This document shows, piece after piece, positions 1 through 64,000 of a DNA stretch of 64,000 bases. Made by a program: the position numbers and the translations under genes. Under the pieces are notes generated by a model. That model made no database searches. It was not told where the DNA came from and was given only the letters and a program-made list of their open reading frames with translations. The stretch comes from a virus (lineage: Duplodnaviria > Caudoviricetes), in IMG/VR virus record IMGVR_UViG_3300015214_000001, positions 32,001-96,000 of that record, one strand, 5' to 3'. Position 1 is the first letter of the stretch; each line of letters begins with the position of its first letter.

Positions 1-74
1 TTCTGAGCATTTTATCTGACGCTCACGCTAAAGACGCATGTGTCTTATTCCAATACATCCCATCTATATTAGGG

Positions 75-419
75 ATGACGTTAATGCGTCATGCTTACTC
101 AATTGGCAAAAATGTCGGTAGTTGTTATCCAGAGGCAGAACCACCGACATCAAAAGTGCCAATTGGGGTTCTTGTAACTCCGCACATGCCATTAGAAGTG
201 AAAGAAGAAATTTACACACCATATTACAGCAATGAAGCTGCACGATTAGTAGATGCAGTCAAGTTTGCTAACCCACGCGCTGATGTGAATTGGTTAGATC
301 ATGGACACATCAAAGTTCGCGTAGAAGGGCAAAGTATTTTTCATGTTAATGAGATTAAGGTGGAAAATGTTGAGTGGTTTGGACTGCCAAAGCAATTATT
401 AGCGACTAGAAACGATTAG
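75..419 (+). CDS. hypothetical protein (may start upstream of the window)
   Basis: 114-aa ORF co-oriented with the next two genes. Confidence 0.55.
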   Translation: MTLMRHAYSIGKNVGSCYPEAEPPTSKVPIGVLVTPHMPLEVKEEIYTPYYSNEAARLVDAVKFANPRADVNWLDHGHIKVRVEGQSIFHVNEIKVENVEWFGLPKQLLATRND

Positions 420-434
420 GGAGAAGAAGCAATT

Positions 435-665
435 ATGGAACAAGCACAAGAAAATAAAATGATAGAAACCATTATTCAATACGGCTTCTACGATTGGTAT
501 AGCACTGGGTTTTTATCGCCACTATGGGAAGATTTCCGTAAACTCAATAAAGATGGAACGCATAAAGATGAGGGTTTTTTGCGGGAGATCGCGCAATATA
601 TTAAATCACACTCAGCCAAATTTCCTGAGCTAAACGATGCGCTTAGCAAACTCCCGAATTTATAA
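435..665 (+). CDS. hypothetical protein
   Basis: 76-aa ORF with purine-rich RBS (ggagaagaag) upstream. Confidence 0.65.
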   Translation: MEQAQENKMIETIIQYGFYDWYSTGFLSPLWEDFRKLNKDGTHKDEGFLREIAQYIKSHSAKFPELNDALSKLPNL

Positions 666-677
666 GGCAAAAAAATA

Positions 678-1286
678 ATGAAAGTATTTACCATTAAAGA
701 CAACTCAGTGACAGATGGAGCGCAAGTGTCATCTGTCACTATCAAAGGCGCTGGTGTTACTGTTCCAGCGATTATCATTGGTGAAGAAGGGCGAGGTCGT
801 AGCCAAGGCGTACTGCCAGTGGCTTATGCTAGTAAGCAAGAACAAGCAGAAGAAAACAAAAGACTGCTTTTTGCCAATGTGGGTCAATCACGTAGTGGGA
901 AGCCAAAGTTGTTTGAATTACAACATGCTGATAGCCATGAGCAGTGCATCGTGGTATTTAGAACAACAATCGGATTTCGTGGCGGGAATAGCCATACTGG
1001 TGATGTCGCAAAAATTGAAGAATATGAACAGTATGGTGAAACTAAGAAAAGATACACATTTGCTGCGTTTCCTGGTAGCATCATTGTCAGAGGTGAGATC
1101 GCTCAAGGTGGCGCGGGACGAATGGGAAGCGGTTCTCAATTTGTTGCAATTATGCCAAAAGGTATTTGGTTTCGCGTAGCACGCAGTGGGCGGCTCTATG
1201 GCGCACACCCATCCCACTATTTTATGTTTGATGGTGAAAAGATCATCGGCGGTCTCACTTGGGACGAACGCTCACTGTTGGACTAA
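678..1286 (+). CDS. hypothetical phage protein
   Basis: 202-aa Gly-rich ORF, aagg RBS, followed by terminator. Confidence 0.75.
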   Translation: MKVFTIKDNSVTDGAQVSSVTIKGAGVTVPAIIIGEEGRGRSQGVLPVAYASKQEQAEENKRLLFANVGQSRSGKPKLFELQHADSHEQCIVVFRTTIGFRGGNSHTGDVAKIEEYEQYGETKKRYTFAAFPGSIIVRGEIAQGGAGRMGSGSQFVAIMPKGIWFRVARSGRLYGAHPSHYFMFDGEKIIGGLTWDERSLLD

Positions 1287-1315
1287 ATACTAAGATCAAA
1301 TTTCATATTAAATCG

Positions 1316-1347
1316 ACGCGATAGAAAGACATCTATCGCGTTTTTTT
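1316..1347 (+). terminator. rho-independent terminator
   Basis: ACGCGATAGA/TCTATCGCGT stem followed by T7. Confidence 0.8.
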
Positions 1348-1409
1348 GTTCTATTCAGTAGATAAAAATCAACTCCCATCACATTGACAATTCCTTAACA
1401 AAACCGCCC

Positions 1410-1437
1410 TTGACAAATATTCGGGGGGGGGTAGAAT
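1410..1437 (+). promoter_or_regulatory. sigma70-type promoter with G9 tract in the spacer (16-bp spacer)
   Basis: TTGACA(1410-1415) aatattc G9(1423-1431) TAGAAT(1432-1437), upstream of aaggag RBS. Confidence 0.8.
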
Positions 1438-1494
1438 GACCGTGTTGTTTAAAAGTAGGAATAAACCTGCAAAATAATTAAAGGAGCTTAATTG

Positions 1495-1743
1495 ATGGGA
1501 ACTTACTATAATCCACCCGATGATTTACCAAAGCTAGAGGGAGTCCGCAAGATTGAGGGTGATGGCTATGAATCATTAGTCACTCAACTTGGTGAGGATG
1601 AGTTGTTGTTTGGACTATATGATCGTGTGTTCTTTAAGAACGCGGTTCACTTATATTCAGAAGGTGAATACAATGAGTTTGAGCGACAAGGGTTAGTTCG
1701 ACTAGGCTTTTATGCCGTCCCTTCTAAACACATCGCGCGTTAA
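1495..1743 (+). CDS. hypothetical protein driven by poly-G promoter
   Basis: aaggag RBS then ATG at 1495; own promoter and terminator. Confidence 0.75.
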   Translation: MGTYYNPPDDLPKLEGVRKIEGDGYESLVTQLGEDELLFGLYDRVFFKNAVHLYSEGEYNEFERQGLVRLGFYAVPSKHIAR

Positions 1744-1749
1744 CTCTCT

Positions 1750-1789
1750 AATCAAAAAGAGGCTTTTAATTAGAAGCCTCTTTTTGATT
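1750..1789. terminator. bidirectional terminator
   Basis: AATCAAAAAGAGGCTT/AAGCCTCTTTTTGATT inverted repeat between convergent genes. Confidence 0.8.
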
Positions 1790-1866
1790 CGTGTGTATTG
1801 GATATTATAATCTAATCAAATTAGATGTCGCCATCGTACAGATTATGAATGACAACGCAATGTGCG

Positions 1867-2257
1867 CTAAAACTTTTTACCATCTGGCTTCTTGCGGTTT
1901 TCCATGTTGTGATCGGCACGCTGTTTGTTATATGCTAGTTTTTCATCCAATGCGCCGCCAATATCTAGTTTCATATATCCAGCAAGATCAAGAATTCTAA
2001 TGATGGCATCGGCTAATTCCACCTCAATCATTAGACGGTTCTTTAGATGGTCATCCATTAATCCTTTACGATAGCCTTCGGTAGCCTCAGCAATTTCTGT
2101 GACTATCAGCATCATCTTCTCTACGACATTGACAATGGAGGGTTCTCCTGTAGTTAGATCAGTGTACCAACCACGCTCAACATTGGCTTCATGTATCTCC
2201 GTTGCTAACGCATTAAGGGTGGCGGGGGGGGGTAATACCAGCGTCTTTTATCTGCAT
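1867..2257 (-). CDS. MazG-like NTP pyrophosphohydrolase, frameshifted at a C9 tract (plus-strand G9, 2224-2232)
   Basis: ATG at 2257 with ggag RBS reads MQIKDAGITPPRHP-stop. One fewer C gives ITPPATLNALATEIHEANVERGWY...LIVTEIAEATEGYRK...EVELADAIIRILD, with MazG ExxE...ExxD motifs. Confidence 0.75.
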
Positions 2258-2270
2258 TATTATTCTCCTA

Positions 2271-3104
2271 TTAGCTGTTTTTGTTTAGATCGGGATTAGG
2301 CATAACCTGTTTCAGTTGAGCGCCTAATAGTAGTAAGTGATTACTGATTTCGTAGCGATTCACCACTTGATGGTTTTCTTTTCCATCAATGCTAGTATAA
2401 ACCATGTTGAAATGGGAACGATATTTTAATGTAACAGATGATATATAACTAGTGACTGCAATATCAAATAATAATCCATTACTATCAACACAAGAGAAAA
2501 TAGCTTGCATTTTTTCCTTATGGTTAACAAGCATATTTAACCCTTGTTCGATGTTGTCGAAACATAGCATTGAGCTTATATCATAATCAGTTTCAAAGCG
2601 TTGAATTGTATCCAAATATAATTTATTTAATGTCTCAAGATCGTTGATATATTTGTCTTTGCATGTCTGAGCGATAACATTGGCAAAGCTAGTTCTTCCT
2701 GAATGATGCAGAAAACTAGCATATTGCTCAAATACGTTAGAGGTGTAATCAACGATGTTTGGGTTAAGGCTGATCTGATCTTGAATTACCTGTTTAATTT
2801 TATCATGACCAGAAAAAGCATTGCATGTGGGGTTAGATTTTAATTGGAGGTGTCGATATGAACCACTGACGATAGAAATATAACGCCCCATTAATCGTAG
2901 TATTTGCGCTGATGTTAACCGTCTGTATTGTGACCAATTACTTAATTCATCAAACGCCCTACTTGCAACATACTCAACAAATCCGTCATTGTCAGATAAG
3001 CCATTCTCTTGGATGTATTGCTCAACAAGTTTTACTGAGTTATCTAGGACAATATCTGATAAGGCTAAAAATTCCATATGGTTAACTGGGATTTTAACTA
3101 TCAT
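2271..3104 (-). CDS. hypothetical protein
   Basis: 277-aa ORF in minus-strand operon. Confidence 0.7.
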   Translation of the reverse strand: MIVKIPVNHMEFLALSDIVLDNSVKLVEQYIQENGLSDNDGFVEYVASRAFDELSNWSQYRRLTSAQILRLMGRYISIVSGSYRHLQLKSNPTCNAFSGHDKIKQVIQDQISLNPNIVDYTSNVFEQYASFLHHSGRTSFANVIAQTCKDKYINDLETLNKLYLDTIQRFETDYDISSMLCFDNIEQGLNMLVNHKEKMQAIFSCVDSNGLLFDIAVTSYISSVTLKYRSHFNMVYTSIDGKENHQVVNRYEISNHLLLLGAQLKQVMPNPDLNKNS

Positions 3105-3119
3105 TCTGATTAACTTTCT

Positions 3120-3638
3120 CTATGAAATGTCTTGAGGCGAAAATAATGCAAGGGCTTTATTCCACTCATCAGGGTTATCTGCATTATCGTCAGTGTCATA
3201 TAAGATAGAAATGTCAAAAAGAATGTCATGTGAGGCGATATTCTCATCTCTACTTAACGCAACTATTAGACGTGGGGTATCCGAGTTATTCGTTGCATAT
3301 ATCTCAATAGCAACTATCGGCAACGGGCAATTATACTCTATTGGCCCACGAAAGAATGGCGCTACGTCAATTAAACCCTTTTGTCCAGAAGGTAACGCCG
3401 ACTTATCCACAATAGCCTGTATAGTCGCAAGAATGTGGTTACGTCTATGTGTTAATGGAACAGTCGCTGATTCTGGGACAGCTCCACGATGCTCATATTC
3501 TGTCAACGCTGGCTGTCTAGCGATCAGCAGGACTAATTCGCTAGTGACCTTATTTAATGTCTTATGTGATCGACAAAAACCATCAATGATAGTTGCCGCA
3601 TCCTCATCAGCAAATCGGCTTTTAATCACGCACTCCAT
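3120..3638 (-). CDS. hypothetical protein
   Basis: 172-aa ORF, aaggt RBS. Confidence 0.65.
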   Translation of the reverse strand: MECVIKSRFADEDAATIIDGFCRSHKTLNKVTSELVLLIARQPALTEYEHRGAVPESATVPLTHRRNHILATIQAIVDKSALPSGQKGLIDVAPFFRGPIEYNCPLPIVAIEIYATNNSDTPRLIVALSRDENIASHDILFDISILYDTDDNADNPDEWNKALALFSPQDIS

Positions 3639-3710
3639 ATTAAACCTTTCAATCTATAATTAGATTTATTTATTAAGGTCAGTACGTATTAATAAACTAA
3701 CCTTAAATTA

Positions 3711-3736
3711 TAAAAACGTGGAAGTCCACGTTTTTA
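3711..3736. repeat. dispersed palindrome AAAACGTGGA-NN-TCCACGTTTT, copy 1
   Basis: taaaaacgtggaagtccacgttttta; other copies at 14245, 26149, 30566 and a degenerate one at 54021. Confidence 0.85.
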
Positions 3737-3741
3737 ATTCG

Positions 3742-4116
3742 TTATCTCCACTGGTCATAGTCATAGCATTGGAATTTAGATGGTTGCGGGGACTTACACA
3801 ACACAGACCAAGCCTGATTTGAGATTACATCCATAACAATGTAAATGAAGTAATCTGGCTTATCAAATCCCCCTGATTGCCAAATGCGATCCATTACCAC
3901 AAATTCACCTTCTGCTCCTGCTACATATGTTTGAATAAACTGAATTGCTACTTCGTCTTTTTGTTCCTGCCCTAAAGCCGAGAAGATATTGGACACGAAT
4001 ACAAAAAGGATGAAAGTAACAAAAAGAAATATCGCAATGGTAAGAAAACGCTCAAACGACTTTCCATCACCTGCACCACTTAACGAGGTATTACTAAACC
4101 TTTGCTCTGCCATCAT
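3742..4116 (-). CDS. membrane-anchored hypothetical protein driven by poly-G promoter
   Basis: hydrophobic segment FLTIAIFLFVTFILFVFVSNIF. Confidence 0.7.
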   Translation of the reverse strand: MMAEQRFSNTSLSGAGDGKSFERFLTIAIFLFVTFILFVFVSNIFSALGQEQKDEVAIQFIQTYVAGAEGEFVVMDRIWQSGGFDKPDYFIYIVMDVISNQAWSVLCKSPQPSKFQCYDYDQWR

Positions 4117-4152
4117 GAGCCTCTCTTATTGATATTAAAAATGCTATTGTCT

Positions 4153-4181
4153 ATTTTACCCCCCCCCGAATAACTTGTCAA
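4153..4181 (-). promoter_or_regulatory. sigma70-type promoter with G9 tract in the spacer (17-bp spacer)
   Basis: minus strand TTGACA(4181-4176) agttattc G9(4167-4159) TAAAAT(4158-4153). Confidence 0.8.
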
Positions 4182-4214
4182 TATATAACAAGTTATTAAT
4201 CTACAGCATAACCA

Positions 4215-5123
4215 TTAAAGCATGTACTGACGAATAAACTTTGTAGTAGTATCACGAACTTTATCTAAAGTAGGTTGTCCGTTAACCGCTATATCGCCTT
4301 CATGAACAGACAATAAAGACGATATAGTCATCATATCTTTATTAGCATCGGCAACATAACCAACAAATACATAGCTAGGCGAACCATTACTATGATGACA
4401 TTTTATTACACTTAATCCACCCCATATTTTGATGGGCATTTCTTCATGGCGATGTTCGCGGTAAACTATCGGCATGATATACTCATGGTAAAGGATTGTC
4501 GCATTATATTTGTCTTGCATCGCTATGCTTAACAAGTCCTGCGGAGACATTTTAGGGTTGCTCTCAACATGATAACCTACTGGTGGGGCAAATTGCATTG
4601 TTTCATCAGGTATGCCTTGTGATGTTACGATGCAGTGATTAACCTTAGAGATATAGCGCTTATCACGACTATTAAAGTTACCCCGCATTATGTTGTCGCA
4701 TGTCATCGGCCGTGCTATGTGAATATCAAAATTTGGGTTGACCTTAACTTGCGTGCAATTTGGTTCATTATCTAGCAGGATGGCACCTAAAATACTTAAC
4801 AGCGATTCGCAATCACGTAAAGTAATAGCATGAGGAGAGTTAGGTATTATTGATACAACGGCAGTCAATTCAGGTATCACTCTAGTCAGAATAGCTTTAC
4901 TTTCAACATATAACTGACCATGAAATGCCAAATAAGCTGCACTCAGGTTACACAATGTATTTGTTAAACCGTGATTTTCGGCTAATTCAATAGCTTCTAA
5001 CTCTAATTCATAAGCCAAGCGCATTAATGACCAAAAATGAATACCATCTTTTGCTCTAAACGCCATAAAAGAAGCATTCATCGCTTTTGATCTTACTTCT
5101 GCAATATCTGAATGAACTACCAC
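4215..5123 (-). CDS. hypothetical protein
   Basis: 302-aa ORF overlapping the upstream stop. Confidence 0.7.
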   Translation of the reverse strand: MVVHSDIAEVRSKAMNASFMAFRAKDGIHFWSLMRLAYELELEAIELAENHGLTNTLCNLSAAYLAFHGQLYVESKAILTRVIPELTAVVSIIPNSPHAITLRDCESLLSILGAILLDNEPNCTQVKVNPNFDIHIARPMTCDNIMRGNFNSRDKRYISKVNHCIVTSQGIPDETMQFAPPVGYHVESNPKMSPQDLLSIAMQDKYNATILYHEYIMPIVYREHRHEEMPIKIWGGLSVIKCHHSNGSPSYVFVGYVADANKDMMTISSLLSVHEGDIAVNGQPTLDKVRDTTTKFIRQYML

Positions 5124-5518
5124 TTCTTATTACGCCTTCTGGGATCAGACCACCTATAGTATTTCTCGGGCCACCAAGCATTAAGATTATCATCTTGGTG
5201 ATTTTCTGATTCCTTCACTTTAGATAACCATTTATCATAATCTTTAATACCATCGCAATTCAATCCTAGCAATTGATATGATTCCAATAACCATGCGTGA
5301 TATTCCCGCGAATAGCGGTCTGTGGGGATTGGTGTATTTGCGTGGTCTATCCAAGCTAAATGTTGTTTCCTTCGGCTTGGTGGTAAAAATAGAGCTAGTA
5401 CCTCGTTAAGACTTCGCACGCCAATTGAATATGATCGCAAATTATTGACAAAAAGGCGTAACCCCACTCTTGCTTCAAAAACAATAGCTCTTATATGATT
5501 TAATGCTGATTTTAACAT
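5117..5518 (-). CDS. hypothetical protein
   Basis: 133-aa ORF, ggagga RBS. Confidence 0.7.
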   Translation of the reverse strand: MLKSALNHIRAIVFEARVGLRLFVNNLRSYSIGVRSLNEVLALFLPPSRRKQHLAWIDHANTPIPTDRYSREYHAWLLESYQLLGLNCDGIKDYDKWLSKVKESENHQDDNLNAWWPEKYYRWSDPRRRNKKW

Positions 5519-5526
5519 ATATCCTC

Positions 5527-6593
5527 CTAATCCACATTCATGGCAAAGTATAAGGATTTCAGCGAATCCTCATCAACTTCTTTATCCTCTGATACTTCTT
5601 CGCCTTCCCAAAACAAAGTATTTCGATATTCATTTAATGCAGACAAAGTAGAGCCTATATCTCTAAACTGTTCATGCTTAGTTTCATTCATGCAAATTGC
5701 GACTCGCATCATCTTAAATAGCTCGTAATTAGGCACTAAATACCCCTTTGCTTGGTATTTCAACAAACGTTTCATACCACCAATTGGGCAATGAACAATC
5801 CGAACGTTAGCTACCTTTTGAGCAAAATCAGGGAAGAACCCATCATCAACTACTGCATTATCTAAGTCGATTAGCGCTGCGCGACAAACTGTTAGGTCAA
5901 ATGAATTAATGATTTCTTCTGGTGGGCCATATGTCTGACCATTCGCTAATTGACGCGGAACAATAAGTTGTAATACTGGCGCATCTTGACTGCTTTCAGG
6001 TGTTGGGTAAAATGTTTTGACGATTTCATTGTTAAGCGAGGCGCTATCTATCACATACTCAACTTCTCCCCCCCCAAGTTAAATGCAGAAGATAATATCG
6101 CATCATAAATACCATCAAATTGTTCCGCATCACGACAGAATATATCAATATCCTTCCGTTTGGGGTTATCTGCAATGATGTGACGTGTCCCGCTTGAATA
6201 AGTGTCAGGTGCAATCATCCAAGCGACAAACCCTCCCGCGAAAATTGCACCCAGTGGGGTTAATCGTTGATAAATAGATGAAAGAAATTCTTTACCCCGA
6301 ATAACAGGTGTGATTTCAAAGCTAAAAATACCCGACAGATCATCATCTGATGTCCGATCAGTAAATGAATGAAACTTGTTTTGGTATCCCGAGTAATATG
6401 GCACAACAACATCGGATTGTGAGTGCTTAAACATTTTTTCAACCGCTTTACCATCATCATCATACATCCTGATCGTAAAACTCTTATCATCAATCGCAAC
6501 AATCACGCACTTGCGATTATCATCATGTGCTTTTACTACTTGCCCTAAGAAAATACTACCTACTCGTTTTTCTGAGCGATAAATATCAGTCAT
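5527..6593 (-). CDS. nucleotidyltransferase-like protein (Pol beta/CCA-adding-like motifs), split at G8 tract 6068-6075
   Basis: N-half has IFAGGFV...KDIDIF; C-half has INSFDLTVC. One extra G joins them as FNLGGGEVEYVIDSASL. Confidence 0.65.
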
Positions 6594-6602
6594 TATAATC
6601 CC

Positions 6603-7028
6603 CTATCGTGTTGTATCTGGTTCATTAAAGAAAATCGGCACTGCTGAAAAACAACTTCTTGGATAGCATAGTGTTTGATAAAGGCCAGTAGATTCACCTT
6701 TACTATTGAATAGCTCAATATGGTACGTATAAGTTGTGATGAATCTCCTATATATGTATTCTTTAGACAGCGAACTACTCAATACCACACCTTGAGCATT
6801 GCTATCACCATAAAAAGATAGTGTATAGTGAATAGCCATTTCCTTATTATGTTCTGATATGCTGCTTGTGTCACCCCTTAAGATAATCACTATAAAAGCC
6901 AGTGACATCATTAGCGCCAAAAAGGTAGCTACAGCAGCTATTATAGTTATAAAACCATCAAGAAAGTTTTTCATTGCTTGCCTTCCATATTCATTCGTGA
7001 CATATGCCTTTATAAGAGTGTTTATCAT
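6603..7028 (-). CDS. membrane-anchored hypothetical protein
   Basis: long hydrophobic segment GFITIIAAVATFLALMMSLAFIVIIL. Confidence 0.6.
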   Translation of the reverse strand: MINTLIKAYVTNEYGRQAMKNFLDGFITIIAAVATFLALMMSLAFIVIILRGDTSSISEHNKEMAIHYTLSFYGDSNAQGVVLSSSLSKEYIYRRFITTYTYHIELFNSKGESTGLYQTLCYPRSCFSAVPIFFNEPDTTR

Positions 7029-7144
7029 AACAAAATACTACTGCATATGCAAGATAACCCCCTAATAAGCAAGGGCCATGAAATAAAAAAGCAACGGTAA
7101 TATTATCTTGCCGTTGCTTTCTATCTATATTGAGATTTGATCCC

Positions 7145-7534
7145 CTAGAATGGTATGTCATTCAAATCAGGTGGTGGGCCATCATTATTATCATCATTGT
7201 TGCCCATGTCCGCTAGATCATCACGCTTGCCTAGCAGGATTAACTTTTCTGCATTCACTTCCAGATTGATCGCAGCTTCACCTGCATTGTTAATATAAGC
7301 AGAGGCAAACAACGATCCGCTTACTAAGATTTGCCGACCCTTCTTGACGTAGCTCAAGGCTGTATCGGCGGTTCTTCCCCAACAAGTGATGCGATACCAC
7401 TGCGTCTCCTGTTGCTTGTTCCGATAGACTGAAACAGCCATGCTGAAAGTAACAGTTTTATGTGATCCTTCACCTACTATCCTTTGTTCTGGATCACGAC
7501 CAACATTGCCTACGATGGTAACACTAGAGTACAT
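7145..7534 (-). CDS. ssb: single-stranded DNA-binding protein
   Basis: VTIVGNVGRDPE, TQWYRITCWG, KKGRQILVSG OB-fold motifs; acidic C-terminus ending DIPF. Confidence 0.95.
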   Translation of the reverse strand: MYSSVTIVGNVGRDPEQRIVGEGSHKTVTFSMAVSVYRNKQQETQWYRITCWGRTADTALSYVKKGRQILVSGSLFASAYINNAGEAAINLEVNAEKLILLGKRDDLADMGNNDDNNDGPPPDLNDIPF

Positions 7535-7587
7535 ATTTATTCCTCTTTCTATGGTTCAAGGTAATCATTGTACTATTGATAAAGCAC

Positions 7588-8187
7588 TTATTCAATAGCG
7601 AACAAGTGCTTCTCTTTTTCAGTATTTTTGCGCCAATCGTGTAACACTCTCAGGCCAGTAAGAAGGTTTAGCTCACTACTGCCATCAGCCCCACTTATAG
7701 ACTTAGGCGCGTGAGAAGAAGTAATCTTAATTGGAACTTCAACTATTAGTGGTTTATGCCGACCTTTTTTAAAAATAGCTCGTTCCCCTCCAGCATCAAT
7801 TAAATGGCTGACATAACCACCAAAATAATCATCTAAGTAACGAGCGCCGAATATCCGTTGCCTATTCTCTTCCCAGTCATCCGCTTCTACAAAATGCGTA
7901 TAATGACATAAGACTGGGTTATCAATAAAATCTAAAAGCGGACTAGTATAAGGGGAACTAATTCTACACTGGAAAGACCAGTCACTTCCGACTGCAACTT
8001 TATTGCAAAATTCGCAAATGTCACTGTCATTAGATAATATCTCATTTCCATTGTTCATATATATATGAACTGACAAACCACCGTGTCTGACACTAATTTC
8101 GTCAATAAGATCAGAGTAGTTTGTTTCTAAGTCTGCTATATCGCCCTGCAAAGCGTTTAATATATGTTGTCCTAATCCCTTAATCAT
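7588..8187 (-). CDS. hypothetical protein
   Basis: 199-aa ORF. Confidence 0.65.
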   Translation of the reverse strand: MIKGLGQHILNALQGDIADLETNYSDLIDEISVRHGGLSVHIYMNNGNEILSNDSDICEFCNKVAVGSDWSFQCRISSPYTSPLLDFIDNPVLCHYTHFVEADDWEENRQRIFGARYLDDYFGGYVSHLIDAGGERAIFKKGRHKPLIVEVPIKITSSHAPKSISGADGSSELNLLTGLRVLHDWRKNTEKEKHLFAIE

Positions 8188-8201
8188 TAAATATCATCTT
8201 T

Positions 8202-8579
8202 CTAATTATATAGGTCAATGAAATTTGATAGGTCAAATAGCATAGTAAACATTTTTCCACGTTCTGATAAGATCGCTTGCATTTCGTACCCATTATTCTT
8301 GATGGATTCTAGCAAACCTATTTCGGTTAAAATGTCAAAGTTATCACGCGGAATATGATCGTATATTTCCCAATACTTATGATTATGCGATGCTTTATAT
8401 AAAATTTCACATTGAGCATTCGTCAGCAAATGGAACGTAGTCAATTCTCTGATATAGATAAGTAATTGATTTAAACACTCATTTGTATCAAATCCACTGT
8501 CCACTAAAACATGGTATGTCGATTTGGCTTGCTCTAGCTGCTCATCATAATCAGGTTTTTTATTTGTTTTATTGTACAT
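8202..8579 (-). CDS. hypothetical protein
   Basis: 125-aa ORF coupled to the upstream gene. Confidence 0.6.
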   Translation of the reverse strand: MYNKTNKKPDYDEQLEQAKSTYHVLVDSGFDTNECLNQLLIYIRELTTFHLLTNAQCEILYKASHNHKYWEIYDHIPRDNFDILTEIGLLESIKNNGYEMQAILSERGKMFTMLFDLSNFIDLYN

Positions 8580-8826
8580 TTTCGCTAACCAATCCTGATG
8601 CTTGCAAGATATTCCTAAACATCTTTGTTGATCGAGTTTTCTCTAAATCCAGTTCAACCCACGTTTTATGGTAAGTCGGATCAGCAAATCGAACATAAAC
8701 ATTGCCACTGACTGTGCGAGACATTTTCACGACAGCAACTTCACTTCCTAACTCTACTTTGAACACAACTTCATGTTCCAAAATACTATCATCTAGTGAA
8801 AATGATAATTTAACGCCTTTGGTCAT
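8569..8826 (-). CDS. hypothetical protein
   Basis: 85-aa ORF, gagga RBS. Confidence 0.6.
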   Translation of the reverse strand: MTKGVKLSFSLDDSILEHEVVFKVELGSEVAVVKMSRTVSGNVYVRFADPTYHKTWVELDLEKTRSTKMFRNILQASGLVSENVQ

Positions 8827-8886
8827 GATTAAATCCTCTCATCCTTTTTCGGAAAATATAACATATAATGTCAATTTTTCAAATTG

Positions 8887-9225
8887 TTATTTTATTTCTC
8901 TAGCACACATACGCACTAGGATAGTTTTAAGATCACTATCACTGCGATGGTCAATAAATTGTCCAGCTAAAACAAGATCAAGTATATTTTCGCTCAAGTA
9001 TAAATGAGTAGCATACATAAGAGACACTGTGTATGTGAGTTTGTTTTTGCCGCCAGCTTTTCCTACCGTCGATAATGTTACCCTTACTTTATCCCACTCA
9101 TCATCACTATTACTAGATAGGATCACTTGTAACTCAACAAGCACATAATACCCATGCCAGAACACGATATGTCTAACATTATTCTTGTAGCTAAATATAT
9201 CCTTTTTGCGAATTTTAAAAACCAT
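8887..9225 (-). CDS. hypothetical protein
   Basis: 112-aa ORF, gaggt RBS. Confidence 0.6.
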   Translation of the reverse strand: MVFKIRKKDIFSYKNNVRHIVFWHGYYVLVELQVILSSNSDDEWDKVRVTLSTVGKAGGKNKLTYTVSLMYATHLYLSENILDLVLAGQFIDHRSDSDLKTILVRMCAREIK

Positions 9226-9291
9226 ATAACCTCAACATAAGTTAAAAAGGGAAGGTCTATTTCAACCCTCCCCTTTTTACTCCCAATTTAT

Positions 9292-9996
9292 TCATTCGGT
9301 CAAGAGTGATTTACCTGCGCTCATCGTCTCCAGTGGGTATGGATATGTCTCAACCCAGTTGCTACTAATTCCACGCACGCCTGTAACTTCAAGTTCATCA
9401 GCCCGACTATCCATGCCTCGGGCGCGATATTCTTGCACAATTGCTTCGATCACTCTGTAAATATTGATATACGCCGACGCATTATCAGGTTTTTCGTAAG
9501 TCACCGTTTTAAGTAAATCATCATCATAACCACCAACACCAAGTAACACAATGAAAGTGCTTACTCGATTGGCATTGATGAACGTTGTTAGATACAACGT
9601 TTCTAATAATGGTTCGTCAATGCCGTAGCCAATATAATATTTTGACGTGTTTCCATCACGCATAACAACAGGGATGTTGCTCATATAAATTGCGTTAGGA
9701 TCAGGGATGATTTCTTCATCGTTATGAGGGTTTTCATCTACAGGGATTAATTGGAGTTGCTGAGAATACTCATTAACACCACGATTGAAGCAGACAATGA
9801 TTTTTTGAATATCATCATCATCAAACTCAAGGAGGCCCTTTTCCACTAACACCTGACGAACTTTCGTTTCAATGCGGTCAGTATACATATGGGGCGTATT
9901 GTTGAATTCACCTGCGTAAGCATAACCGATATTTCGGAATTCTGCAAGTAAGTTTAGCAAATTCGTTGGTGTATAGGGGTTATTATCGTTGGACAT
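9292..9996 (-). CDS. hypothetical protein driven by poly-G promoter
   Basis: 234-aa ORF, aaggag RBS, downstream hairpin at about 9245-9278. Confidence 0.75.
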   Translation of the reverse strand: MSNDNNPYTPTNLLNLLAEFRNIGYAYAGEFNNTPHMYTDRIETKVRQVLVEKGLLEFDDDDIQKIIVCFNRGVNEYSQQLQLIPVDENPHNDEEIIPDPNAIYMSNIPVVMRDGNTSKYYIGYGIDEPLLETLYLTTFINANRVSTFIVLLGVGGYDDDLLKTVTYEKPDNASAYINIYRVIEAIVQEYRARGMDSRADELEVTGVRGISSNWVETYPYPLETMSAGKSLLTE

Positions 9997-10037
9997 TTTA
10001 TGTAGCTCCTTGTGCTTTTAATTAATCTTATAGACTA

Positions 10038-10067
10038 ATTCTACCCCCCCCACAATGAATCTGTCAA
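10038..10067 (-). promoter_or_regulatory. sigma70-type promoter with G8 tract in the spacer (18-bp spacer)
   Basis: minus strand TTGACA(10067-10062) gattcattgt G8(10051-10044) TAGAAT(10043-10038). Confidence 0.8.
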
Positions 10068-10165
10068 TGTAATGATTGTTAAATTATGATTAAGAACTTG
10101 AATCTAAATCAGGCGCATGAAAATATTGCGTCTGATTTAGACAATTACATTCAACTACAACTTAT

Positions 10166-10873
10166 CTATAAGAACCAGATATGACCGCTAAGACCGTTAT
10201 CTGTTAACCATGATGCTATATTCTCTGATAATGGGTGCATGTCCGATGTTCTGATGTTATCATCTGTGATTTGGGGTTGATTGCGCGAATCATAGAATTT
10301 AGCAATTCCGCCTCTGTGATTAAAATGCCAATCAACTGAGCATATCTGCATATCATCATCTACAATCTCACATTTATATGCGCGATCATGTGCGCTAATA
10401 GAAATATTGCGACCAAGAGCTTCTCTATACATCGTATTGATAGACCCTGTATGACTTTCCGATTGCTCCCAATCGCCATAAAGGGGTAAAAGCATCAACC
10501 AGTCGGCATAATCTGTTAACACATCAATAATGCGATTTGTGCTGACATGATACTTGACTGTTGGTGGCAATAAATCATCCTTGATTGAAACAGTCATCCA
10601 TACACTATCGCCATTTTCAAGCTCAAGTGTTACGAAAAAATGTTTCGTTTTATCGCATAGCATGAGTTTTCCTTCACCTACAAAAGAAACTGACCAAAAT
10701 TCGTGCTTAAATGCCCTATTTGCAAAGGCAATGCGATAAACCAAAGCAAGATGATTATTAACAAGATGATTGTTAACAGTTATAACATCTTCACATATAA
10801 TATCCATACCCTCATCATCGGGATGCTCTAATAAACACCACTCACCAACCAGTGACAACAATTTGCTACTCAT
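10166..10873 (-). CDS. hypothetical protein
   Basis: 235-aa ORF, aaggag RBS. Confidence 0.7.
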   Translation of the reverse strand: MSSKLLSLVGEWCLLEHPDDEGMDIICEDVITVNNHLVNNHLALVYRIAFANRAFKHEFWSVSFVGEGKLMLCDKTKHFFVTLELENGDSVWMTVSIKDDLLPPTVKYHVSTNRIIDVLTDYADWLMLLPLYGDWEQSESHTGSINTMYREALGRNISISAHDRAYKCEIVDDDMQICSVDWHFNHRGGIAKFYDSRNQPQITDDNIRTSDMHPLSENIASWLTDNGLSGHIWFL

Positions 10874-11474
10874 TTATTTGCTCCTTCTTGATTATATCGG
10901 CAATAACCGACCATGCTAATGAGCCAGATAAGAAACTAGCAAACCACGATGGCGCTAATTCATGACGAATATCTACCTTTACATCGTTAGAAAAATTTAA
11001 TATATTAACATGGCTGAATATTAAATCCGTGCTATTCTCTCCACCAAATCGACATGAATTATCATTGCTAGAAAATTCGATGTAATCAGCCCATGAAGGC
11101 GAATAATGCAATTGCATCGACAGCGGAATAGGATAATTAGATAGAGGTCTAATAGTACTCCATATTCTAGTAAGTACGCCAATGCGAATAGCACTAAAAA
11201 TTGCAATTAATCGCATCATCACTTTATCGGGATCAAATAATAAATTGTGAAGATCAATATCCTGAATAGAGAGATTATGCCAACCATCCAGATCAAGCAT
11301 TCTTAGCGCTGATCTCATCGCTGCATAATGATATGGAAATCCTGGTGCATTTAAGCGATATTTGATAACATATTCATCGCCTCTAAGTGTAATTTCAAAA
11401 ACAATTTTTTCGCTGAATGCGATAAATACAAGGCGCGTAAGTTTTCCATCATCGCTAACTTCATGAACCAACAC
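10866..11474 (-). CDS. hypothetical protein (true start probably about 11560-11580, interrupted at an A7 run)
   Basis: frame stays open to 11567 without a start codon; nearby ATGs are out of frame by one base at A7 (11537-11543). Confidence 0.65.
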   Translation of the reverse strand: MLVHEVSDDGKLTRLVFIAFSEKIVFEITLRGDEYVIKYRLNAPGFPYHYAAMRSALRMLDLDGWHNLSIQDIDLHNLLFDPDKVMMRLIAIFSAIRIGVLTRIWSTIRPLSNYPIPLSMQLHYSPSWADYIEFSSNDNSCRFGGENSTDLIFSHVNILNFSNDVKVDIRHELAPSWFASFLSGSLAWSVIADIIKKEQINE

Positions 11475-11576
11475 ATCATTACCTTCTTTTTTTAAAAGAT
11501 TGTAGATGTTTGGATCATTGATAAGAGTCGTTGCTATTTTTTTCGTTGCTGTGTTGCCATAACTGTGTCATTTGTG

Positions 11577-11921
11577 TCATTGGGGAATTTCCTTTAATAA
11601 TTTGTGTTTTTGCCTTAATTCGCTAACAATCGTCTTTGCAAGATTAATGTGTCCTTCTTGCAAGAAAGTATTATTGTCTTTATTACTTGCAATTACAAGG
11701 GCAATTCCTGATTCAATGAGACGCAATGCACCTTCAAGGTCAGCGCTATAAGTTGAAATTAAACTATCGCAATTGGGATGAACTATTCGCCTACTGGTCA
11801 GCACAATAGAGCCGTTATGTGTTGAACTCATCCGCATTAAGTCTCCCTGGTGCAAGACAAGGCGACCTCGTTTAGCAAGTGGATTTTTAACTCTAATATA
11901 TTTCCAAGCATTATTGGTCAT
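11577..11921 (-). CDS. hypothetical protein
   Basis: 114-aa ORF. Confidence 0.65.
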   Translation of the reverse strand: MTNNAWKYIRVKNPLAKRGRLVLHQGDLMRMSSTHNGSIVLTSRRIVHPNCDSLISTYSADLEGALRLIESGIALVIASNKDNNTFLQEGHINLAKTIVSELRQKHKLLKEIPQ

Positions 11922-11933
11922 GTTATACCCCTT

Positions 11934-12599
11934 CTATAGATGGTTAAAATTTAAGTCGTAACCTAGTAACCACATCGCAAACCATGTAGAGCAATAGTCG
12001 CGGTCTTTGCTGTAAGAAAATTCGCAGATTCCTTTTACTTGATCGGAATCTCTCAATAGACGAAAGTTAAGCATTGCACCATCGTCAACCCTAACACTGC
12101 GGTCTTTATGTGTAAAGGTGATGCTATAACCATCGCGTCCATGTGCTTCATAAGCTCCAATATGGTCTGCGTCATATGGAACGAATTCTTCTAATATATC
12201 CTTAGTGGGGTTTATGCCTGACATGAGACCGCTATAAATAGCAATCATCCGAATGATTAACAGACGATCATCTACCATGAAATTCGGGAATGTTAAGTTA
12301 TTCATATCGAGGCGCTGAGGCGTTCCTACAATGCGTCGTGCTGTTTCTTTGGTGTTGACTTCTAAAGTGACATCCGCGCCTTCAACTGCGTTTCCAACGA
12401 ATTTAACCCTTACTTTCCGATCTAGCAATAACACGATCAGCACTTCTTTTCCATCTTCATTGATGTAGTAATTCTCAACATCACAACCTAAATTCGCAGA
12501 TGACGCTAACGCATAAACGGATGCTTGTTTGTTGTTGTCATCAACGCTCATGTTCCACCATGTTATAAACTTTTTTGATAGACTTTGCTTATCCTTCAT
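11934..12599 (-). CDS. hypothetical protein, probable paralogue of 10866..11474
   Basis: shares D..L/M.R.IAI.S and WFA..L.G patterns with the neighbouring ORF. Confidence 0.65.
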   Translation of the reverse strand: MKDKQSLSKKFITWWNMSVDDNNKQASVYALASSANLGCDVENYYINEDGKEVLIVLLLDRKVRVKFVGNAVEGADVTLEVNTKETARRIVGTPQRLDMNNLTFPNFMVDDRLLIIRMIAIYSGLMSGINPTKDILEEFVPYDADHIGAYEAHGRDGYSITFTHKDRSVRVDDGAMLNFRLLRDSDQVKGICEFSYSKDRDYCSTWFAMWLLGYDLNFNHL

Positions 12600-13359
12600 G
12601 TCTTGAACTCTCTTTCATTTCGTGGCGCGATCTTCTTATATCACGCGCATATGCTATGTGGTTAAACACAATCGTTTTGCGATACTCGCGTGACAACGCA
12701 TTACGATTATCATTGATTAATTGTATCGTTTCTTCTGGGGTGGGATTAGTCCACGATGCTAATTGCGTAGTCAATACCCCTTTTATGATTTCTGGCACAT
12801 TGCCGATAAACCACGCTGTATTAAAAGTTGCGCTTCCATACCAACTTTTACGCGGCATTTCAAAATTGATCCTGCCATGCGGTAAAACCATTAACATGCC
12901 GTGTCGCTGAATCATGTTTTGTAACGCCTTGCTGCCAAGTGAATCTAATGGCATCAGTAGAGCAAATGGTTTTCCTAAAGCATAAGCGCGGGCCATCCAT
13001 TTGTATTTCAAAGAATATGGTGGGTTCGTGATTTGCACATCATATTCTTCTGCCAGTGGGGTATAAGTGCTATCAAAGTAATCTTGTCCAGTTAATTTGT
13101 CCCCAATGATAACCTTTTTATCCATTTGGATAAGATGGTAAGCTAGATAGCGCTTACCACACGCTGGCTCATATACACGATCATGGTTCATGATTGACGC
13201 TGGCAACATAGATAGAACCTGTGGCGGTGACTGGCAACGATCCTTAGCTGAAACTTTCTTGCTGGATTTTTGCCTTACTTTGCGACCTACGACAGGTAAA
13301 CTAGTTGACTTCGGTTTAGATTTCACTATCAATTCTCCAATCATCACACTCATCACCAA
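12589..13359 (-). CDS. phage DNA amino (probably N6-adenine) methyltransferase-like protein
   Basis: VYEPACGK (motif I-like), VQITNPPYS (motif IV), FALLMP, GRINF. Confidence 0.75.
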   Translation of the reverse strand: MVMSVMIGELIVKSKPKSTSLPVVGRKVRQKSSKKVSAKDRCQSPPQVLSMLPASIMNHDRVYEPACGKRYLAYHLIQMDKKVIIGDKLTGQDYFDSTYTPLAEEYDVQITNPPYSLKYKWMARAYALGKPFALLMPLDSLGSKALQNMIQRHGMLMVLPHGRINFEMPRKSWYGSATFNTAWFIGNVPEIIKGVLTTQLASWTNPTPEETIQLINDNRNALSREYRKTIVFNHIAYARDIRRSRHEMKESSRHEG

Positions 13360-14218
13360 AATAATTATTTAATTTTGACCGAGTGTAATCACTTACATAT
13401 GTGAACCCTTCATATTTATCCTCATGGTTTGGCTTTTTCTTGCTATCAATATATTCTAAGGCATCGAATATTAACTTGCGTATATCTTCAAGTAAGGACT
13501 TGAGGTTATGTTTGTTTAACTCATTGTTCTTCGTGTTGGACATACCATTTAAGAAACTTAACACGTATGTATATGTGTCGAATAAGTCACGCACATGGAC
13601 TCGTGTAGCACTAGCATCTAAGTCAGCTAGATTTCCCTTAAATCGTATTAAGACTGGGTAATGCCCGTGGGAGATCAACTTTAATGAGCCATCCTCGTCT
13701 ATATTCTCTATATGAATATAACACTCTCTGGCAATATCACACCACAAGCCGTTAATCATGGCATTAATAAGCGCAAGAAATGGTGATACATGAGTTGGTC
13801 TATCAAAAGAGCCTGATCCAATAAGTGGTGAATATGGCATCTTATTGGAAGCTATATCCTCTAGTATTCTTGCTACAATTACATTGGGAGTATCACAGTC
13901 TCTATTGCGGAAAACAAAGCGAATAGGAGCTAAATACTTCCATTGTTTGGGTGCTGTGTCAATGATATATAACGTAGCACAAAACCCTAAGTCTGATGAT
14001 CTTAAATCATGCTTCATGTCATCGTCATAAGATAGCGATACACCCACTCTATAATGGTCAAATGTATCCCATTTCAAGAACATTCTTTTATGTAATCCCG
14101 ATTTAAACACGACACTATATGGCAGAGGATTACCCTTCACATACTTGAAAGCAAGATGATCGGCTCGGAGTCCAATAAAGCCATCAACATTGTTCTTAAT
14201 CTTTGAAAAAAGTCCCAT
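13316..14218 (-). CDS. hypothetical protein
   Basis: 300-aa ORF, aaggga RBS. Confidence 0.7.
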   Translation of the reverse strand: MGLFSKIKNNVDGFIGLRADHLAFKYVKGNPLPYSVVFKSGLHKRMFLKWDTFDHYRVGVSLSYDDDMKHDLRSSDLGFCATLYIIDTAPKQWKYLAPIRFVFRNRDCDTPNVIVARILEDIASNKMPYSPLIGSGSFDRPTHVSPFLALINAMINGLWCDIARECYIHIENIDEDGSLKLISHGHYPVLIRFKGNLADLDASATRVHVRDLFDTYTYVLSFLNGMSNTKNNELNKHNLKSLLEDIRKLIFDALEYIDSKKKPNHEDKYEGFTYVSDYTRSKLNNYFGDECDDWRIDSEI

Positions 14219-14242
14219 ATAATCCCTTTCTTGTTTATTTGT

Positions 14243-15396
14243 TTAAAAACGTGGAGTTCCACGTTTTTCTATCTCGCGCTCCCATATATGTAAGGGGCGT
14301 TTCTTGCCATCTTTAACAGCGATCAATTGAAACCCTAAGCTATTAAAAAATTGATTAGCTTGCTCATTGTTGTAAACACAAGTCGCACGCTTAGGAGATG
14401 CTGGCAATGATGCTATTAACCCACTGCCAACCCTATTGCCCATCATTTGTGCTTTCTGATCTACTGCGATTTCATAGATTGTTATCCAACCATCGCGTCG
14501 CAAGTGGAAACGACAAAAACCTACAACACTGCCATTATGTTCAGCTACGATTAATTCTTTTTTCGCAATACTATCACGTAGCGATGGATAACGCAAGTAT
14601 CCGATTGCATCTGGATGCTGATTAGCAATCTGCTTAATGGCAACTATATCACTCTCTACGCCCCACCTAATGCCAGCAACAGTTCTATTCCAGTAAGATT
14701 TCCAATTCATTACGGATAATTCAAAACAAAAGTAAGGCACATCGTTATGAATGTCAGAAAATTTACTTTCACTCAAAAGTGGAAAGTGCCGATTAACGTA
14801 ACCTGAATAGTTACCACTATTGCCACAGAAAAATCCACATGGGTAATTTGCCATTTTTTGAATAAAATTTCCATCCAGACTTACAACATTTTCTATCATA
14901 TGGAATAACTTCATTTGTCTTTGGGGTGATCCACCCAATAAATGCGTAGGCCTAGCGCCAAACTCTTTAGGATTAACTGATGTGCCTTTAGCATATTGAG
15001 TATTACCGCCAGTAGCTACCGAATAAGCTAACCTAATCGGCTTTCCGTTAATGCTATCGGGGATTCGATCAATAATACCCTTCACCTTAGGGATAATTAA
15101 TACTGCTTCTGATACGAGCTTAGATATAACATCAGCCCATTGCATAACCTCATCAAATTGTTCTTCTCGTTCTAAATCTTTGACTGTGGCTAACCTTAAA
15201 TTATGTTCAGAAACAGCATTGGCGTATTGCTCCAATGTCAAGTTGGGGTTATTCCAGTCTTGATCTGCAAATTCTATAGGGTGATGGTTGTTAAGTGGCA
15301 ATTGTGATCCATAGGTTAATCCGTGTCGGATCGCTATCTCAGCAAAGCGCTGATTATTTCCAGCGCAATAAATTATTTCGGGGGGGGTAGAGCCAT
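14243..15396 (-). CDS. putative TGT-like (TIM-barrel) domain fused to C-terminal GNAT acetyltransferase; frameshifted at codon 6 by a C8 tract (plus-strand G8, 15380-15387)
   Basis: ATG 15396 (aagga upstream) gives MALPPPK-stop; one extra C gives MALPPPEIIYCAGNNQRFAEIA... into the 352-aa ORF. N-part has HLLGGSP and SLDGN; C-part has VVGFC, TIYEIAVDQKAQ..G..VGSGL, NEQANQFFNSLGF (GNAT motifs A/B). Confidence 0.65.
14245..14268. repeat. dispersed palindrome, copy 2
   Basis: aaaaacgtggagttccacgttttt overlapping the last codons of the GNAT-fusion gene. Confidence 0.85.
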
Positions 15397-15419
15397 GTTC
15401 TTCTATCCTTATAAATAAA

Positions 15420-15458
15420 CCTTAAAAGCCACACAAGTAACTAGAGTGGCTTTTAAGG
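15420..15458. terminator. hairpin/terminator
   Basis: CCTTAAAAGCCAC/GTGGCTTTTAAGG inverted repeat downstream of 15485..16567. Confidence 0.6.
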
Positions 15459-15484
15459 TCACAAAATACTACAAGAAGGTCTGG

Positions 15485-16567
15485 TTATTCGTTGGCGAAC
15501 GTGTTAATTTCTCGTAACTTTGTCAGTATAGGCTCATCAGAAACGAAATCATCATCTACATTAACATAATCATTCCAAGAGATACCTAGCGCCTTCGAGA
15601 CCTCTTTAGCCATATATGATTTGGCGCATTTTTGACAATACCCTACGCGGGTTTCCTTATTCCAAGAGAATGCTGGATTCGTGTTGTCATGAGCATGATT
15701 GCCAAATGGACAAACTGTTAATTCAGAGAAGCCTCTATTATCAAAGTTGCTAACTCCCAACTTATCTATGATTAGATCATAATAGTCGTTATAAGTATTT
15801 TCGGACAGGCTAATTTCACCTGCGGTTTGTTCTTGAACTATTGACGATTCCTGAACAAGTAAGGCAATTTGATTTGCCAGTTCTTCAAGGTCGATTGGAT
15901 CATATTTAATTGTCCAATACCCACCAGCAGGAGCGCTATAGCTATGGCGCTCTACATATTTCCAATATATTTCTTCCGCGTTATCACTTGTCTTGTAAAC
16001 TTTTGATAAGGCAAGATCAACTTCTTCATATTGCCAATCCCAATCTTCTTTGATGGTGTCAGGATTAACAACACATCCTAACACCTTACCATCAGTGAAC
16101 GCTACGCGAACCTCTAATGCGTAGTGGGTTCTTCCAGTCTGGGAGCGACGAAACAAATATACTGTATCATCTGGACTGATGACAAATTGTTCGTCATGTG
16201 TTCCCATCTCGTCTTGCCAATAAGTAGGCAGATTGTGTAAGACAAAAAGGTTCTTGCGACGATAAAGACCACTCGGTCTTGAAGCATATAGCCATGGTTC
16301 ACCCTGGCTATTTAATGATACCAACACGCGCTCTTTGCGACGAGTATCATCGAATTCTGTAACCCACAGTTCTTCTTCTCCATTATGAGTAGCAGCCACA
16401 ATGGATACCTGATTGTGGAGAAACCAACGATCATGGCTGTTATCATCTGCTCTTAACTTGGATGTTTTTCCTGCTTCGGTGATGATATTATGCAGCTTCT
16501 TTGCAACTGCATAACGATTGTTATGGTTGCTATCTGTCAATTGGCTCACTAAATGTTTGATGTCCAT
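15485..16567 (-). CDS. hypothetical protein with a C-terminal primase-type zinc-binding domain
   Basis: C-terminal CPFGNHAHDNTNPAFSWN...CQKC nearly identical to the module inside the primase-helicase; poly-G promoter upstream. Confidence 0.75.
   Translation of the reverse strand: MDIKHLVSQLTDSNHNNRYAVAKKLHNIITEAGKTSKLRADDNSHDRWFLHNQVSIVAATHNGEEELWVTEFDDTRRKERVLVSLNSQGEPWLYASRPSGLYRRKNLFVLHNLPTYWQDEMGTHDEQFVISPDDTVYLFRRSQTGRTHYALEVRVAFTDGKVLGCVVNPDTIKEDWDWQYEEVDLALSKVYKTSDNAEEIYWKYVERHSYSAPAGGYWTIKYDPIDLEELANQIALLVQESSIVQEQTAGEISLSENTYNDYYDLIIDKLGVSNFDNRGFSELTVCPFGNHAHDNTNPAFSWNKETRVGYCQKCAKSYMAKEVSKALGISWNDYVNVDDDFVSDEPILTKLREINTFANE
15559..15781. repeat. 223-bp direct repeat, copy A (zinc-finger module)
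   Basis: aligns without gaps to 44894-45116 with about 17 substitutions (about 92% identity, counted by eye). Confidence 0.9.
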
Positions 16568-16605
16568 CAGGTTTTCCTTGTGTTTTTAATTAACTTTATA
16601 GTCTA

Positions 16606-16635
16606 ATTCTACCCCCCCCACATCGGGATCGTCAA
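16606..16635 (-). promoter_or_regulatory. sigma70-type promoter with G8 tract in the spacer (18-bp spacer)
   Basis: minus strand TTGACG(16635-16630) atcccgatgt G8(16619-16612) TAGAAT(16611-16606); leader nearly identical to that of the 10038 promoter. Confidence 0.75.
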
Positions 16636-16646
16636 TCCTGTTATTG

Positions 16647-17240
16647 TTAAGGTGTTGTTAAGTTATCATCCATCGGCACATATATTGGTCTTTTGTATAA
16701 GTGAGTGGCAACTAACCACGCTGGATGGGTATCTAACACAACATTAGGCTTATTAGTCCTAACCTTCATATCTCGAATATATCTTTTGCCGATAATCAGT
16801 CCTTCTGTGGGTAGTATGTCGGTTCGCTTCCAAATGTTATGACGACAATCTGATGCGGGATATTCTCTTGTTCGATAATACTTACTTGTTACAATTATCG
16901 TTTTACCAAAGGGACTTTGATCTAAGGGTTGATGATCTGACAGTGTAATATCATCAGCAGCAATAGCAACTAATTTGCGGTCAATTGCAGTCGCCACATA
17001 GAATGCAGTAATCACGTTTGTTGTTTTGAATTCTTGCTCCCAGTCATATTCGTACTCAGATGACCAAGTATATGAAGAATACATCCCTTCTTTTACCCTT
17101 GCTCGATATACGATTATGCCTGTATTTGGCTCAACATTGCTTTTGACCCACTGCGTAACATGCCCGTTGCGGTCTTTCTCAGTATATACTTTCCTCATTG
17201 TTGTAGAGAATGACACTATCTGTCCTATATGATGTTTCAT
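16647..17240 (-). CDS. hypothetical protein with two internally similar halves
   Basis: 197-aa ORF; TGIIVYRARVKEG...AFYVAT resembles EGLIIGKRYIRD...AWLVAT. Confidence 0.65.
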   Translation of the reverse strand: MKHHIGQIVSFSTTMRKVYTEKDRNGHVTQWVKSNVEPNTGIIVYRARVKEGMYSSYTWSSEYEYDWEQEFKTTNVITAFYVATAIDRKLVAIAADDITLSDHQPLDQSPFGKTIIVTSKYYRTREYPASDCRHNIWKRTDILPTEGLIIGKRYIRDMKVRTNKPNVVLDTHPAWLVATHLYKRPIYVPMDDNLTTP

Positions 17241-17345
17241 ATCAAAACCCCTTTATATAGATATGGAGCGTACTATATAACAAAACGCCCATGCGATCAA
17301 GGCACAGGCGCAAATAATTTATTCTGTTTTTATCATAACTAGTTG

Positions 17346-17612
17346 TTATAGGTTACGCCATTCCCTTGCAGAGTAAGTAGCGCCATTTTTCCCGCGCACC
17401 TTACCTGGAGTAATTGACGCGATATTGCCACCACTGGCTGTATTTGTAATCTTTTCACCAGCGATCCAAGTCAAAGCGCCACGTCTATGGGCATCTTTTA
17501 ATTCTTGAGCATCTTGCTCATCAATTGTTACGTCAAAATCATGATCGACTAATCGTATGATTTCACGTAATGGGGTTGAAGATGTGATTTTCTTAAAACT
17601 TTTACTTGACAT
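17346..17612 (-). CDS. hypothetical protein
   Basis: 88-aa ORF, ggag RBS. Confidence 0.65.
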   Translation of the reverse strand: MSSKSFKKITSSTPLREIIRLVDHDFDVTIDEQDAQELKDAHRRGALTWIAGEKITNTASGGNIASITPGKVRGKNGATYSAREWRNL

Positions 17613-17665
17613 TTATATATCTCCAATATATTTGAAATCCCATCAAGATACAGCATAGCACAAAA

Positions 17666-18361
17666 TCAGTCGTGCTTTCTTGATTTTAACTCATTTTTAT
17701 ATGACATTCGATACTCTCTTAAGCAATTCAGGCATCTTCCATATGCTGTATTCAAAGTATAATGACGTGGGAAATTTCCACATTTGGCACATAGAACAAC
17801 TTCTCCGTTTTGTAGCCGCTGTAACATTCGTTGGTTACGTCTCTTTTTCTCATTACTGCTATATTCTAAATAACACTTCTTGCAATAGCCACACAACCCA
17901 CCACCGCTATGCCTATGTAGTTTTCCTTTACACTTAGGGCATTTAGCACCTTTTGATCTCTCAGTTCCATTTTTTAAATACCTGAGTCTACAGCGTTCAC
18001 GGTTACACAGCAGACAATATCTTTGCAATTTCCCAGACTCCCCAATATGCTTTACATTAGTTTTGCACATTGGGCATATCTTACTACCATCATCAGGCTT
18101 GTTTAATATAACCAATATGTCGACAGCGCGAGATGTTAGCATATACTTTGTAGAGCCTTGTATTTCTGCTTTGTTAATGAGCCTGCGACGCAATAACGCT
18201 CTAATCGTGTTATCAGAAATATCATCTAATGTAACCCATATAAACTCATCCGCTATGCTTTGCATTTCTCGCATCACATAGTACATCATTGCGGTAATAG
18301 GCTCACCATTTACAATACGCTTTTCCCAACCGATAACACGTTTTGCTTTCTTATGTAGCAA
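17666..18361 (-). CDS. multi-CxxC zinc-ribbon protein, possible N-terminal winged helix
   Basis: CPMC, CLLC, CPKC, CKKC, CAKC, CLNC; basic composition. Confidence 0.65.
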   Translation of the reverse strand: MLHKKAKRVIGWEKRIVNGEPITAMMYYVMREMQSIADEFIWVTLDDISDNTIRALLRRRLINKAEIQGSTKYMLTSRAVDILVILNKPDDGSKICPMCKTNVKHIGESGKLQRYCLLCNRERCRLRYLKNGTERSKGAKCPKCKGKLHRHSGGGLCGYCKKCYLEYSSNEKKRRNQRMLQRLQNGEVVLCAKCGNFPRHYTLNTAYGRCLNCLREYRMSYKNELKSRKHD

Positions 18362-18400
18362 TTCCTTGTTCTCCTGTGTAGTTATTATGTCCTGATTGCT

Positions 18401-19672
18401 TTAAGGTTGCTCAACGGCATTTGAATGAATATTAGCTGAATGTGCCATGTCATAGGTCATAATGTAAGGCACTGCACCATACCTGCCGACTAAATAACCC
18501 ATAGATAACCATTCCCCTTTGCGTTTCTCGTAATCACTTAATGGGGTTAAAATGGAGCGTCTCTTTTCGTTGGCGCTAATGTCTGGTCTGATGAATTCGA
18601 CAAACCAAACTTGCCCCCTATCTAACCAATTCATCACGTTAACCTGTTGTGTAGCTAGTAGAACCTGCGAGCCAGTTATATTAAATTCGCTATCATGAAC
18701 TAGATCAAGGATAGCATCACAAACGGCAGGATGTAGACCTTCACCATAATTATCTATGACGATAAAGCGTGGATTTTGTCTATTAAATTCTTGATGCAAT
18801 AAACAAAATGTTGCAATCGCTTCTTTCGCGCCGATTGGTAAATCACTCCATAAGATCAACTTGTTATGCACACTATCACGAAATGCCAACTCAGTTGATT
18901 TTACTAATTTTAAGTTGAGATCAGTCTGTGCAGCGCCTACACCTTTAGGGTAGTGTGGTGTAATATCTTGAATCTCAACATTTGATAACTCAAAATCACT
19001 AGCATATAAAAAGCAAGTTAGGGCTTGGCGCAAGGTTTCATTATGGAGCAAGCCACGAATGGCTTCTCGTTTATTGTCCTCATCAACAAAACAGAATAAC
19101 TTTTTAATGTATGCGTGGATCGTCTTTAACTGCGGAACATATCGGCTGGCATGTCCCAAGAACAATGCCTTGTATTGCATATCGTCTTTGCGTAATACTG
19201 AGGAAGGACTTCCCTTCAATGAGCGACCAAAGTTAAATTCATGGCTATTTCTTGTAAATAGCATCTGTGCGCGTTTATTAGGGTAGATATATAACCATTC
19301 TTCCAAAATATCAGCATCAGGTGATAAGACAAACCCATATTGATGTTTCACGCCATCTAGCAGAAACGTCAATTCTAGTTCAATCGGCATAGATGAATTA
19401 CCCCAATGAGTGTGTGGCTCAATGATTTCCTTGCTGAGACTACCAGTATAATTATCTGACTTCGCTACGAGGTCATAGAAAAATTTCATACCCGATAAGA
19501 AGTTAGACTTCCCTGCGCTGTTTTTTCCAAATAACGCATTCATAGATAACAAGGGCATTGCTTCTGTCCCAGTAAGATTTCGTGAGTTTTTCTCACCCTT
19601 AACCTGTGTAAACAGTAGGATTGTTTCTGTCTTAAATGATTTATATCCAGACAATTTAAACTTAATAATCAT
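18401..19672 (-). CDS. AAA_21-family (RloA/AbiEii-like) ABC-type ATPase with atypical Walker B
   Basis: GYKSFK, GKNSAGKSNFL (Walker A), ILEEWLY, IVIDNYGEGLHP, QVLLATQ, DRGQVWFV, YLVGRYGAVP. Confidence 0.8.
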   Translation of the reverse strand: MIIKFKLSGYKSFKTETILLFTQVKGEKNSRNLTGTEAMPLLSMNALFGKNSAGKSNFLSGMKFFYDLVAKSDNYTGSLSKEIIEPHTHWGNSSMPIELELTFLLDGVKHQYGFVLSPDADILEEWLYIYPNKRAQMLFTRNSHEFNFGRSLKGSPSSVLRKDDMQYKALFLGHASRYVPQLKTIHAYIKKLFCFVDEDNKREAIRGLLHNETLRQALTCFLYASDFELSNVEIQDITPHYPKGVGAAQTDLNLKLVKSTELAFRDSVHNKLILWSDLPIGAKEAIATFCLLHQEFNRQNPRFIVIDNYGEGLHPAVCDAILDLVHDSEFNITGSQVLLATQQVNVMNWLDRGQVWFVEFIRPDISANEKRRSILTPLSDYEKRKGEWLSMGYLVGRYGAVPYIMTYDMAHSANIHSNAVEQP

Positions 19673-19719
19673 AGTTGTTTACTTCACTTTCATTACTTAG
19701 ATAACTAACACCAATCATA

Positions 19720-20169
19720 TCAAATACGTTGCCAGTTCCACAAGCCTTGTTTTCCGATAACTTGTATCGGTGTATCTAACTGCTCAATCAATCTCATCTT
19801 CCAACCGAAACGCCCTTCTGACCAATCCCCCACTGCTAACTCAATTTCTTGTTGGCGCGGGGTATAAAATTGATGTGCAGTTGCTTTATAGGCTTCTGAT
19901 GGGATCACATCTTCTAAATAGCAAATACTGATAATCGCGCCTAATACTGGTTGCTCAATATCAATCAAGCTATTTAGCTCTGGATAACGGCTCAGTAAGC
20001 TAATACTAGTATGCTTTAAGCGATTATCCCATCGTTTAGCAGCATGAATAGCAATTAGTCCACGATAATTAGTTGACCAACCGCGAGTCTCAAATGTCTT
20101 GCTATGACCAATAAAACTTGCCCATGGTTGCCAGACTGTTAATGCTTTAACCGTTTCCATTGATCCCAC
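19720..20169 (-). CDS. ASCH-domain protein
   Basis: KALTVWQPWAS...KTFETRGWSTNYRGLIAIHA...GKQGLW. Confidence 0.9.
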   Translation of the reverse strand: MGSMETVKALTVWQPWASFIGHSKTFETRGWSTNYRGLIAIHAAKRWDNRLKHTSISLLSRYPELNSLIDIEQPVLGAIISICYLEDVIPSEAYKATAHQFYTPRQQEIELAVGDWSEGRFGWKMRLIEQLDTPIQVIGKQGLWNWQRI

Positions 20170-20974
20170 TTGACCTTTCTTCTATTAACTTACTTAATAT
20201 ATGTTGCCAACCTCTAATCAAAGAGACTTCTGAGTGGTTTGCTTGCTTTGCAGGCGATATTATCTCGACTATATTAGTAGATGCACATCCGATAGCTACA
20301 CCAATCCCTTTAGACGAAAACTTATCAAGATTGCGTTCTATTGGCTTCACATGGTACTTATCCATGACCACATAAGAATAATTACTAAAAAGTGTATTTA
20401 TATGAGCTTGATATAATACCTTTTTCCAATTTGATAATTTCGCTTCTATGGCCGTGACGTGTCTAACTATCTTACTCAGGTTTGTGACTGTCAGTGTCAT
20501 GCCTTCAAAAGTAGATGCTTTATCAAATGGTCTATTATCATTTACCCTTAAGTAACCAGCCTGAACCATCTTATATAGCCCTTGTCGATATTGTTTGGTG
20601 ATGACATTAGATGAATATTGTTTCTTATCATGGTATTTCTTTTGCATAATAGACATATCATCATAATACTTGCGCCAATGAGAAACGCCAGCATTGATAA
20701 GTTCATCACAATCTATATGTGTATGATTTAGAATTGATGCGAAGAATTCCCACCATATCCCGCGCTCCAATATTACACCATTATCTTGTGATGGCAAATC
20801 ATATAATAAATTCGTGTTAATAACACCTGCTACCAGGTCAGCTATGCCTGATCTAACTTGCAATTCTGGATAGCATACTACTTCTTCATGAGGTTCAATC
20901 GGCGGAAGGAATAAGCCGATGTTGTCTTTAGTGAGTGCGACAAGATCGGCTTCCCACCTAAACTTAACGCGCAT
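20147..20974 (-). CDS. PD-(D/E)XK nuclease-like protein
   Basis: PE...GIADLV...AIEAKLSNWKKVLYQA...YSYVV...GIGV. Confidence 0.65.
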   Translation of the reverse strand: MRVKFRWEADLVALTKDNIGLFLPPIEPHEEVVCYPELQVRSGIADLVAGVINTNLLYDLPSQDNGVILERGIWWEFFASILNHTHIDCDELINAGVSHWRKYYDDMSIMQKKYHDKKQYSSNVITKQYRQGLYKMVQAGYLRVNDNRPFDKASTFEGMTLTVTNLSKIVRHVTAIEAKLSNWKKVLYQAHINTLFSNYSYVVMDKYHVKPIERNLDKFSSKGIGVAIGCASTNIVEIISPAKQANHSEVSLIRGWQHILSKLIEERSSGINGNG

Positions 20975-21611
20975 TACTATAAGCCTCTAAAGCAACGCGA
21001 GATGGCTGAGGTTGCTTTTTGCTGGTGATAACTCTATCTACTTGAAATTGCGGATAGCTATCTAATGTTTTCAGCAATCCCGATACCATCGCTTCATCTG
21101 GTCGTGACAAAATAACAGTCCACTGCTCGGATACTGGCGTGTAAAACAAGTGCAGTCCAGTGGTTTGTTGATAATCAACATAAATACTAATGCGATAACT
21201 ATAATTTAAGATTTCAATATCAAGTGGTGCATAAGCATCATCTTCTATTTGGCTAGGGAAATATTCGCCTAACAAAAAACCCCAACGTTGCTTTGAGTGT
21301 GGAAGAACAACAGTTACTGTGTCTTGCTCACTCAAGACTTTCTGCATCCAATACCTGCGCCCTAACCATGTACTAGCGATACTGCCATCATCGCGTTTAT
21401 GTGAGATATGTTTAACTGTGTTAATAAAATCCCACCGCAAACGGCTAAGAACACCCAGTTTACTTGCATCTGACCAATTAATGAGTAGCTTTTCTACCAA
21501 CTCATCATTAACACCTTCACTGCCTAGCCGAATAATACTTAACTCACCATAACGCCACCGATTAAATCTATTGAGGATTGCTTTCATTAGCAATGTCTCC
21601 TTCCATTTCAT
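20964..21611 (-). CDS. hypothetical protein
   Basis: about 207-215-aa ORF in operon. Confidence 0.65.
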   Translation of the reverse strand: MKWKETLLMKAILNRFNRWRYGELSIIRLGSEGVNDELVEKLLINWSDASKLGVLSRLRWDFINTVKHISHKRDDGSIASTWLGRRYWMQKVLSEQDTVTVVLPHSKQRWGFLLGEYFPSQIEDDAYAPLDIEILNYSYRISIYVDYQQTTGLHLFYTPVSEQWTVILSRPDEAMVSGLLKTLDSYPQFQVDRVITSKKQPQPSRVALEAYSNAR

Positions 21612-22260
21612 AGAGTGTCAAGATTACTTTCTTAAATAGTTTCACACCAAACTCTCCGCCGACTTCATCAGTTATGACGATGCGCTGTCCATTGTCTTTA
21701 ATTATAAAATCAGGGTAAAAGTTGCCGTGTTCATCAAGTCCATACCTTCGTTGCAACTTAAAATATCGTTGATTGATGGTGTTATGAAATGCAAATGTCA
21801 CAATGGAATTCCGATCAACAATCTTATCGGTAGGATTAAATAATTCTTGGGTAATAGACAAATTCCACCCTGCATCAGCTAAACGACACATCGTGTCAAA
21901 ACTATAACGTTGACGTGAGACCGATGTAAATAACGATAAAACCGAAAGAAAATAATCACGTTCGATACTATTAATGATAGCTTCTACTTCTAGCGGGTTG
22001 TTCTTATAATCTACATCAACCAGTGGTGTTCTGTCGTCTCGCGTTACGCCGTCAAATGATATGGAATCGCCGTTCACAGTTAAAATGATAGTTTCATTAC
22101 GATATATGTCATTTGGAGAATGAGGCTTATAATGCCTGATAGAAATATCACAGCTGTTAACTGCCACCTCAGTGGATCGAGAAAATAGCTTTAATAATGC
22201 AGGCCGATCCACTGATACTTTATTTAAAGCGTCAATTACTAATTGGCTATTCTTGTTCAT
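21568..22260 (-). CDS. hypothetical protein
   Basis: 230-aa ORF in operon. Confidence 0.7.
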   Translation of the reverse strand: MNKNSQLVIDALNKVSVDRPALLKLFSRSTEVAVNSCDISIRHYKPHSPNDIYRNETIILTVNGDSISFDGVTRDDRTPLVDVDYKNNPLEVEAIINSIERDYFLSVLSLFTSVSRQRYSFDTMCRLADAGWNLSITQELFNPTDKIVDRNSIVTFAFHNTINQRYFKLQRRYGLDEHGNFYPDFIIKDNGQRIVITDEVGGEFGVKLFKKVILTLYEMEGDIANESNPQ

Positions 22261-22939
22261 TTAATCCATCACTCCAACCTGCCAAATACATGGCAACATC
22301 AAGCGCATTATACTCTTTTGCTCCACCAGTCCAGATGTTATAATCTAGCTTGACTTCATTAAATAGATAGCTATTAACTCTGATGTCGCTTCCATCCTTT
22401 AATATTACAACTTGCCTACTAGACATCGACAATTCATGACGGATTGCCGCGTCTCGTTCTTCTGATCCTGGAATAAATTTAACTCCCCAACTCAAGCGCA
22501 TATAAGGGCTTGACCATTCAGAGAACCGCATCATTGAGCCAAAAATATCATTAACCACAGTTCGTAATTGTGTCAAAATCACAACGGTGGGGTCAACTAA
22601 CAATGCAAATAGTTGCCGTTCTGTCAGGTCTGTGTAAACATCCTTCTGGGAGATGTAAACATCGTCATGTTCCCATGTCGCTTCAAATTGCAAATGGACT
22701 TCATCTTTCATAACTGTAATTTCGTATTTTGGCCTCCAGTTGTAAAATGGAATCAACACCACAACTGCATCTTTCCCATCTACCTGTCTCAAGGAGAAGA
22801 AATCGTCATTCGGACATGCTATGTTCTCGTATGATGTTTTTCCAGCTACCCAGTCACAGATTGACTGAGCTTCCTCCTCAGTTAGCAAGTCGGCATTTAG
22901 CCACTTGTGATAATCAATGCTATCTTCTGGTTTTTTCAC
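22247..22939 (-). CDS. hypothetical protein
   Basis: 230-aa ORF, GTG start with aagga RBS. Confidence 0.7.
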   Translation of the reverse strand: MKKPEDSIDYHKWLNADLLTEEEAQSICDWVAGKTSYENIACPNDDFFSLRQVDGKDAVVVLIPFYNWRPKYEITVMKDEVHLQFEATWEHDDVYISQKDVYTDLTERQLFALLVDPTVVILTQLRTVVNDIFGSMMRFSEWSSPYMRLSWGVKFIPGSEERDAAIRHELSMSSRQVVILKDGSDIRVNSYLFNEVKLDYNIWTGGAKEYNALDVAMYLAGWSDGLNEQE

Positions 22940-23056
22940 AACTATTCCTTTCTATCTTTTAGAGCCATGATACATGGAGATTGTTTTGTTTGCAAGAATG
23001 AATATATAACGTGAAGGAGAATAGTTTTAATTCCCTCGAAATCGAGGGAATTGAGA

Positions 23057-23677
23057 CTAACTCAAGATGTCATCTAGCGCTTGTAAAGTCATAACAAATG
23101 GTGGAATACTGCTATCCGTTATGGTTATAGTCGGACTGTTCATTACTAAGGTAAACGAGCCTTGCTTGTCTACTGATACACAGAAACTGCGCTCATCCAG
23201 TGTGTTTTGGAATTTGACAGACATCCCCTGTATATCGGCAATCGCCGTTACTGCAATGCCTTTATCGAATAATTTATGGATCAAAAGACCATAATCATAA
23301 AGATCATGCGATAATTCATATCCATCGCTGATGACAATAAGCAATGCTTTAAAATAAGGCTGATTAACATGCTTGAATATGGTATCAATCGAAACTTCAT
23401 CAACAACATCAAACTGCGCCACGCCTGAATGATGAATGCACATTTTCACTGTGTCATAGTTAACCCAAAAGTTAAACGAGTCGTGCATAGTAAAAATGGT
23501 GAATTGGTGTGTATAATTATTCCATGACTGTTTGTGACATTCTATGCTGGAATACTGGGATAACATCCCTTCTGGGTTTGTTAAGTCAGGGCTGGTAATT
23601 AACCCATCGGCCAGCAGTTTTAATTGTGCGATTGGTTCAAGTGAATTGATTTCATCTTGAGAAATATTTTTACTCAT
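23057..23677 (-). CDS. hypothetical protein
   Basis: 206-aa ORF, aaggag RBS. Confidence 0.7.
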   Translation of the reverse strand: MSKNISQDEINSLEPIAQLKLLADGLITSPDLTNPEGMLSQYSSIECHKQSWNNYTHQFTIFTMHDSFNFWVNYDTVKMCIHHSGVAQFDVVDEVSIDTIFKHVNQPYFKALLIVISDGYELSHDLYDYGLLIHKLFDKGIAVTAIADIQGMSVKFQNTLDERSFCVSVDKQGSFTLVMNSPTITITDSSIPPFVMTLQALDDILS

Positions 23678-23982
23678 AAAACACTCCTTAATGTTAGATC
23701 ATTCTTGATTTCGATAACAAATTGTAAATCCTTATCTGGATATACCACAAAGGTAATATTTTCTTCTGTGGTATATAGTGTATTAATTCCACCGATAAAA
23801 TCTACTAATTTAGTGACATTCTCAATATAACGCTCTTTTAATTCTGCTATATATGCCTCTAAAGATGAGATGTCATCCTGTTTATCAAATGAGAGATGGT
23901 TAATTACTATTTCGCATTCTGTCATCTCATTTTGAAGCAATAACAAAAAGTGCATATAATCTTTGACTGATATTAGCGTCAT
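23674..23982 (-). CDS. hypothetical protein
   Basis: 102-aa ORF, ATGA overlap with the next gene. Confidence 0.65.
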   Translation of the reverse strand: MTLISVKDYMHFLLLLQNEMTECEIVINHLSFDKQDDISSLEAYIAELKERYIENVTKLVDFIGGINTLYTTEENITFVVYPDKDLQFVIEIKNDLTLRSVL

Positions 23983-23994
23983 GGCATTTTCCTT

Positions 23995-24771
23995 TTAAAC
24001 CGCTAGATTTGGAAAATCTTCACGCCATTGATCTGTTTGCCACTTCAAGTTTCCTTTGAAGAAAACATGAACACCTTGCTTGTCAAATAACGACAATAGA
24101 CCGCTAACCCATTCTGGCTCAGGTTGGAAGATGCGATTGCCGTTTGTTGCAGCGCCGATAACTGCCCAATTTAACGCATGGTTATATTCTGCGATTAATG
24201 GTGCAATATCAAACGACAAAGGTTCAATAGACATCCACGTAATGTTATTCGGAAACTCACTTAGCACCTTCATCTGACGATGCACCATGCGTTCTTGCTG
24301 ATTGTGTGTCAGTGGTTTACCAAACATTTGAGATGGGGGTGCGCTAACACCTACCCATAAATTAGGCAGACTACTAATTTCATCTTTGAATTCAAGCAAT
24401 CTAGGTGCATTTTTCGTCAGCAATTGGAAGCTGTGCCAATGCGCTTCACGAACCACACTTAACACCTGCATAATCTCGTCGGCAGATACCCAAGCGCCCA
24501 TTAAGTCACTCATACTATCTAAAAAGATACGCGAGGGTTGTTTTTGTTTTAACGGTTCGTTCAAACGGTCTGGATGCCAATAATGATGCTCAAACCCGTT
24601 GGGGTAAAACTTAGGTGATTTCATGCGATCCGCAATTGTTTCAGCATAGCAAATCGCAGTTGTTCCATCAGGCATTTCCCATCGACAGCCGTGCTGACAA
24701 CCGCCGACTGGATTCCATGTAAAATCAGTCCATTCAATCCCTCTTGATTTTCCATTCTTTTGTTTATTCAT
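23995..24771 (-). CDS. DUF5131 (phage Gp37/Gp68) family radical-SAM-like protein
   Basis: IEWTDFTWNPVGGCQHGC...CYAE, IFLDSMSDL, FQLLTKN, NLWVGVS, SIEPL, WAVIGA, FFKGNL. Confidence 0.9.
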   Translation of the reverse strand: MNKQKNGKSRGIEWTDFTWNPVGGCQHGCRWEMPDGTTAICYAETIADRMKSPKFYPNGFEHHYWHPDRLNEPLKQKQPSRIFLDSMSDLMGAWVSADEIMQVLSVVREAHWHSFQLLTKNAPRLLEFKDEISSLPNLWVGVSAPPSQMFGKPLTHNQQERMVHRQMKVLSEFPNNITWMSIEPLSFDIAPLIAEYNHALNWAVIGAATNGNRIFQPEPEWVSGLLSLFDKQGVHVFFKGNLKWQTDQWREDFPNLAV

Positions 24772-24782
24772 GTTATGCCTTT

Positions 24783-25082
24783 CTATATGAAAAAGTAGTT
24801 TAACTGGTATAGTGCGCTATTAGCGAGGCGTTCAGCTTCATTAGCGCTGTTAGTCGGATTAGACTTATAGATAATATGATCTTCTACTTGAGGAGTTAGT
24901 TCCCATAAAATATCGCTTACCCACACTCGACTAACCCACTTTACCTTGTTACGCCTAACGATCTCACTAGCGATGCTAATGTGGATAAACTGGCCTGAAT
25001 GCTCGATCTTTTTTGCTTTTACTTGCGCTTCTGGTGTATTACAATATGTAATCCAACTCATACTACCCTTCTTTCTTCCCAT
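24783..25082 (-). CDS. hypothetical protein
   Basis: about 92-99-aa ORF in operon. Confidence 0.55.
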   Translation of the reverse strand: MGRKKGSMSWITYCNTPEAQVKAKKIEHSGQFIHISIASEIVRRNKVKWVSRVWVSDILWELTPQVEDHIIYKSNPTNSANEAERLANSALYQLNYFFI

Positions 25083-25338
25083 GAAAAATTATTTTTGCCA
25101 ATCCTGCATTGATAATTTCTTTCATTGCATCAATAGCTTCTTGTTCAGTAAGATAATTATCCGTATCAGCAATTCTAATACATTGATCCCATGCTATAAT
25201 GTCAAGCGATGCGAAATATTCTTTACTTCTATAAGTTTCTTGAGCATATAAGAGTAAAAGTAAGTCATCACCTAATTCACAATATAGTTTAATTAGGCCG
25301 TCATCAGTTTTTCCTTCAATCCATTTGCTATTCTGCAT
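25063..25338 (-). CDS. hypothetical protein
   Basis: 91-aa ORF in operon. Confidence 0.6.
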   Translation of the reverse strand: MQNSKWIEGKTDDGLIKLYCELGDDLLLLLYAQETYRSKEYFASLDIIAWDQCIRIADTDNYLTEQEAIDAMKEIINAGLAKIIFHGKKEG

Positions 25339-25347
25339 AATTCGCCC

Positions 25348-25605
25348 TTACTTCTTTTTTCGCCATGAATAAGCGAAAATAACATCATCACCTGATATTC
25401 TATATTCAATACCTGAATCTAGCAATGCTAACTTTACAACAGTGTCTTTGGGGTCTGGCATATCGGGGTAATATTCATCTAAGAAGGCGACATAGAACGC
25501 TAACACCATTTCAGTATTCATCCACCAATTCAATGGCATATGATGTTCTATGAATTCTTTTAATAATGCTTTGTGCGTTGTTTTATAAACTTTCTTATAT
25601 CCCAC
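25348..25605 (-). CDS. hypothetical protein
   Basis: 85-aa ORF, GTG start. Confidence 0.6.
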   Translation of the reverse strand: MGYKKVYKTTHKALLKEFIEHHMPLNWWMNTEMVLAFYVAFLDEYYPDMPDPKDTVVKLALLDSGIEYRISGDDVIFAYSWRKKK

Positions 25606-25614
25606 CTCAGCGCC

Positions 25615-26118
25615 TCATATTCCTATTAAACGTATAAGGATAAACTCAACTAACATTTTGGGACTAAACAAAAACCACTCAAGATGATAACGCAATCCAG
25701 CGTAGTGGTCATGAAAAACGCGCTCACCATGCACTTCATCTGGAACTTTAACATTCCACCAAACAAAAATCCCGAATGGTGCGGCAGTACGATGGCTACG
25801 TAGGCGGCTATTTTGATCTGCGCTTCTGCCAATCTTAACCACTGGTAAAATAATGCCTATATCTGAAAAAGCATATATATATCCACCACCACGAACGCGA
25901 TTAATACGCCGTGATTTATTTTTATTGCCATGTCTTGACTTAAAGTGCATTTTATACTTTAGGCGCGTATATCCATATACACCCCATAAGACACAAAAAC
26001 ACAACCACAACAAAAGAAGATGTTTTGTTACATCCCAGTTATTGGTCATCATATAAACGATACACCATGAGATCGGATATATAGAGTAACTGATTACAGA
26101 TTTTAGTATTAAACCCAT
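25615..26118 (-). CDS. membrane-anchored GIY-YIG (T5orf172/MUG113-like) protein
   Basis: two N-terminal hydrophobic helices; GYIY...VKIGRS...RL...ERVFH...EWF. Confidence 0.7.
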   Translation of the reverse strand: MGLILKSVISYSIYPISWCIVYMMTNNWDVTKHLLLLWLCFCVLWGVYGYTRLKYKMHFKSRHGNKNKSRRINRVRGGGYIYAFSDIGIILPVVKIGRSADQNSRLRSHRTAAPFGIFVWWNVKVPDEVHGERVFHDHYAGLRYHLEWFLFSPKMLVEFILIRLIGI

Positions 26119-26148
26119 TTATATACCATACCTAATTTTAGAAAACAA

Positions 26149-26170
26149 AAAACGTGGAAGTCCACGTTTT
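26149..26170. repeat. dispersed palindrome, copy 3 (probable terminator of the tRNA-like RNA unit)
   Basis: aaaacgtggaagtccacgtttt; on the minus strand it is followed by a T run. Confidence 0.85.
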
Positions 26171-26184
26171 AAAAAAGTGTTATG

Positions 26185-26261
26185 TGGAAGTGTGCGGACT
26201 CGAACCGCAGTACAACGCCTATCTCTTTACAAATAAACGCTGGCAATGCCATATCACTCCC
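26185..26261 (-). ncRNA. tmRNA-TLD-like / D-armless Ala-identity tRNA-like RNA, downstream copy (77 nt)
   Basis: GGGAGUG/CACUUCC acceptor stem with G3-U70 and A73; linker AUAUGGCAUUG; hairpin CAGCGUUUAU/AUAGGCGUUG topped by UUU-GUAA-AGA; T-arm UGCGG-UUCGAGU-CCGCA. Confidence 0.8.
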
Positions 26262-26286
26262 ATTTAATAATAATAGTTCTAATAAG

Positions 26287-26365
26287 TGGAGGTGCAGAGG
26301 ATCGAACTCTGATGTAACGCAGTCCCTTGCAGGCTTTAATGCGTTGCACACGCCATATCACCCCC
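26287..26365 (-). ncRNA. tmRNA-TLD-like / D-armless Ala-identity tRNA-like RNA, upstream copy (79 nt)
   Basis: GGGGGUG/CACCUCC acceptor stem with G3-U70 and A73; linker AUAUGGCGUG; hairpin UGCAACGCA/UGCGUUACA topped by CCU-GCAA-GGG; T-arm CAGAG-UUCGAUC-CUCUG. Confidence 0.8.
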
Positions 26366-26377
26366 TCATTAGAACTC

Positions 26378-26406
26378 ATGATAGCATTTGAGCTTATCGC
26401 TGTCAA
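26378..26406 (-). promoter_or_regulatory. sigma70-type promoter for the tRNA-like RNA pair
   Basis: minus strand TTGACA(26406-26401), 17 bp, TATCAT(26383-26378); predicted TSS about 6 nt before G1 at 26365. Confidence 0.8.
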
Positions 26407-26413
26407 GTATGAG

Positions 26414-26929
26414 TTATAGCAATTCGTCAGGCAAAAGATTGGCATCCAAATTGAAAGTTGTTTCAGGTTCTTCTAAATCGGCAACAAGTCGTCCCCATCG
26501 ACTATCAACCTGTGAAAGTGATTGAATGGCAAAGAATAAAGCGATATACGCTTCTTTGTATTTTTCGCCATCGCGCATCGAATAACCTTTAACATCCTTG
26601 ACCATTTGGTAAAGCTCAACGAGATAATAAAGCACTTCATTTAAAGCAACTTTACTCTCATCTGTTTTGCTAATACATGATCGAGTCAAAATAAGTAAAC
26701 TCTTGACGTTAGATGTGAGAATAACATTACTTTGAGAGACCTTAGTCGTTATGTCGTTGAATTGGCTAATCAATTGCGCGATAGGATGTTCATGTAGATT
26801 ATCATAAGGCGCTTTGAATGATTTAATCGGCAATGTTTTCTCGGCCTTTAAATCTATGATCTTTTTTATTGTGCCTTGCTTTAAACGATTATATAATTTT
26901 CCCTTTTTACTCGACATCACTCTTACCAT
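26414..26929 (-). CDS. hypothetical protein
   Basis: 171-aa ORF. Confidence 0.65.
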   Translation of the reverse strand: MVRVMSSKKGKLYNRLKQGTIKKIIDLKAEKTLPIKSFKAPYDNLHEHPIAQLISQFNDITTKVSQSNVILTSNVKSLLILTRSCISKTDESKVALNEVLYYLVELYQMVKDVKGYSMRDGEKYKEAYIALFFAIQSLSQVDSRWGRLVADLEEPETTFNLDANLLPDELL

Positions 26930-27206
26930 CGCTATTTATTTTAGAAACAATTTCTTTAATTTCCGACATGGTTTCTTCAACAGATTGATTGTTTTTATGT
27001 GCCAAGTAAGCGATTATTGCCTCATTGACATCCAATAGCAATTGGACATCATTTACGAGGTTGTTAATAACAACATTGAGATCAACTGATTCGCTATCCT
27101 CATCAGAATTAGCGATTGATAATAATGCCAATTCTGCCTGCGTAGGGGTCTTTTCTCTAGCGTCACCACTAGTAGGTAGATTGATCTTTCGCATAACCCG
27201 TGTCAT
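26907..27206 (-). CDS. hypothetical protein
   Basis: 99-aa ORF, aaggtgg RBS. Confidence 0.6.
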   Translation of the reverse strand: MTRVMRKINLPTSGDAREKTPTQAELALLSIANSDEDSESVDLNVVINNLVNDVQLLLDVNEAIIAYLAHKNNQSVEETMSEIKEIVSKINSDGKSDVE

Positions 27207-27275
27207 ATATTCCCACCTTTAATAAAAACACATCTATAGATAGGTATATTTTAACACGGGTTGTACAGCGTTATT

Positions 27276-29234
27276 TTAATCAGTGCGCTTTTTACTCCAA
27301 TCAATAGACCGAACTTCAAATGGCGAACTTACTCCATGCGATTGTTTGCGTTGCTTAAATGGGATTGGTGGCATTTTAGAATCGGTAGCGTGATCTTGAA
27401 TATCAATTAGCGCCATCCGTAATGATGGTGAGCTTCGATTATATCCCGAGCTATCTAATTCCAGCGAATAAATAACATCAACACGATCAAGTGTCATGTC
27501 TGAATCTAAAATATGTGCCATGAACCACCCATTTGCATTGACTTGGTTTCCCTTATCGTCACACAAAGTCATTTGCAGATGCTTCTTAGATTTACTCCAT
27601 GCTTTTGCATCCAAAACACGAAGGTTCTTTGTCACAATACGAATATTAGGGAAGTCCTTGCCATACGGTTCTAAATAGCGAATAACCTCATATAAGCTCA
27701 TATCAATTTCTGAAACATCAACTTCAATATCAGCTTGAATGGCTGCGGGTTGCATGTCTGCGACACTTGCATCTGCTAATGCGGTGATCGTGGTTACAAA
27801 CGCTTCCCTGTTCTTATCCAAGATACTAACGCCAACTGCCATATCATGCCCACCATGACCATTTAACAAGTGGTCACATGAGCGCAACGCATCAGCTAAA
27901 TTAAACCCATTAACAGACCGACCACTTCCAGACCACAATCTATCCATGTTATCTTCTTGATTGCCATCAACGCGGCTAGAAAACACAATGGCGGGCCTAC
28001 CAAACTTAGTGCCGATGTCATTAGCAATTAACCCAGATAGACCTGGTGGAACGCCTTCTACAAATTCGATAATAATAGATGGCAATCCGTGAGTATCTAC
28101 GTTTTTCTCTACAGCGCTAATAATACTTTCAGCATGTTTCTGTTGAAGCGCCTTGCGCTGTGTGTTTAAATCAACTACCTTGCGTGATAGTACTTCCGCT
28201 TCATCCATACTATCTGTCAGCAATAACCGCGTAGCTACGTTAGGGTCGTCAATGCGACCAGTGGCGTTAATCGGCGGGGCAATGCTAAACCCAATAGTTG
28301 TCGCATCCATCGCGTTAATGTCAATTGGATAATACCCATGAGCATCAGATGTGCAATATGCCTTCAAACCTAATGATGGTTCGGCATGGATACGAGCCAA
28401 ACCACGCTTGACGAAATCGCGGTTTTCAGGGGCGCTCATTGGCATCATATCAGCTACAGTGCCGATAGCCACGTATTCGATCAGGCTATCCATAACCGAT
28501 GCCTTCCTTGCTTTATCAATATTCGCTACATCATAAAGCGCATTCATGAATTTATATGCTACACCAACGCCAGCAAGCATATTAAAAGGGTATGTGCAAT
28601 CATTCTGCTGAGGGTTAATAACTGCTATTGCATCTAATGGCAAAGCAGTTGGGTCTACAGAGTGATGATCGGTTACAATCACGTCAATACCCAATTCAGC
28701 TAAAATTTTCACTTCTTCTCGAGCTTTAATGCCATTATCAACTGTGATAATGACATTGAGGCGCTCAACATTATATTGTTCTAATGTCTTTTGAACAACT
28801 TGGGCTTTAATGCCATACCCATCTGAACGTGTTGGGACTTTATAGATAAGGTTAAAGTGACCACCAACAACTGGATTACTTTCAGACACTAAGTTGAAGG
28901 GAATGTTTAAAATATTGCATAAACGAGTTAGCCCCTTAATCATAAGGACAGTGGATGTAATGCCATCGGCATCATAGTCACCAAATATCATCATAGTTTC
29001 ATTAGCATAGATGGCATTAATGATTCTTTGAACACCTTCTTTCATGCCCTTCATTTGGAAGGGGTCTGTATCATAGTCAATGCGATCATTTAAAATTTGC
29101 TCAATCGCTTGACGATTTAAACCTTGAGATTGAAAGTATTGCAATAATTTTGGGTGTAGTTGTAAGTCAACCATCGTTGCTTTAAATTCTTCTGTTAATG
29201 GTTGAGGCAATAACCATTTGTTTCTTTGTGTCAT
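27276..29234 (-). CDS. recJ: RecJ ssDNA 5'-3' exonuclease (DHH/DHHA1)
   Basis: GDYDADGITS, ITVDNGI, VTDHH, LAGVGVA, GTVADMM, INATGR, GSGRS, GGHDMAVG, LEPYG. Confidence 0.95.
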   Translation of the reverse strand: MTQRNKWLLPQPLTEEFKATMVDLQLHPKLLQYFQSQGLNRQAIEQILNDRIDYDTDPFQMKGMKEGVQRIINAIYANETMMIFGDYDADGITSTVLMIKGLTRLCNILNIPFNLVSESNPVVGGHFNLIYKVPTRSDGYGIKAQVVQKTLEQYNVERLNVIITVDNGIKAREEVKILAELGIDVIVTDHHSVDPTALPLDAIAVINPQQNDCTYPFNMLAGVGVAYKFMNALYDVANIDKARKASVMDSLIEYVAIGTVADMMPMSAPENRDFVKRGLARIHAEPSLGLKAYCTSDAHGYYPIDINAMDATTIGFSIAPPINATGRIDDPNVATRLLLTDSMDEAEVLSRKVVDLNTQRKALQQKHAESIISAVEKNVDTHGLPSIIIEFVEGVPPGLSGLIANDIGTKFGRPAIVFSSRVDGNQEDNMDRLWSGSGRSVNGFNLADALRSCDHLLNGHGGHDMAVGVSILDKNREAFVTTITALADASVADMQPAAIQADIEVDVSEIDMSLYEVIRYLEPYGKDFPNIRIVTKNLRVLDAKAWSKSKKHLQMTLCDDKGNQVNANGWFMAHILDSDMTLDRVDVIYSLELDSSGYNRSSPSLRMALIDIQDHATDSKMPPIPFKQRKQSHGVSSPFEVRSIDWSKKRTD

Positions 29235-29314
29235 AGTAATGCTCCTTATTAAATTAAATCGCCCCTTGCATGAATATCTCAGAAAGGGGCGATTAGGGTG
29301 ATAAAATATTATCT

Positions 29315-30460
29315 CTATCGGATAGCCATCGGCATAATTACATAAACGCGGTTATCAACGTCTCCTTCTGGGCGAATAGTGGCAGGGTGTGATGATCCAG
29401 CGCTTTCAATAACAACCCGTTCAGTTGAGACTACTTTAAGAATATCAAGTAGATACTTGATATTGAAGGATAATTCTAGCTTTTCACCTTCAATGAACGC
29501 ATCAACTACTCCCTCATTGTCGCCTGATTGAGTGCTTTTACTCGCAATTTTCAATACGCCGTGTTCTGTGTGTGATTGAGGCGGGGTGGCGGTTAAATAA
29601 CCACTAAAATAATTATCACGGGCAAAAATCTCTGCACGCTGACAAGCCTTGGCTAAATCTTCACGATCAGCCACGATTTGCGTATTATATTGGCGCGGAA
29701 TAATTGCGCGGAAGTCAGGAAAACGTCCTTCTAACAATTGAGCCGACATCGCAAAATTGCGCGTCGAGAATGTGATAATGTCTCGATCTGTTGGAAAACA
29801 AATTTCAACAGGGTTGTCATCGCCAGATAATAGTTTCGACAAAGTATCCAGAGATTTGGCAGGAATGACCATCTCAACTGGATTTTTGAAAGTTTCATCT
29901 AGCTTAATAGTAGCAACCGCTAGACGGTATCCATCAGCGGATGCCATAGTCATTGTGTCGCCTTCTAATAATGTGTAAACACCTGTCAGGATTGGACGAT
30001 TGTCGTCCGCTGCCGCAGAAAATGTGACGCTATTGATAATCACTCGCAGCTCAGAGGGGTTGAGAACCAAGTCAACTTGATTAACCGATGGCACAGAAGG
30101 AAACTCGTCAGCATCAATTCCTCGCAAGGTTGACTTTGATTTACCGCATTTCAACGTTGCGGATAATGTTTCTTCGTCTACTCTCAGATCAACCCGTTCA
30201 TTAGCCATCAAGTTGACTAAATCGCCAAGCGTCTTGGCTGGTAAGGTAATTGCACCAGCTGTTGCGATATTCGCGCCAACATAGGACGTAATTACTGTCC
30301 CGAGCGACATATTAACACTTGTTACTTCAAGGCGCGTTTCATCAGTTCTAATCAGCACATTGCCTAACACGGGCAATGTCGGACGCGACTCGATGTTTTT
30401 TGCCGTTGCTTTCAATGCTCGGTCTAAATTCTCTTTAATTACTGTAACAGAAATTGCCAT
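29315..30460 (-). CDS. dnaN: DNA polymerase III beta sliding clamp
   Basis: PTLPVLGNVLI, DADEFP, RPILTGV, ASADGYRLA, LLEGRFPDF, FNIKYLLD, YVIMP. Confidence 0.95.
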   Translation of the reverse strand: MAISVTVIKENLDRALKATAKNIESRPTLPVLGNVLIRTDETRLEVTSVNMSLGTVITSYVGANIATAGAITLPAKTLGDLVNLMANERVDLRVDEETLSATLKCGKSKSTLRGIDADEFPSVPSVNQVDLVLNPSELRVIINSVTFSAAADDNRPILTGVYTLLEGDTMTMASADGYRLAVATIKLDETFKNPVEMVIPAKSLDTLSKLLSGDDNPVEICFPTDRDIITFSTRNFAMSAQLLEGRFPDFRAIIPRQYNTQIVADREDLAKACQRAEIFARDNYFSGYLTATPPQSHTEHGVLKIASKSTQSGDNEGVVDAFIEGEKLELSFNIKYLLDILKVVSTERVVIESAGSSHPATIRPEGDVDNRVYVIMPMAIR

Positions 30461-30565
30461 TTATATGCTATGCTCCTTATTATGCTTTATGTTATTCTAT
30501 ATTGCCTATGCGTGATAAGCAATACTCAATTTCAGTCTCTTACAATATATAAGAGACTGAAATTA

Positions 30566-30591
30566 TAAAAACGTGGAATTCCACGTTTTTA
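30566..30591. repeat. dispersed palindrome, copy 4
   Basis: taaaaacgtggaattccacgttttta (perfect palindrome), upstream of dnaN. Confidence 0.85.
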
Positions 30592-30598
30592 CTTTGTT

Positions 30599-30880
30599 CT
30601 ACTCTTCTTTTGGCGTTTGGGCAACTTCTTGTTCAATCATTGTTTTTCGTTCTGGTTTAACATGCTTTTGATCTCTTGCTACCCATGCAAGAATATCGGT
30701 AATATCTGAATAGACATATACTGACACATGCTCCATCCCAGCTGAGAAAAGAACTAACATATCTTCATGTGGTTGAACTGTAATGTCGCCTACACTTGAA
30801 AAACGCGCAACAACCGAACCATCCGAACGCTCTGCAATCGGGATGACATAGTGCGTTGCTGGTGTGTGTATATTAGTCAT
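30599..30880 (-). CDS. hypothetical protein
   Basis: 93-aa ORF, aggag RBS. Confidence 0.65.
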   Translation of the reverse strand: MTNIHTPATHYVIPIAERSDGSVVARFSSVGDITVQPHEDMLVLFSAGMEHVSVYVYSDITDILAWVARDQKHVKPERKTMIEQEVAQTPKEE

Positions 30881-31247
30881 GCTTTACTCCTACATTAAAC
30901 CAATCACCAATGCTGATTGTCTCTCTCTTGTTAGATAAATCGTTTTTGAATTGTTCTGCTTCATCCTCGCTGAGGATTAAAAACATAAACTGAGGCTGAT
31001 CTATAATTAATACTGTGCATAAATCTGCTTGTTTATATCCACATACGCTTAATACCACATCTGGATCATAACCTTCCACTAATCGCTGGTGAAAGTCATT
31101 TATATCAATTTGAAGTTCGTCTAAATGTTGCCTCATTAATCCATTAACAACATTATTAACATCGGTTAAGTTATTGCGAGCAATTTCTAACAGAGCGTCG
31201 CTCACAAGTGGCGATAAAATACAATCAATGGGGTAATTAAGATTCAT
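30873..31247 (-). CDS. hypothetical protein
   Basis: 124-aa ORF in operon. Confidence 0.65.
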   Translation of the reverse strand: MNLNYPIDCILSPLVSDALLEIARNNLTDVNNVVNGLMRQHLDELQIDINDFHQRLVEGYDPDVVLSVCGYKQADLCTVLIIDQPQFMFLILSEDEAEQFKNDLSNKRETISIGDWFNVGVKHD

Positions 31248-31725
31248 CGCCTATTTCTTCACCCTCTAAATTTACGTTAAAAACTTCACTAAGATCAATT
31301 GCTGATGATGGCTCATCAAATAGTTCTTTTAATATCCGCAAAGCATTGCTATTTTCAGCAGATAAATCAATACTCTGTGCTAGAAACGCAACAGATGATA
31401 GCCGCGAATTAAGCATGTTGATCTCGTTAATTGCTTCAATGAGATGTATGGTCACACTTTGCATTAACTGTGGCGATACGGCCAAAAAACTTGCGTACAT
31501 GCTAGGACTAAACGATGTACTATCGTCATTGCGAACATCAGCGATAACAAGACGTTCACCAGTCGTCGCTGTAGCAACGATGTGATATTTGTCTTGGCGA
31601 CTAGATGGTTGCGATTTAATCTCGCTATCGACATCAATTCCGCTATCTTCAATGATTTCAAGAATTTTTTGTAATGCTTCTGTACTAGGATAAGACATCT
31701 TCTTCTCCCCCGCCTTGCATGACAT
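31237..31725 (-). CDS. hypothetical protein
   Basis: about 153-162-aa ORF in operon. Confidence 0.65.
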   Translation of the reverse strand: MSCKAGEKKMSYPSTEALQKILEIIEDSGIDVDSEIKSQPSSRQDKYHIVATATTGERLVIADVRNDDSTSFSPSMYASFLAVSPQLMQSVTIHLIEAINEINMLNSRLSSVAFLAQSIDLSAENSNALRILKELFDEPSSAIDLSEVFNVNLEGEEIGDES

Positions 31726-32212
31726 CTAATACCCTATTTTTATGCTTTTTTCGTTCAGCAATGCGCTTTGTAGCATCTGCAATCTTACCGAACGAATTAA
31801 AGCCCTTGAGACTTTCATGTAGTTGTGCAAAGGTCTCAGTGGTCAGAACACGTTGTGTAGCATCTATAATGCGTTTTTGTTCTGAATTAATAACCAACAA
31901 ATCACGTAAATCTTGATCCGAAGCATTGCCACTACTTCCTTGACTTCCGCCTAAATCCATATATTTCACAAGATCAATTAAAAATCTGTGTGTTTCGGAA
32001 ATGAGCTTCAATGCTCTGGTCTGATCGTCATAGACATCTTCAATCAGACCTTTTAATTCGCTAAGATCATCCTGTGTGCTTTTAGGAGTTTCAGTTGGTG
32101 GCACAATAGAAATTCCTTCTTCATAGGGGTAAGGCATCTCTGGGGCATCAAGTTCTTCTTCTGTGTTGTTTAAGTCGCTTGTCATCGCGCTATTCTCCAT
32201 TTTACAATACAA
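31685..32212 (-). CDS. hypothetical coiled-coil protein
   Basis: about 166-175-aa ORF. Confidence 0.65.
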   Translation of the reverse strand: MYCKMENSAMTSDLNNTEEELDAPEMPYPYEEGISIVPPTETPKSTQDDLSELKGLIEDVYDDQTRALKLISETHRFLIDLVKYMDLGGSQGSSGNASDQDLRDLLVINSEQKRIIDATQRVLTTETFAQLHESLKGFNSFGKIADATKRIAERKKHKNRVLDVMQGGGEEDVLS

Positions 32213-32279
32213 GAACGGCTAGAACAAAGATTCTAACCGTCGAAAGTGTAACACAAGTTTTATTTAATGTCAAAACAAC

Positions 32280-32612
32280 CTATCTACGCAAATATTCCCT
32301 GCCAACTTCGGTAATCCGACACCCTTCAAAATGGGTGTCGGGCTGATGGTTACGCATTCTGTGTGATACATCTCTAAATAAGCTCTTTGACATTTCATTA
32401 AAGAACCATATCTCATGCTTTAAATAACCCATTGCTACCAATCGAGGCAACAACCCATATTCCTCAGCGCTCATAGAGTGTTGTTGCTGATTATATGGGA
32501 TAAAAAATAAACTACCACCACTCTGATTGCTTACTTTACGTAAAAAACTGATTTCTCTGTCTGACAACATAATCATTTTCTCTCTAATTTGTGATAAATT
32601 TTTATTCGCCAA
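32280..32612 (-). CDS. hypothetical protein, possible winged helix
   Basis: LSDREISFL...LVAMGYL...RITEVGREYL pattern. Confidence 0.6.
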   Translation of the reverse strand: MANKNLSQIREKMIMLSDREISFLRKVSNQSGGSLFFIPYNQQQHSMSAEEYGLLPRLVAMGYLKHEIWFFNEMSKSLFRDVSHRMRNHQPDTHFEGCRITEVGREYLRR

Positions 32613-33606
32613 TAACTCTACATTTAACAGTTGATATATCTATGTCTACTAAAGCATCACTGTGGTTAAATAAGTAACTCACTCCCCCGCTAATATCAAA
32701 ACCTTCAATATCGCCACCAGTCATAACAAGCGCTTCATACGTGTTAGCGAAACTTTCACTCAAGGTCTTTGGCCATTTCATGCTCTCGGGTATCTCAAAA
32801 GCGTGTTTAAAATGACCGCACTCATGAGCCATAACAGTTTTAAACACCTCGAGTGTCATTGGCATATATGACTGTTGTGCTACATCACTATATGCAATGC
32901 TAAATTCCTTTGATGGAACAACATATATTGTTATCAGTGGATTATTTTGATTTTCGTATGTAGCAAATGTTCCTTGTGGGCTGCTCTTTGGTTTTTTCTG
33001 TAGTTGAACTGTCACAGGATCGGTGACACCTTGAGCATGAAGGCGTGCAATTTCTTCCAAGATAATCACTTTATATTCTGCAAAATTATCCAATGCGGTT
33101 GGTGACACAGGCAAATATCCTTCACGCACTTCAATCACACACTCATATTCTTCACTGGCCAACGCATAGCACGATAAGTTATGAATGATATTGTAATCAT
33201 CTGGCTTTTCGTCACTAGGTTCACCAACGGTTTTATATATATAGCTTCTAGTGGCTAGTCGCCATTCTTGTTGCTCATTGTCATTTACTTCTTTGTCGTA
33301 AAAACCCATCAAATGAAAAATTAAACTTGAATATAGACGAGCAACTTGCACGACAAAATCAACATCGGTTATAGCAGTGTCAATGTAAATTGTTGCTGTA
33401 AAGTTATTGCCAACCTTTTTAATACATTGATCCGCTTTTCCCCTAATCATATTAAACGTGATCGTCAGCGATGAGCCATCTGGCAAATCATCTTCCTCTA
33501 AGATCAAACTGTAAATTTCATCCATTACTTCGCGCCGATACCCACTATGTTGATAGTGGGATGATACATTCAATTTTCCAACTTTATATATTTCTCTGAA
33601 TTCCAT
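32602..33606 (-). CDS. putative zincin metallopeptidase-domain protein
   Basis: VMAHECGHF (HExxH) followed by SESFAN. Confidence 0.6.
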   Translation of the reverse strand: MEFREIYKVGKLNVSSHYQHSGYRREVMDEIYSLILEEDDLPDGSSLTITFNMIRGKADQCIKKVGNNFTATIYIDTAITDVDFVVQVARLYSSLIFHLMGFYDKEVNDNEQQEWRLATRSYIYKTVGEPSDEKPDDYNIIHNLSCYALASEEYECVIEVREGYLPVSPTALDNFAEYKVIILEEIARLHAQGVTDPVTVQLQKKPKSSPQGTFATYENQNNPLITIYVVPSKEFSIAYSDVAQQSYMPMTLEVFKTVMAHECGHFKHAFEIPESMKWPKTLSESFANTYEALVMTGGDIEGFDISGGVSYLFNHSDALVDIDISTVKCRVIGE

Positions 33607-33767
33607 ATCTTTGTCTTTTCTTAATTAGATATTTTGTCAGATGATACAGACTGAGGTAATAAGTGTCAATAGCGACTTTCAAAGTAGGTTTAAAAGGGTG
33701 GTAAAATGATATACATCACTTAGAGCATATATGCTCACTATTTTATCCATATGGAGTTACATAAATC

Positions 33768-34205
33768 ATGGAATTTGACTTAAGTGTTGTTTTAGGGCAA
33801 GTTATTTTATATTTAGGTGCTATTGGTGGTTTAGCGGCCGCAGTCACACTGGCAGTTGAACATATCAAGGCATTGGGATTCCAGACACTGAAAGAACAAT
33901 CAAGTGACACTACCTATTTATGGGTTATTTATGCCACACGATTTGTCTTGACGCTGTTTGGTTATTTCTATATTTGGGGTGGCATTGCAACAATTAGAGA
34001 ATTGTTGCCGATCTTCGCACCAGTTCCAGATCACGGATTAACAATCATCACTATTTTGCTTATCGTTGCTGGCGAGGAAGTTATCCATAATCTATATGAT
34101 CGTATGGTGCTTGCTAAAGAAGCCTATAGTAGCGCTGTTAACGAATTGGAAAATGCAGGCAATACAAGCTATAATACCAGAGATGACATTGACGCATTAG
34201 GTTAA
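33768..34205 (+). CDS. multi-TM membrane protein (holin-like)
   Basis: three hydrophobic helices, charged C-terminus, ggag RBS. Confidence 0.55.
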   Translation: MEFDLSVVLGQVILYLGAIGGLAAAVTLAVEHIKALGFQTLKEQSSDTTYLWVIYATRFVLTLFGYFYIWGGIATIRELLPIFAPVPDHGLTIITILLIVAGEEVIHNLYDRMVLAKEAYSSAVNELENAGNTSYNTRDDIDALG

Positions 34206-34303
34206 TGTCATCTCTGCCCAGAATAAGTTTTGCTATATCATAAGCCTCTTTTATTAGGGGCTTTTTATTCGCTTAATTTCCTCATCAACTACAGGAGTAT
34301 GCA

Positions 34304-36790
34304 ATGTCTTATAACCCCGATAACCGAACAAATTTACCACTTGGAAAAATTCCTCAAGACTTAGCCACATATACAGTATCTCTAACTGATAATAGCAGAA
34401 CTGTGATGGAAAAAAGATATGTAAGAAAAAACGAACATGGAGAATTATCTGAGACTATTCAAGATGTATTTTGGAGAGTGGCTAGTAATGTTGCTGTAGC
34501 CTACAACCAAGGGGATGCCGCTATCGCGTTGGCGCGAGAATATTTCAAGATGTTAGCTGATCTCGATTTCTTACCTAATACACCAACTTTCACTGGCGCA
34601 GGAACACCGTTAGGCAATTTATCAGCTTGTTTTGTTTTACCACTTGAAGATGACATGGGTAAGTCAGATGATGGTATTTTCCAAACCTTGCGAAATGCAG
34701 CATTAATCCAGCAAGCAGGTGGTGGGAATGGGTTTTCATTTAGTAGACTACGAGCAAAAGGTGCATTAGTAAAGTCATCAAATGGAGTTTCTACTGGGCC
34801 GATTGGATTTTTGCAGGCTTTTGATAAAGCGTTTGATGTGATTAATCAAGGTGGCGTTAGACGCTGTGCGAATATGGGCGTTTTAAGTGTTCATCACCCT
34901 GATATTAAAGAATTTATCACATGCAAAGCCGACGAGACTTCTATCACTAATTTTAATATCTCCGTTGCAATCACTGATGATTTCATGGATGCGGTTGTCA
35001 ATGATACTGATTATGATTTAATTGAGCCTTCCACTGGTGAAACAGTTAAACAATTACGCGCACACGATATTTTAGATTTGATTGCAGAATACGCGCACCG
35101 CAATGGAGAGCCTGGCGTGCTATTTATGGATCAAGCTAATCGAGGAAACCCAATTCCTCACATCGGCAGATATGAAGCAACAAACCCATGTGGTGAACAG
35201 AATCTTTTAGGCTATGAAAGTTGCAATCTCGGGTCGATCAATCTTGCTAACCATGTCAAAGATGGCGCAGTAGATTGGGATAAACTGCAACGAACAATTG
35301 AAATGGCAACTCAATTCCTTGATAATGTCATTGAAGTCAATAAGTATGTAGAAGCCGTTCCGCAATTACGTGAAGCGGCTTTGCGATCACGTCGCATTGG
35401 ACTTGGTTTTATGGGACTAGCCGACATGATGATCCATCTCGGTCTGCGCTATGGTAGCGTCGAAGGGCAAGAGTTTGCTGGTCAAATTACCGAGTTTATT
35501 CGCTATCACTGCATGAAAACAAGCGTAGAACTAGCTAAGAAGTTTGGGTCATTCCTAGCGATAGAAGGAAGTATTTATGATCCCAATAATTTGACTTGGA
35601 TTCCTCCATCGCCATTAACCCCATATCAGCACTTAGAGCGATGGAATCGTCCTGTTTTTAATTGGACAGAAATAACAGAAGGAATTCTTAGATATGGCAT
35701 CCGCAATGCTGCTCAAACTACAATCGCGCCTACAGGAACAATTGCCACTATTGCTGGTTGTGAAGGTTATGGTTGCGAGCCTATCTTTGCATTAGCTTAT
35801 GTCCGCCATGTTCTTGATGGTGAGACACGCTTCACGCTAAATTATGGTAGTCCATTGTTACAGAGAGAATTAACTAATCACGGGTTATCAGAAGAAGATA
35901 TTGCAAAAATCGTAGAGCAAGTAAACCATAGTGGTAGTTGCCAAAATGTTTTACTTATTCCCGAAAAACGTCGTAACTATCTAGTCGTTAGCGCTGACAT
36001 TACACCTGATGAACACGTTTTAATGCAATCTAGCATTCAAGCCTTTATTGATAACAGCATCAGTAAGACTATTAACATGCCATCAAGTGCTACAATTCAA
36101 GATGTTAAAGATGCTTACGTTCAAGCATGGAAGCAAAAATGTAATGGTCTGACTGTTTATGTCGCAGGGAGTCGAGAAAAAGAGGTTTTACAAACAGAAG
36201 CCACGCAAGCTAAAACTCAAGCTACGCAAGAAACTTCAACGCCAGCTTTACCTAACTATGCCAATAGTGTGAAGTTAGCAAGACCTAAAACCCTAACAGG
36301 CTATACGCACCAACTCAAAACACCTGCTGGAACAATCTATTTAACTATCAATGAAATTGAAGATGGGGATGATAAACAACCATTTGAAGTGTTTATTAAC
36401 AGCGCTAAAGCAGGGTCTGAAATTGCTGCAATATCAGAGGCAATCGGGAGACTAATATCGTTGTTATTACGCCAACCTTCTAACATCCCTCCAATTGAGC
36501 GTGTTCAAGAAATCGTTGAGCAACTCAAAGATATTGGTGGTGGGAGATCATTAGGTTTTGGCCCTAGTCGCATCAGTAGCTTCCCTGATGGTGTAGCTCA
36601 TGTTCTACAACAATATGCTGATAGATACAATCACAAATTGTCAGAAACTGTATCACAGCCATTCGCAGTAAACAATCAGCAACAGTATAACATCCAACTT
36701 GGTGACATCTGTCCCAGTTGTGGAGAGACAACGCTTATTCGTAGAGAAGGATGTATATCTTGTCACTCATGTGGATATAGCGAATGTTAA
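34304..36790 (+). CDS. nrdJ: class II (B12-dependent) ribonucleotide reductase with C-terminal TSCPD/Zn-ribbon region
   Basis: FLPNTPT, LSACFV, GGGNG, QGGVRRCANM, TNPCGEQ, CNLGSINL, TIAPTGTI, ISKTIN, C-terminal CPSC...EGC..C.SCGYSEC. Confidence 0.95.
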   Translation: MSYNPDNRTNLPLGKIPQDLATYTVSLTDNSRTVMEKRYVRKNEHGELSETIQDVFWRVASNVAVAYNQGDAAIALAREYFKMLADLDFLPNTPTFTGAGTPLGNLSACFVLPLEDDMGKSDDGIFQTLRNAALIQQAGGGNGFSFSRLRAKGALVKSSNGVSTGPIGFLQAFDKAFDVINQGGVRRCANMGVLSVHHPDIKEFITCKADETSITNFNISVAITDDFMDAVVNDTDYDLIEPSTGETVKQLRAHDILDLIAEYAHRNGEPGVLFMDQANRGNPIPHIGRYEATNPCGEQNLLGYESCNLGSINLANHVKDGAVDWDKLQRTIEMATQFLDNVIEVNKYVEAVPQLREAALRSRRIGLGFMGLADMMIHLGLRYGSVEGQEFAGQITEFIRYHCMKTSVELAKKFGSFLAIEGSIYDPNNLTWIPPSPLTPYQHLERWNRPVFNWTEITEGILRYGIRNAAQTTIAPTGTIATIAGCEGYGCEPIFALAYVRHVLDGETRFTLNYGSPLLQRELTNHGLSEEDIAKIVEQVNHSGSCQNVLLIPEKRRNYLVVSADITPDEHVLMQSSIQAFIDNSISKTINMPSSATIQDVKDAYVQAWKQKCNGLTVYVAGSREKEVLQTEATQAKTQATQETSTPALPNYANSVKLARPKTLTGYTHQLKTPAGTIYLTINEIEDGDDKQPFEVFINSAKAGSEIAAISEAIGRLISLLLRQPSNIPPIERVQEIVEQLKDIGGGRSLGFGPSRISSFPDGVAHVLQQYADRYNHKLSETVSQPFAVNNQQQYNIQLGDICPSCGETTLIRREGCISCHSCGYSEC

Positions 36791-36837
36791 ACAAAAAGGG
36801 GGTGGAGAGCATTAGTTCTCCACCCCCCCTTTTTGTT
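36790..36837. terminator. bidirectional terminator between nrdJ and the C5-MTase
   Basis: AACAAAAAGGGGGTGGAGA / TTCTCCACCCCCCCTTTTTGTT; arms carry G5 versus C7. Confidence 0.8.
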
Positions 36838-36910
36838 CTATTTTACAATGAAGTTAAGCACCACCACATAATAATATAAAATACTGATTAGTAGTAGTTT
36901 TAATAAATTC

Positions 36911-37932
36911 TCAAATTGCTGATAGTTCATCTGTCGCATTAGTTTTCCCTCTCATACCAGATAGAGATTTGAATACTTCTTTCCCTATAGCATAAGCCAT
37001 ATTTACAGGAACTGCGTTGCCAATTTGCCGATACTGGCTACTCATGCTGCCTGCGAATTGCCAATCATCAGGGAATGTTTGAATCCGCGCATTTTCGCGC
37101 ACACTCATCGGTCTATCTTCTAAAGGATGACAACGCTCTGTAAATCGCTGGCTTGGCGCTGTTAACACTGTTAAACTAGGCTCATCCATGCTTAGTCGCC
37201 TTAAAACACCATAACTCCCGCCATGAGGAATAATCTTTTCAACATAATCTTGAACGATCTCAGGTGGGGCATGTCGCCAATGTCCACCTTGTGGGATATG
37301 GCTAAATAGGCGTTTCTTAACATCTGGGTACTTCGCGCATAAACTGTCTGGCACATTTTTAATAACATCACCCAATACTGGCCTATTTTGTAATGGGGGG
37401 GGTAATTGAAGTCAATATCAAGATCATATCTTGTGCCGATCAAAATTGCGCGTTCTCTTTTCTGCGGAACATTGTAATCCCACGCATTTAATACTTTCCA
37501 GACAACTCTATAGCCAATATCTTCAAAAATAGACAGAATTGTATTGATTGTTCTGCCTTTATCGTGCGTTGCTAAACCTTTGACATTCTCAAAAATAAAC
37601 ATCTTAGGTTTGAAGTGCTGCAAGAAACGAGCATACTCATAAAACATCGTTCCACGTACATCTTCAAACCCCATCTTTTTACCAGCATAAGAAAAACTTT
37701 GACATGGTGGCCCGCCAGACAAAACATCAATTTCACCATTATATACATCGCTAGGATCAACTATTGCGATGTCGTTGCATACCACGTTCCAATCAGGCCG
37801 ATTGATCTTGAGCGTATTTGATGAATGTTTATCGTTATCAATCGTTGCTACGGCATTAAAACCAGCCATTTCTAACCCCAACGCAAGGCCACCTGCACCA
37901 CAGAACAATTCCAACACAGTTGGACTACTCAT
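36911..37932 (-). CDS. C5-cytosine DNA methyltransferase 1, frameshifted at a C8 tract (plus-strand G8, 37395-37402)
   Basis: ELFCGAGG, GGPPCQSFS, FENVKG, PQKRER in 37932-37403; RPMSVRENARIQTFPD and YRQIGNAVP in the next frame. One extra C joins them as YPPPLQNRPVLGDVI. Confidence 0.9.
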
Positions 37933-38278
37933 TGATTCGCCTTTCTTCTAATTCTCTCCATTGTGTAAAATGGCCATGTACAACTTTAATAGCAATGTTG
38001 ATGTCATCTTCATTAGGTTTACTATCAAAAGGAAACGAAAATGCCATTAACTGAGGGTTAGCAGCATTATGATGTTGTTGGCCATCGTAAAAAGCGATCC
38101 TTACCATGATATATGCGTAAATGCTACCTTTTATATCGCTATGTAACATCGCTGAATTTTTTGCGATACCACGATAGACATGGTGAGTCTTATTCAACAA
38201 AGGATGTTGATAGTTCACCATGTCATCAATAAGAGATTGTATTTCAACTTCGTTAGATGTTAACGTTTCTGACTTCAT
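37925..38278 (-). CDS. hypothetical protein
   Basis: 117-aa ORF. Confidence 0.6.
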   Translation of the reverse strand: MKSETLTSNEVEIQSLIDDMVNYQHPLLNKTHHVYRGIAKNSAMLHSDIKGSIYAYIMVRIAFYDGQQHHNAANPQLMAFSFPFDSKPNEDDINIAIKVVHGHFTQWRELEERRINE

Positions 38279-38427
38279 TTGCGTGGAGGATTAGCTTTAA
38301 TCGCCGTTTTTGTTCTGTTAACAAGGCTGGCATGATTAGTAGCCTTATTTGAAACGGCGCGAGACTTCATAGATGCTAATACTAAGAAAAATAGAACAAA
38401 GACAATAAAAATCAGTGATAAGAGCAT
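38275..38427 (-). CDS. small single-TM protein (50 aa, below the ORF-track cutoff)
   Basis: MLLSLIFIVFVLFFLVLASMKSR...PPRK-stop fills the gap exactly, with overlapping start/stop on both sides. Confidence 0.55.
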   Translation of the reverse strand: MLLSLIFIVFVLFFLVLASMKSRAVSNKATNHASLVNRTKTAIKANPPRK

Positions 38428-38705
38428 TACTCATTTACCCTTCTTAATCCTACTGGGGTGCAAGTGTCAAATTTCATCAACTGGCGTGTTACTGATTTGA
38501 TTTCCTCAGCTGTAATTGTTTCAGATGTCATGGTATCAATTACCACTCGTTCCACTTCTTGCCGAACGTCATCGTCATTAAGGCCGATCATGTGAATGAT
38601 TGAAGCCATGCCATCAACGTTTTCTTGGTTGTTTTGCGCCTCAATGTATGCTTGAGTATTGGCGGCTATCCACCATTCCCTCATAGGTGATCTAATCTGG
38701 CTCAT
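38427..38705 (-). CDS. hypothetical protein
   Basis: probable start MSQIRSP with gaggga RBS. Confidence 0.55.
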   Translation of the reverse strand: MSQIRSPMREWWIAANTQAYIEAQNNQENVDGMASIIHMIGLNDDDVRQEVERVVIDTMTSETITAEEIKSVTRQLMKFDTCTPVGLRRVNE

Positions 38706-39045
38706 CACTTTTTCCCTCATTATTTCTTGTGGAAAATCCATGCAAGATAAGAACAACATGGATTGAAATAAACACAAAAATAGCATCTAGCCATGATATA
38801 GCTAAAAACATAAACACCATCGTTACTGCCCACATGAGGTATATCGTAGCTATATTCAGCATTTGCTTGTTAGGATTATCACCTTGAAGTGCATATCTCA
38901 GAACCTCAGACAATATAACCAAGATAATGAATGAACATAGACTTAGTGCAATATTGACACCAATTAAGCTCCTTACCCATGACATTAGAACAATGCTCAG
39001 GATAAGAAACCAAGAAAACATACTCTTAGGAATATTGTCGATCAC
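38692..39045 (-). CDS. multi-TM membrane protein
   Basis: four hydrophobic segments, aaggag RBS. Confidence 0.6.
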   Translation of the reverse strand: MIDNIPKSMFSWFLILSIVLMSWVRSLIGVNIALSLCSFIILVILSEVLRYALQGDNPNKQMLNIATIYLMWAVTMVFMFLAISWLDAIFVFISIHVVLILHGFSTRNNEGKSDEPD

Positions 39046-39224
39046 TTATCGCTCCTTGTTAATATGCCCCATGCTACAATAAATACCATTGGAATAATCA
39101 ACGTCATGCCAATGGTAAACCAAACTGCAAGAAATGGATCACCAGTTAAATGGTTCACTGTGACCATACTTGTCACATATAGCGCAATAGCTATCCAAAA
39201 GAATAACGGTGACGCTTTATCCAT
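39042..39224 (-). CDS. small two-TM membrane protein
   Basis: 60-aa hydrophobic ORF in operon. Confidence 0.55.
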   Translation of the reverse strand: MDKASPLFFWIAIALYVTSMVTVNHLTGDPFLAVWFTIGMTLIIPMVFIVAWGILTRSDK

Positions 39225-39571
39225 ATTGCCCCCTTTTTGAATTTTTTTCGTTGGATTATCTTATCTGAAATCTCGGTTGTTCCCCACTGACGACTATGGC
39301 ATAAGAAGCCGCTTCCGTCGTTATCTGGCGCAACAAATAAATCATTAATGATAATGATTGTGTTTTTTTCGCCACCAAATAACTCATCCAATTCGTACTG
39401 AACAAGTTGTCTTTGGTTTTCCCATACCCGATAAGCATCAACAAATCGCTTATTGAAATAGCTGTAACGAGTAGTTCGTGGCTTCTTAGCTAAGAATACC
39501 ATGTTGCTATGATATGATGCTAATCGACCAGCATCACTCACTAACTGATTTACATCAGAATAACTAACCAT
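39191..39571 (-). CDS. hypothetical protein
   Basis: 126-aa ORF, agggag RBS. Confidence 0.6.
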   Translation of the reverse strand: MVSYSDVNQLVSDAGRLASYHSNMVFLAKKPRTTRYSYFNKRFVDAYRVWENQRQLVQYELDELFGGEKNTIIIINDLFVAPDNDGSGFLCHSRQWGTTEISDKIIQRKKFKKGAIWIKRHRYSFG

Positions 39572-39643
39572 TTACTCCCTTTCTTTATTCAATCTTATTT
39601 TCACCAAGAATACAATACAACTGTTAGGCTTGTCAAACCTCAA

Positions 39644-40680
39644 TTATGAAATGTTGCTATGATCGTTTAAACTGTACATATCACTTGGTGATTTCTTAAT
39701 AATTGACAAAATATTATCAGCAATCCGCTTGATGACAGGAACAGCTACTGAGTTTCCAATTTGCTTATATAACTGAGTATCGGACATCTTATTAGGCAGT
39801 ACGTATGTTTCAGGGAATCCTTGTGCGCGAAAACACTCACGTGGGGTTAATTTTCTATATATGCCGTGCCTGATAATAATTGGCACATTGTGACCACCAC
39901 CGCCCATATTTGCAGTCAGCGTGGGAATTACACCTGATTTATTTTCACGGATATAGCGCCGCCGACATTGATATACTATCCCCTCTTTCATATCGTACCC
40001 AGTAAGTAAGTCATAAATACTACTAGAACTTGTATAGTGATATTTATCTGATACTTCATCATCTAGTAAGTCCGTAACAGTTTTCGACAATAAAATGGGT
40101 TCGGGGAATTTGAATTGCTCGTAATCACTATCATTGATAAATCCGACTATGTAAATACGCTCTCTATTCTGTGGCACATTGCCATAATCTTTTGCATTTA
40201 GCACTTGATATTTTATTTTATACCCCATGCTATTTAATGTTTTTTCTATAACTTGAAAGGTGTTACCTTTATCATGACTTACAAGGTGTTTAACATTTTC
40301 TAAAAACAGGACTCGTGGTTTGATTTCCATACCATTGATGATGCGAACCAACTCAAAAAAAGCATTTGACCTATCATCATTGAAACCCTCTCTTAAACCA
40401 GCGACGCTAAAAGGTTGGCACGGGAAACCAGCAACAACCACATCACAATTTGGAACTACATCACTGTTAATATTAGCAATATCATCTTCTATGTGATGGC
40501 AACGATATGTTGAAATACCCCCCCCGTAATGGGTTCGTTGCAGAGATTCGCTCGATATGTTGTCGAAGCATATTTATCTCTATCATTCCCAAACACAATC
40601 GTAGCGCCAGCTAATTCAAAGCCCAGTTCAATCCCACCGACACCAGAGAAAAAACCTGCTACTGTAGTTCTAGTATCCAT
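39644..40680 (-). CDS. C5-cytosine DNA methyltransferase 2, frameshifted at G8 tract 40518-40525
   Basis: motif I FFSGVGGIELG in the short ORF; AGFPCQPFS, LENVK, PQNRERIY, RKLTPRECFRAQGFP, YKQIGNSV in the next frame. One extra G joins them as EPITGGGISTYRCHHIEDDI. Confidence 0.9.
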
Positions 40681-40691
40681 AAAAAACCTTT

Positions 40692-40898
40692 CTAAACCCA
40701 TCTATCTTTATTGAAAACGCTATTTCTTGCATAAAAACCAACAACCCAATACTTATAGTATTCCACCTCTAATTCGACAAGTGTTTGCAATCCTAAAAAA
40801 TCTGGATGAGGCTTTGGTTTATACTTACCCAGTAAGCCTTGCCTATAGCCACGTTCAGTCGTTGTCTCCATCCTATCACCCCTTCTTAGCAATAACAA
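40692..40898 (-). CDS. small hypothetical protein
   Basis: about 59-68-aa ORF between methyltransferase genes. Confidence 0.5.
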   Translation of the reverse strand: MLLLRRGDRMETTTERGYRQGLLGKYKPKPHPDFLGLQTLVELEVEYYKYWVVGFYARNSVFNKDRWV

Positions 40899-42102
40899 TA
40901 TACTCTTTATTCATTGTGGTTTGTTTTTCACCAATTACATTAGAAGGCGCATTCAAGATAGGCATCGCTTTTGCTGATAATAAGCGTTCTATAGTGATTT
41001 CATGACGCAGACCATTCAATTCTAATTGTTCAGCGATAAATTGATCTGTTGGCATAATTTCGCCACACACTCTGCGATTACCCACCACGTAAATAGCTGT
41101 CCCATTTTCGTTAACTCTATCGGAGACATCACTGATAGAGTGCGCCAAATCAGAGTAAAACGAATAAACAGCCTGTGATCGCTTTTCATCTCGCGGTTTT
41201 AGACTTAACATCAGACGATCTATCACCTCAGAATGAAATTGCCTGTGGTGGTTTATACCACCCATCATAAGTCGATCCATATTTCCAACGTCATTAAATC
41301 CTGCTAAATACTCGTTTGCAAACCGCGAGAATTCACCATACGCAACCGTTGTTTTACTGTCCCCATACGGTGGACTAGTAAGCACAACATCATATTTTTC
41401 GAGATTGTTAATTTCATCATTAATGCTAACCGTTATTTCTTTGGCATGTTGTAAATAATGTTGTTCATAAGATAAAATAATACTATCAAAGTGTTTTAAG
41501 AACAACTCAATCATATCAGGTTTAAACTTTGCGATTTGCTTTGGGGTCATTCGGTAGCGCTTAAACTCACCCTTGCGAACATAAGATGCTGACCGAATTG
41601 CATTTACGAACGCAAGATCAACTAGTTGTTTACTGCTTGAAATACCCCCCCCCGTAGCTTTAGCAATAATTTCACTTAACATATAAATATCGTCAAGAAC
41701 TTGTTGAGAGAACCAATAAGATTGGTTTTTAAATAGCTGACGACATTTACTGGGCGATGCTATTTGTTCTGTAGCGATTAGTTCCTTTATGGTTTGTTTC
41801 ATATGATTTATATCGTCTTGGTCAATCAATGTGAAACGAACAGTCGATATTAACCTAGCTAAAGGGTTAATGTCTGCTCCATAAAAACTTTTTACCCCGT
41901 TCTCTAATCCAGCAACAAATGACGATCCAGTTCCGCAATAGGGGTCTAACATAGAACTAGGTCGCAAATCTAAATCCTCAAATAACTTAATCCCTATCTG
42001 TGGCAACATAGTCGCAGGATAGGGATGTAACTTTGGATATTTATTATGATAACCCTCACTAATGAAGTCATAGTGAGGGTTATATTCTACTTTATAAGCC
42101 AT
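40876..42102 (-). CDS. N4-cytosine-type (amino) DNA methyltransferase, in frame across G9 tract 41645-41653
   Basis: LHPYPA, LDPYCGTGS (motif I), GADINPLA, VLTSPPYGD (motif IV), YVVGNR; the G9 encodes TGGG. Confidence 0.85.
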   Translation of the reverse strand: MAYKVEYNPHYDFISEGYHNKYPKLHPYPATMLPQIGIKLFEDLDLRPSSMLDPYCGTGSSFVAGLENGVKSFYGADINPLARLISTVRFTLIDQDDINHMKQTIKELIATEQIASPSKCRQLFKNQSYWFSQQVLDDIYMLSEIIAKATGGGISSSKQLVDLAFVNAIRSASYVRKGEFKRYRMTPKQIAKFKPDMIELFLKHFDSIILSYEQHYLQHAKEITVSINDEINNLEKYDVVLTSPPYGDSKTTVAYGEFSRFANEYLAGFNDVGNMDRLMMGGINHHRQFHSEVIDRLMLSLKPRDEKRSQAVYSFYSDLAHSISDVSDRVNENGTAIYVVGNRRVCGEIMPTDQFIAEQLELNGLRHEITIERLLSAKAMPILNAPSNVIGEKQTTMNKEYIVIAKKG

Positions 42103-42158
42103 GCGCTCAACCTTTCATTTGTTGGGCATTTTAGCATTATTACAATGTATATACAAGA

Positions 42159-42671
42159 TCAATCTTTTCTGAGACTGACTAACCACCGTGTAACTCTATT
42201 TACCAAGTAAGTGGGAGCAAAAAAACCTTCTTCAATTGCGATGTTGTTCACGCTGTAATATTGAACTTGCGTCACATCAGGAGAATAGCCTGTGTTTGGT
42301 AAAAATACTTGTTCATGGCTTTTCTCAAGACTGCCACCTACAACAAGCTCTAATGTAGATGGGACAAAATTATCATGTAAATATTTCAATGTTGCAGATA
42401 AGCGCTTTCGCTTACTTCCTTCCGACCTACTATAAGGGTTTTTGATGATAAACTGCCGATCACCATATATAGGATCAGCTACACAATCAATTCGCCAACC
42501 CGTCTTTGGGCATATAAGCGCATCACCAATCAATAACGCATTTAAGCGTTGTTTCATGATGGCCTCGTTCATGGTAGAACGTGGCTTCTTTGTATCACTA
42601 CCTCTAAAGTTTTTGAAAAACATCATTGTCATCCTCATCTGTCCAAAGTTTGGTTTGCTCAGGCACACCAA
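42159..42671 (-). CDS. hypothetical protein
   Basis: ORF; the true start is likely a downstream Met. Confidence 0.55.
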   Translation of the reverse strand: MVCLSKPNFGQMRMTMMFFKNFRGSDTKKPRSTMNEAIMKQRLNALLIGDALICPKTGWRIDCVADPIYGDRQFIIKNPYSRSEGSKRKRLSATLKYLHDNFVPSTLELVVGGSLEKSHEQVFLPNTGYSPDVTQVQYYSVNNIAIEEGFFAPTYLVNRVTRWLVSLRKD

Positions 42672-43584
42672 AACCGTTTTTAATGGCGGCTTGTTTAGAA
42701 AATATCTGAATATAATTAATATGTTCTGCTACTCGCCTCTGCTTAAAAAGCAAAGCATCTTGCAAGATTTTTTCCAACGTTTCAGCATGATGCTTATATA
42801 AAGCAAGATATAGCTGTTGGCTTGCCATTTTTTCTGATGATGAATGCTCGGAGTTAACTAACGTCCTAACTAAGCAAGCCAAACGATATGCTCCAAGTGT
42901 TTCATCTTGTAATTCGGGATAGTAGTTATCATATAAATATGCTAATTCCATCATCGCCGCCGAACGGCTCAAAACTTCTTTATTGCGTATCCCTAGTTGC
43001 AGAATGATGTCCCATAAGTGTTGAGCTAACAAACTTATTTCACCTAAATAGCAATAATGGCTTCTTTGTATTGTCCAATCTGTTTCTAATGCGACAATTT
43101 GCAAATATGTCAAACGATCCAGATTGCCTTGTGGTGTGCCAAATAGCGCACCACCTATATGTATTTTTTCTGGCAACTCAAAAAAAGGCGGCTTATCATT
43201 GCCTTGTTTAAGTATATTTTTTACAAAGATGATCTTCCCCGCTTTATCTACAGATCGCGCAATAAGTGTTCCATTAGGAAATCCTGGCTTGTCTAACTTT
43301 TTGCTTGACTTAAGAATTTCTTTCAACTTATTACATAGACTAAATGCCACGGAGTAAGGATATTTTCCTGGCTGGTATGTAAAAATAACGTTATTGCCAT
43401 CCACCTCAAAATAAAGCTCAAATGCAATCTCATCACGTTTATTTTGAGACATTTTATGTTGTGTCAAGACATCATCAATCCATCGTATTGCCTCAAATAT
43501 AGTAGAACAAGATGCAATGCTAGGATAATATATATCTTGATGTCTCGCGTGTATTCGTATATCTCGAATGTCATTTAATTTCAT
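42604..43584 (-). CDS. hypothetical protein
   Basis: 326-aa ORF, gaggt RBS. Confidence 0.7.
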   Translation of the reverse strand: MKLNDIRDIRIHARHQDIYYPSIASCSTIFEAIRWIDDVLTQHKMSQNKRDEIAFELYFEVDGNNVIFTYQPGKYPYSVAFSLCNKLKEILKSSKKLDKPGFPNGTLIARSVDKAGKIIFVKNILKQGNDKPPFFELPEKIHIGGALFGTPQGNLDRLTYLQIVALETDWTIQRSHYCYLGEISLLAQHLWDIILQLGIRNKEVLSRSAAMMELAYLYDNYYPELQDETLGAYRLACLVRTLVNSEHSSSEKMASQQLYLALYKHHAETLEKILQDALLFKQRRVAEHINYIQIFSKQAAIKNGFGVPEQTKLWTDEDDNDVFQKL

Positions 43585-43697
43585 AAATACCTCTATGATA
43601 TAAAAAAACGAGAGGCTACAATTTATCTATAGCCTCTCGTTAATTTTGCTCAGGCTATTTTTCAACATTCTAACATAGCCTGTTTGTAGAGTCAAAC

Positions 43698-45959
43698 TTA
43701 CGACTTTTTAGCCTTGAGTAGTGCGAACTCCTCTGGTGATATTAATGTCATGCGCTCTAAGTCGATTAATACTCTTGGAGCATCATCTTCTGTGCCAGTC
43801 TTTCCTTCACTATTTTTCAACACACCAATTGCTACCTCTCGGTAATATTTTTCTCTATGCTTTCCTGTGACAGGATCAAGCACAGAAATACTCATAATTT
43901 CTGGCAATGGGTTCACTGATAAAAACAGGTTCAGCACATCATCTCTAACATTTACGGCTGATGTGCTATCTAAAAACGTTGAACCATCATGGACACCACG
44001 AGTCGCTGATTTAGTAGACTGAGTAGCAACAAATGATAGCCAGCCATTTCTAAGACCTTCTTCTTTAATCATATCTAGCGTATCTTTCTCAGACCAGCGA
44101 TACGCCTCATCAGGTGGTTTAATCATTTGCAAATAGTCAATAATAACTACGTGAGGAGTATTGCCTCTTTCAGATAACCGTTCATGTGCTTCGCGCAACT
44201 GCGCCAACAAATCCGTAACAGTTGCAGAAAACGCCTTTAAAAAGATCACCTGCCCAGTCCACTGGGTGCGAATTTTGTTCAGTGCGTTAACGGCATATCC
44301 CATTTTTGCATCGGAAACGCCTTTGCCAAATATTCTTTTATCCTCAGCTGTAAGCTCTCCTGTTTCAATTAAATGTTGTTCATGGTAATGCCGCTGCAAT
44401 GATGTCATCTCGGGCATTCGCAAACCACCATGCGTTTGAACAATTCTATCGGCATGACGTTCAGGAGACCATTCAGGAGACCAAACCATTACATTATAGC
44501 CCTGTTTAGCCCACTCAGAGATCATATAGGTTAAAAATGTGGTCTTAAAACCGCCAGATACACCCATGACACCAGCCATGCAAGGACGCGCAAATGCGTT
44601 AGCATTACCATCTAAATGTCCAATAGCGCTACGTAATGGATTAGGAATTGGCGGATACTTAGGTAGTTGTTGTCCCGTGAGTCGCAATTCATAGTCATCA
44701 ATTGCGGCTGTCATATCCATCCATAGCTCATCATCAGACGCGCCAGCATATTGCATCCGACGATTAGCTACATGAACCATATGTTTGTTGCCTAAAACTT
44801 GCCCATTTGCTGCTTCTACTTTTGCTCTTTTGTCGGCAACAATTTGATTTTCAGACGTGTTATTACTTGGCAGTAAAGTTGACTCTCTTTTATCATTAAC
44901 ATAATCATTCCAAGAGATACCTAGTGCCTCCGAGACCTCTTTTGTCATATATGATTTGGCACATTTTTGACAATGCCCTACGCGGGTTTCCTTATTCCAA
45001 GAGAACGCTGGATTCGTGTTGTCATGAGCATGGTTTCCAAATGGGCAAACTGTTAGTTCAGAAAACCCTCTATTATTAAAGTTGCTAACCCCTAACTTAT
45101 CTATGATTAGATCATATAATTCTGGTTTGAAGTAATCATTTGTGCGTGCGTAATGGATTTGCTCAGGGGTAGCTAAAACCCATTTCTCCATCTTATTTAA
45201 CTCGTGCATATAAATGTTTTCATTGCACCCACAAGCAAGCCAGAAGTCATTATTATCTTTAATGACTTTTCCTTCCAGAAAGAAAGGAACTTTATAAGCG
45301 CTTGCCTGAATTTTAAACTTATGCAACAAGTCTAAAAACTTAGTTGTGACTTGGACACCAGCATTATCGTTATCAGGATAAAACCGCACAACTGTCACCT
45401 TCATATTAGCCAGTTGAACTGGAATATCAGCATCTAGCCGATTGCCAGCGGCAAATAAACCGACTGCATTCCAAATGCCAGCCGCATATGCCGTCATTGT
45501 GTCAATGTCACCTTCAAATACGTGCAAGACACCGCCATTGCGACTAACAGCTTGCGCTATTTTTTGGTAGTCTGGCATATAAGTAATCGGCATGACACCG
45601 CCTGGACGGAGTGATTCTGGTGAGTTATAGAACCGCGCCGCATTGGGATGTTTTTCACGCGAATGCGGTAAACGTCGCGCACGGTAGATGATCGGATAAT
45701 CCACTGCATTAACCATGCTGTTGGTATTATGATTGATAGATGGTGGATATGCACATGGATAAATCAGATACTGACCATCACGAGATGTTCTAAATCCTAT
45801 CGTTTCCCAAGTATCCTGAGGAATACCGCGCTGAATTAAAAAGTCAGCAGTAGTTTTATCCAGTGTTAATTCATCAGGCCTATCAAATAGCTCTAATAAG
45901 AACTTACTATCTTCAACTTCTTTCTCTTGCTTCGGAACAACTGGCATTGATGTAGACAT
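43698..45959 (-). CDS. primase-helicase: TOPRIM primase, internal zinc-binding domain, SF4 (DnaB-like) helicase
   Basis: FEGDIDTM and YPDNDNAG (TOPRIM); CPF..H..D..P.F...CQKC; GVSGGFKT (Walker A), WSPEW, IIDYLQ (Walker B), VATQ, VLKN. Confidence 0.85.
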   Translation of the reverse strand: MSTSMPVVPKQEKEVEDSKFLLELFDRPDELTLDKTTADFLIQRGIPQDTWETIGFRTSRDGQYLIYPCAYPPSINHNTNSMVNAVDYPIIYRARRLPHSREKHPNAARFYNSPESLRPGGVMPITYMPDYQKIAQAVSRNGGVLHVFEGDIDTMTAYAAGIWNAVGLFAAGNRLDADIPVQLANMKVTVVRFYPDNDNAGVQVTTKFLDLLHKFKIQASAYKVPFFLEGKVIKDNNDFWLACGCNENIYMHELNKMEKWVLATPEQIHYARTNDYFKPELYDLIIDKLGVSNFNNRGFSELTVCPFGNHAHDNTNPAFSWNKETRVGHCQKCAKSYMTKEVSEALGISWNDYVNDKRESTLLPSNNTSENQIVADKRAKVEAANGQVLGNKHMVHVANRRMQYAGASDDELWMDMTAAIDDYELRLTGQQLPKYPPIPNPLRSAIGHLDGNANAFARPCMAGVMGVSGGFKTTFLTYMISEWAKQGYNVMVWSPEWSPERHADRIVQTHGGLRMPEMTSLQRHYHEQHLIETGELTAEDKRIFGKGVSDAKMGYAVNALNKIRTQWTGQVIFLKAFSATVTDLLAQLREAHERLSERGNTPHVVIIDYLQMIKPPDEAYRWSEKDTLDMIKEEGLRNGWLSFVATQSTKSATRGVHDGSTFLDSTSAVNVRDDVLNLFLSVNPLPEIMSISVLDPVTGKHREKYYREVAIGVLKNSEGKTGTEDDAPRVLIDLERMTLISPEEFALLKAKKS
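44894..45116. repeat. 223-bp direct repeat, copy B (zinc-finger module in the primase-helicase)
   Basis: about 92% identical to 15559-15781. Confidence 0.9.
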
Positions 45960-46019
45960 AAATTTCTCCCTTGTGTTTAGGGGATAGGATTCAATAGTCC
46001 ATCCCCCTTTTTTGATTGA

Positions 46020-46886
46020 TTAACGGTACATCATTGAAACGCTAAAGTAACGTTCAGTCTCAGGCAATGCTACACGAAAGAACTTCTCATGGATAACTTC
46101 TGCGTAGGCTCTAATTTCATACTGAGCATCTTTAGCTAAACGTAAGCGCAAGAAGTTCATTAGGTTATGAGCATCTGTCTTAACAACCCACGTATAGTAC
46201 ACACCAAAAGCAGGCAAGAACAATCTAGCTTGTTCGCGTGCCACACCTGCATCCAATAAGCGTTGATAAACATCATATCCAGCGTCAATATATCTCTCTA
46301 GCATATCTCGCACAGGCGTAACTGAGTGTTCACCGTATTCGCTGATGTCATCTGACAAAATATTATCAAATAACCCATGTGCATTATCTTTTGTTTTTTG
46401 GTCTCTTAGTAACAACCGCAACAGCCTGATCTGCTGAGACACACTTAGTTCCTCTGTGCCACTCCCTTGCTTATTGTCTTTCGATTGTTTACGCCAAACA
46501 GCAGGTATATAAAAATCATTTTCATCGAAAGCCGTGTATCTGCCAGACTGAGCATTAAAATTCCATGTGCGATGTCTGGCCCACTGCCACCAAACAATAA
46601 GTGGTGCATTAACTCGAAACTTAAACTCGACCATTTCAAATGGTGATGTGTGTTTATGTCGCATAAGATAAGAAAGCAGACCAGCATCACTGTCCTTCCC
46701 CTTGCTTTCACCCAAGAAGCTGACGCGAGCCGCGTTAACAATTGCCAAGTCACCACTCACGCCACTGGCTGGATGTGGCATAAAGTCTACAAGTTCTACC
46801 CAACTATTAGGATCATCTGGGTACACCTGAACCCTACTATCTTCTCCAAACGTTAAATTAGGCGCTGTCCATTTATCAGTAGTCAT
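46020..46886 (-). CDS. thyX: flavin-dependent thymidylate synthase
   Basis: NAARVS, HTSPFE, QWARHRTWNFNAQSGRY (RHRx7SxR), AREQAR, FLRLR, AQYEIR. Confidence 0.95.
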   Translation of the reverse strand: MTTDKWTAPNLTFGEDSRVQVYPDDPNSWVELVDFMPHPASGVSGDLAIVNAARVSFLGESKGKDSDAGLLSYLMRHKHTSPFEMVEFKFRVNAPLIVWWQWARHRTWNFNAQSGRYTAFDENDFYIPAVWRKQSKDNKQGSGTEELSVSQQIRLLRLLLRDQKTKDNAHGLFDNILSDDISEYGEHSVTPVRDMLERYIDAGYDVYQRLLDAGVAREQARLFLPAFGVYYTWVVKTDAHNLMNFLRLRLAKDAQYEIRAYAEVIHEKFFRVALPETERYFSVSMMYR

Positions 46887-46889
46887 GAT

Positions 46890-47149
46890 CTATCCTTTTG
46901 TGCTATATAAAAATGTATTCAACTTTGCAGTTCTAGCGATGGTGTAATAAACCTCACCGCCATGATGTTTTTTGCCCTCTACATATCGTACAGCCTCATC
47001 ATAGTCGCCTAAAAAACATTCGACATTAGGAAGCCATGATGCACAGGCACTTGTGTATAGAGTGCGTAATTCCCATCGTTGAATGATGAACTCAGGAAGA
47101 TCACTCAAAATAACATCATCTGGTGTCATAGCTGTGATAAATTTACCCA
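46890..47149 (-). CDS. hypothetical protein
   Basis: MGKFITA... ORF with aaggag RBS inside the end of radA. Confidence 0.55.
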
Positions 47150-48714
47150 TGTCCGAACTCTTTCTCAATATCGCTTAGTTCGCCATTTACATCTCGCAAT
47201 TCTTTCCTCATCTGCGTAGCAAGAATCTTTTGTTGTATTTCCTCATCTTCCCGTGCCAACACCAGTTCTCTTTCAAAGAGTCTTTTGATAACTTGGCGAA
47301 TATTTTTCATTTCAATAACTTCTAAACCTTTTGGTTTTTTAATGCCCTTACTTAGTGGTGGCGTGATGACTGTAGTCACTCCTTGTCGCCAACAAGCGTT
47401 TAGGCGTTCTTCCATCTGCTGACCGCTTCGCAACTCACCAGTGAGATTTAACTCACCCATACTTACCATGCCAACAGGCAATGGTTTTTCCCAATAACTA
47501 CTGACAATCGCCAGAATCAATGGTAAGTCCAAAGTAGAATCGCGTAAAGTAATTCCACCCGCGATTGTAGCATGAATGTCAAACTCCGCTAGGTTTGTCT
47601 CTTGAACGTTTTTAGATAATACCGCGATGTTTTGGATCATGCGATCCCTTTTAAGCCCAATAGCAGAACGCAATGCAGAGCTACTACTGCTTCTAGTTGT
47701 CAATGCTTGTATCTCAGCCATGATAGGTCTTGTTCCTTCCATAGCCATCGTCATTGCTGCGCCAAATATTTCTTCGTCACGATTTTGAAGAAATATACCA
47801 GTAGGATCAGATATTTCTTTCAATCCATCACTTCGCATTTCAAAAACACCCATCTCAGCAGTTGAGCCAAAGCGGTTTTTCGCTGAACGCAAGAAACGGT
47901 ATGAGCTGGCATCATCTCCATCGAGATATATTACAGTATCAACCATGTGAGCCAACTTATTTGATCCACTTATATCGCCTTCCTTCGTAACCTGCCCAAT
48001 AATAAAACAAGTCATACCAGTGGCTTTTACATATTGCCTTATTTGAACATCAACGTGTTTCATCTGGCGCTCTGAACCAGGAATGCCATCAATTACATCT
48101 GACACAATTGTGTTGATGCTATCAACAATCAACAAGCCTGGTTTAACTTTTTTGATATGATGCTCCATGATATTTTCTAGTGAAGTGTCATACACAATAT
48201 ATAGATGTGGATTGTTGATAGCTAAACGGTTTGCTCGAATTTTCGTTTGACTTTCAGCTTCCTCACCACTAACATACAACACGGGTGACTCTTTAGTTGC
48301 CATATTGTTCGCCATTTCCAATAGCAATGTGGACTTACCAGTTCCTGGTGCGCCACCGATTATGGCATAATGTCCATCAATTAGGCCGCCACCTAGAACT
48401 CGATCAAGCTCAGGTATCCCAGTTGAACGCCGTTCGATGTCAGATGATTCAACTTCCGTAATTGGCGTTGGATTATTAAGTCCGAACGTCAACCTACGAT
48501 TAGTCGGGTTCTTTGGCGTTGAAACAGCGTCAAGGTACACGGATTGCACTGTATTGACACCATTACACTTAGGACAGACAGCCCTATACTTCCCGATTTC
48601 CTCGTTGCAATCTTTACAAAAAAATCTCAACTTGCTTTGTGCGTTTGCCACCATTTCTTTGTTCCTTCTTATCTTTCTTACATGCTGGACATCATGCCAC
48701 AGCATATAACGCAA
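47143..48714 (-). CDS. radA: DNA repair protein RadA/Sms
   Basis: CKDC...CPKC zinc finger, TGIPELDRVLGGG, GAPGTGKSTLL, YVSGEE, VDSI, KNRFG, EGTRP, Lon-like C-terminus GELNLTGELR. Confidence 0.95.
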   Translation of the reverse strand: MRYMLWHDVQHVRKIRRNKEMVANAQSKLRFFCKDCNEEIGKYRAVCPKCNGVNTVQSVYLDAVSTPKNPTNRRLTFGLNNPTPITEVESSDIERRSTGIPELDRVLGGGLIDGHYAIIGGAPGTGKSTLLLEMANNMATKESPVLYVSGEEAESQTKIRANRLAINNPHLYIVYDTSLENIMEHHIKKVKPGLLIVDSINTIVSDVIDGIPGSERQMKHVDVQIRQYVKATGMTCFIIGQVTKEGDISGSNKLAHMVDTVIYLDGDDASSYRFLRSAKNRFGSTAEMGVFEMRSDGLKEISDPTGIFLQNRDEEIFGAAMTMAMEGTRPIMAEIQALTTRSSSSSALRSAIGLKRDRMIQNIAVLSKNVQETNLAEFDIHATIAGGITLRDSTLDLPLILAIVSSYWEKPLPVGMVSMGELNLTGELRSGQQMEERLNACWRQGVTTVITPPLSKGIKKPKGLEVIEMKNIRQVIKRLFERELVLAREDEEIQQKILATQMRKELRDVNGELSDIEKEFGHG

Positions 48715-48743
48715 TGCAACCCCAAATAACCATTTGTTCCATT

Positions 48744-50336
48744 TTAGTTGTTGCGTCTCATCATTTGCGCCATGATGGATTTAATATCTTCTGCTTCGCT
48801 ATCCGAGATTGCTTGGATTGATTGAGCATCACTTTGTGGCAATACTTGTTTTTTCACCGTCTTTTTGAACAATGAGCTTGGGCTACCAAGATACAAAGCG
48901 AGCCATTTATTCATTGTTTCAGCTGTGCAAGTAGCATCCTGTGATAGTTTAGCGCCTTGCGGTGAAAACATCCACCCGTCACGGCGACCATTCTTCCCAA
49001 ATAAACTATCTAATAGCATTTTAGGATTTGGCTCAACAAATGGTTTTTTGCGATCATAACTAATGATTTCTCCCATATCAGGAGTGCCGATATAATTGCC
49101 ATCAGCTGATAATAAGTCATTCGTAGCAAAACTACGTGCAGTCTCACGCATTTTTGTCGCTACGCCAGATTCGCGTGCATACATCCGCAAAATTTCGTAT
49201 GAGCTTAAATGGGATAACTCTGGCTCTTTACCAGTGATTTTTTCAACAATCGTCCGAACCCATAGCTCTGTATTCTTTTCAAGCTCAGACTTATCTTTAT
49301 TGACGATAACGACCCCATCAGGTTGCGATTGGATATTTCCCTTTGTCCCTACTGATGGTCGTGGAGTGCGAACTGGTGGCTCACCTTGCTTTGTGCGGCT
49401 TGGCGTAGACGGCAAGGATGGGATACTAGATGCGCGTCTTTGTGAATTTTGTAAATTCGGCGGCGCGGAATTGGCTTCTTTTTCTTTTTGTAACAATTCA
49501 AAATCGCTACCTAACAAGTATTCCAGACTCAACTCAAATTCTTCGCCTTCGATGCCGTCAGGCAATAAAGATACTTTAGTATCTTTATCAATTAATTCTA
49601 GTTCTTTTATTCTGATTCTTTCCCCCCAAAATTCTTGGGGGGGGCCCCCCAAAGAATTTATACCCCCCTCCCCTAAAATTTTTGAGGGGGGTATTTCTGC
49701 TGTATAAGATAATTGACCTTCTTCTGAGGCAAGCCACTCTTTCATTTCTTCAAATCGAAAACGCATATACCAATTCGGTTGATATTTCATCCAGAATTGA
49801 TGCCACCACTGACATTGGTATATTAATCCAGCAAACAAATATTCATCTGTTTCTGACTTACTATAATCTCCTCTACGACAAGTCAAAGCGCCCTTTTCTA
49901 TCAATTGGTTCTTGATATTTGTAATGCTTTGCTCGTTCTTATAATTAAGCAAGTGCATTAATGTTCGAGTGCTAGGTTTTGCAGCGCCTTGAGCTGTATC
50001 AAATCTGAACATCATCACTCGCTCAATGAAAGCCATTTCGTTGATAGTTATTGGGTCTGCTTGACCGTGTTTCGGTGCAGGGAAAAATGTTACTTTATCA
50101 ATGCGTCCATTATCTCGATAATCAAGGCGATAGTCGTACTGTGAACGTTCGTAGTATTGGATATTTAGTAATACATATCCTGGCACATGCAGATAGTACC
50201 GATCTTTAAAATCTTGTTCAAAGTCCCCCCAACGCGATACAAATGGCGTGGATTGGTTCTTACTAGACATAACTTTTTGCTCCTTGTTGCAAACAATAAA
50301 AATAATACTGAAAAACAATTGTTCTGTATTTGCCAA
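48744..50336 (-). CDS. putative replication initiator (N-terminal winged helix, internal iteron-like repeats)
   Basis: KPSTRTLMHLLNY...SITNIKNQLIEKGAL resembles a Rep HTH; G/C-run inverted repeats at 49621-49695; lies upstream of radA and the primase-helicase. Confidence 0.55.
   Translation of the reverse strand: MANTEQLFFSIIFIVCNKEQKVMSSKNQSTPFVSRWGDFEQDFKDRYYLHVPGYVLLNIQYYERSQYDYRLDYRDNGRIDKVTFFPAPKHGQADPITINEMAFIERVMMFRFDTAQGAAKPSTRTLMHLLNYKNEQSITNIKNQLIEKGALTCRRGDYSKSETDEYLFAGLIYQCQWWHQFWMKYQPNWYMRFRFEEMKEWLASEEGQLSYTAEIPPSKILGEGGINSLGGPPQEFWGERIRIKELELIDKDTKVSLLPDGIEGEEFELSLEYLLGSDFELLQKEKEANSAPPNLQNSQRRASSIPSLPSTPSRTKQGEPPVRTPRPSVGTKGNIQSQPDGVVIVNKDKSELEKNTELWVRTIVEKITGKEPELSHLSSYEILRMYARESGVATKMRETARSFATNDLLSADGNYIGTPDMGEIISYDRKKPFVEPNPKMLLDSLFGKNGRRDGWMFSPQGAKLSQDATCTAETMNKWLALYLGSPSSLFKKTVKKQVLPQSDAQSIQAISDSEAEDIKSIMAQMMRRNN
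49621..49695. repeat. iteron-like C/G-run repeats inside the putative initiator gene
   Basis: CCCCCCAAAATTCTTGGGGGGGG, CCCCCCAAAGAATTT, TACCCCCCTC-CCCTAAAATTTTT-GAGGGGGGTA. Confidence 0.65.
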
Positions 50337-50390
50337 TGATATTGGGTTAATATATATCTAACGCAATGTAGAGTCAAGCTGGAAAATAGC

Positions 50391-51308
50391 TTAACGCTTT
50401 CTGGTTGGCAATATTGGCGGTGTCCTCTTTTCACGCTCTTTGCAAGGTGGCAATGGCGGTATTTTTTTATCAGTCGTTTTACTCTGTGATATTACATCAG
50501 GAACTGTAGGTATAGCGCTTTTAGTTTGACGCTTTGGCGGTGATGGTGGCTTTATGGGCGGCGCTAAAGAGCTTGGAGACTGTGCGTTTGTTTCACGCGC
50601 TTTTTCCCGAAATGATTTATGAGGCTTGTCATCACCCTTTATCGCAGTGCCGTTTAATGGGATCATGTAATCATTGCTAGAGACACGTGGAAACCATTCT
50701 GCAAGTACACCATCACCGCGTATATCATCTGATGACCCGCTATTGATGTCCTTGCGATTCGGCATCTTAAGGCTAACAGTCTTAGAAAAACTAGATGGTC
50801 TCAAAGCCATCTCTCGTTTTTCTAGTTGTTCTTTAGTGACATTAGGATCAATTCTTTCCCACACAAACCGAGCTACATCTCTGATCGCATAGAATTCTTC
50901 TTCATCGTGAATAACACTATATGATGCAGAAATTGTATCATCCATCGTCTCAGATAAAGCCCATGTTTTGATGATCTCAATAAAGCGTGGGTCATCGGGC
51001 GCAGAAACTTCAATTGCCGTGAATGCTTTAATGCGAGCAAAAAAATCACCAGCTTTAGCAACATCAATAAGGCGATCAAGCCAATCATGAGGGATAATGA
51101 TGCCGTTTTTCTTACGGTAGTTATCTGAATCAATCCCACCAGTTGCAATGAGATTTGCGACATAAGTAGATAATGGCTTGCCGTTATAATAATAACAATG
51201 GCGTTCAAGTTGTTTGTTGTCATAATAAGCTGGCCTATATGTCCAACTATGTATCCACTCAGGTATTTTCTGTTCCATATTCGCTCCTTGAAAAAGAGGA
51301 TGAAACAT
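50391..51308 (-). CDS. hypothetical protein with Pro/Lys-rich C-terminus
   Basis: about 296-305-aa ORF, aaggag RBS before MEQK. Confidence 0.7.
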   Translation of the reverse strand: MFHPLFQGANMEQKIPEWIHSWTYRPAYYDNKQLERHCYYYNGKPLSTYVANLIATGGIDSDNYRKKNGIIIPHDWLDRLIDVAKAGDFFARIKAFTAIEVSAPDDPRFIEIIKTWALSETMDDTISASYSVIHDEEEFYAIRDVARFVWERIDPNVTKEQLEKREMALRPSSFSKTVSLKMPNRKDINSGSSDDIRGDGVLAEWFPRVSSNDYMIPLNGTAIKGDDKPHKSFREKARETNAQSPSSLAPPIKPPSPPKRQTKSAIPTVPDVISQSKTTDKKIPPLPPCKEREKRTPPILPTRKR

Positions 51309-51331
51309 AGTTTTGTTTCATCCTCTTTGCT

Positions 51332-51796
51332 TTAGTCGTTATGTGTTCCAGTGCTACCAAACCCATCATTGCCGCGATCAGACGATGATAGATCAGCTTG
51401 TGATACAAAACAAATATCTGGTGTGATATATGGGATAATAACTAACTGAGCAATCTTTTGTCCAGCCTCGATGATTTGTGTTTCATTGCTAATGTTTTGA
51501 ATACACACGATGATTTCACCACGATAAGATGGGTCAATCAGCCCGCTACGTAATGCTAAACCGCCAAGTAACTTATCATTGCCAGAACTCACTGATGACT
51601 TCTCAACAAGAAATCCTGCATACCCGATTGGCAATTCAATGTGAACGCCAGTTCGTATCTTTGCCACAGGCTTTGTTGATTGTGAATAAGGTTCTAATGC
51701 AACTGTTTCAAGCGCGGTGATGTCATATCCAACATCGCCGCTTCGAGGTGCTTGTAAACCATTACGTGAAGCGGAATATACTTTGAGTTGTTTCAT
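51332..51796 (-). CDS. dut: trimeric dUTPase
   Basis: GDVGYDI, KSS, GLIDPSYRGEI, KIAQLVI, RGNDGFGSTG. Confidence 0.95.
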   Translation of the reverse strand: MKQLKVYSASRNGLQAPRSGDVGYDITALETVALEPYSQSTKPVAKIRTGVHIELPIGYAGFLVEKSSVSSGNDKLLGGLALRSGLIDPSYRGEIIVCIQNISNETQIIEAGQKIAQLVIIPYITPDICFVSQADLSSSDRGNDGFGSTGTHND

Positions 51797-52274
51797 AACA
51801 GACCTTCCATATTGAAGATTTTAACCAAATAAAATATGTTGTACCAAATCCACTTATGTTTGTTTCAAACTCACTGTAAAATAATACCGACATGACTTTG
51901 AAACAAGGTATAAAATGAAATGGAACAACGCCTTTTAAAAAATAACATTTAGTCTATTTTGTAGAAACGATAACTATGTTTCATGCTGGTATTTGACTGT
52001 TTCATGGTCGTTTTTACTGCAATCGACACTTATTTGATAATTTATGGCAACGACTTTGGAACAAATACAAACCCATTTTGAAACAGGTGTGAAGTAGAAC
52101 CCAGTGCGTTGCCGCTTACTTGATGTAGTGATGTATCTCTAAAATCAAAATCACACCATATTTTAAACATTGTGATGCTCAGTCAAAAAGCTAACGCGAA
52201 AATGATACAAATAAAAAGTGAATTTGAAACACCACAGTGATAAATGGTGTTTCAAGGTTTCAAGCATCGAAACA
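51789..52274. repeat. non-coding cluster of TGAAACA repeats (candidate origin or protein-binding array)
   Basis: exact TGAAACA/TGTTTCA at 51789, 51861, 51899, 51977, 51998, 52079, 52225, 52248 plus one-mismatch copies. Confidence 0.7.
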
Positions 52275-52276
52275 AG

Positions 52277-53392
52277 TCACGCTAAAAATGTGTATCTAAT
52301 GTCTTTCAATCCTGTTTCACGAGACAGCGCTTCATGAAATGTTGTTTCATCAATGTTGATAATTAAACATTCACCACCATTTGAAACACTCATTTGGCAC
52401 AAAAGGGGCGCAGCATCATTTAATGTTGAACCAAGCCAAGAGTTTTCAATTTTAATGCTACTTGTGTCCACATAATATCCATTTTGGTTCACCGACATAA
52501 AAAATATTTGTTGGTGATTTTGATCGCCAATGTTTGTTTGAATTGTAGATTCTCGCAACAAAAAGAACTCGGCTTGCAAATGTAGGCGAGCATAGGATTG
52601 AGCGTAAGTCATGACACGATAAGGCAAATGTATCCAGTCATTAATAGGAACAGGATGTGATCCGCCACCATCGCCATAGCCGATATTGTAATACCCATGT
52701 AGATCATTCAATGAGTGCAATTTGTCTTGAGGAACTAAATAATAGTTACCTTGTTTATTTTGCTGAGTTACTTCTTCACCTTGCATCCATCCATCAAATT
52801 GCAACTCATCTGGATTTGAACCTGACACAAGCGCGTAAATATTAGCTTGTTTTATCGTATCGCTCGGAATTGTCATCGCTTGGCCAAACCGCATATTATG
52901 AACAACGGTAAAAAAACTATCCTCAATGCCATTTTCAGATGTTATAACACGAGCTTTTATTTCAGATGGAAGCTCTAAATAGCCAAGCATATCTGCCATA
53001 AAGCGATATGCGTTTTTTTGCATAACATCTTTATCAAGTGATTTGCTATCCGATGCGCTATATGTTGATCTACGAGCATCTTCGGTGGTCAACCAAATAG
53101 AACCAGTGTCTTTCAGAATGAAGGGCAGGGTAGATAATACTTGTGCTACAGATGACACATGATTAGCTAATTGTCGTGCGGTTAATGGCGCATCAAAATC
53201 GACTTGAACTTCAAATTTCGGCACATTAAAAATAACACTGTCGAATTTTTTGCGTTGCGAACTCAAATCCAATATAGATGAGCCAATCATAGCTAATTTA
53301 TCATGTGGGTTTACATGACCCCGACTGTGATTAGTTGGGGCTTTTCCTTGTTTCGATGTCTGTTTGTTAGGTGGTAATGGCGGGCTTGCCAT
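52277..53392 (-). CDS. hypothetical protein resembling a degenerate N4/N6 DNA methyltransferase
   Basis: FDSVIFNVPKF where D.V.TSPPY is expected; ILKDTGSIWL; HQQIFFM. Confidence 0.45.
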   Translation of the reverse strand: MASPPLPPNKQTSKQGKAPTNHSRGHVNPHDKLAMIGSSILDLSSQRKKFDSVIFNVPKFEVQVDFDAPLTARQLANHVSSVAQVLSTLPFILKDTGSIWLTTEDARRSTYSASDSKSLDKDVMQKNAYRFMADMLGYLELPSEIKARVITSENGIEDSFFTVVHNMRFGQAMTIPSDTIKQANIYALVSGSNPDELQFDGWMQGEEVTQQNKQGNYYLVPQDKLHSLNDLHGYYNIGYGDGGGSHPVPINDWIHLPYRVMTYAQSYARLHLQAEFFLLRESTIQTNIGDQNHQQIFFMSVNQNGYYVDTSSIKIENSWLGSTLNDAAPLLCQMSVSNGGECLIINIDETTFHEALSRETGLKDIRYTFLA

Positions 53393-53406
53393 GTTATTCC
53401 TTTCTG

Positions 53407-53910
53407 TTAGTCTTTGGCGCGTTCGTATTTATAGACAGGATTTCCAGAACGTCCACGGATGTACGTCCAGAAATATTTACCTTTACTATCAGCATCTTTC
53501 ATGCCATTGAAAACACTCACAGGCACGTCAAAGTAGATATAAGTTACTCCACCTTTAACGAATTTTACAGTCAGGGTTTTAATCTTTGGTGAATAAGCGA
53601 CACTTTCCACCATCGAACTGTTCCTGACATCAAACGACATAACCTGTGTCTCTGATCGTTTTGGCAAACGGTTGCGGAAAAAATCTCGCAACTTGGTTAT
53701 GATTGACTCTAAACCAGGTATGCCCATACTCTTTACGCTTTTGTTTGCGCCAACAACAAGGTCATACACATCAGTAACCCTATAGTTAGCTGTTGGCTCA
53801 AAGTCATTGAACTGAGGCTCTTTTGACTTTGCCTTTAATTCTACATCTTTTTTGACATCACTCAAACTATTTACTCCTGCTAATTCTAAAGTCTTTTGTG
53901 TTAGCTTCAT
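53407..53910 (-). CDS. KTSC-domain protein
   Basis: SSMVESVAYS....LTVKF..G.TYIYFDVP.SVFNGMKDADSKGKYFWTYIR. Confidence 0.9.
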   Translation of the reverse strand: MKLTQKTLELAGVNSLSDVKKDVELKAKSKEPQFNDFEPTANYRVTDVYDLVVGANKSVKSMGIPGLESIITKLRDFFRNRLPKRSETQVMSFDVRNSSMVESVAYSPKIKTLTVKFVKGGVTYIYFDVPVSVFNGMKDADSKGKYFWTYIRGRSGNPVYKYERAKD

Positions 53911-54020
53911 TGCTTTTACCTCTATCGTAGTATCAAATAGTTAAATAGACAATGGGCAATTATAAAGAATTACCCAATTATCAACTTATTGTATCACTTC
54001 AATTGGTCTATTTTTCTCTT

Positions 54021-54044
54021 AAAAACGTGGAAGTCGTCGTTTTT
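54021..54044. repeat. dispersed palindrome, degenerate copy 5, at the divergent strand switch
   Basis: aaaaacgtggaagtcgtcgttttt. Confidence 0.6.
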
Positions 54045-54150
54045 GAGAGAGGGTAATTTATTATGTAACAATACTCGAACTTGTTTTTAATTTGTTGATG
54101 TGGCAGAATTGCTGGAAAAATAAATATCATACAGATAGGAAAGGGTAGAT

Positions 54151-55257
54151 ATGGATTTAGAAAGTTTAAAGATTTTACAAACGCTTACAGATAATGAGCG
54201 TTTAAATGCGCGTGAAGCTGCGGCTCGCGTGATTGTTCGGATGGCAGGTGAACCACCAACGCGCGACAAATTTACGAATGCTCAATCCGCGTATCCAGCG
54301 TGGTTTAGTAAGTTCGTTGTTGTGTTGATGGCGGTTGTTTTTGTTGCATCAGCGATGCCTAGTCTTTTTCGTGTCTTTACAGCAGGGCGTGACCATTTTC
54401 AAGATAGCATTACAACATATAGAATAGATGAAGCCACATTGAACCTGCTTGATGAAACGTTAATTTCACAAAGTGACCAACAACAAGCTACCCCAAGCCA
54501 TATCGCTTTGCAAGGAGCAATTGTTGGCATCAGCACATTTTTACTATCTGAGTTCTTGATTATCTTATCTGTGATCGTAGCGAATGTCTACTTCACTGGT
54601 AAGTTCAGGCTTGTGTTTATTATTCCTGTATCAATGGGTTTAGCTATCGCATATGTGGGAAACTGGACGGTAACGCGACCAAATGATTTGTTTGGTTGGC
54701 TTGAAACCATCATACCGCCGACTGCGGTATTATTCTTAGGTTTTATTGGTGAACGTCTTGTGCTTGATAGTATTCAAACTCGCCACGCCAACGAAGTTGC
54801 ATATCAGGAAGCGTATCAAGCATACCAAGCAATCGCCACAGAGCCTGAAAAATCGCCAGAGTGGTTGCCACGATATGCTAATGCTTTGAAAAATGCTCTA
54901 ATAGATGCAAATAAAAAAGGTCAGGGCGCGACAGCACGCATGAATTTGATGAATACGCTTACATCGAGAGAATGGAGCTATTTAGTTAAGAGAGAACTGG
55001 AAGAACTAAACTGGTATTCTACAATCCAAGTTGAATCTCCACCAACACAACAAGCACCAATGCCTGCTATTGAAGAAGAAAAATCATCGTCGCCCTTATT
55101 AGAAACTACACCAACGCCTATTGTTGATGTAGTTGTCGAAATGGAATCGCCGTTGCCATTTGATGCTAACGAAAAACAAGAATCTTCTAATGGTGTTTCT
55201 TTATTATCTGATGAGCAAAATATTCCCGAAGGTGATGATGCCATAAACCCTACGTAA
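54151..55257 (+). CDS. multi-TM membrane protein with acidic Pro-rich tail
   Basis: about four hydrophobic helices; ends at candidate slippery site A-AAC-CCT. Confidence 0.75.
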   Translation: MDLESLKILQTLTDNERLNAREAAARVIVRMAGEPPTRDKFTNAQSAYPAWFSKFVVVLMAVVFVASAMPSLFRVFTAGRDHFQDSITTYRIDEATLNLLDETLISQSDQQQATPSHIALQGAIVGISTFLLSEFLIILSVIVANVYFTGKFRLVFIIPVSMGLAIAYVGNWTVTRPNDLFGWLETIIPPTAVLFLGFIGERLVLDSIQTRHANEVAYQEAYQAYQAIATEPEKSPEWLPRYANALKNALIDANKKGQGATARMNLMNTLTSREWSYLVKRELEELNWYSTIQVESPPTQQAPMPAIEEEKSSSPLLETTPTPIVDVVVEMESPLPFDANEKQESSNGVSLLSDEQNIPEGDDAINPT

Positions 55258-55295
55258 GCGGCACGGGAGATCGCAACCCTGAACCCGTGTCCGCT
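55245..55295 (+). promoter_or_regulatory. candidate programmed -1 ribosomal frameshift signal
   Basis: A AAC CCT (X XXY YYZ) in frame, 5-nt spacer, 11-bp GC-rich hairpin AGCGGCACGGG/CCCGTG-T-CCGCT; the -1 frame runs into ORF 55287..55673. Confidence 0.55.
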
Positions 55296-55673
55296 AATGT
55301 AGAAGGGCTAGACTTCGTAGATGAAGAAAGGAAAAAAGAAATGAAATGGGAAAAAGTATGGAATGATGGTTTGAATCTCAGGTCACGCGAATATTTAAAT
55401 TGGCTGATGAGCGATGGCGCAAATGATGAAGCAGGAGTTCCTTATATGAAGCGCCTAACATCAGAAAAAAGTGGTCTATCAATTAGAAAATTAGTGGAGA
55501 TTATGAAAAATAATAATGTGGATGCAACCGTATCCACCGTTAATCGCTTCTTAGGAATTTTGAATACAAGGGGCTATGATAGATATATTAAAATGCGTGC
55601 TGATGAAGAAGGTCGTGATTTATCAGAGTTATTTGATAACTACAGCCAAAGAAAACTTGACAACAAATGGTAA
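55287..55673 (+). CDS. HTH-like domain, possibly the C-terminal extension of 54151..55257
   Basis: LSIRKLVEIM.......TVSTVNRFL HTH-like pattern. Confidence 0.6.
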   Translation: MSANVEGLDFVDEERKKEMKWEKVWNDGLNLRSREYLNWLMSDGANDEAGVPYMKRLTSEKSGLSIRKLVEIMKNNNVDATVSTVNRFLGILNTRGYDRYIKMRADEEGRDLSELFDNYSQRKLDNKW

Positions 55674-55724
55674 GTAACATTTGAACTACAGCGCTTGTCA
55701 TGTATAATAGTTATGACAAGCGCA

Positions 55725-55833
55725 TGATTATTGCTAGGTCATCGGTTAGATGGCAGTCCTTTTCAGGATGAGTTCCTAGCACATGGTGTCTAATGGATGC
55801 AAAAAAAAGACTGCTTATAAACAGTCTTTTTTT
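55725..55833 (+). ncRNA. candidate small structured RNA with its own promoter and terminator
   Basis: TTGAAC-16-TATAAT upstream; TGCTAGG/CCTAGCA stem, internal hairpin, possible pseudoknot; terminator 55801-55833. Confidence 0.4.
55801..55833. terminator. bidirectional terminator
   Basis: AAAAAAAAGACTG/CAGTCTTTTTTT. Confidence 0.8.
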
Positions 55834-55850
55834 GTCCTTGACGTTGGCTT

Positions 55851-56975
55851 TTATTGTCCTTCAATCCATTCCAGTCTGTCATAGTAAGGATGCCCTGAGT
55901 TTGCAATCTTCTTGATCCCCTTCAATAACATTTCTTTTGGTAAGGGTGTTTTGTATTCTGACAACTTAATGTCCATATTTGCCAGCGTATCAAGTAACTG
56001 TCTGTAACCATGTCTTGAGTCGTGGTAATACACAGTATCATGATCTTCTGTGATCTTAGTCCCATCTGGTGCTAAGGTGTATCCATATAAAGTTAGAACG
56101 GTATTGCTCAAATTCTTACGCAATGAAGCCGCATTAATCGGCATTGTAAATACCGTATTGGCGGGTAAATTACGCAAGTCTGAGAACAACTCACAATGCG
56201 TTGCTTTTGGCGTATTAGATTGCTTCACTGGTGTTTTAGGTTTTGCTGGTTTCGGCACTTCATTTGATGCAGGTGTATCGTTTTCTGTAATCTCTTTTTT
56301 AGCAGTTGTCTTTTTAGAAGCCGTCGCTTTCTTCCGCTGTGATGTGCGCTTGGCATGAGATGAAATGCCATATGTGCTTTTCCCATGTGGGTTCAAATTT
56401 ACGCCATTACTCATTGACATAGTGATATTGTCATAACAAGCAACCGCATATAATATGCGGATATATGCTTCACGCATATCAGTATAGTTTGTAACAGTCA
56501 GGCTATGGACTCTGCCTGCTTGATCGACAATATCACCGAACACAGTGACAACTGGCTCGCCTTGCTTAGATGGTAACTTCCATTCTGTTTGGCATACTGG
56601 GTCATCCTCCAACGGGATGGCAAACTCATCATCTTTAGTTTTCCAGTAATCTAAAAATAATTGCTCCCATTTCCAAATGGTCTCGTTGGCAACAGAAAAT
56701 AATAAAGCAGTATATAATTCAACTTCATTATCTTTGACTAGTGACCGTAGAACTGGGTGTGTTCTGACAATGTAAATGATATTAGTGATAACATCAAATT
56801 TATCATCACCAACTTCATGTTCACTATCATCAGCAAAAAAGCCTACATTTCTTTTTGTGGACATAATTTGCTCAGATGCCACATTAATGTTTTTTTCTTC
56901 CTCAGAGAGATTGTTATATCTCTCCCACAGTTCCTGTAAAAAATTTTTTAATTGATCTTCTGTATAACTCATCAC
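55851..56975 (-). CDS. hypothetical protein
   Basis: 374-aa ORF with Lys/Pro linker, aagga RBS. Confidence 0.7.
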   Translation of the reverse strand: MMSYTEDQLKNFLQELWERYNNLSEEEKNINVASEQIMSTKRNVGFFADDSEHEVGDDKFDVITNIIYIVRTHPVLRSLVKDNEVELYTALLFSVANETIWKWEQLFLDYWKTKDDEFAIPLEDDPVCQTEWKLPSKQGEPVVTVFGDIVDQAGRVHSLTVTNYTDMREAYIRILYAVACYDNITMSMSNGVNLNPHGKSTYGISSHAKRTSQRKKATASKKTTAKKEITENDTPASNEVPKPAKPKTPVKQSNTPKATHCELFSDLRNLPANTVFTMPINAASLRKNLSNTVLTLYGYTLAPDGTKITEDHDTVYYHDSRHGYRQLLDTLANMDIKLSEYKTPLPKEMLLKGIKKIANSGHPYYDRLEWIEGQ

Positions 56976-57158
56976 TATTTCCTTGTGCTACTATTCTTTT
57001 AATCTCATTGTACACACAGACTTTTATTTGCCAACCGTTTTTCTGTGAAATATTGACATAATTTACAAATCTTAACAAAACATTTACAAAACATACTTGC
57101 GTTTCATATTCAATTGATCTATAGTTTAAACATAAGCACACACAAGGAGATAAAACAA

Positions 57159-57818
57159 ATGAATGTCCAAATTTCCCCAGTTATCGTAATTATCATTAGC
57201 TACATCGTTAGCTATTATTTGTCTCTCGCCGTTGCAATGGCGACCAGTTTTGAGTATAAAAAAAGCAACATTCTGTTGCACCTCATCTTGTTGCCACTTA
57301 CGATGACACTTCATTTTATGGTTGAACGTAATGGTCGGCAGAATGAGTGGGAAGTTTTCTTCTTCCCACTGTGGTTTCCCATTCTTGTGCTACGGGATTT
57401 ATTGCGTTTGGGATTAGCGTCAGTGGGGTTCACCCTCATGATCGCAAGTTATATTGTTCAATGGGTAGTTGCGGTTATCCATCCGCAGAATGATATGATT
57501 TCAAGTCTATTCTGGGCGCTTCGTCGCGCCAATATGGAAGTTATTAATGCAGAGGAATTCCTCGCGTTACAAGAAAAATATAATGATCTTGCTGCTCTAA
57601 ACATTGTTATGCAACAAGACATCGACCAGCAGAAGCGCTCTAATGCGTTCATGAAAAAAGTGGTAGAGGCAGCTAGTCAACAACAAGTGCCACTTGATAG
57701 CAAAGTGTTAGCGCTAATGGATGTCAACCCACCAGTAGACACTACACCTCGAGCAGTTGTGACTGGACAATTAAATAGGCTGCCACACCCAGACAAGCGG
57801 CCTACACTTAGAGGGTAA
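57159..57818 (+). CDS. multi-TM membrane protein with coiled-coil C-terminus
   Basis: aaggag RBS before ATG 57159; hydrophobic N-half. Confidence 0.7.
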   Translation: MNVQISPVIVIIISYIVSYYLSLAVAMATSFEYKKSNILLHLILLPLTMTLHFMVERNGRQNEWEVFFFPLWFPILVLRDLLRLGLASVGFTLMIASYIVQWVVAVIHPQNDMISSLFWALRRANMEVINAEEFLALQEKYNDLAALNIVMQQDIDQQKRSNAFMKKVVEAASQQQVPLDSKVLALMDVNPPVDTTPRAVVTGQLNRLPHPDKRPTLRG

Positions 57819-57825
57819 TAATTAT

Positions 57826-57855
57826 AAAAAGAGGTGATCTTATCACCTCTTTTTT
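57826..57855 (+). terminator. rho-independent terminator
   Basis: AAAAAGAGGTGAT/ATCACCTCTTTTT. Confidence 0.8.
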
Positions 57856-57924
57856 GATTCTTGTTAAATAATCAGGTAGCGATGTATAATTGCTTTAACT
57901 TGTTAGAGTTAGGAGTGTAATAAA

Positions 57925-58938
57925 TTGACAACCCATTTAGCAGAGAGTGATAGCAATACCGTTGAGATCGTAGGCTTACATAAGCACTACGATGATTATT
58001 TAGCCACAGAAAATCTACATGAAGCTGTCATCAACGATATTAGTGAAACAATCCGTATTCGTCGGAATAACCATCGACATAATGTGGTGCTTAGTTTACG
58101 TGCAGGAAAGCTACTACTGGAAGTAATTAAACCGACTATTGAACATGGTCATTGGCAAAATTGGATTGTCGAAAACGCAACGCGAATTGGCTATGATTCT
58201 ATCGGCAATGACCCAGTTCGCCTTGCTCAAGGTGATATGCAATTATGGAAAACGTGGAAGGAACACATTCCACGCTTAATCGAGATTGGAGCAATAAGCC
58301 CTATGCTCGACAGCAGTAACCCTCAGTTAGAGGAACAACTTGTGCAATCTATGAATGATGAACACATCAATATCTCATTAGCTGCTATGCAGACATTTGT
58401 TTCTAAGAATGTGCCAGAGGTTGCCATTGACCGAGCAATCATTGAACTTGTTGAAACAAAGAAATTAACCTCAGAAGATGCTAAACGGATCGTAGCGGCA
58501 TCAACAGCAATTGAGAACCTACCTGATGATATGAAATCCATCGGACAAACCCTTTACGATAAAGGGTTGAGAAATGCCGATATTATCAAGCGTTTACCCG
58601 ATATGATTAGTGAGCATGAAGAAGTTGTAGAAGAAATGATCTTGTCAGGACACCTTCATGTGCCAGGAGTAGGTAATGGAGAAGGGCAACAAATACCCAT
58701 CAGAGATATATCAACAACTGATGTTGATATTGTAACAAATCGCGCTGATATTGAGCAAGAGTTAACAATTATACAGGAAACACGATCAAGTCTTGATGCT
58801 CAAAAAGACCGCAAGCAAAACTTCACATACTTGGAATCGTTTCAAGGAACAAAAGAACAGATTATTCATCAGCTTAATCAACTGATGGCAACTAATCCTG
58901 ATGCTATTTATGAGGTTTCTGCTTTTATTAAAAAGTAG
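57925..58938 (+). CDS. DUF3102-like protein
   Basis: LRAGKLLLEVIK...HGHWQNWI...A...MQL pattern; aggag RBS, TTG start. Confidence 0.55.
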   Translation: MTTHLAESDSNTVEIVGLHKHYDDYLATENLHEAVINDISETIRIRRNNHRHNVVLSLRAGKLLLEVIKPTIEHGHWQNWIVENATRIGYDSIGNDPVRLAQGDMQLWKTWKEHIPRLIEIGAISPMLDSSNPQLEEQLVQSMNDEHINISLAAMQTFVSKNVPEVAIDRAIIELVETKKLTSEDAKRIVAASTAIENLPDDMKSIGQTLYDKGLRNADIIKRLPDMISEHEEVVEEMILSGHLHVPGVGNGEGQQIPIRDISTTDVDIVTNRADIEQELTIIQETRSSLDAQKDRKQNFTYLESFQGTKEQIIHQLNQLMATNPDAIYEVSAFIKK

Positions 58939-59025
58939 GCGCTTAAATCCGTTAGATAGATGCGAAAACCGCCCTCAGGGTGTGTTATAATTTGTCCATG
59001 ATAACTATCGCTTAGTGAGGTCAAT

Positions 59026-59619
59026 ATGAGTTATAAATACACATTCCCTAATTCACGAACAATCAAGGCGTTATTGTCCCGAGTATCTGAGTATGATGGG
59101 TTAAAACCACATTATTTAGAGTTTGGGAATACCTATGGGCGGCGTGAAGTTAGATCGCCCGAAGATTTTCTTGAAATTTGGTATGATTTTGTTTCACGTG
59201 TGGATGATGCTGATGGGCGTAAGTTATTAATCGCCAATGTTCACTCATATATCGGTTATCTGGTTAAGTCATATAACCCATTTTTCTACGCTCAGATAAT
59301 ATCTCTCTATGTAGAGCCTGATATTAATGTTTTGGTGACGAATGATGAGGCTCAAGTTGAGCTTGAATTGCCGACAGATGAACAGCCGATTGCCGATCCG
59401 TTAGACGACATTGAGAATGAAACAGAAGTTGATGTAGATAGTAGCAGTGAACAAAGCGATGAAAGTGTAAATGTTGATATATCGCTAGATGAAATTAACA
59501 ATGCGACAGTTAATAAGCTCAAAGAGATTGCCACTGAATATGGCATTGATTTAGAAGGAAAATCTAAAAAAGATGACATTAAATTATCAATCGTTGAGTT
59601 TTTCGGTTTTTCTTCATAA
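59026..59619 (+). CDS. protein with C-terminal Rho-N/HeH-like domain
   Basis: INNATVNKLKEIATEYGIDLEGKSKKDDIK after an acidic linker. Confidence 0.65.
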   Translation: MSYKYTFPNSRTIKALLSRVSEYDGLKPHYLEFGNTYGRREVRSPEDFLEIWYDFVSRVDDADGRKLLIANVHSYIGYLVKSYNPFFYAQIISLYVEPDINVLVTNDEAQVELELPTDEQPIADPLDDIENETEVDVDSSSEQSDESVNVDISLDEINNATVNKLKEIATEYGIDLEGKSKKDDIKLSIVEFFGFSS

Positions 59620-59626
59620 TTAGGGG

Positions 59627-59654
59627 TTGCATTATAAAGCGCCTTGTGTATAAT
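59627..59654 (+). promoter_or_regulatory. promoter of the tRNA/ncRNA cluster
   Basis: TTGCAT-16-TATAAT. Confidence 0.6.
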
Positions 59655-59795
59655 GTTAATTATGAAGTGTGATGATGTTCTACGCACGAGAGAGTAGATA
59701 GTTACACTTCATGAAAGCTAATGGGCTTACTTCTTTATCATGTTTAGTTGTTTTTTAAGTTGCACTATACCGTAACATACAGTGCAACTTAAAAA

Positions 59796-59867
59796 GTCCT
59801 TGTAGCTCAGTGGATAGAGCAGTAGTTTCCTAAACTATGAGCGCAGGTTCGAGTCCTGCCAAGGGCA
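59796..59867 (+). tRNA. tRNA-Arg(CCT)
   Basis: cloverleaf; GTAGT-TTCCTAA-ACTAT anticodon arm; GCAGG-TTCGAGT-CCTGC; CCA not encoded. Confidence 0.9.
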
Positions 59868-59990
59868 TAGGGTTCATCCCCTAGAAAATGGAAACTTTTC
59901 ATTTTCTCCTTGTGTTGGGGTGGTTGGTTTTGATCTGGACAGTCTTTCGCCAGCCACCCCTTTTAAAACACAATTTTAACAAAACCATAC

Positions 59991-60063
59991 GGGCCTATAG
60001 CTTAATGGTCAAAGCCGCGACCTCATAAGTCGTTGAGTCTAGGTTCGAATCCTAGTGGGCCCA
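59991..60063 (+). tRNA. tRNA with CAT anticodon, most likely Ile2 (lysidine), otherwise elongator Met
   Basis: GGGCCTA/TGGGCCC acceptor, GCGAC-CTCATAA-GTCGT; G1-C72 paired and no GGG/CCC anticodon stem, so not an initiator. Confidence 0.85.
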
Positions 60064-60068
60064 CATAT

Positions 60069-60141
60069 ACCCTCATAGTTCAGCGGAAAGAACAATAGCC
60101 TTCTAAGCTATGTGTCGCAGGTTCGAGTCCTGCTGAGGGTA
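60069..60141 (+). tRNA. tRNA-Arg(TCT)
   Basis: ACCCTCA/TGAGGGT acceptor; ATAGC-CTTCTAA-GCTAT; GCAGG-TTCGAGT-CCTGC. Confidence 0.9.
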
Positions 60142-60144
60142 CTT

Positions 60145-60210
60145 AGAGAAGTGGTGGTCTTATTGCTAGTGGATACTAGTGGTAAAACGGTTCAACTCCG
60201 TTGCTTCTCT
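60145..60210 (+). ncRNA. D-armless tRNA-like RNA without anticodon loop
   Basis: AGAGAAGT/GCTTCTCT acceptor-like stem; TTATTGCTAGT-GGAT-ACTAGTGGTAA hairpin; AACGG-TTCAACT-CCGTT T-arm. Confidence 0.65.
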
Positions 60211-60214
60211 CAAT

Positions 60215-60545
60215 GGCGGATGTGCGAGGCATTTTCGTCAGTCCTGCGAATGGTGTATAGCAGGTACGTTTAGATGTGACTTGGGCAGGATTTACTGCAC
60301 CTAATAAAGCCATTCACACATCTGAATTAGCAAGAGAGAAATGGCGAGTCCTCCTAACACCAATAGGGGGCAAATATATGTTTTGGGGTTGTGACCAGAC
60401 ACACGTATTGCCTATCGTGGCATCAGGTAGCAATAACGTATAAATAGGTGCAAGTCTTAGCCTTTTGGAGCGCCAACTGTGCTGGCTGTGAAGAAGAAGG
60501 GCTTTTATAGGCGGGGCGCATCTGAATAGCACAGAGCGCCCTTTT
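60215..60545 (+). ncRNA. candidate large structured ncRNA (about 330 nt)
   Basis: GC-richer segment without a plus-strand ORF; several long-range helices and apparent pseudoknots (see findings). Confidence 0.6.
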
Positions 60546-60579
60546 TAAATTAAAATTCATGTTTATGAGGTAAAAATAG

Positions 60580-61344
60580 ATGGCTGTCAATTGGTCACAG
60601 ATGTTTATAGATGAAAATGGCAATATTGTAACGTTATCATATAACGACATATATAGTGTAGATGACGAGAAGTGGTTAGACAAAAAGACTATCCAAGATT
60701 TTCTGAATGATCTCGCGGGATACTATGAGCTAGTGCCATATACCGCGAAAAGCGTAGTGGGGGGGGTAGAATCTGAAAAGACAAGTGAGCCAACCCCTCT
60801 CAGTAATGGCGTTGCTGATTATGAATTTGAAGCAATTGCACGCTTAGAGGTGGCAGAGAAAGATGATGGTGTAGATACAGGTAATACTGTTCCTGCCATC
60901 GCCCTCTATCCTCCGATGAATAAAGAAGGTACGTTTGGTGTACACCCCAGTATGAAAATCTACCTTAACGAAGGCCTCAATGACCCTATTATTCCAGCGA
61001 TTGATAAGTGGTTAGCGCCTTATGGTTTGTCGTTTGCAAAATTGCCGATGCCAAACACAACAACGGTAAACCCACGCAAACCAGGTGTTAAGAATAACAC
61101 GCACGTCTACTTTGAAGATCACGCCAAGTCTGAAACGTTTAACAATCTGAAAGCGTGGGAAAAAAGACCAGCCTTGCGAGTCGGTTATTACTGGAAGAAA
61201 AATAAGGATGGGACTAAGAAATATGCCACACCTTATTTTAAATTGGATGAGGTTCATTTCTATACCTTAGACGAGATTAATAAGAAGCGCGAAAGTAGGT
61301 CTTTTCAGTACCCACCACGTCCGATTGACATCGTAGGTGATTAG
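60580..61344 (+). CDS. hypothetical protein, in frame across G8 tract 60759-60766
   Basis: 254-aa ORF, gaggt RBS, terminator at 61348-61372. Confidence 0.75.
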   Translation: MAVNWSQMFIDENGNIVTLSYNDIYSVDDEKWLDKKTIQDFLNDLAGYYELVPYTAKSVVGGVESEKTSEPTPLSNGVADYEFEAIARLEVAEKDDGVDTGNTVPAIALYPPMNKEGTFGVHPSMKIYLNEGLNDPIIPAIDKWLAPYGLSFAKLPMPNTTTVNPRKPGVKNNTHVYFEDHAKSETFNNLKAWEKRPALRVGYYWKKNKDGTKKYATPYFKLDEVHFYTLDEINKKRESRSFQYPPRPIDIVGD

Positions 61345-61462
61345 GTGAAAGAGGGGAAATTCCCCTCTTTTTGTTCCATTTTGAACCTTGCTATGCTATG
61401 AGTATTTGGTAATATTGCAAAATATGTTACACAAATATTCGGATAAGCAAAAGGGATTGAAA

Positions 61463-61891
61463 ATGGAAAATAATTTAAATATCGCAGGGTATGAGTTGTC
61501 GAAAATTCTTACTTTTAATGATCTGGAAGTTCTGATCGGCAGAAAAGTGGCATGGTTTGGAACGCGGTTTATATATGATGGGCCACAAGAGACAAAAAAA
61601 GTAAGAGATTTTAATGGTCGCCAATATGCTATTGTGAATAACCCTACTGGTCGTTGGAACAATGTAGCAGAGCGCTTGTTTATTGGTGAATTGTCTCGAT
61701 TAGTTTATCGTGGCAAACAAAGTGTTAATGATGGTGTAAAGTACGGGTATGCTATGGTTGATGCGAGAGCGTACAAGTATGTAAAAAATGAGTGGTTAGC
61801 AGAAGATACAGACTATCGACAAGCCACGACAGCTATTACTCTTGATGATTTTCATGCACGTATGCCATACGTCGTCACATCTACTAGATAA
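61463..61891 (+). CDS. hypothetical protein
   Basis: probable start MENNL with aaggga RBS. Confidence 0.65.
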   Translation: MENNLNIAGYELSKILTFNDLEVLIGRKVAWFGTRFIYDGPQETKKVRDFNGRQYAIVNNPTGRWNNVAERLFIGELSRLVYRGKQSVNDGVKYGYAMVDARAYKYVKNEWLAEDTDYRQATTAITLDDFHARMPYVVTSTR

Positions 61892-61946
61892 ATAATGTGT
61901 AGTGCCTTGTATAATAGTCATATAGCGATTATCGGAGGCAAACTAC

Positions 61947-62822
61947 ATGAGCAATAAAGTCTGGTTAAATGGTCTAGGGCGATGGGATGAGCGTGTTAAC
62001 AAGCGTGAACAACCTAGCACATCGTCAATGATCGTGGGTACTGTAAATGGGGCTGGTGAACTAGCTATATATATAAGAAGTCAGCCCCATTCGGATGGAA
62101 TTTGGCACAATTTTCAAGGTCAAGATGGAAAATATTACTGGATTAGAAATGATGTGATTAGTATGGTGAACTTAAGTAGCAGTGATGCTATTAGCGTTAA
62201 GCCGATAACTTATCACTCACAGAATGACGCAAATAGCAATTTATCTCCAAATGATTGCGGGCCAGCTTGTTCAGTGATGATGCTCAGTCATGGTAAAATC
62301 ACTACAACCGTTAATGAATTTATGAGAGTTGCTGGCATCAACCATACAAACTATACGTCTTTTGCTGAAAACATGCGAGGGATTTCACGATATGGTTTGA
62401 CTTCAACAGTAAGGCAGGGCATCCATTTAAGCCACATATTAGAATATATCATCAATAACAAACATCCCGTCTTTTCTTTGATTTATATTAATCCTCTTAG
62501 ACCAAACGAGTATTATTCTCATTTTGTTGTCGTATCTGGTTATAAGTTAAGCGGGTGGAACTTACAAATAGAGATACAAGACCCAAACATTAGAGATGGG
62601 CATAATAAATTATATTCAGCAAATGCTTTTGCAGAAGCATTGGGGCAAAAAGGATCGAGCAGCAATTACCCGTGGCAGTCATTATTTATATTAGATTATC
62701 CAGAGAATAATGAGAATGACGGGAATTGCGATCCCGACATCATTAAAAAATCAATAGCTCGACTAGAAACTATCATTAATGAAGCCAAAGCGACGCAGGA
62801 TGAATTGCGACGCATATTATAG
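61947..62822 (+). CDS. C39-like papain-fold peptidase with N-terminal SH3-like domain (possible cell-wall hydrolase)
   Basis: YHSQND...NDCGPACSVM (Gln/Cys), SHFVVVSGY (His), IQDP (Asp). Confidence 0.75.
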   Translation: MSNKVWLNGLGRWDERVNKREQPSTSSMIVGTVNGAGELAIYIRSQPHSDGIWHNFQGQDGKYYWIRNDVISMVNLSSSDAISVKPITYHSQNDANSNLSPNDCGPACSVMMLSHGKITTTVNEFMRVAGINHTNYTSFAENMRGISRYGLTSTVRQGIHLSHILEYIINNKHPVFSLIYINPLRPNEYYSHFVVVSGYKLSGWNLQIEIQDPNIRDGHNKLYSANAFAEALGQKGSSSNYPWQSLFILDYPENNENDGNCDPDIIKKSIARLETIINEAKATQDELRRIL

Positions 62823-62835
62823 AAAGATATATGAC

Positions 62836-63132
62836 ATGAAACAGCAAATTCTGTCTGATGACGCTCGTAATAAAATCCGCTTAATTATCAACGGACTTTC
62901 ACTCTTTGATGCAATTAAAGTCAATGGTAAAGAGTACGCTTTAGCCGAGTCAACTCAAGGCAAGGGGGTTATTATAGCTCAAGTTCTATATGTTTATAAA
63001 GACGGCGGCACAGACAAAGAGCCAATTTTAAGTGATGTAGACAATGGATTTTCCACATTGTTGATGTTAGCAAATACTATCACTGACTATGAGGTAGCAA
63101 TATTAGCCAACAATATTGGTTTGAATTCATAA
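62836..63132 (+). CDS. hypothetical protein
   Basis: probable start MKQQIL. Confidence 0.55.
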   Translation: MKQQILSDDARNKIRLIINGLSLFDAIKVNGKEYALAESTQGKGVIIAQVLYVYKDGGTDKEPILSDVDNGFSTLLMLANTITDYEVAILANNIGLNS

Positions 63133-63151
63133 TTCTAAATGGAGCAAAACT

Positions 63152-63868
63152 ATGACTTTATCAAATCTAATCAACGATAGAAACTATGTTGATGCCTTAA
63201 AGCAATATAGTGTTACTGACATTATTGGTTATATGCGTCAAGAGCTAGGGCGTGACGCGCAGTTATGGCATAGCCATGTGCTAGATGTTAAGTCTCAAAT
63301 TCAGGCGAATGAAGCAATTAAGCCGTTATGGGTTGGTATGCTTTCAGCCTTCACGCAAGTGGCTGAATATCATGTCATTGAATATGCAACTAAAGAAAGT
63401 CATCAAGCAATTGCTGAAAGTGATTATGGTACTGTCATAGCGGTAGCATTCGCTATTGATCGGTGTAAGTTCTTGCAACCTAAAGTAACCTATACGCAAT
63501 TTCTATGGTTGTTGCTTGATTTAATCCTTTCAGAAGCACGAAAGACTGGCGCGGATGCAGATTACCAAATGAAGTTAATTGCTGGCTTCTACGCTGAATT
63601 AGCAGGTGCTGATCTGAATGTTGCGAAAGACTTGCACCAAGCAGCGTTAGATGACAATAATTCTAGTGAAGTCGGGAAGTATGATTTGCAATGGCCTGGC
63701 TTCTCCACAATAGAAATTACCACTAAGCAAGAAGATTCAAGGCTAGTTACATCATTATCTGAATTTAAAGATAATGTATTGACTATTGTCGCTAACTTAA
63801 CTGAGCATTGGTTAAGTTTAACATCTGGTAAAGTTTCTTCTATTGAATTGAGTGAGGAGGAAGAATAG
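63152..63868 (+). CDS. hypothetical protein
   Basis: 238-aa ORF, ggag RBS. Confidence 0.7.
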   Translation: MTLSNLINDRNYVDALKQYSVTDIIGYMRQELGRDAQLWHSHVLDVKSQIQANEAIKPLWVGMLSAFTQVAEYHVIEYATKESHQAIAESDYGTVIAVAFAIDRCKFLQPKVTYTQFLWLLLDLILSEARKTGADADYQMKLIAGFYAELAGADLNVAKDLHQAALDDNNSSEVGKYDLQWPGFSTIEITTKQEDSRLVTSLSEFKDNVLTIVANLTEHWLSLTSGKVSSIELSEEEE

Positions 63869-64000
63869 TGTTAAACATTGATAGTTTTGCAAGTCAAATG
63901 ATTGGAGAGTTGGTAAAGGGTGGTATTGCTTGTGATCCCCACCCTCATTGGAGTTTATCTAATACCGATGCACAATATTTATTGAGGTGTAGTGGTGATT

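Follow-up and report, generated by a model that had tools for sequence, protein, structure and literature searches.

Distribution of G8-9 tracts

The region analysed here, referred to as the window, comprises 64,000 nt from the genome (208,458 bp) of an uncultivated jumbo phage, available as record IMGVR_UViG_3300015214_000001. Runs of 8-9 G or C number about 40 across this 208-kb genome, and 12 of them are found within the window, at the following starts:

G9 tracts: 1423, 2224, 4159, 41645
G8 tracts: 6068, 10044, 15380, 16612, 37395, 40518, 49637, 60759

A preliminary description of this DNA had listed the same twelve runs, with four in the spacers between -35 and -10 boxes, eight in coding sequences (CDSs), and none in RecJ, dnaN, nrdJ, thyX, radA, dut, or the primase, all of which is confirmed. 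The strong enrichment proposed there from an iid estimate (about 0.1 runs) is also borne out: dinucleotide-preserving shuffles predict 0.15 G8 matches in the window, against 16 overlapping matches (12 tracts) observed. Ten of the twelve runs indeed read G8-9-TA, and GGGGGGGGTA occurs 10 times in the window against 0.01 expected from the shuffles. The tracts form a class with a length of 8-9 and a fixed flanking context, over-represented about 80-fold. A further run in the window, C7, is located at 36823. The Y-G8-TA context is conserved even within CDSs, which simple slippage does not predict.

Across the 208,458-bp genome, the G/C runs include 51 of 5 nt, 10 of 6, 3 of 7, 29 of 8, 9 of 9, and 1 of 11, a bimodal distribution with a mode at 8. 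This sharp bimodality, with almost no G7, argues for selection on length rather than a smooth mutational tail. Pure G/C runs also oppose the codon usage of the phage, since GGG accounts for 17% of Gly codons and CCC for 11% of Pro codons. These data support the view that the G8-9 tracts are genuine homopolymers under strong selection for a length of 8-9, so placed that a one-base change alters promoter spacing or reading frame.

Promoter-spacer tracts

The four tracts found in promoter spacers are these:

1410..1437, + strand: promoter TTGACA-16-TAGAAT, with G9 (1423-1431) in the 3' part of the spacer; predicted to drive ORF 1492-1743 (83 aa, no assigned function)
4153..4181, - strand: promoter TTGACA-17-TAAAAT, with G9 (4159-4167); predicted to drive ORF 3742-4116
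10038..10067, - strand: promoter TTGACA-18-TAGAAT, with G8 (10044-10051); predicted to drive ORF 9292-9996
16606..16635, - strand: promoter TTGACG-18-TAGAAT, with G8 (16612-16619); predicted to drive ORF 15485-16567

All four share the sigma70-like architecture TTGAC(A/G)-N7/8/10-G8/9-TA(G/A)AAT, where the tract occupies the spacer's 3' half, directly next to the -10 box. Downstream of every tract, at a distance of 42-60 nt, an ORF begins on the same strand. In an 18-kb stretch, these four promoters count among the five best promoter-like sites. Genome-wide, TTGAC[AT]-N14-20-TAnAAT has 22 matches, 14 of them with a G7-9 tract, while shuffling predicts 4.9 matches in total, and every promoter-type tract in the genome points at a same-strand ORF starting 21-110 nt downstream. 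CTTAACA-like boxes upstream are common to the tract promoters.

With the modal G8, the spacer measures 15, 16, or 18 bp and never 17, which leaves most of these promoters one or two steps off the usual optimum; the only tract promoter with a 17-bp spacer in the whole set is that at 4159 (N8+G9). Taken together, the spacers of 15-18 bp lie on both sides of the canonical 17 bp. In the N7 class the spacing ranges only over 14-16 bp, and because all these values lie below the canonical 17 bp, a simple model of spacing moving to the optimum fits this class poorly.

Promoters of the type TTGACA-poly-G-TAnAAT are also found in more than 120 unrelated metagenome contigs, one per contig. In these, G9 is commoner than G8, and orthologous contigs can be one G apart. 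The genes downstream, which are typical contingency genes, encode capsule synthesis, SpaA-fold pilin, beta-helix surface, and McrB-like proteins.

The tract could instead be a fixed regulatory element, with G8 by the -10 box defining one phage promoter class, either as an operator through which a phage or host protein would shut early genes off together or as a substitute for an extended -10. This is an unlikely reading, even though the tract is present in nearly all consensus promoters, its length of 8-9 and its abutment to the -10 box are conserved while the distance to the -35 box varies (N7, N8, N10), and the shared upstream boxes suggest one regulated family. Against it, the same architecture is length-polymorphic elsewhere, ahead of genes of the contingency type, and an operator role leaves the tracts at codons 4-12 of accessory genes unexplained.

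Tracts within coding sequences

The remaining eight tracts are located in CDSs:

1867..2257, - strand: MazG-like pyrophosphatase; C9 tract 2224-2232 at codons 9-12; OFF in the record, ON with C8 or C11
5527..6593, - strand: split gene of about 355 aa from a family without assigned function; G8 tract 6068-6075; ORFs of 180 aa and 175 aa, which G9 would fuse
14243..15396, - strand: DUF6610 plus GNAT acetyltransferase; C8 tract 15380-15387, codons 4-6 counted from the ATG at 15396; OFF, with C9 giving 384 aa
36911..37932, - strand: C5 cytosine methyltransferase (C5-MTase) 1; split at C8 tract 37395-37402, codons 177-179; C9 gives 340 aa
39644..40701, - strand: C5-MTase 2; split at G8 tract 40518-40525, codons about 59-61; G9 gives 352 aa
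40876..42102, - strand: Eco57I-like amino-methyltransferase, 408 aa; in frame with G9 tract 41645-41653, codons 150-153
48744..50336, - strand: ORF without assigned function, 508-530 aa; in frame with C8 tract 49637-49644
60580..61344, + strand: ORF without assigned function, 254 aa; in frame with G8 tract 60759-60766, followed by TAGAAT

Changes of one or two bases in silico toggle all eight CDSs between full-length and truncated products. The five frameshifts claimed earlier (MazG-like, 6068 gene, DUF6610-GNAT, and both C5-MTases) were all verified to fall exactly at the tract, four being repaired by +1 and the MazG-like one by -1, and length simulation agrees that the tracts at 41645, at 49637, and in the 60580 ORF are in frame. 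Several of the functional labels, on the other hand, could not be verified. The 6068 gene, called a nucleotidyltransferase, and the 49637 ORF, called a putative initiator, drew no family hit; Pfam gives DUF6610 instead of a TGT-like domain for the 15380 gene, and only an Eco57I-like amino-methyltransferase for the enzyme described as an N4C-methyltransferase, whose in-frame tract does stand.

The MazG-like protein matches PHROG 5658/3301 (pyrophosphatase, E = 8e-56); from its ATG at 2257, C9 leads to a stop after 14 aa and C8 to a product of 129 aa. The N half of the 6068 gene matches the N halves of 328-356-aa proteins, and its C half aligns with residues 190-356 of the same protein (E = 2e-32). 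In the DUF6610-GNAT gene (DUF6610, E = 1e-24, plus GNAT), the domain begins upstream of an alternative TTG start, and one added base in the tract brings the ATG at 15396 into the long frame. No Pfam or PHROG match was obtained for either the 48744..50336 ORF or the 60580..61344 ORF. The tract of the former is the centre of a G6/C8 palindrome amid a cluster of G/C6 runs and is not of the G8-TA type, while in the latter G7 or G9 leaves about 62-65 aa.

Among the methyltransferases, C5-MTase 1 matches PF00145 at profile positions 2-168 and 217-324 on its two frames and is colinear with full-length homologues (about 61% identity), with a junction FNYPP / PPPLQNRPVL free of indels; its ON form was not found in the protein database searched. 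C5-MTase 2, which also has a Pfam match, corresponds to M.HhaI residues 16-57 in its N fragment and 58-323 in its C fragment, and, compared with M.HhaI, has an insertion of about 13 aa in which its tract lies. The amino-methyltransferase matches PHROG 18146 as well as PF07669, the latter at E = 2e-5, just below the curated cutoff. Its tract encodes TGGGIS, identical in peptide and codons to that of C5-MTase 2. No receptor-binding or tail-fibre gene carries any of the 12 window tracts. G7/G8 occur in two fibre paralogues beyond the window, and the protein collections searched contain no ON form of fibre 3.

The downstream halves of the five broken genes remain open and keep homology to their families up to their ends; no second lesion was found in these genes, and their ON forms are absent from 5.8 billion protein clusters. 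The broken genes could be recent pseudogenes being lost, with the tracts as non-adaptive mutational hot spots arising from a bias in phage-host replication or repair. The proportion of CDS tracts out of frame (5/8) is near the two-thirds expected for unselected lengths, and all assemblies agree on the OFF states. The tracts, moreover, are not ancient, since G/C runs of at least 6 are absent from the syntenic 22 kb of a distant relative. Nevertheless, we regard this explanation as improbable: it accounts for neither the near absence of G7 nor runs that oppose codon usage, the core replication genes are all avoided, and the broken genes lack any second lesion.

If the tract were a fixed promoter element, those in CDSs would be copies of it or by-products, and any expression of the broken genes would depend on slippage of RNA polymerase or the ribosome instead of heritable changes in the DNA. 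In four of the five breaks, what is required is equivalent to a ribosome shifting by -1 on a perfectly slippery run. Transcriptional slippage is favoured, in turn, by a run of 8-9 nt, since the RNA-DNA hybrid is equally long. However, 66-nt folds downstream of the five breaks show no consistent stimulatory structure for a programmed -1 frameshift (z-scores of -0.7, -2.8, +0.8, -0.3, and +0.7), with a notable hairpin only at the DUF6610 site.

The flanks of the tracts raise another idea. TA directly follows 16 of the 21 non-promoter tracts (p = 1e-9), the same context as at promoter tracts, and the unrelated C5-MTase 2 and amino-methyltransferase carry an identical 18-20-nt cassette encoding TGGGIS. 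Together with the 13-aa insertion in C5-MTase 2, these features point to Y-G8/9-TA being a portable switch cassette, as opposed to independently evolved runs, although we give this only a slim chance. Such a cassette might spread by short-patch conversion or be recognised by a phage-encoded factor, either a targeted mutator or a common regulator. If true, the phage would hold about 40 independently set switches over putative early and DNA-modification genes.

Length variation and relation to known switches

Tract lengths were compared over 158,101 bp with four other assemblies, which are MEGAHIT k141 or Logan builds by name and are taken as short-read builds. They come from four or more run or analysis accessions, not counting the JGI record, and may share the same or related samples. 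No substitution was found; the differences consist solely of 1-nt homopolymer changes, located at tracts and at one A-run. G/C tracts of at least 7 differ in 4 of 42 comparisons against 1 of 241 for other homopolymers (Fisher p = 0.0019, the samples being possibly related). The variable tracts are three, all in promoters, and one lies within the window: that at 1423, which is G9 in the record and G8 in ENA ERZ27247376 and Logan SRR6484323. The variable tract at genome position 13641 is at a Logan contig end, beside a repeated promoter. Length is unchanged at 2224 and 4159 in two other assemblies each and at 10044 in three.

No CDS tract of the window changes length in any public assembly reached; because these states are constant, ON/OFF switching of the genes can only be inferred. 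In terms of the comparison across samples suggested in the preliminary description, these possibly related assemblies differ at promoter tracts only. Its phase-variation reading as a whole is partly supported: the tracts, their placement, and the excess of length polymorphism between the assemblies stand, while no change of ON/OFF state was seen in CDSs. The constancy of CDS tracts would suit a fixed element, against which the variation of three promoter tracts speaks.

The caveat raised earlier, that the lengths reflect under-calling by long reads, largely falls away because the tract states recur in presumed short-read assemblies. More generally, it is very improbable that tract lengths, frameshifts, and differences between assemblies are all homopolymer errors of sequencing or assembly. 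The +1 needed in 4/5 breaks, the 1-nt nature of all differences, which low-coverage errors could also produce, and a contig start falling inside a tract copy are compatible with such errors. Yet positions and almost all lengths recur in the MEGAHIT k141- and Logan-named assemblies and the JGI record, and errors would be incapable of producing 40 tracts that keep to fixed contexts in promoters and codons. At normal depth, Illumina data are not expected to give consensus errors at G8, the platform here being deduced from assembler names.

The G8-9 tracts are probably best read as length-selected, slipped-strand (contingency) switches of two kinds, promoter rheostats and frame switches. About 20 sigma70-type promoters of small, mostly uncharacterised genes, four of them in the window, would act as rheostats: one G gained or lost would move the -35/-10 spacing among 14-18 bp, which should tune transcription. 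The frame switches would affect the two C5-MTases, the amino-methyltransferase, the MazG-like and DUF6610-GNAT proteins, and three uncharacterised proteins, with tracts encoding Gly or Pro runs just past the start codon or in a loop, where a one-base change would truncate or restore the protein. Under this switch model, slippage would occur at a useful rate during phage replication, tract length would set promoter strength, and the mixed progeny would be an adaptive hedge, for instance against host defences such as restriction. That the DNA-modification repertoire is hedged combinatorially, as first suggested, stays an inference, given that CDS tract lengths are invariant, no ON forms were found, and only promoter tracts varied.

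Among known systems, phasevarions rely on phase-variable mod methyltransferases in Haemophilus, Neisseria, and Helicobacter, and the phage genes would resemble them in having a repeat tract within a methyltransferase ORF as the switch. The mod genes, however, belong to Type III or Type I restriction-modification and reprogramme host gene expression, whereas the present ones are orphan phage C5- and amino-methyltransferases, which would more plausibly serve self-protection against restriction.

Another known system is that of the Campylobacter Fletchervirus phages with their hypermutable poly-G tracts (Sorensen et al. 2021, Cell Rep 35:109214, cited in bioRxiv 10.1101/2025.10.21.683753, PMC12823448). 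As far as the cited account goes, these are also lytic phages with within-gene G tracts of about 7-11, whose length changes give mixed progeny. According to the same account, their tracts are in receptor-binding genes and their switching has been shown experimentally, while the putative switches of the window fall in promoters and in genes for DNA methyltransferases, a MazG-like protein, and uncharacterised products; the roughly 40 tracts per genome, about half of them in promoters, are likewise unlike what is described for Fletchervirus. Contingency loci have also been reported in T2/T4 and other phages (Gomez, Barrick and Waters 2025, bioRxiv 10.1101/2025.10.21.683753), where homopolymers in phage genes allow reversible frameshifts as a hedge against host defence. 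Those are ordinary short runs (at least 6, mostly A/T) in all gene classes at roughly background density, in contrast to the distinct, over-represented G8-9 class seen here; the word "promoter" does not occur in the text of that preprint.

Phase variation through promoter spacers is known from N. meningitidis porA (poly-G), H. influenzae hifA/B (TA repeats), B. pertussis fim, and M. hyorhinis vlp (PMC3899988), where a repeat between -35 and -10 alters spacing and transcription by 1-nt changes. The four window promoter tracts and the metagenome matches have the porA-type architecture, in which a promoter close to its gene has a homopolymer separating recognisable -35 and -10 hexamers. The bacterial cases involve single promoters of surface-protein genes, in contrast to a family, in one virus, of about 20 promoters of small uncharacterised genes.

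G/C tracts across the genome

The phage appears to have a genome-wide set of switches built on G tracts. The window (bases 32001-96000) belongs to a single virus contig of 208,458 bp with 39% GC. The preliminary description placed twelve G/C runs of 8-9 nt in it, and every one is where it was placed. Dinucleotide-preserving shuffles of the window give an expectation of 0.15 G8 matches; the window itself has 16, counted with overlap, from the 12 tracts. Ten tracts read G8-9-TA, and for this form the excess was likewise borne out (GGGGGGGGTA observed 10 times versus 0.01 expected in such shuffles). In the whole genome, the lengths of G/C runs are bimodal, with 51 runs of 5 nt, 10 of 6 nt and only 3 of 7 nt, followed by 29 of 8 nt, 9 of 9 nt and one of 11 nt; 42 runs thus reach 7 nt or more. 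Pure runs are also contrary to the codon usage of the phage itself, in which GGG makes up 17% of the Gly codons and CCC 11% of the Pro codons. The core genes for RecJ, the clamp, NrdJ, ThyX, a RadA-like protein, dUTPase and the primase-helicase, identified with PHROGs and Pfam, hold no tract.

The flanks of the tracts are not random. A TA directly follows 33 of 41 tracts, including 16 of the 21 outside promoters, whereas it follows only 15.8% of G4-6 runs (p = 1.4e-9 against the non-promoter tracts), and in 40 of 41 a pyrimidine stands on the 5' side. Together with a cassette shared by two unrelated enzymes, described below, this is something that simple slippage does not predict.

Several other repeats were observed. 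An additional C7 (G7 on the minus strand) at window 36823-36829, directly before the hairpin TGGAGA...TCTCCA, lies between the convergent genes for NrdJ and C5-MTase 1, and its length is unchanged in two other assemblies. A 223-bp repeat (92.8% identical; window 15559-15781 and 44894-45116) occurs in the 3' part of the ORF 15485-16567 and again in the region of the primase-helicase gene, and a Logan contig of SRR8449813 terminates at it. Outside the window, positions 1-46 and 208335-208381 of the contig overlap by about 46 nt, the contig starting within a duplicate of the terminal promoter tract, and the ENA record of the genome is a rotated reverse complement; the assembly is therefore circular or terminally redundant, with its break point in a G tract.

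Tracts in promoter spacers

Four tracts, at 1423, 4159, 10044 and 16612, do lie in promoter spacers, within TTGAC(A/G)-N7/8/10-G8/9-TA(G/A)AAT. Each has a same-strand ORF start 42-60 nt downstream, and all four are among the five best promoter-like sites found by a generic consensus scan of the first 18 kb. Genome-wide, the pattern TTGAC[AT]-N14-20-TAnAAT has 22 matches, against a total of 4.9 expected by shuffling, and in 14 of the 22 a G7-9 tract abuts the -10 box; the genome holds about 20 tracts of the promoter type. The part of the spacer that is not G measures 7, 8 or 10 nt, never 9, and tract length is held at 8-9, so that with the modal G8 the spacer comes to 15, 16 or 18 bp. Among the strict-pattern tract promoters, spacers of 15 bp occur six times, of 16 bp four times, of 17 bp once and of 18 bp three times; matches without a tract centre on 17 bp.

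No near relative of the phage was found when 20 kb were compared by megablast with 50,697 phage records, nor in scans with RadA of viral contigs and with the primase of metagenome contigs, and all tblastn matches of RadA were below 40% identity. The sole distant relative with a large contig (L011; ENA ERZ25074695 ctg340021, 234 kb, primase 33% identical) has the same local gene order of KTSC, dUTPase, RadA-like, ThyX and primase. Its syntenic 22 kb contain no G/C run of 6 nt or more, and the tract system is therefore specific to the lineage of the phage.

The promoter pattern had no match in viral contigs. It does occur, as TTGACA-N7-10-G8+-TAnAAT with tracts of G8-11, in at least 120 metagenome contigs of 25-67% GC (L012-L131), almost always once per contig and at most twice among the matches listed. 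In these same listed matches G9 (59) outnumbers G8 (39), an excess that chance would not give. In three pairs (L015/L024, L058/L105 and L080/L027), the contigs are identical in the flanks and one G apart in the tract. Among the genes 3' of the motif are those for a SpaA-fold pilin or adhesin of 1,541 aa, a McrB-like ATPase and beta-helix surface proteins, as well as the gene that opens a capsule locus. Matches, polymorphism and downstream genes thus mark a poly-G at the -10 box as a layout of general use in phase-variable promoters of bacteria; the phage is unusual in the density of such promoters in one virus.

Tracts within coding sequences

The three methyltransferase (MTase) genes that carry tracts are the following:

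36911..37932 (-), C5-MTase 1
39644..40701 (-), C5-MTase 2
40876..42102 (-), amino-MTase, Eco57I-like

The five frameshifts described at tracts are all real, four requiring +1 and one -1 for the full-length frame (ON, as opposed to OFF). The MazG-like gene has its ATG at 2257 and a C9 at codons 9-12, and stops after 14 aa; with C8, the same ATG would join a frame matching PHROG pyrophosphatase families (E = 8e-56). Around tract 6068, ORFs of 180 and 175 aa are two halves of one family of 328-356 aa without Pfam annotation: the first matches the N halves of these proteins, the second aligns to residues 190-356 of the same protein (E = 2e-32), and a simulated G9 yields a single fused ORF. In the DUF6610-GNAT gene, C9 would bring the ATG at 15396 into register with the frame of 384 aa, and the Pfam domain starts upstream of the alternative TTG start. 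C5-MTase 1 is split at codons 177-179 (junction FNYPP/PPPLQNRPVL), where the flanking TA forms a conserved Tyr codon ahead of the Pro run, and its pieces are colinear with full-length homologues (~61% identity) without indel. C5-MTase 2 is split at codons ~59-61, its pieces matching M.HhaI residues 16-57 and 58-323.

These features make it hard to regard the tracts as neutral hot spots, or the broken genes as fresh pseudogenes, since G7 is near absent, core genes are avoided and the broken genes are without any second lesion. Programmed ribosomal frameshifting is not supported as an explanation of the broken frames: the stretches of 66 nt that follow the five tracts have fold z values of -0.7, -2.8, +0.8, -0.3 and +0.7. 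Unaided slippage during transcription or translation of the run could, on the other hand, give low expression from OFF alleles.

Three further tracts are in frame, as described: in the amino-MTase (G9), a 530-aa ORF (G8) and a 254-aa ORF (G8). The amino-MTase and C5-MTase 2 contain the identical cassette TAC-G8/9-TATTTCAA, encoding TGGGIS, at window 41637-41658 and 40510-40530, 1.1 kb apart; in C5-MTase 2 it falls within an insertion of ~13 aa relative to M.HhaI. The 530-aa ORF holds a cluster of G/C runs (C6, G4AG6, G6C8, G6; window 49620-49700) that makes up an almost perfect palindrome, AAATTCTT(T)G6 / C8AAGAATTT. The region is in frame, differs from the G8-TA class and may serve as a structural or origin-like element in a coding linker. 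About 960 bp (window 59620-60580) without any ORF of 70 aa or more precede the 60580 ORF with its G8-TAGAAT tract.

Length variation and comparison with known systems

The record of the window comes from JGI/IMG, and the same phage is present in four other assemblies:

ENA ERZ27247376, contig k141_1857338, 208,473 bp
ENA ERZ27247346, contig k141_1548742, 205,306 bp
Logan assembly of SRR6484323
Logan assembly of SRR8449813

Names of the k141 type point to MEGAHIT, and Logan assemblies are made from public sequencing runs, so that all four appear, by their names, to be short-read builds. Long-read homopolymer under-calling, raised earlier as a source of the tract states, is therefore rejected as their main explanation. 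In a non-redundant pairwise comparison of the assemblies, no substitution was found over 158,101 bp, the sole differences being 1-nt homopolymer changes.

Homopolymer differences between assemblies
Tract 1423: G9 in the record; G8 in ERZ27247376 and SRR6484323
Tract at genome 15414: G8 in the record; G7 in ERZ27247376
Tract at genome 13641: G9 in the record; G8 in SRR8449813, at a contig end and hence weaker evidence
Window 19521, ORF 18401-19672 (-): A6 in the record; A7 in ERZ27247346

The A run at 19521, the only non-G/C difference in the 158 kb compared, turns a 423-aa AAA_21-type ATPase gene into ORFs of 56 and 379 aa. Length differs in 4 of 42 comparisons of G/C tracts of at least 7 nt versus 1 of 241 for other homopolymers (G/C5-6 and A/T of at least 6 nt), with a Fisher's exact p of 0.0019, which rises to 0.010 when the case at the contig end is left out.

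The three tracts that vary are all of the promoter type, and every coding tract of the window is constant in the assemblies covering it. The preliminary description is upheld in its observation and partly supported in its interpretation as switches. Exact-sequence cluster look-ups (JGI, ENA, Logan) returned the recorded tract forms only, with no ON form of C5-MTase 1 or of fibre 3, a fibre paralogue outside the window, among 5.8 billion clusters, and ON/OFF switching of genes is therefore inferred rather than observed. Tracts acting as fixed elements would explain the data in part, accounting for constant length and position, but neither for length polymorphism nor for tracts sited within codons 4-12 of accessory genes.

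As a set of switches, about half of the tracts would control the promoters of small upstream genes, a class that often has anti-defence functions, and others would act on several DNA-modification enzymes. Provided that flipping is frequent enough to be useful, the progeny of a single burst would carry many combinations of DNA methylation and early-gene expression. The phage would then have a viral equivalent of the phasevarions of bacteria, possibly as an answer to restriction systems of diverse kinds. For annotation, a G8-9 frameshift in a metagenomic phage genome is not to be written off as an error or a pseudogene, and TTGACA-N-polyG-TAnAAT offers a searchable signature for phase-variable promoters in metagenomes.

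Bacteria classically use repeat slippage for phase variation; in phages this has been recognised only recently, for single receptor-binding genes or diffuse short runs. No description of both promoter and gene tracts in one phage at such density was found in the literature. A preprint describes G7-11 tracts in receptor-binding genes of Fletchervirus phages; it also reports homopolymer contingency loci in T2 and T4 and notes poly-G tracts in a BPP-1 methylase gene and a PB1-like baseplate gene, and the word "promoter" is absent from its text (bioRxiv 10.1101/2025.10.21.683753). Promoter-spacer tracts are classic in bacteria, as in porA, hifA/B, fim and vlp (PMC3899988). Whereas the tracts of Fletchervirus and T2/T4 lie in genes and those of the porA type in promoter spacers, this phage brings both mechanisms together.

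Follow-up and report, generated by a model that had tools for sequence, protein, structure and literature searches.

Trans-translation is present in nearly all bacteria, and a small phage RNA that blocks or re-routes it would, if real, be a natural and compact means of interfering with a core pathway of quality control. The locus at 26149-26406 of the window (the whole 64,000-nucleotide stretch of phage DNA analysed here) raises the question of whether such RNAs are encoded in it and, if so, what they might do for the phage. A sequence-only reading had described the locus as a dedicated transcription unit for two tandem RNAs, A and B, which amount to the tRNA-like domain (TLD) of tmRNA with alanine identity and without the mRNA-like domain. 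On re-reading the sequence, the promoter, RNA A, the spacer, RNA B and the terminator were all found at the coordinates and on the strand that this reading had given. The unit and the open reading frame (ORF) ahead of it are laid out as follows:

26414-26929, minus strand: 171-aa ORF upstream of the unit (ORF list)
26406-26378, minus strand: sigma-70-type promoter, TTGACA-17 nt-TATCAT (sequence and consensus match)
26365-26287, minus strand: putative mini-tmRNA A, 79 nt (sequence, fold, and 27.2 bits with the Rfam tmRNA model)
26286-26262, minus strand: AT-rich spacer between RNAs A and B, 25 nt (sequence)
26261-26185, minus strand: putative mini-tmRNA B, 77 nt (sequence, fold, and 44.9 bits with the Rfam tmRNA model)
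26170-26149, minus strand: intrinsic-terminator-like 9-bp hairpin (4 G-C pairs) followed by a T run (sequence)

The promoter matches 11 of 12 consensus positions and carries a TG ahead of the -10 hexamer; it ranks best among the seven promoter-like sites within 2 kb. Transcription would be expected to start near 26370, with a leader of about 4-6 nt ahead of RNA A, and the 25-nt spacer is presumably removed by tRNA-type processing. The unit is flanked by the 171-aa ORF, whose stop codon is at 26414, and by a 167-aa ORF that starts at 26118, all on one strand. Searches of Pfam and of the PHROG families found none for the 171-aa ORF, and its Atlas model is poor (pLDDT 0.46), has no usable structural look-alike and gives no sign of an SmpB-like protein. 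Apart from a T5orf172 domain downstream, no informative family was found for the ORFs flanking the unit, and no conserved partner gene was seen near it in the 208-kb phage. The neighbouring RecJ-like gene has a single distant relative in IMG/VR (28% identity), which is without a mini-tmRNA within 6 kb. The locus itself is a real, well-formed pair of RNA genes.

The two RNAs are built alike. Each has a 7-bp acceptor stem with G3:U70 and A73 (GGGGGUG/CACCUCC in RNA A, GGGAGUG/CACUUCC in RNA B), and each has a T arm made of a perfect 5-bp stem and a 7-nt loop (CAGAG-UUCGAUC-CUCUG in RNA A, UGCGG-UUCGAGU-CCGCA in RNA B). An unpaired AUAUGGC linker lies 3' of the acceptor stem in both, and neither fold contains a D stem or an anticodon stem whose 7-nt loop carries an Ala anticodon. 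G3:U70, A73, the linker without a D stem and the perfect T stem, all listed in the sequence-only reading, are thus present in both copies. The compensatory changes that it had described within one shared fold are there as well, with both sides changed between RNAs A and B at acceptor pair 4:69 and at four of the five pairs of the T stem.

The interior is where the RNAs are short of a tmRNA: it is only about 40 nt long and contains no resume codon, tag frame, stop codon or pseudoknots. In RNA A the top of the hairpin reads AAAG / CCU-GCAA-GGG / AC, that is, an A-rich loop and a GCAA-capped C-C/G-G stem. The hairpin of RNA B is plain, with 10-12 bp, and is followed by the 3' linker UAC; the minimum free energy of the RNA B fold is -29.4 kcal/mol (z -3.5). 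Of the GNRA tetraloops claimed for both copies, the GCAA of RNA A is clear, whereas the minimum-energy fold of RNA B has the hexaloop GUAAAG, and a GUAA loop closed by a U-A pair is the alternative. CCA is not encoded, as had been claimed; RNA A continues with ACUU and RNA B with ACAU. The hairpin is set between CGUGUGC and ACAU in RNA A and between CAUUGCC and GUAC in RNA B, so that the 5' (U)UCGAC element is absent from both, and RNA A is also without the 3' GAC/AAC/UAC ending. The statement that the CGAC/GAC elements are not kept therefore holds for RNAs A and B but does not extend to their kin, many of which keep UCGAC or UUGAC and GGAC or GGAA. The two RNAs are 67% identical to each other. 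RNA A is nearer to RNAs of other phages (73-74%) than to RNA B, and the best match of RNA B, in one other carrier contig (L006), reaches 69%. The divergence between A and B appears to be old.

Are they then reduced tmRNAs, or tRNAs that have lost their way? Under permissive thresholds the Rfam tmRNA model (RF00023) gave 44.9 bits for RNA B (E 1.7e-16) and 27.2 bits for RNA A (E 4.9e-9), both below the gathering cut-off of 47 bits; the scores are independent of RNAs A and B, on which the model was not trained. Both RNAs align to model positions 1-374 with 303-326 internal positions, the mRNA-like and pseudoknot part, deleted. As judged by these scores, the match to the tmRNA model is beyond chance. 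In the Rfam clan competition tmRNA was preferred over tRNA for both RNAs, the scan keeping the best clan match wherever matches overlap, so that a weaker match to the mitochondrial tmRNA model (RF02544) could be masked. At gathering thresholds Rfam found only three tRNAs and nothing at the locus, and ARAGORN, run on the window and on the whole 208-kb genome, found ordinary tRNAs only, with no tmRNA anywhere and no tRNA at the locus. The two programs, which the sequence-only reading had named as a check, thus returned no tRNA or tmRNA call and a sub-threshold, end-to-end RF00023 match for both RNAs.

Like RNAs A and B, the bacterial tmRNA (SsrA, RF00023) has G3:U70, A73, a GA-nn-UGG analogue of the D loop without a D stem, a helix at the place of P2a and a T arm; it differs in having the mRNA-like domain, the resume codon, the tag frame and the pseudoknots, of which A and B have none. 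A full-length tmRNA was rejected on the scores below 47 bits and on the missing mRNA-like domain and P2a-flanking elements. Canonical tRNA-Ala and alanine minihelices resemble A and B in that a 7-bp acceptor with G3:U70 and A73 stacks on the T arm, which is the part that AlaRS needs. The tRNA-Ala has in addition a D stem, an anticodon stem-loop and U8, whereas A and B have neither stem and carry A8. An ordinary tRNA-Ala was rejected on the lack of a D stem and of an Ala anticodon loop, the silence of ARAGORN and the preference for tmRNA within the clan. The Rfam model for permuted tmRNA (RF04321) also gave a match, of 27.5 bits against a cut-off of 47, running from the T arm of A through the 5' end of B. 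We rejected a permuted two-piece tmRNA, whose gene would place the 3' acceptor piece ahead of a 5' acceptor piece joined to a tag-coding part, on the grounds that A and B are each complete and that there is no tag frame; a sub-threshold match of this sort is what two tandem copies produce.

If the fold matters to phages, it should be met again elsewhere. A blastn search of the locus against GenBank phages gave no match, and the same search with two relatives gave either nothing or no more than 44 nt matching the 3' part of the annotated 496-nt tmRNA of the crAss-like phage cr50_1. In IMG/VR, a first loose pattern with 15 fixed bases gave mostly chance matches (3 of 80 were real). A strict pattern with 20 fixed bases taken from A and B, which prescribed GUGA-nn-UGG, the T loop and the 3' strand of the acceptor and left open positions 1-4 and 69 as well as the T stem and interior, matched at least 119 contigs, with few chance matches estimated. 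Two covariance models were built, R1 from copies A and B and R2 from 49 family members; since both include A and B, their scores for these two are not independent. About 66 of 80 among the matches listed were confirmed by R1 or R2, and 8 of 18 relatives tested passed the Rfam tmRNA cut-off (50.9-66.1 bits). The strict pattern also had 93 matches in 596 billion bases of prokaryote genomes, and 23 of 80 among the matches listed there had R2 scores of 41 bits or more, most of them on MAG contigs that span many phyla. All of these family counts are lower bounds, as the patterns fix part of the sequence.

The order of parts is the same in all distinct members that were folded: the acceptor stem, A-N-N-U-G-G, a linker of 4-7 nt (often UAUCGA, UUUUGA or UUAGA), a hairpin that varies in sequence, a 3-nt linker (GAC, GAA, AAC or UAC), the T arm, the 3' strand of the acceptor and A73, followed by CCA or a near-CCA such as CUA. 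About 48 distinct relatives match the layout of A and B. All 19 sequences of the alignment A4 have the A of the 3-nt linker (position 53 of RNA A), which A and B keep as well. Across the relatives 97% of cells are paired, as compared with about 50-60% when the partners are slid, and none of 500 shuffles reached the observed covariation score of the T stem and pair 4:69. The inner stem changes on both sides at eight of eight pairs in the 19-sequence subset A4, counted on a hand-set structure; RNAalifold missed this stem on A4 because the MAFFT alignment shifts its register. The covariance-model and covariation check that the sequence-only reading had outlined thus yielded both relatives and covarying stems. 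Taken from the compensatory changes between A and B and across about 60 distinct relatives, the conclusion is that the fold is under selection.

G3:U70 and A73 are present in 19 of 19 A4 sequences, and when positions 70 and 73 were both left free in the search, 14 extra loci came up, among them one new clear member, which has U70 but U73. Across the family G3:U70 is invariant and A73 nearly so. That G3:U70 is kept even where positions 70 and 73 were unconstrained argues for selection for charging and not for pairing alone, and suggests that the RNAs need to be charged and hence probably work on the ribosome. The sequence-only reading had singled out G3:U70 and the T arm as the parts that homologues ought to keep; both are conserved.

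The same reading knew of no such RNA described in a phage, and on this point it has to be corrected. Mycobacterium phage DS6A is entered as having a "TLD only" tmRNA by Hudson, Lau and Williams 2014 (PMC4131195), who cite Mao et al. 2009, and the 2025 tmRNA database paper repeats the DS6A case and counts nine "standard, no CDS" sequences (PMC11915505). R2, which was built without DS6A, matches a single site in its genome (JN698994, 28478-28560, 44.2 bits, E 1.3e-8), and the Rfam tmRNA model gives 43.2 bits there, about the score of RNA B (44.9). The DS6A RNA (tmRNA Website tmID 11587) is phage-borne and about 80 nt long, as are A and B, and has the same G3:U70, A73, single hairpin, 3-nt linker and T arm. 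Its linker is unpaired and of the xAAUGG type, its T loop is UUCGAUU, and it has no encoded CCA (ACUA), which is also the case for A and B. The top of its hairpin (GAAAA / CCGC...GCGG / UA) resembles that of RNA A, and alignment A4 puts RNA A and the DS6A RNA in one frame. There are differences too. Position 8 is C in DS6A and A in both A and B, and the hairpin of DS6A is still flanked by UCGAC and CAC, whereas the 5' GAC element is gone from A and B; in the acceptor, pairs 5:68 and 6:67 are both C-G in DS6A, unlike those of A and B. DS6A has one copy in a 60.6-kb actinophage, whereas here there are two diverged tandem copies behind one promoter in a 208-kb phage. The R2 and Rfam matches together with the shared layout place A and B in the DS6A-type family of TLD-only (CDS-less) phage tmRNAs, of which they are, as far as sequence can tell, new members. 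Both fall within the 65-90 nt taken as the size range of this type, and neither has a reading frame. What the sequence-only reading had called tRNA-like-domain-only mini-tmRNAs with Ala identity in a unit of their own is upheld by the alignment over Rfam positions 1-374, the absence of an ARAGORN call and the DS6A layout.

Reduced tmRNAs are also known outside phages. The 2025 database paper describes CDS-less tmRNAs in jakobid mitochondria (RF02544) and two plastid genes of about 65 bp in Mallomonadaceae, and states that organellar CDS-less tmRNAs co-occur with a nucleus-encoded SmpB (PMC11915505). Like A and B, they are natural, reduced to the tRNA-like domain and without a tag frame. They are mostly circularly permuted and come by vertical descent from the tmRNA of the endosymbiont, whereas A and B are not permuted; and the organellar RNAs have their SmpB partner, whereas the 208-kb phage has no SmpB gene.

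The carrier record is 208,458 bp long, has direct terminal repeats and is estimated to be complete; most other carriers have records of some 50-65 kb. Fifty other carriers were scanned with R2 over the full length of their records, of which 11 are 90% complete or more; 49 of the carriers have one copy, and the remaining one has a second, weak match of 33.9 bits. A candidate second copy in another contig (L144, 3667-3745, 24.5 bits) was rejected as it has no proper acceptor stem. The 208-kb phage is thus the sole carrier with two strong copies among those sampled. Predicted TLD-only tmRNAs are a common kind in uncultured phages, and only the tandem pair is unusual; the novelty of the locus, a diverged tandem pair in one unit of a jumbo phage, is modest.

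As for partners, a genome-wide search of the 208-kb phage found no gene for SmpB, AlaRS, an RF-1/ArfB-type or a Pth-type protein, and the RNAs would therefore rely on those of the host. The phage does encode a 498-aa class-II nucleotidyltransferase, whose best matches are CCA-adding enzymes, below the equivalog cut-offs. Its gene adjoins a fourth tRNA gene, outside the 64-kb stretch, and the phage tRNA-Met is also without an encoded CCA. The best matches of three phage proteins reach only 26-32% identity and lie mostly on phage contigs from human faeces that carry no annotation; the hosts named for these matches disagree among the three proteins.

What could such RNAs do in an infected cell? 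The sequence-only reading had offered two possible roles, tag-less rescue or titration of SmpB, AlaRS and EF-Tu. The reading to which we give about an even chance is that A and B, as TLD-only tmRNAs of the DS6A type, act as alanine-charged competitors for SmpB and stalled ribosomes. One early transcript would be made from the strong promoter by the host RNA polymerase, RNAs A and B would be excised from it by host tRNA-processing enzymes, and CCA would be added by the host enzyme or by the phage nucleotidyltransferase of the CCA-adding type. Host AlaRS would charge both RNAs by way of G3:U70 and A73. The charged RNAs would bind host SmpB (and EF-Tu) and compete with the host tmRNA for SmpB and stalled ribosomes, and, because they have no reading frame, ssrA tagging would be blocked or replaced during infection.

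Some support for this competition comes from engineered TLD-only fragments, which have the acceptor, the D-loop analogue, a short closed helix and the T arm in common with A and B; these are laboratory constructs cut from a host tmRNA, whereas the phage RNAs are natural genes with a conserved interior of their own. According to two papers that cite Mao 2009, a molecule made of the TLD alone is a strong inhibitor of tmRNA in E. coli, perhaps through titration of SmpB, and it inhibits whether it can be charged or not (PMC4131195, PMC11915505). If inhibition, as cited, is had regardless of charging, a pure sponge would not explain the invariant G3:U70. It is also stated, in PMC3895274 (citing Shimizu and Ueda 2006), that a TLD-only tmRNA accepts peptidyl transfer in vitro and that kirromycin blocks it. 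This transfer (PMC3895274) and the invariant G3:U70 favour a charged, ribosome-acting RNA over a passive sponge. Speaking against the competitor reading are the loss of the 5' (U)UCGAC element from A and B, the missing 3' GAC/AAC/UAC ending of RNA A and the mere 27 bits of RNA A with Rfam; a block of ribosome rescue could, moreover, harm the phage too. The (U)UCGAC/GAC region is, we presume, part of the SmpB-binding site.

The same charged RNAs might instead be productive. Together with host SmpB and EF-Tu they would accept the nascent chain on stalled ribosomes, which would then be released by an ArfB- or Pth-type host factor or after repeated alanine additions, with no ClpXP-type marking. 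Such a tag-less rescue is possible, and we place it on the less probable side. That charging matters is indicated by the invariant G3:U70, the nearly invariant A73 and a CCA that is encoded or can be added, and a TLD-only tmRNA does take peptidyl transfer in vitro (PMC3895274); jakobid mitochondria have kept CDS-less tmRNAs alongside SmpB, and some plastids have such tmRNAs too (PMC11915505). However, RNAs with neither a reading frame nor a stop codon lack a release step of their own, no gene for an RF-1/ArfB-type or Pth-type protein was found in the phage, and the sole experimental report, as cited in PMC4131195, is of tmRNA inhibition and not of rescue. A bolder version, which we regard as doubtful, would make A and B specialised parts of a phage-run takeover of ribosome rescue. 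Each of them, carrying alanine, would go into stalled ribosomes together with host SmpB; B, with its plain hairpin, would serve mainly in SmpB capture, A would recruit a second factor through the A-rich loop and GNRA-capped stem that it has in common with DS6A and many other phages, and release without a tag or with an alanine tail would shield phage proteins from ssrA-directed proteolysis, for instance when defence nucleases cut mRNA or tRNA.

The RNAs could also work outside trans-translation altogether. They might be decoys or sponges that draw off some other protein with an affinity for tRNA, such as RNase P or Z, the CCA-adding enzyme, an enzyme that modifies T loops or a defence nuclease, or they might supply alanine to a non-ribosomal aminoacyl-transferase. 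The loss of the (U)UCGAC element from A and B, an interior hairpin that is free to vary across the family, a conserved A-rich loop and C-C/G-G stem with no assigned partner, and the many family members inside or beside phage tRNA genes would all fit such a role. It is nonetheless unlikely in our view, for the parts that are conserved are specific to tmRNA (A8, the absence of a D stem, the UGG linker and the P2a-like helix), the clan competition in Rfam chooses tmRNA over tRNA, and the 208-kb phage has no conserved partner gene nearby. Far less probable still, to the point that we give it hardly any credence, is that A and B are non-functional remnants, be it decayed pseudogenes of tRNA-Ala or tmRNA, an attP-type fragment of the host ssrA, or a misread permuted tmRNA. 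The genome does encode a tyrosine recombinase, and there is the sub-threshold RF04321 match (27.5 bits, cut-off 47); but the recombinase gene lies about 53 kb from the unit, and the match is the expected product of two tandem copies. Remnants would not be expected to be complete in both their 5' and 3' halves, with perfect stems and a promoter and terminator of their own, or to show compensatory substitutions, both from one copy to the other and among about 60 distinct relatives, and neither a tag reading frame nor, by ARAGORN, a tmRNA was found in the 208-kb genome.

For the competitor reading as for its rivals, the literature so far amounts to one phage case (DS6A) and one experiment (the inhibition of E. 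coli tmRNA by a similar molecule). In the literature searched we found no paper describing a broad phage family of TLD-only tmRNAs, and the supplements of the 2025 tmRNA database paper (PMC11915505) hold no phage list. Set beside this, the family is seen in well over 100 contigs of uncultured phages, with the Ala identity pair invariant. The diverged tandem pair opens no new category, and offers a natural contrast for the role of the variable interior. Standard annotation misses the family: ARAGORN calls no confirmed member among the 42 loci scanned, and the GenBank record of DS6A (JN698994) has no annotated feature at 28478-28560. What ARAGORN often does find, right beside family members, is ordinary tRNAs, frequently tRNA-Met.

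The tmRNA annotated in the crAss-like phage cr50_1 matches the mini-tmRNA of contig L039 along 44 nt of its 3' part, with 87% identity, and this resemblance suggests that the full-length and TLD-only forms of phage tmRNA are related. The mycobacteriophage DS6A has a published TLD-only tmRNA, and its GenBank record carries no annotated feature at that site.

MT774375.1 (L336) 39374-39869: annotated tmRNA of cr50_1, 496 nt
JN698994.1 (L339) 28478-28560: TLD-only tmRNA of DS6A, between gp33 and gp34 (DNA pol III)

A search that did not constrain positions 70 and 73 showed a single exception to the alanine identity set among the matches listed. It lies on contig L357 and is a clear member of the family at 56.3 bits; its RNA keeps G3:U70 and has U, not A, at position 73.

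L357 7580-7656, minus strand: family member with U73

Among the matches listed from prokaryote genomes are some of 71-72 nt to the family model, scoring 50-54 bits, on contigs of metagenome-assembled genomes of Poribacteria (L253, L284, L292 and L285) and Peribacteria (L246, L259 and L288), some of which are megabase-sized chromosomes. These matches could belong to prophages; they could also be TLD-only RNAs of the chromosome itself, or derive from permuted tmRNA genes of which they are pieces.

In two viral contigs, L017 and L006, the motif GCTAGACGAGTAGCTTAATTAGGT, roughly 25 nt long, occurs directly upstream of each mini-tmRNA, together with additional shared sequence that is free of ORFs. 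A T-arm-like element is present in this region of L017, and the region may contain a further structured RNA uncalled by ARAGORN.

L017 4240-4405, plus strand: upstream motif region
L006 920-1140, minus strand: upstream motif region

In the phage itself, the ORF directly downstream of the terminator of the RNA unit has a T5orf172/MUG113 domain, which is GIY-YIG-related, and might encode a protein similar to homing endonucleases. Of the phage's four tRNA genes, three are within the window, and the fourth is directly followed by a gene for a CCA-adding-type nucleotidyltransferase; CCA is not encoded in the tRNA-Met gene. The phage, 208 kb in length and terminally redundant, also has a tyrosine-recombinase domain, which may serve in integration, resolution or inversion.

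Window 25615-26118, minus strand: ORF, 167 aa
Window 59796-60142, plus strand: tRNA genes Arg-CCU, Met and Arg-UCU
Whole record (G000), outside the window, 104574-104650: tRNA Arg-ACG
G000, outside the window, 105134-106630: nucleotidyltransferase gene, 498 aa
G000, outside the window, 111409-111933: tyrosine-recombinase (Phage_integrase) domain, within a 368-aa ORF
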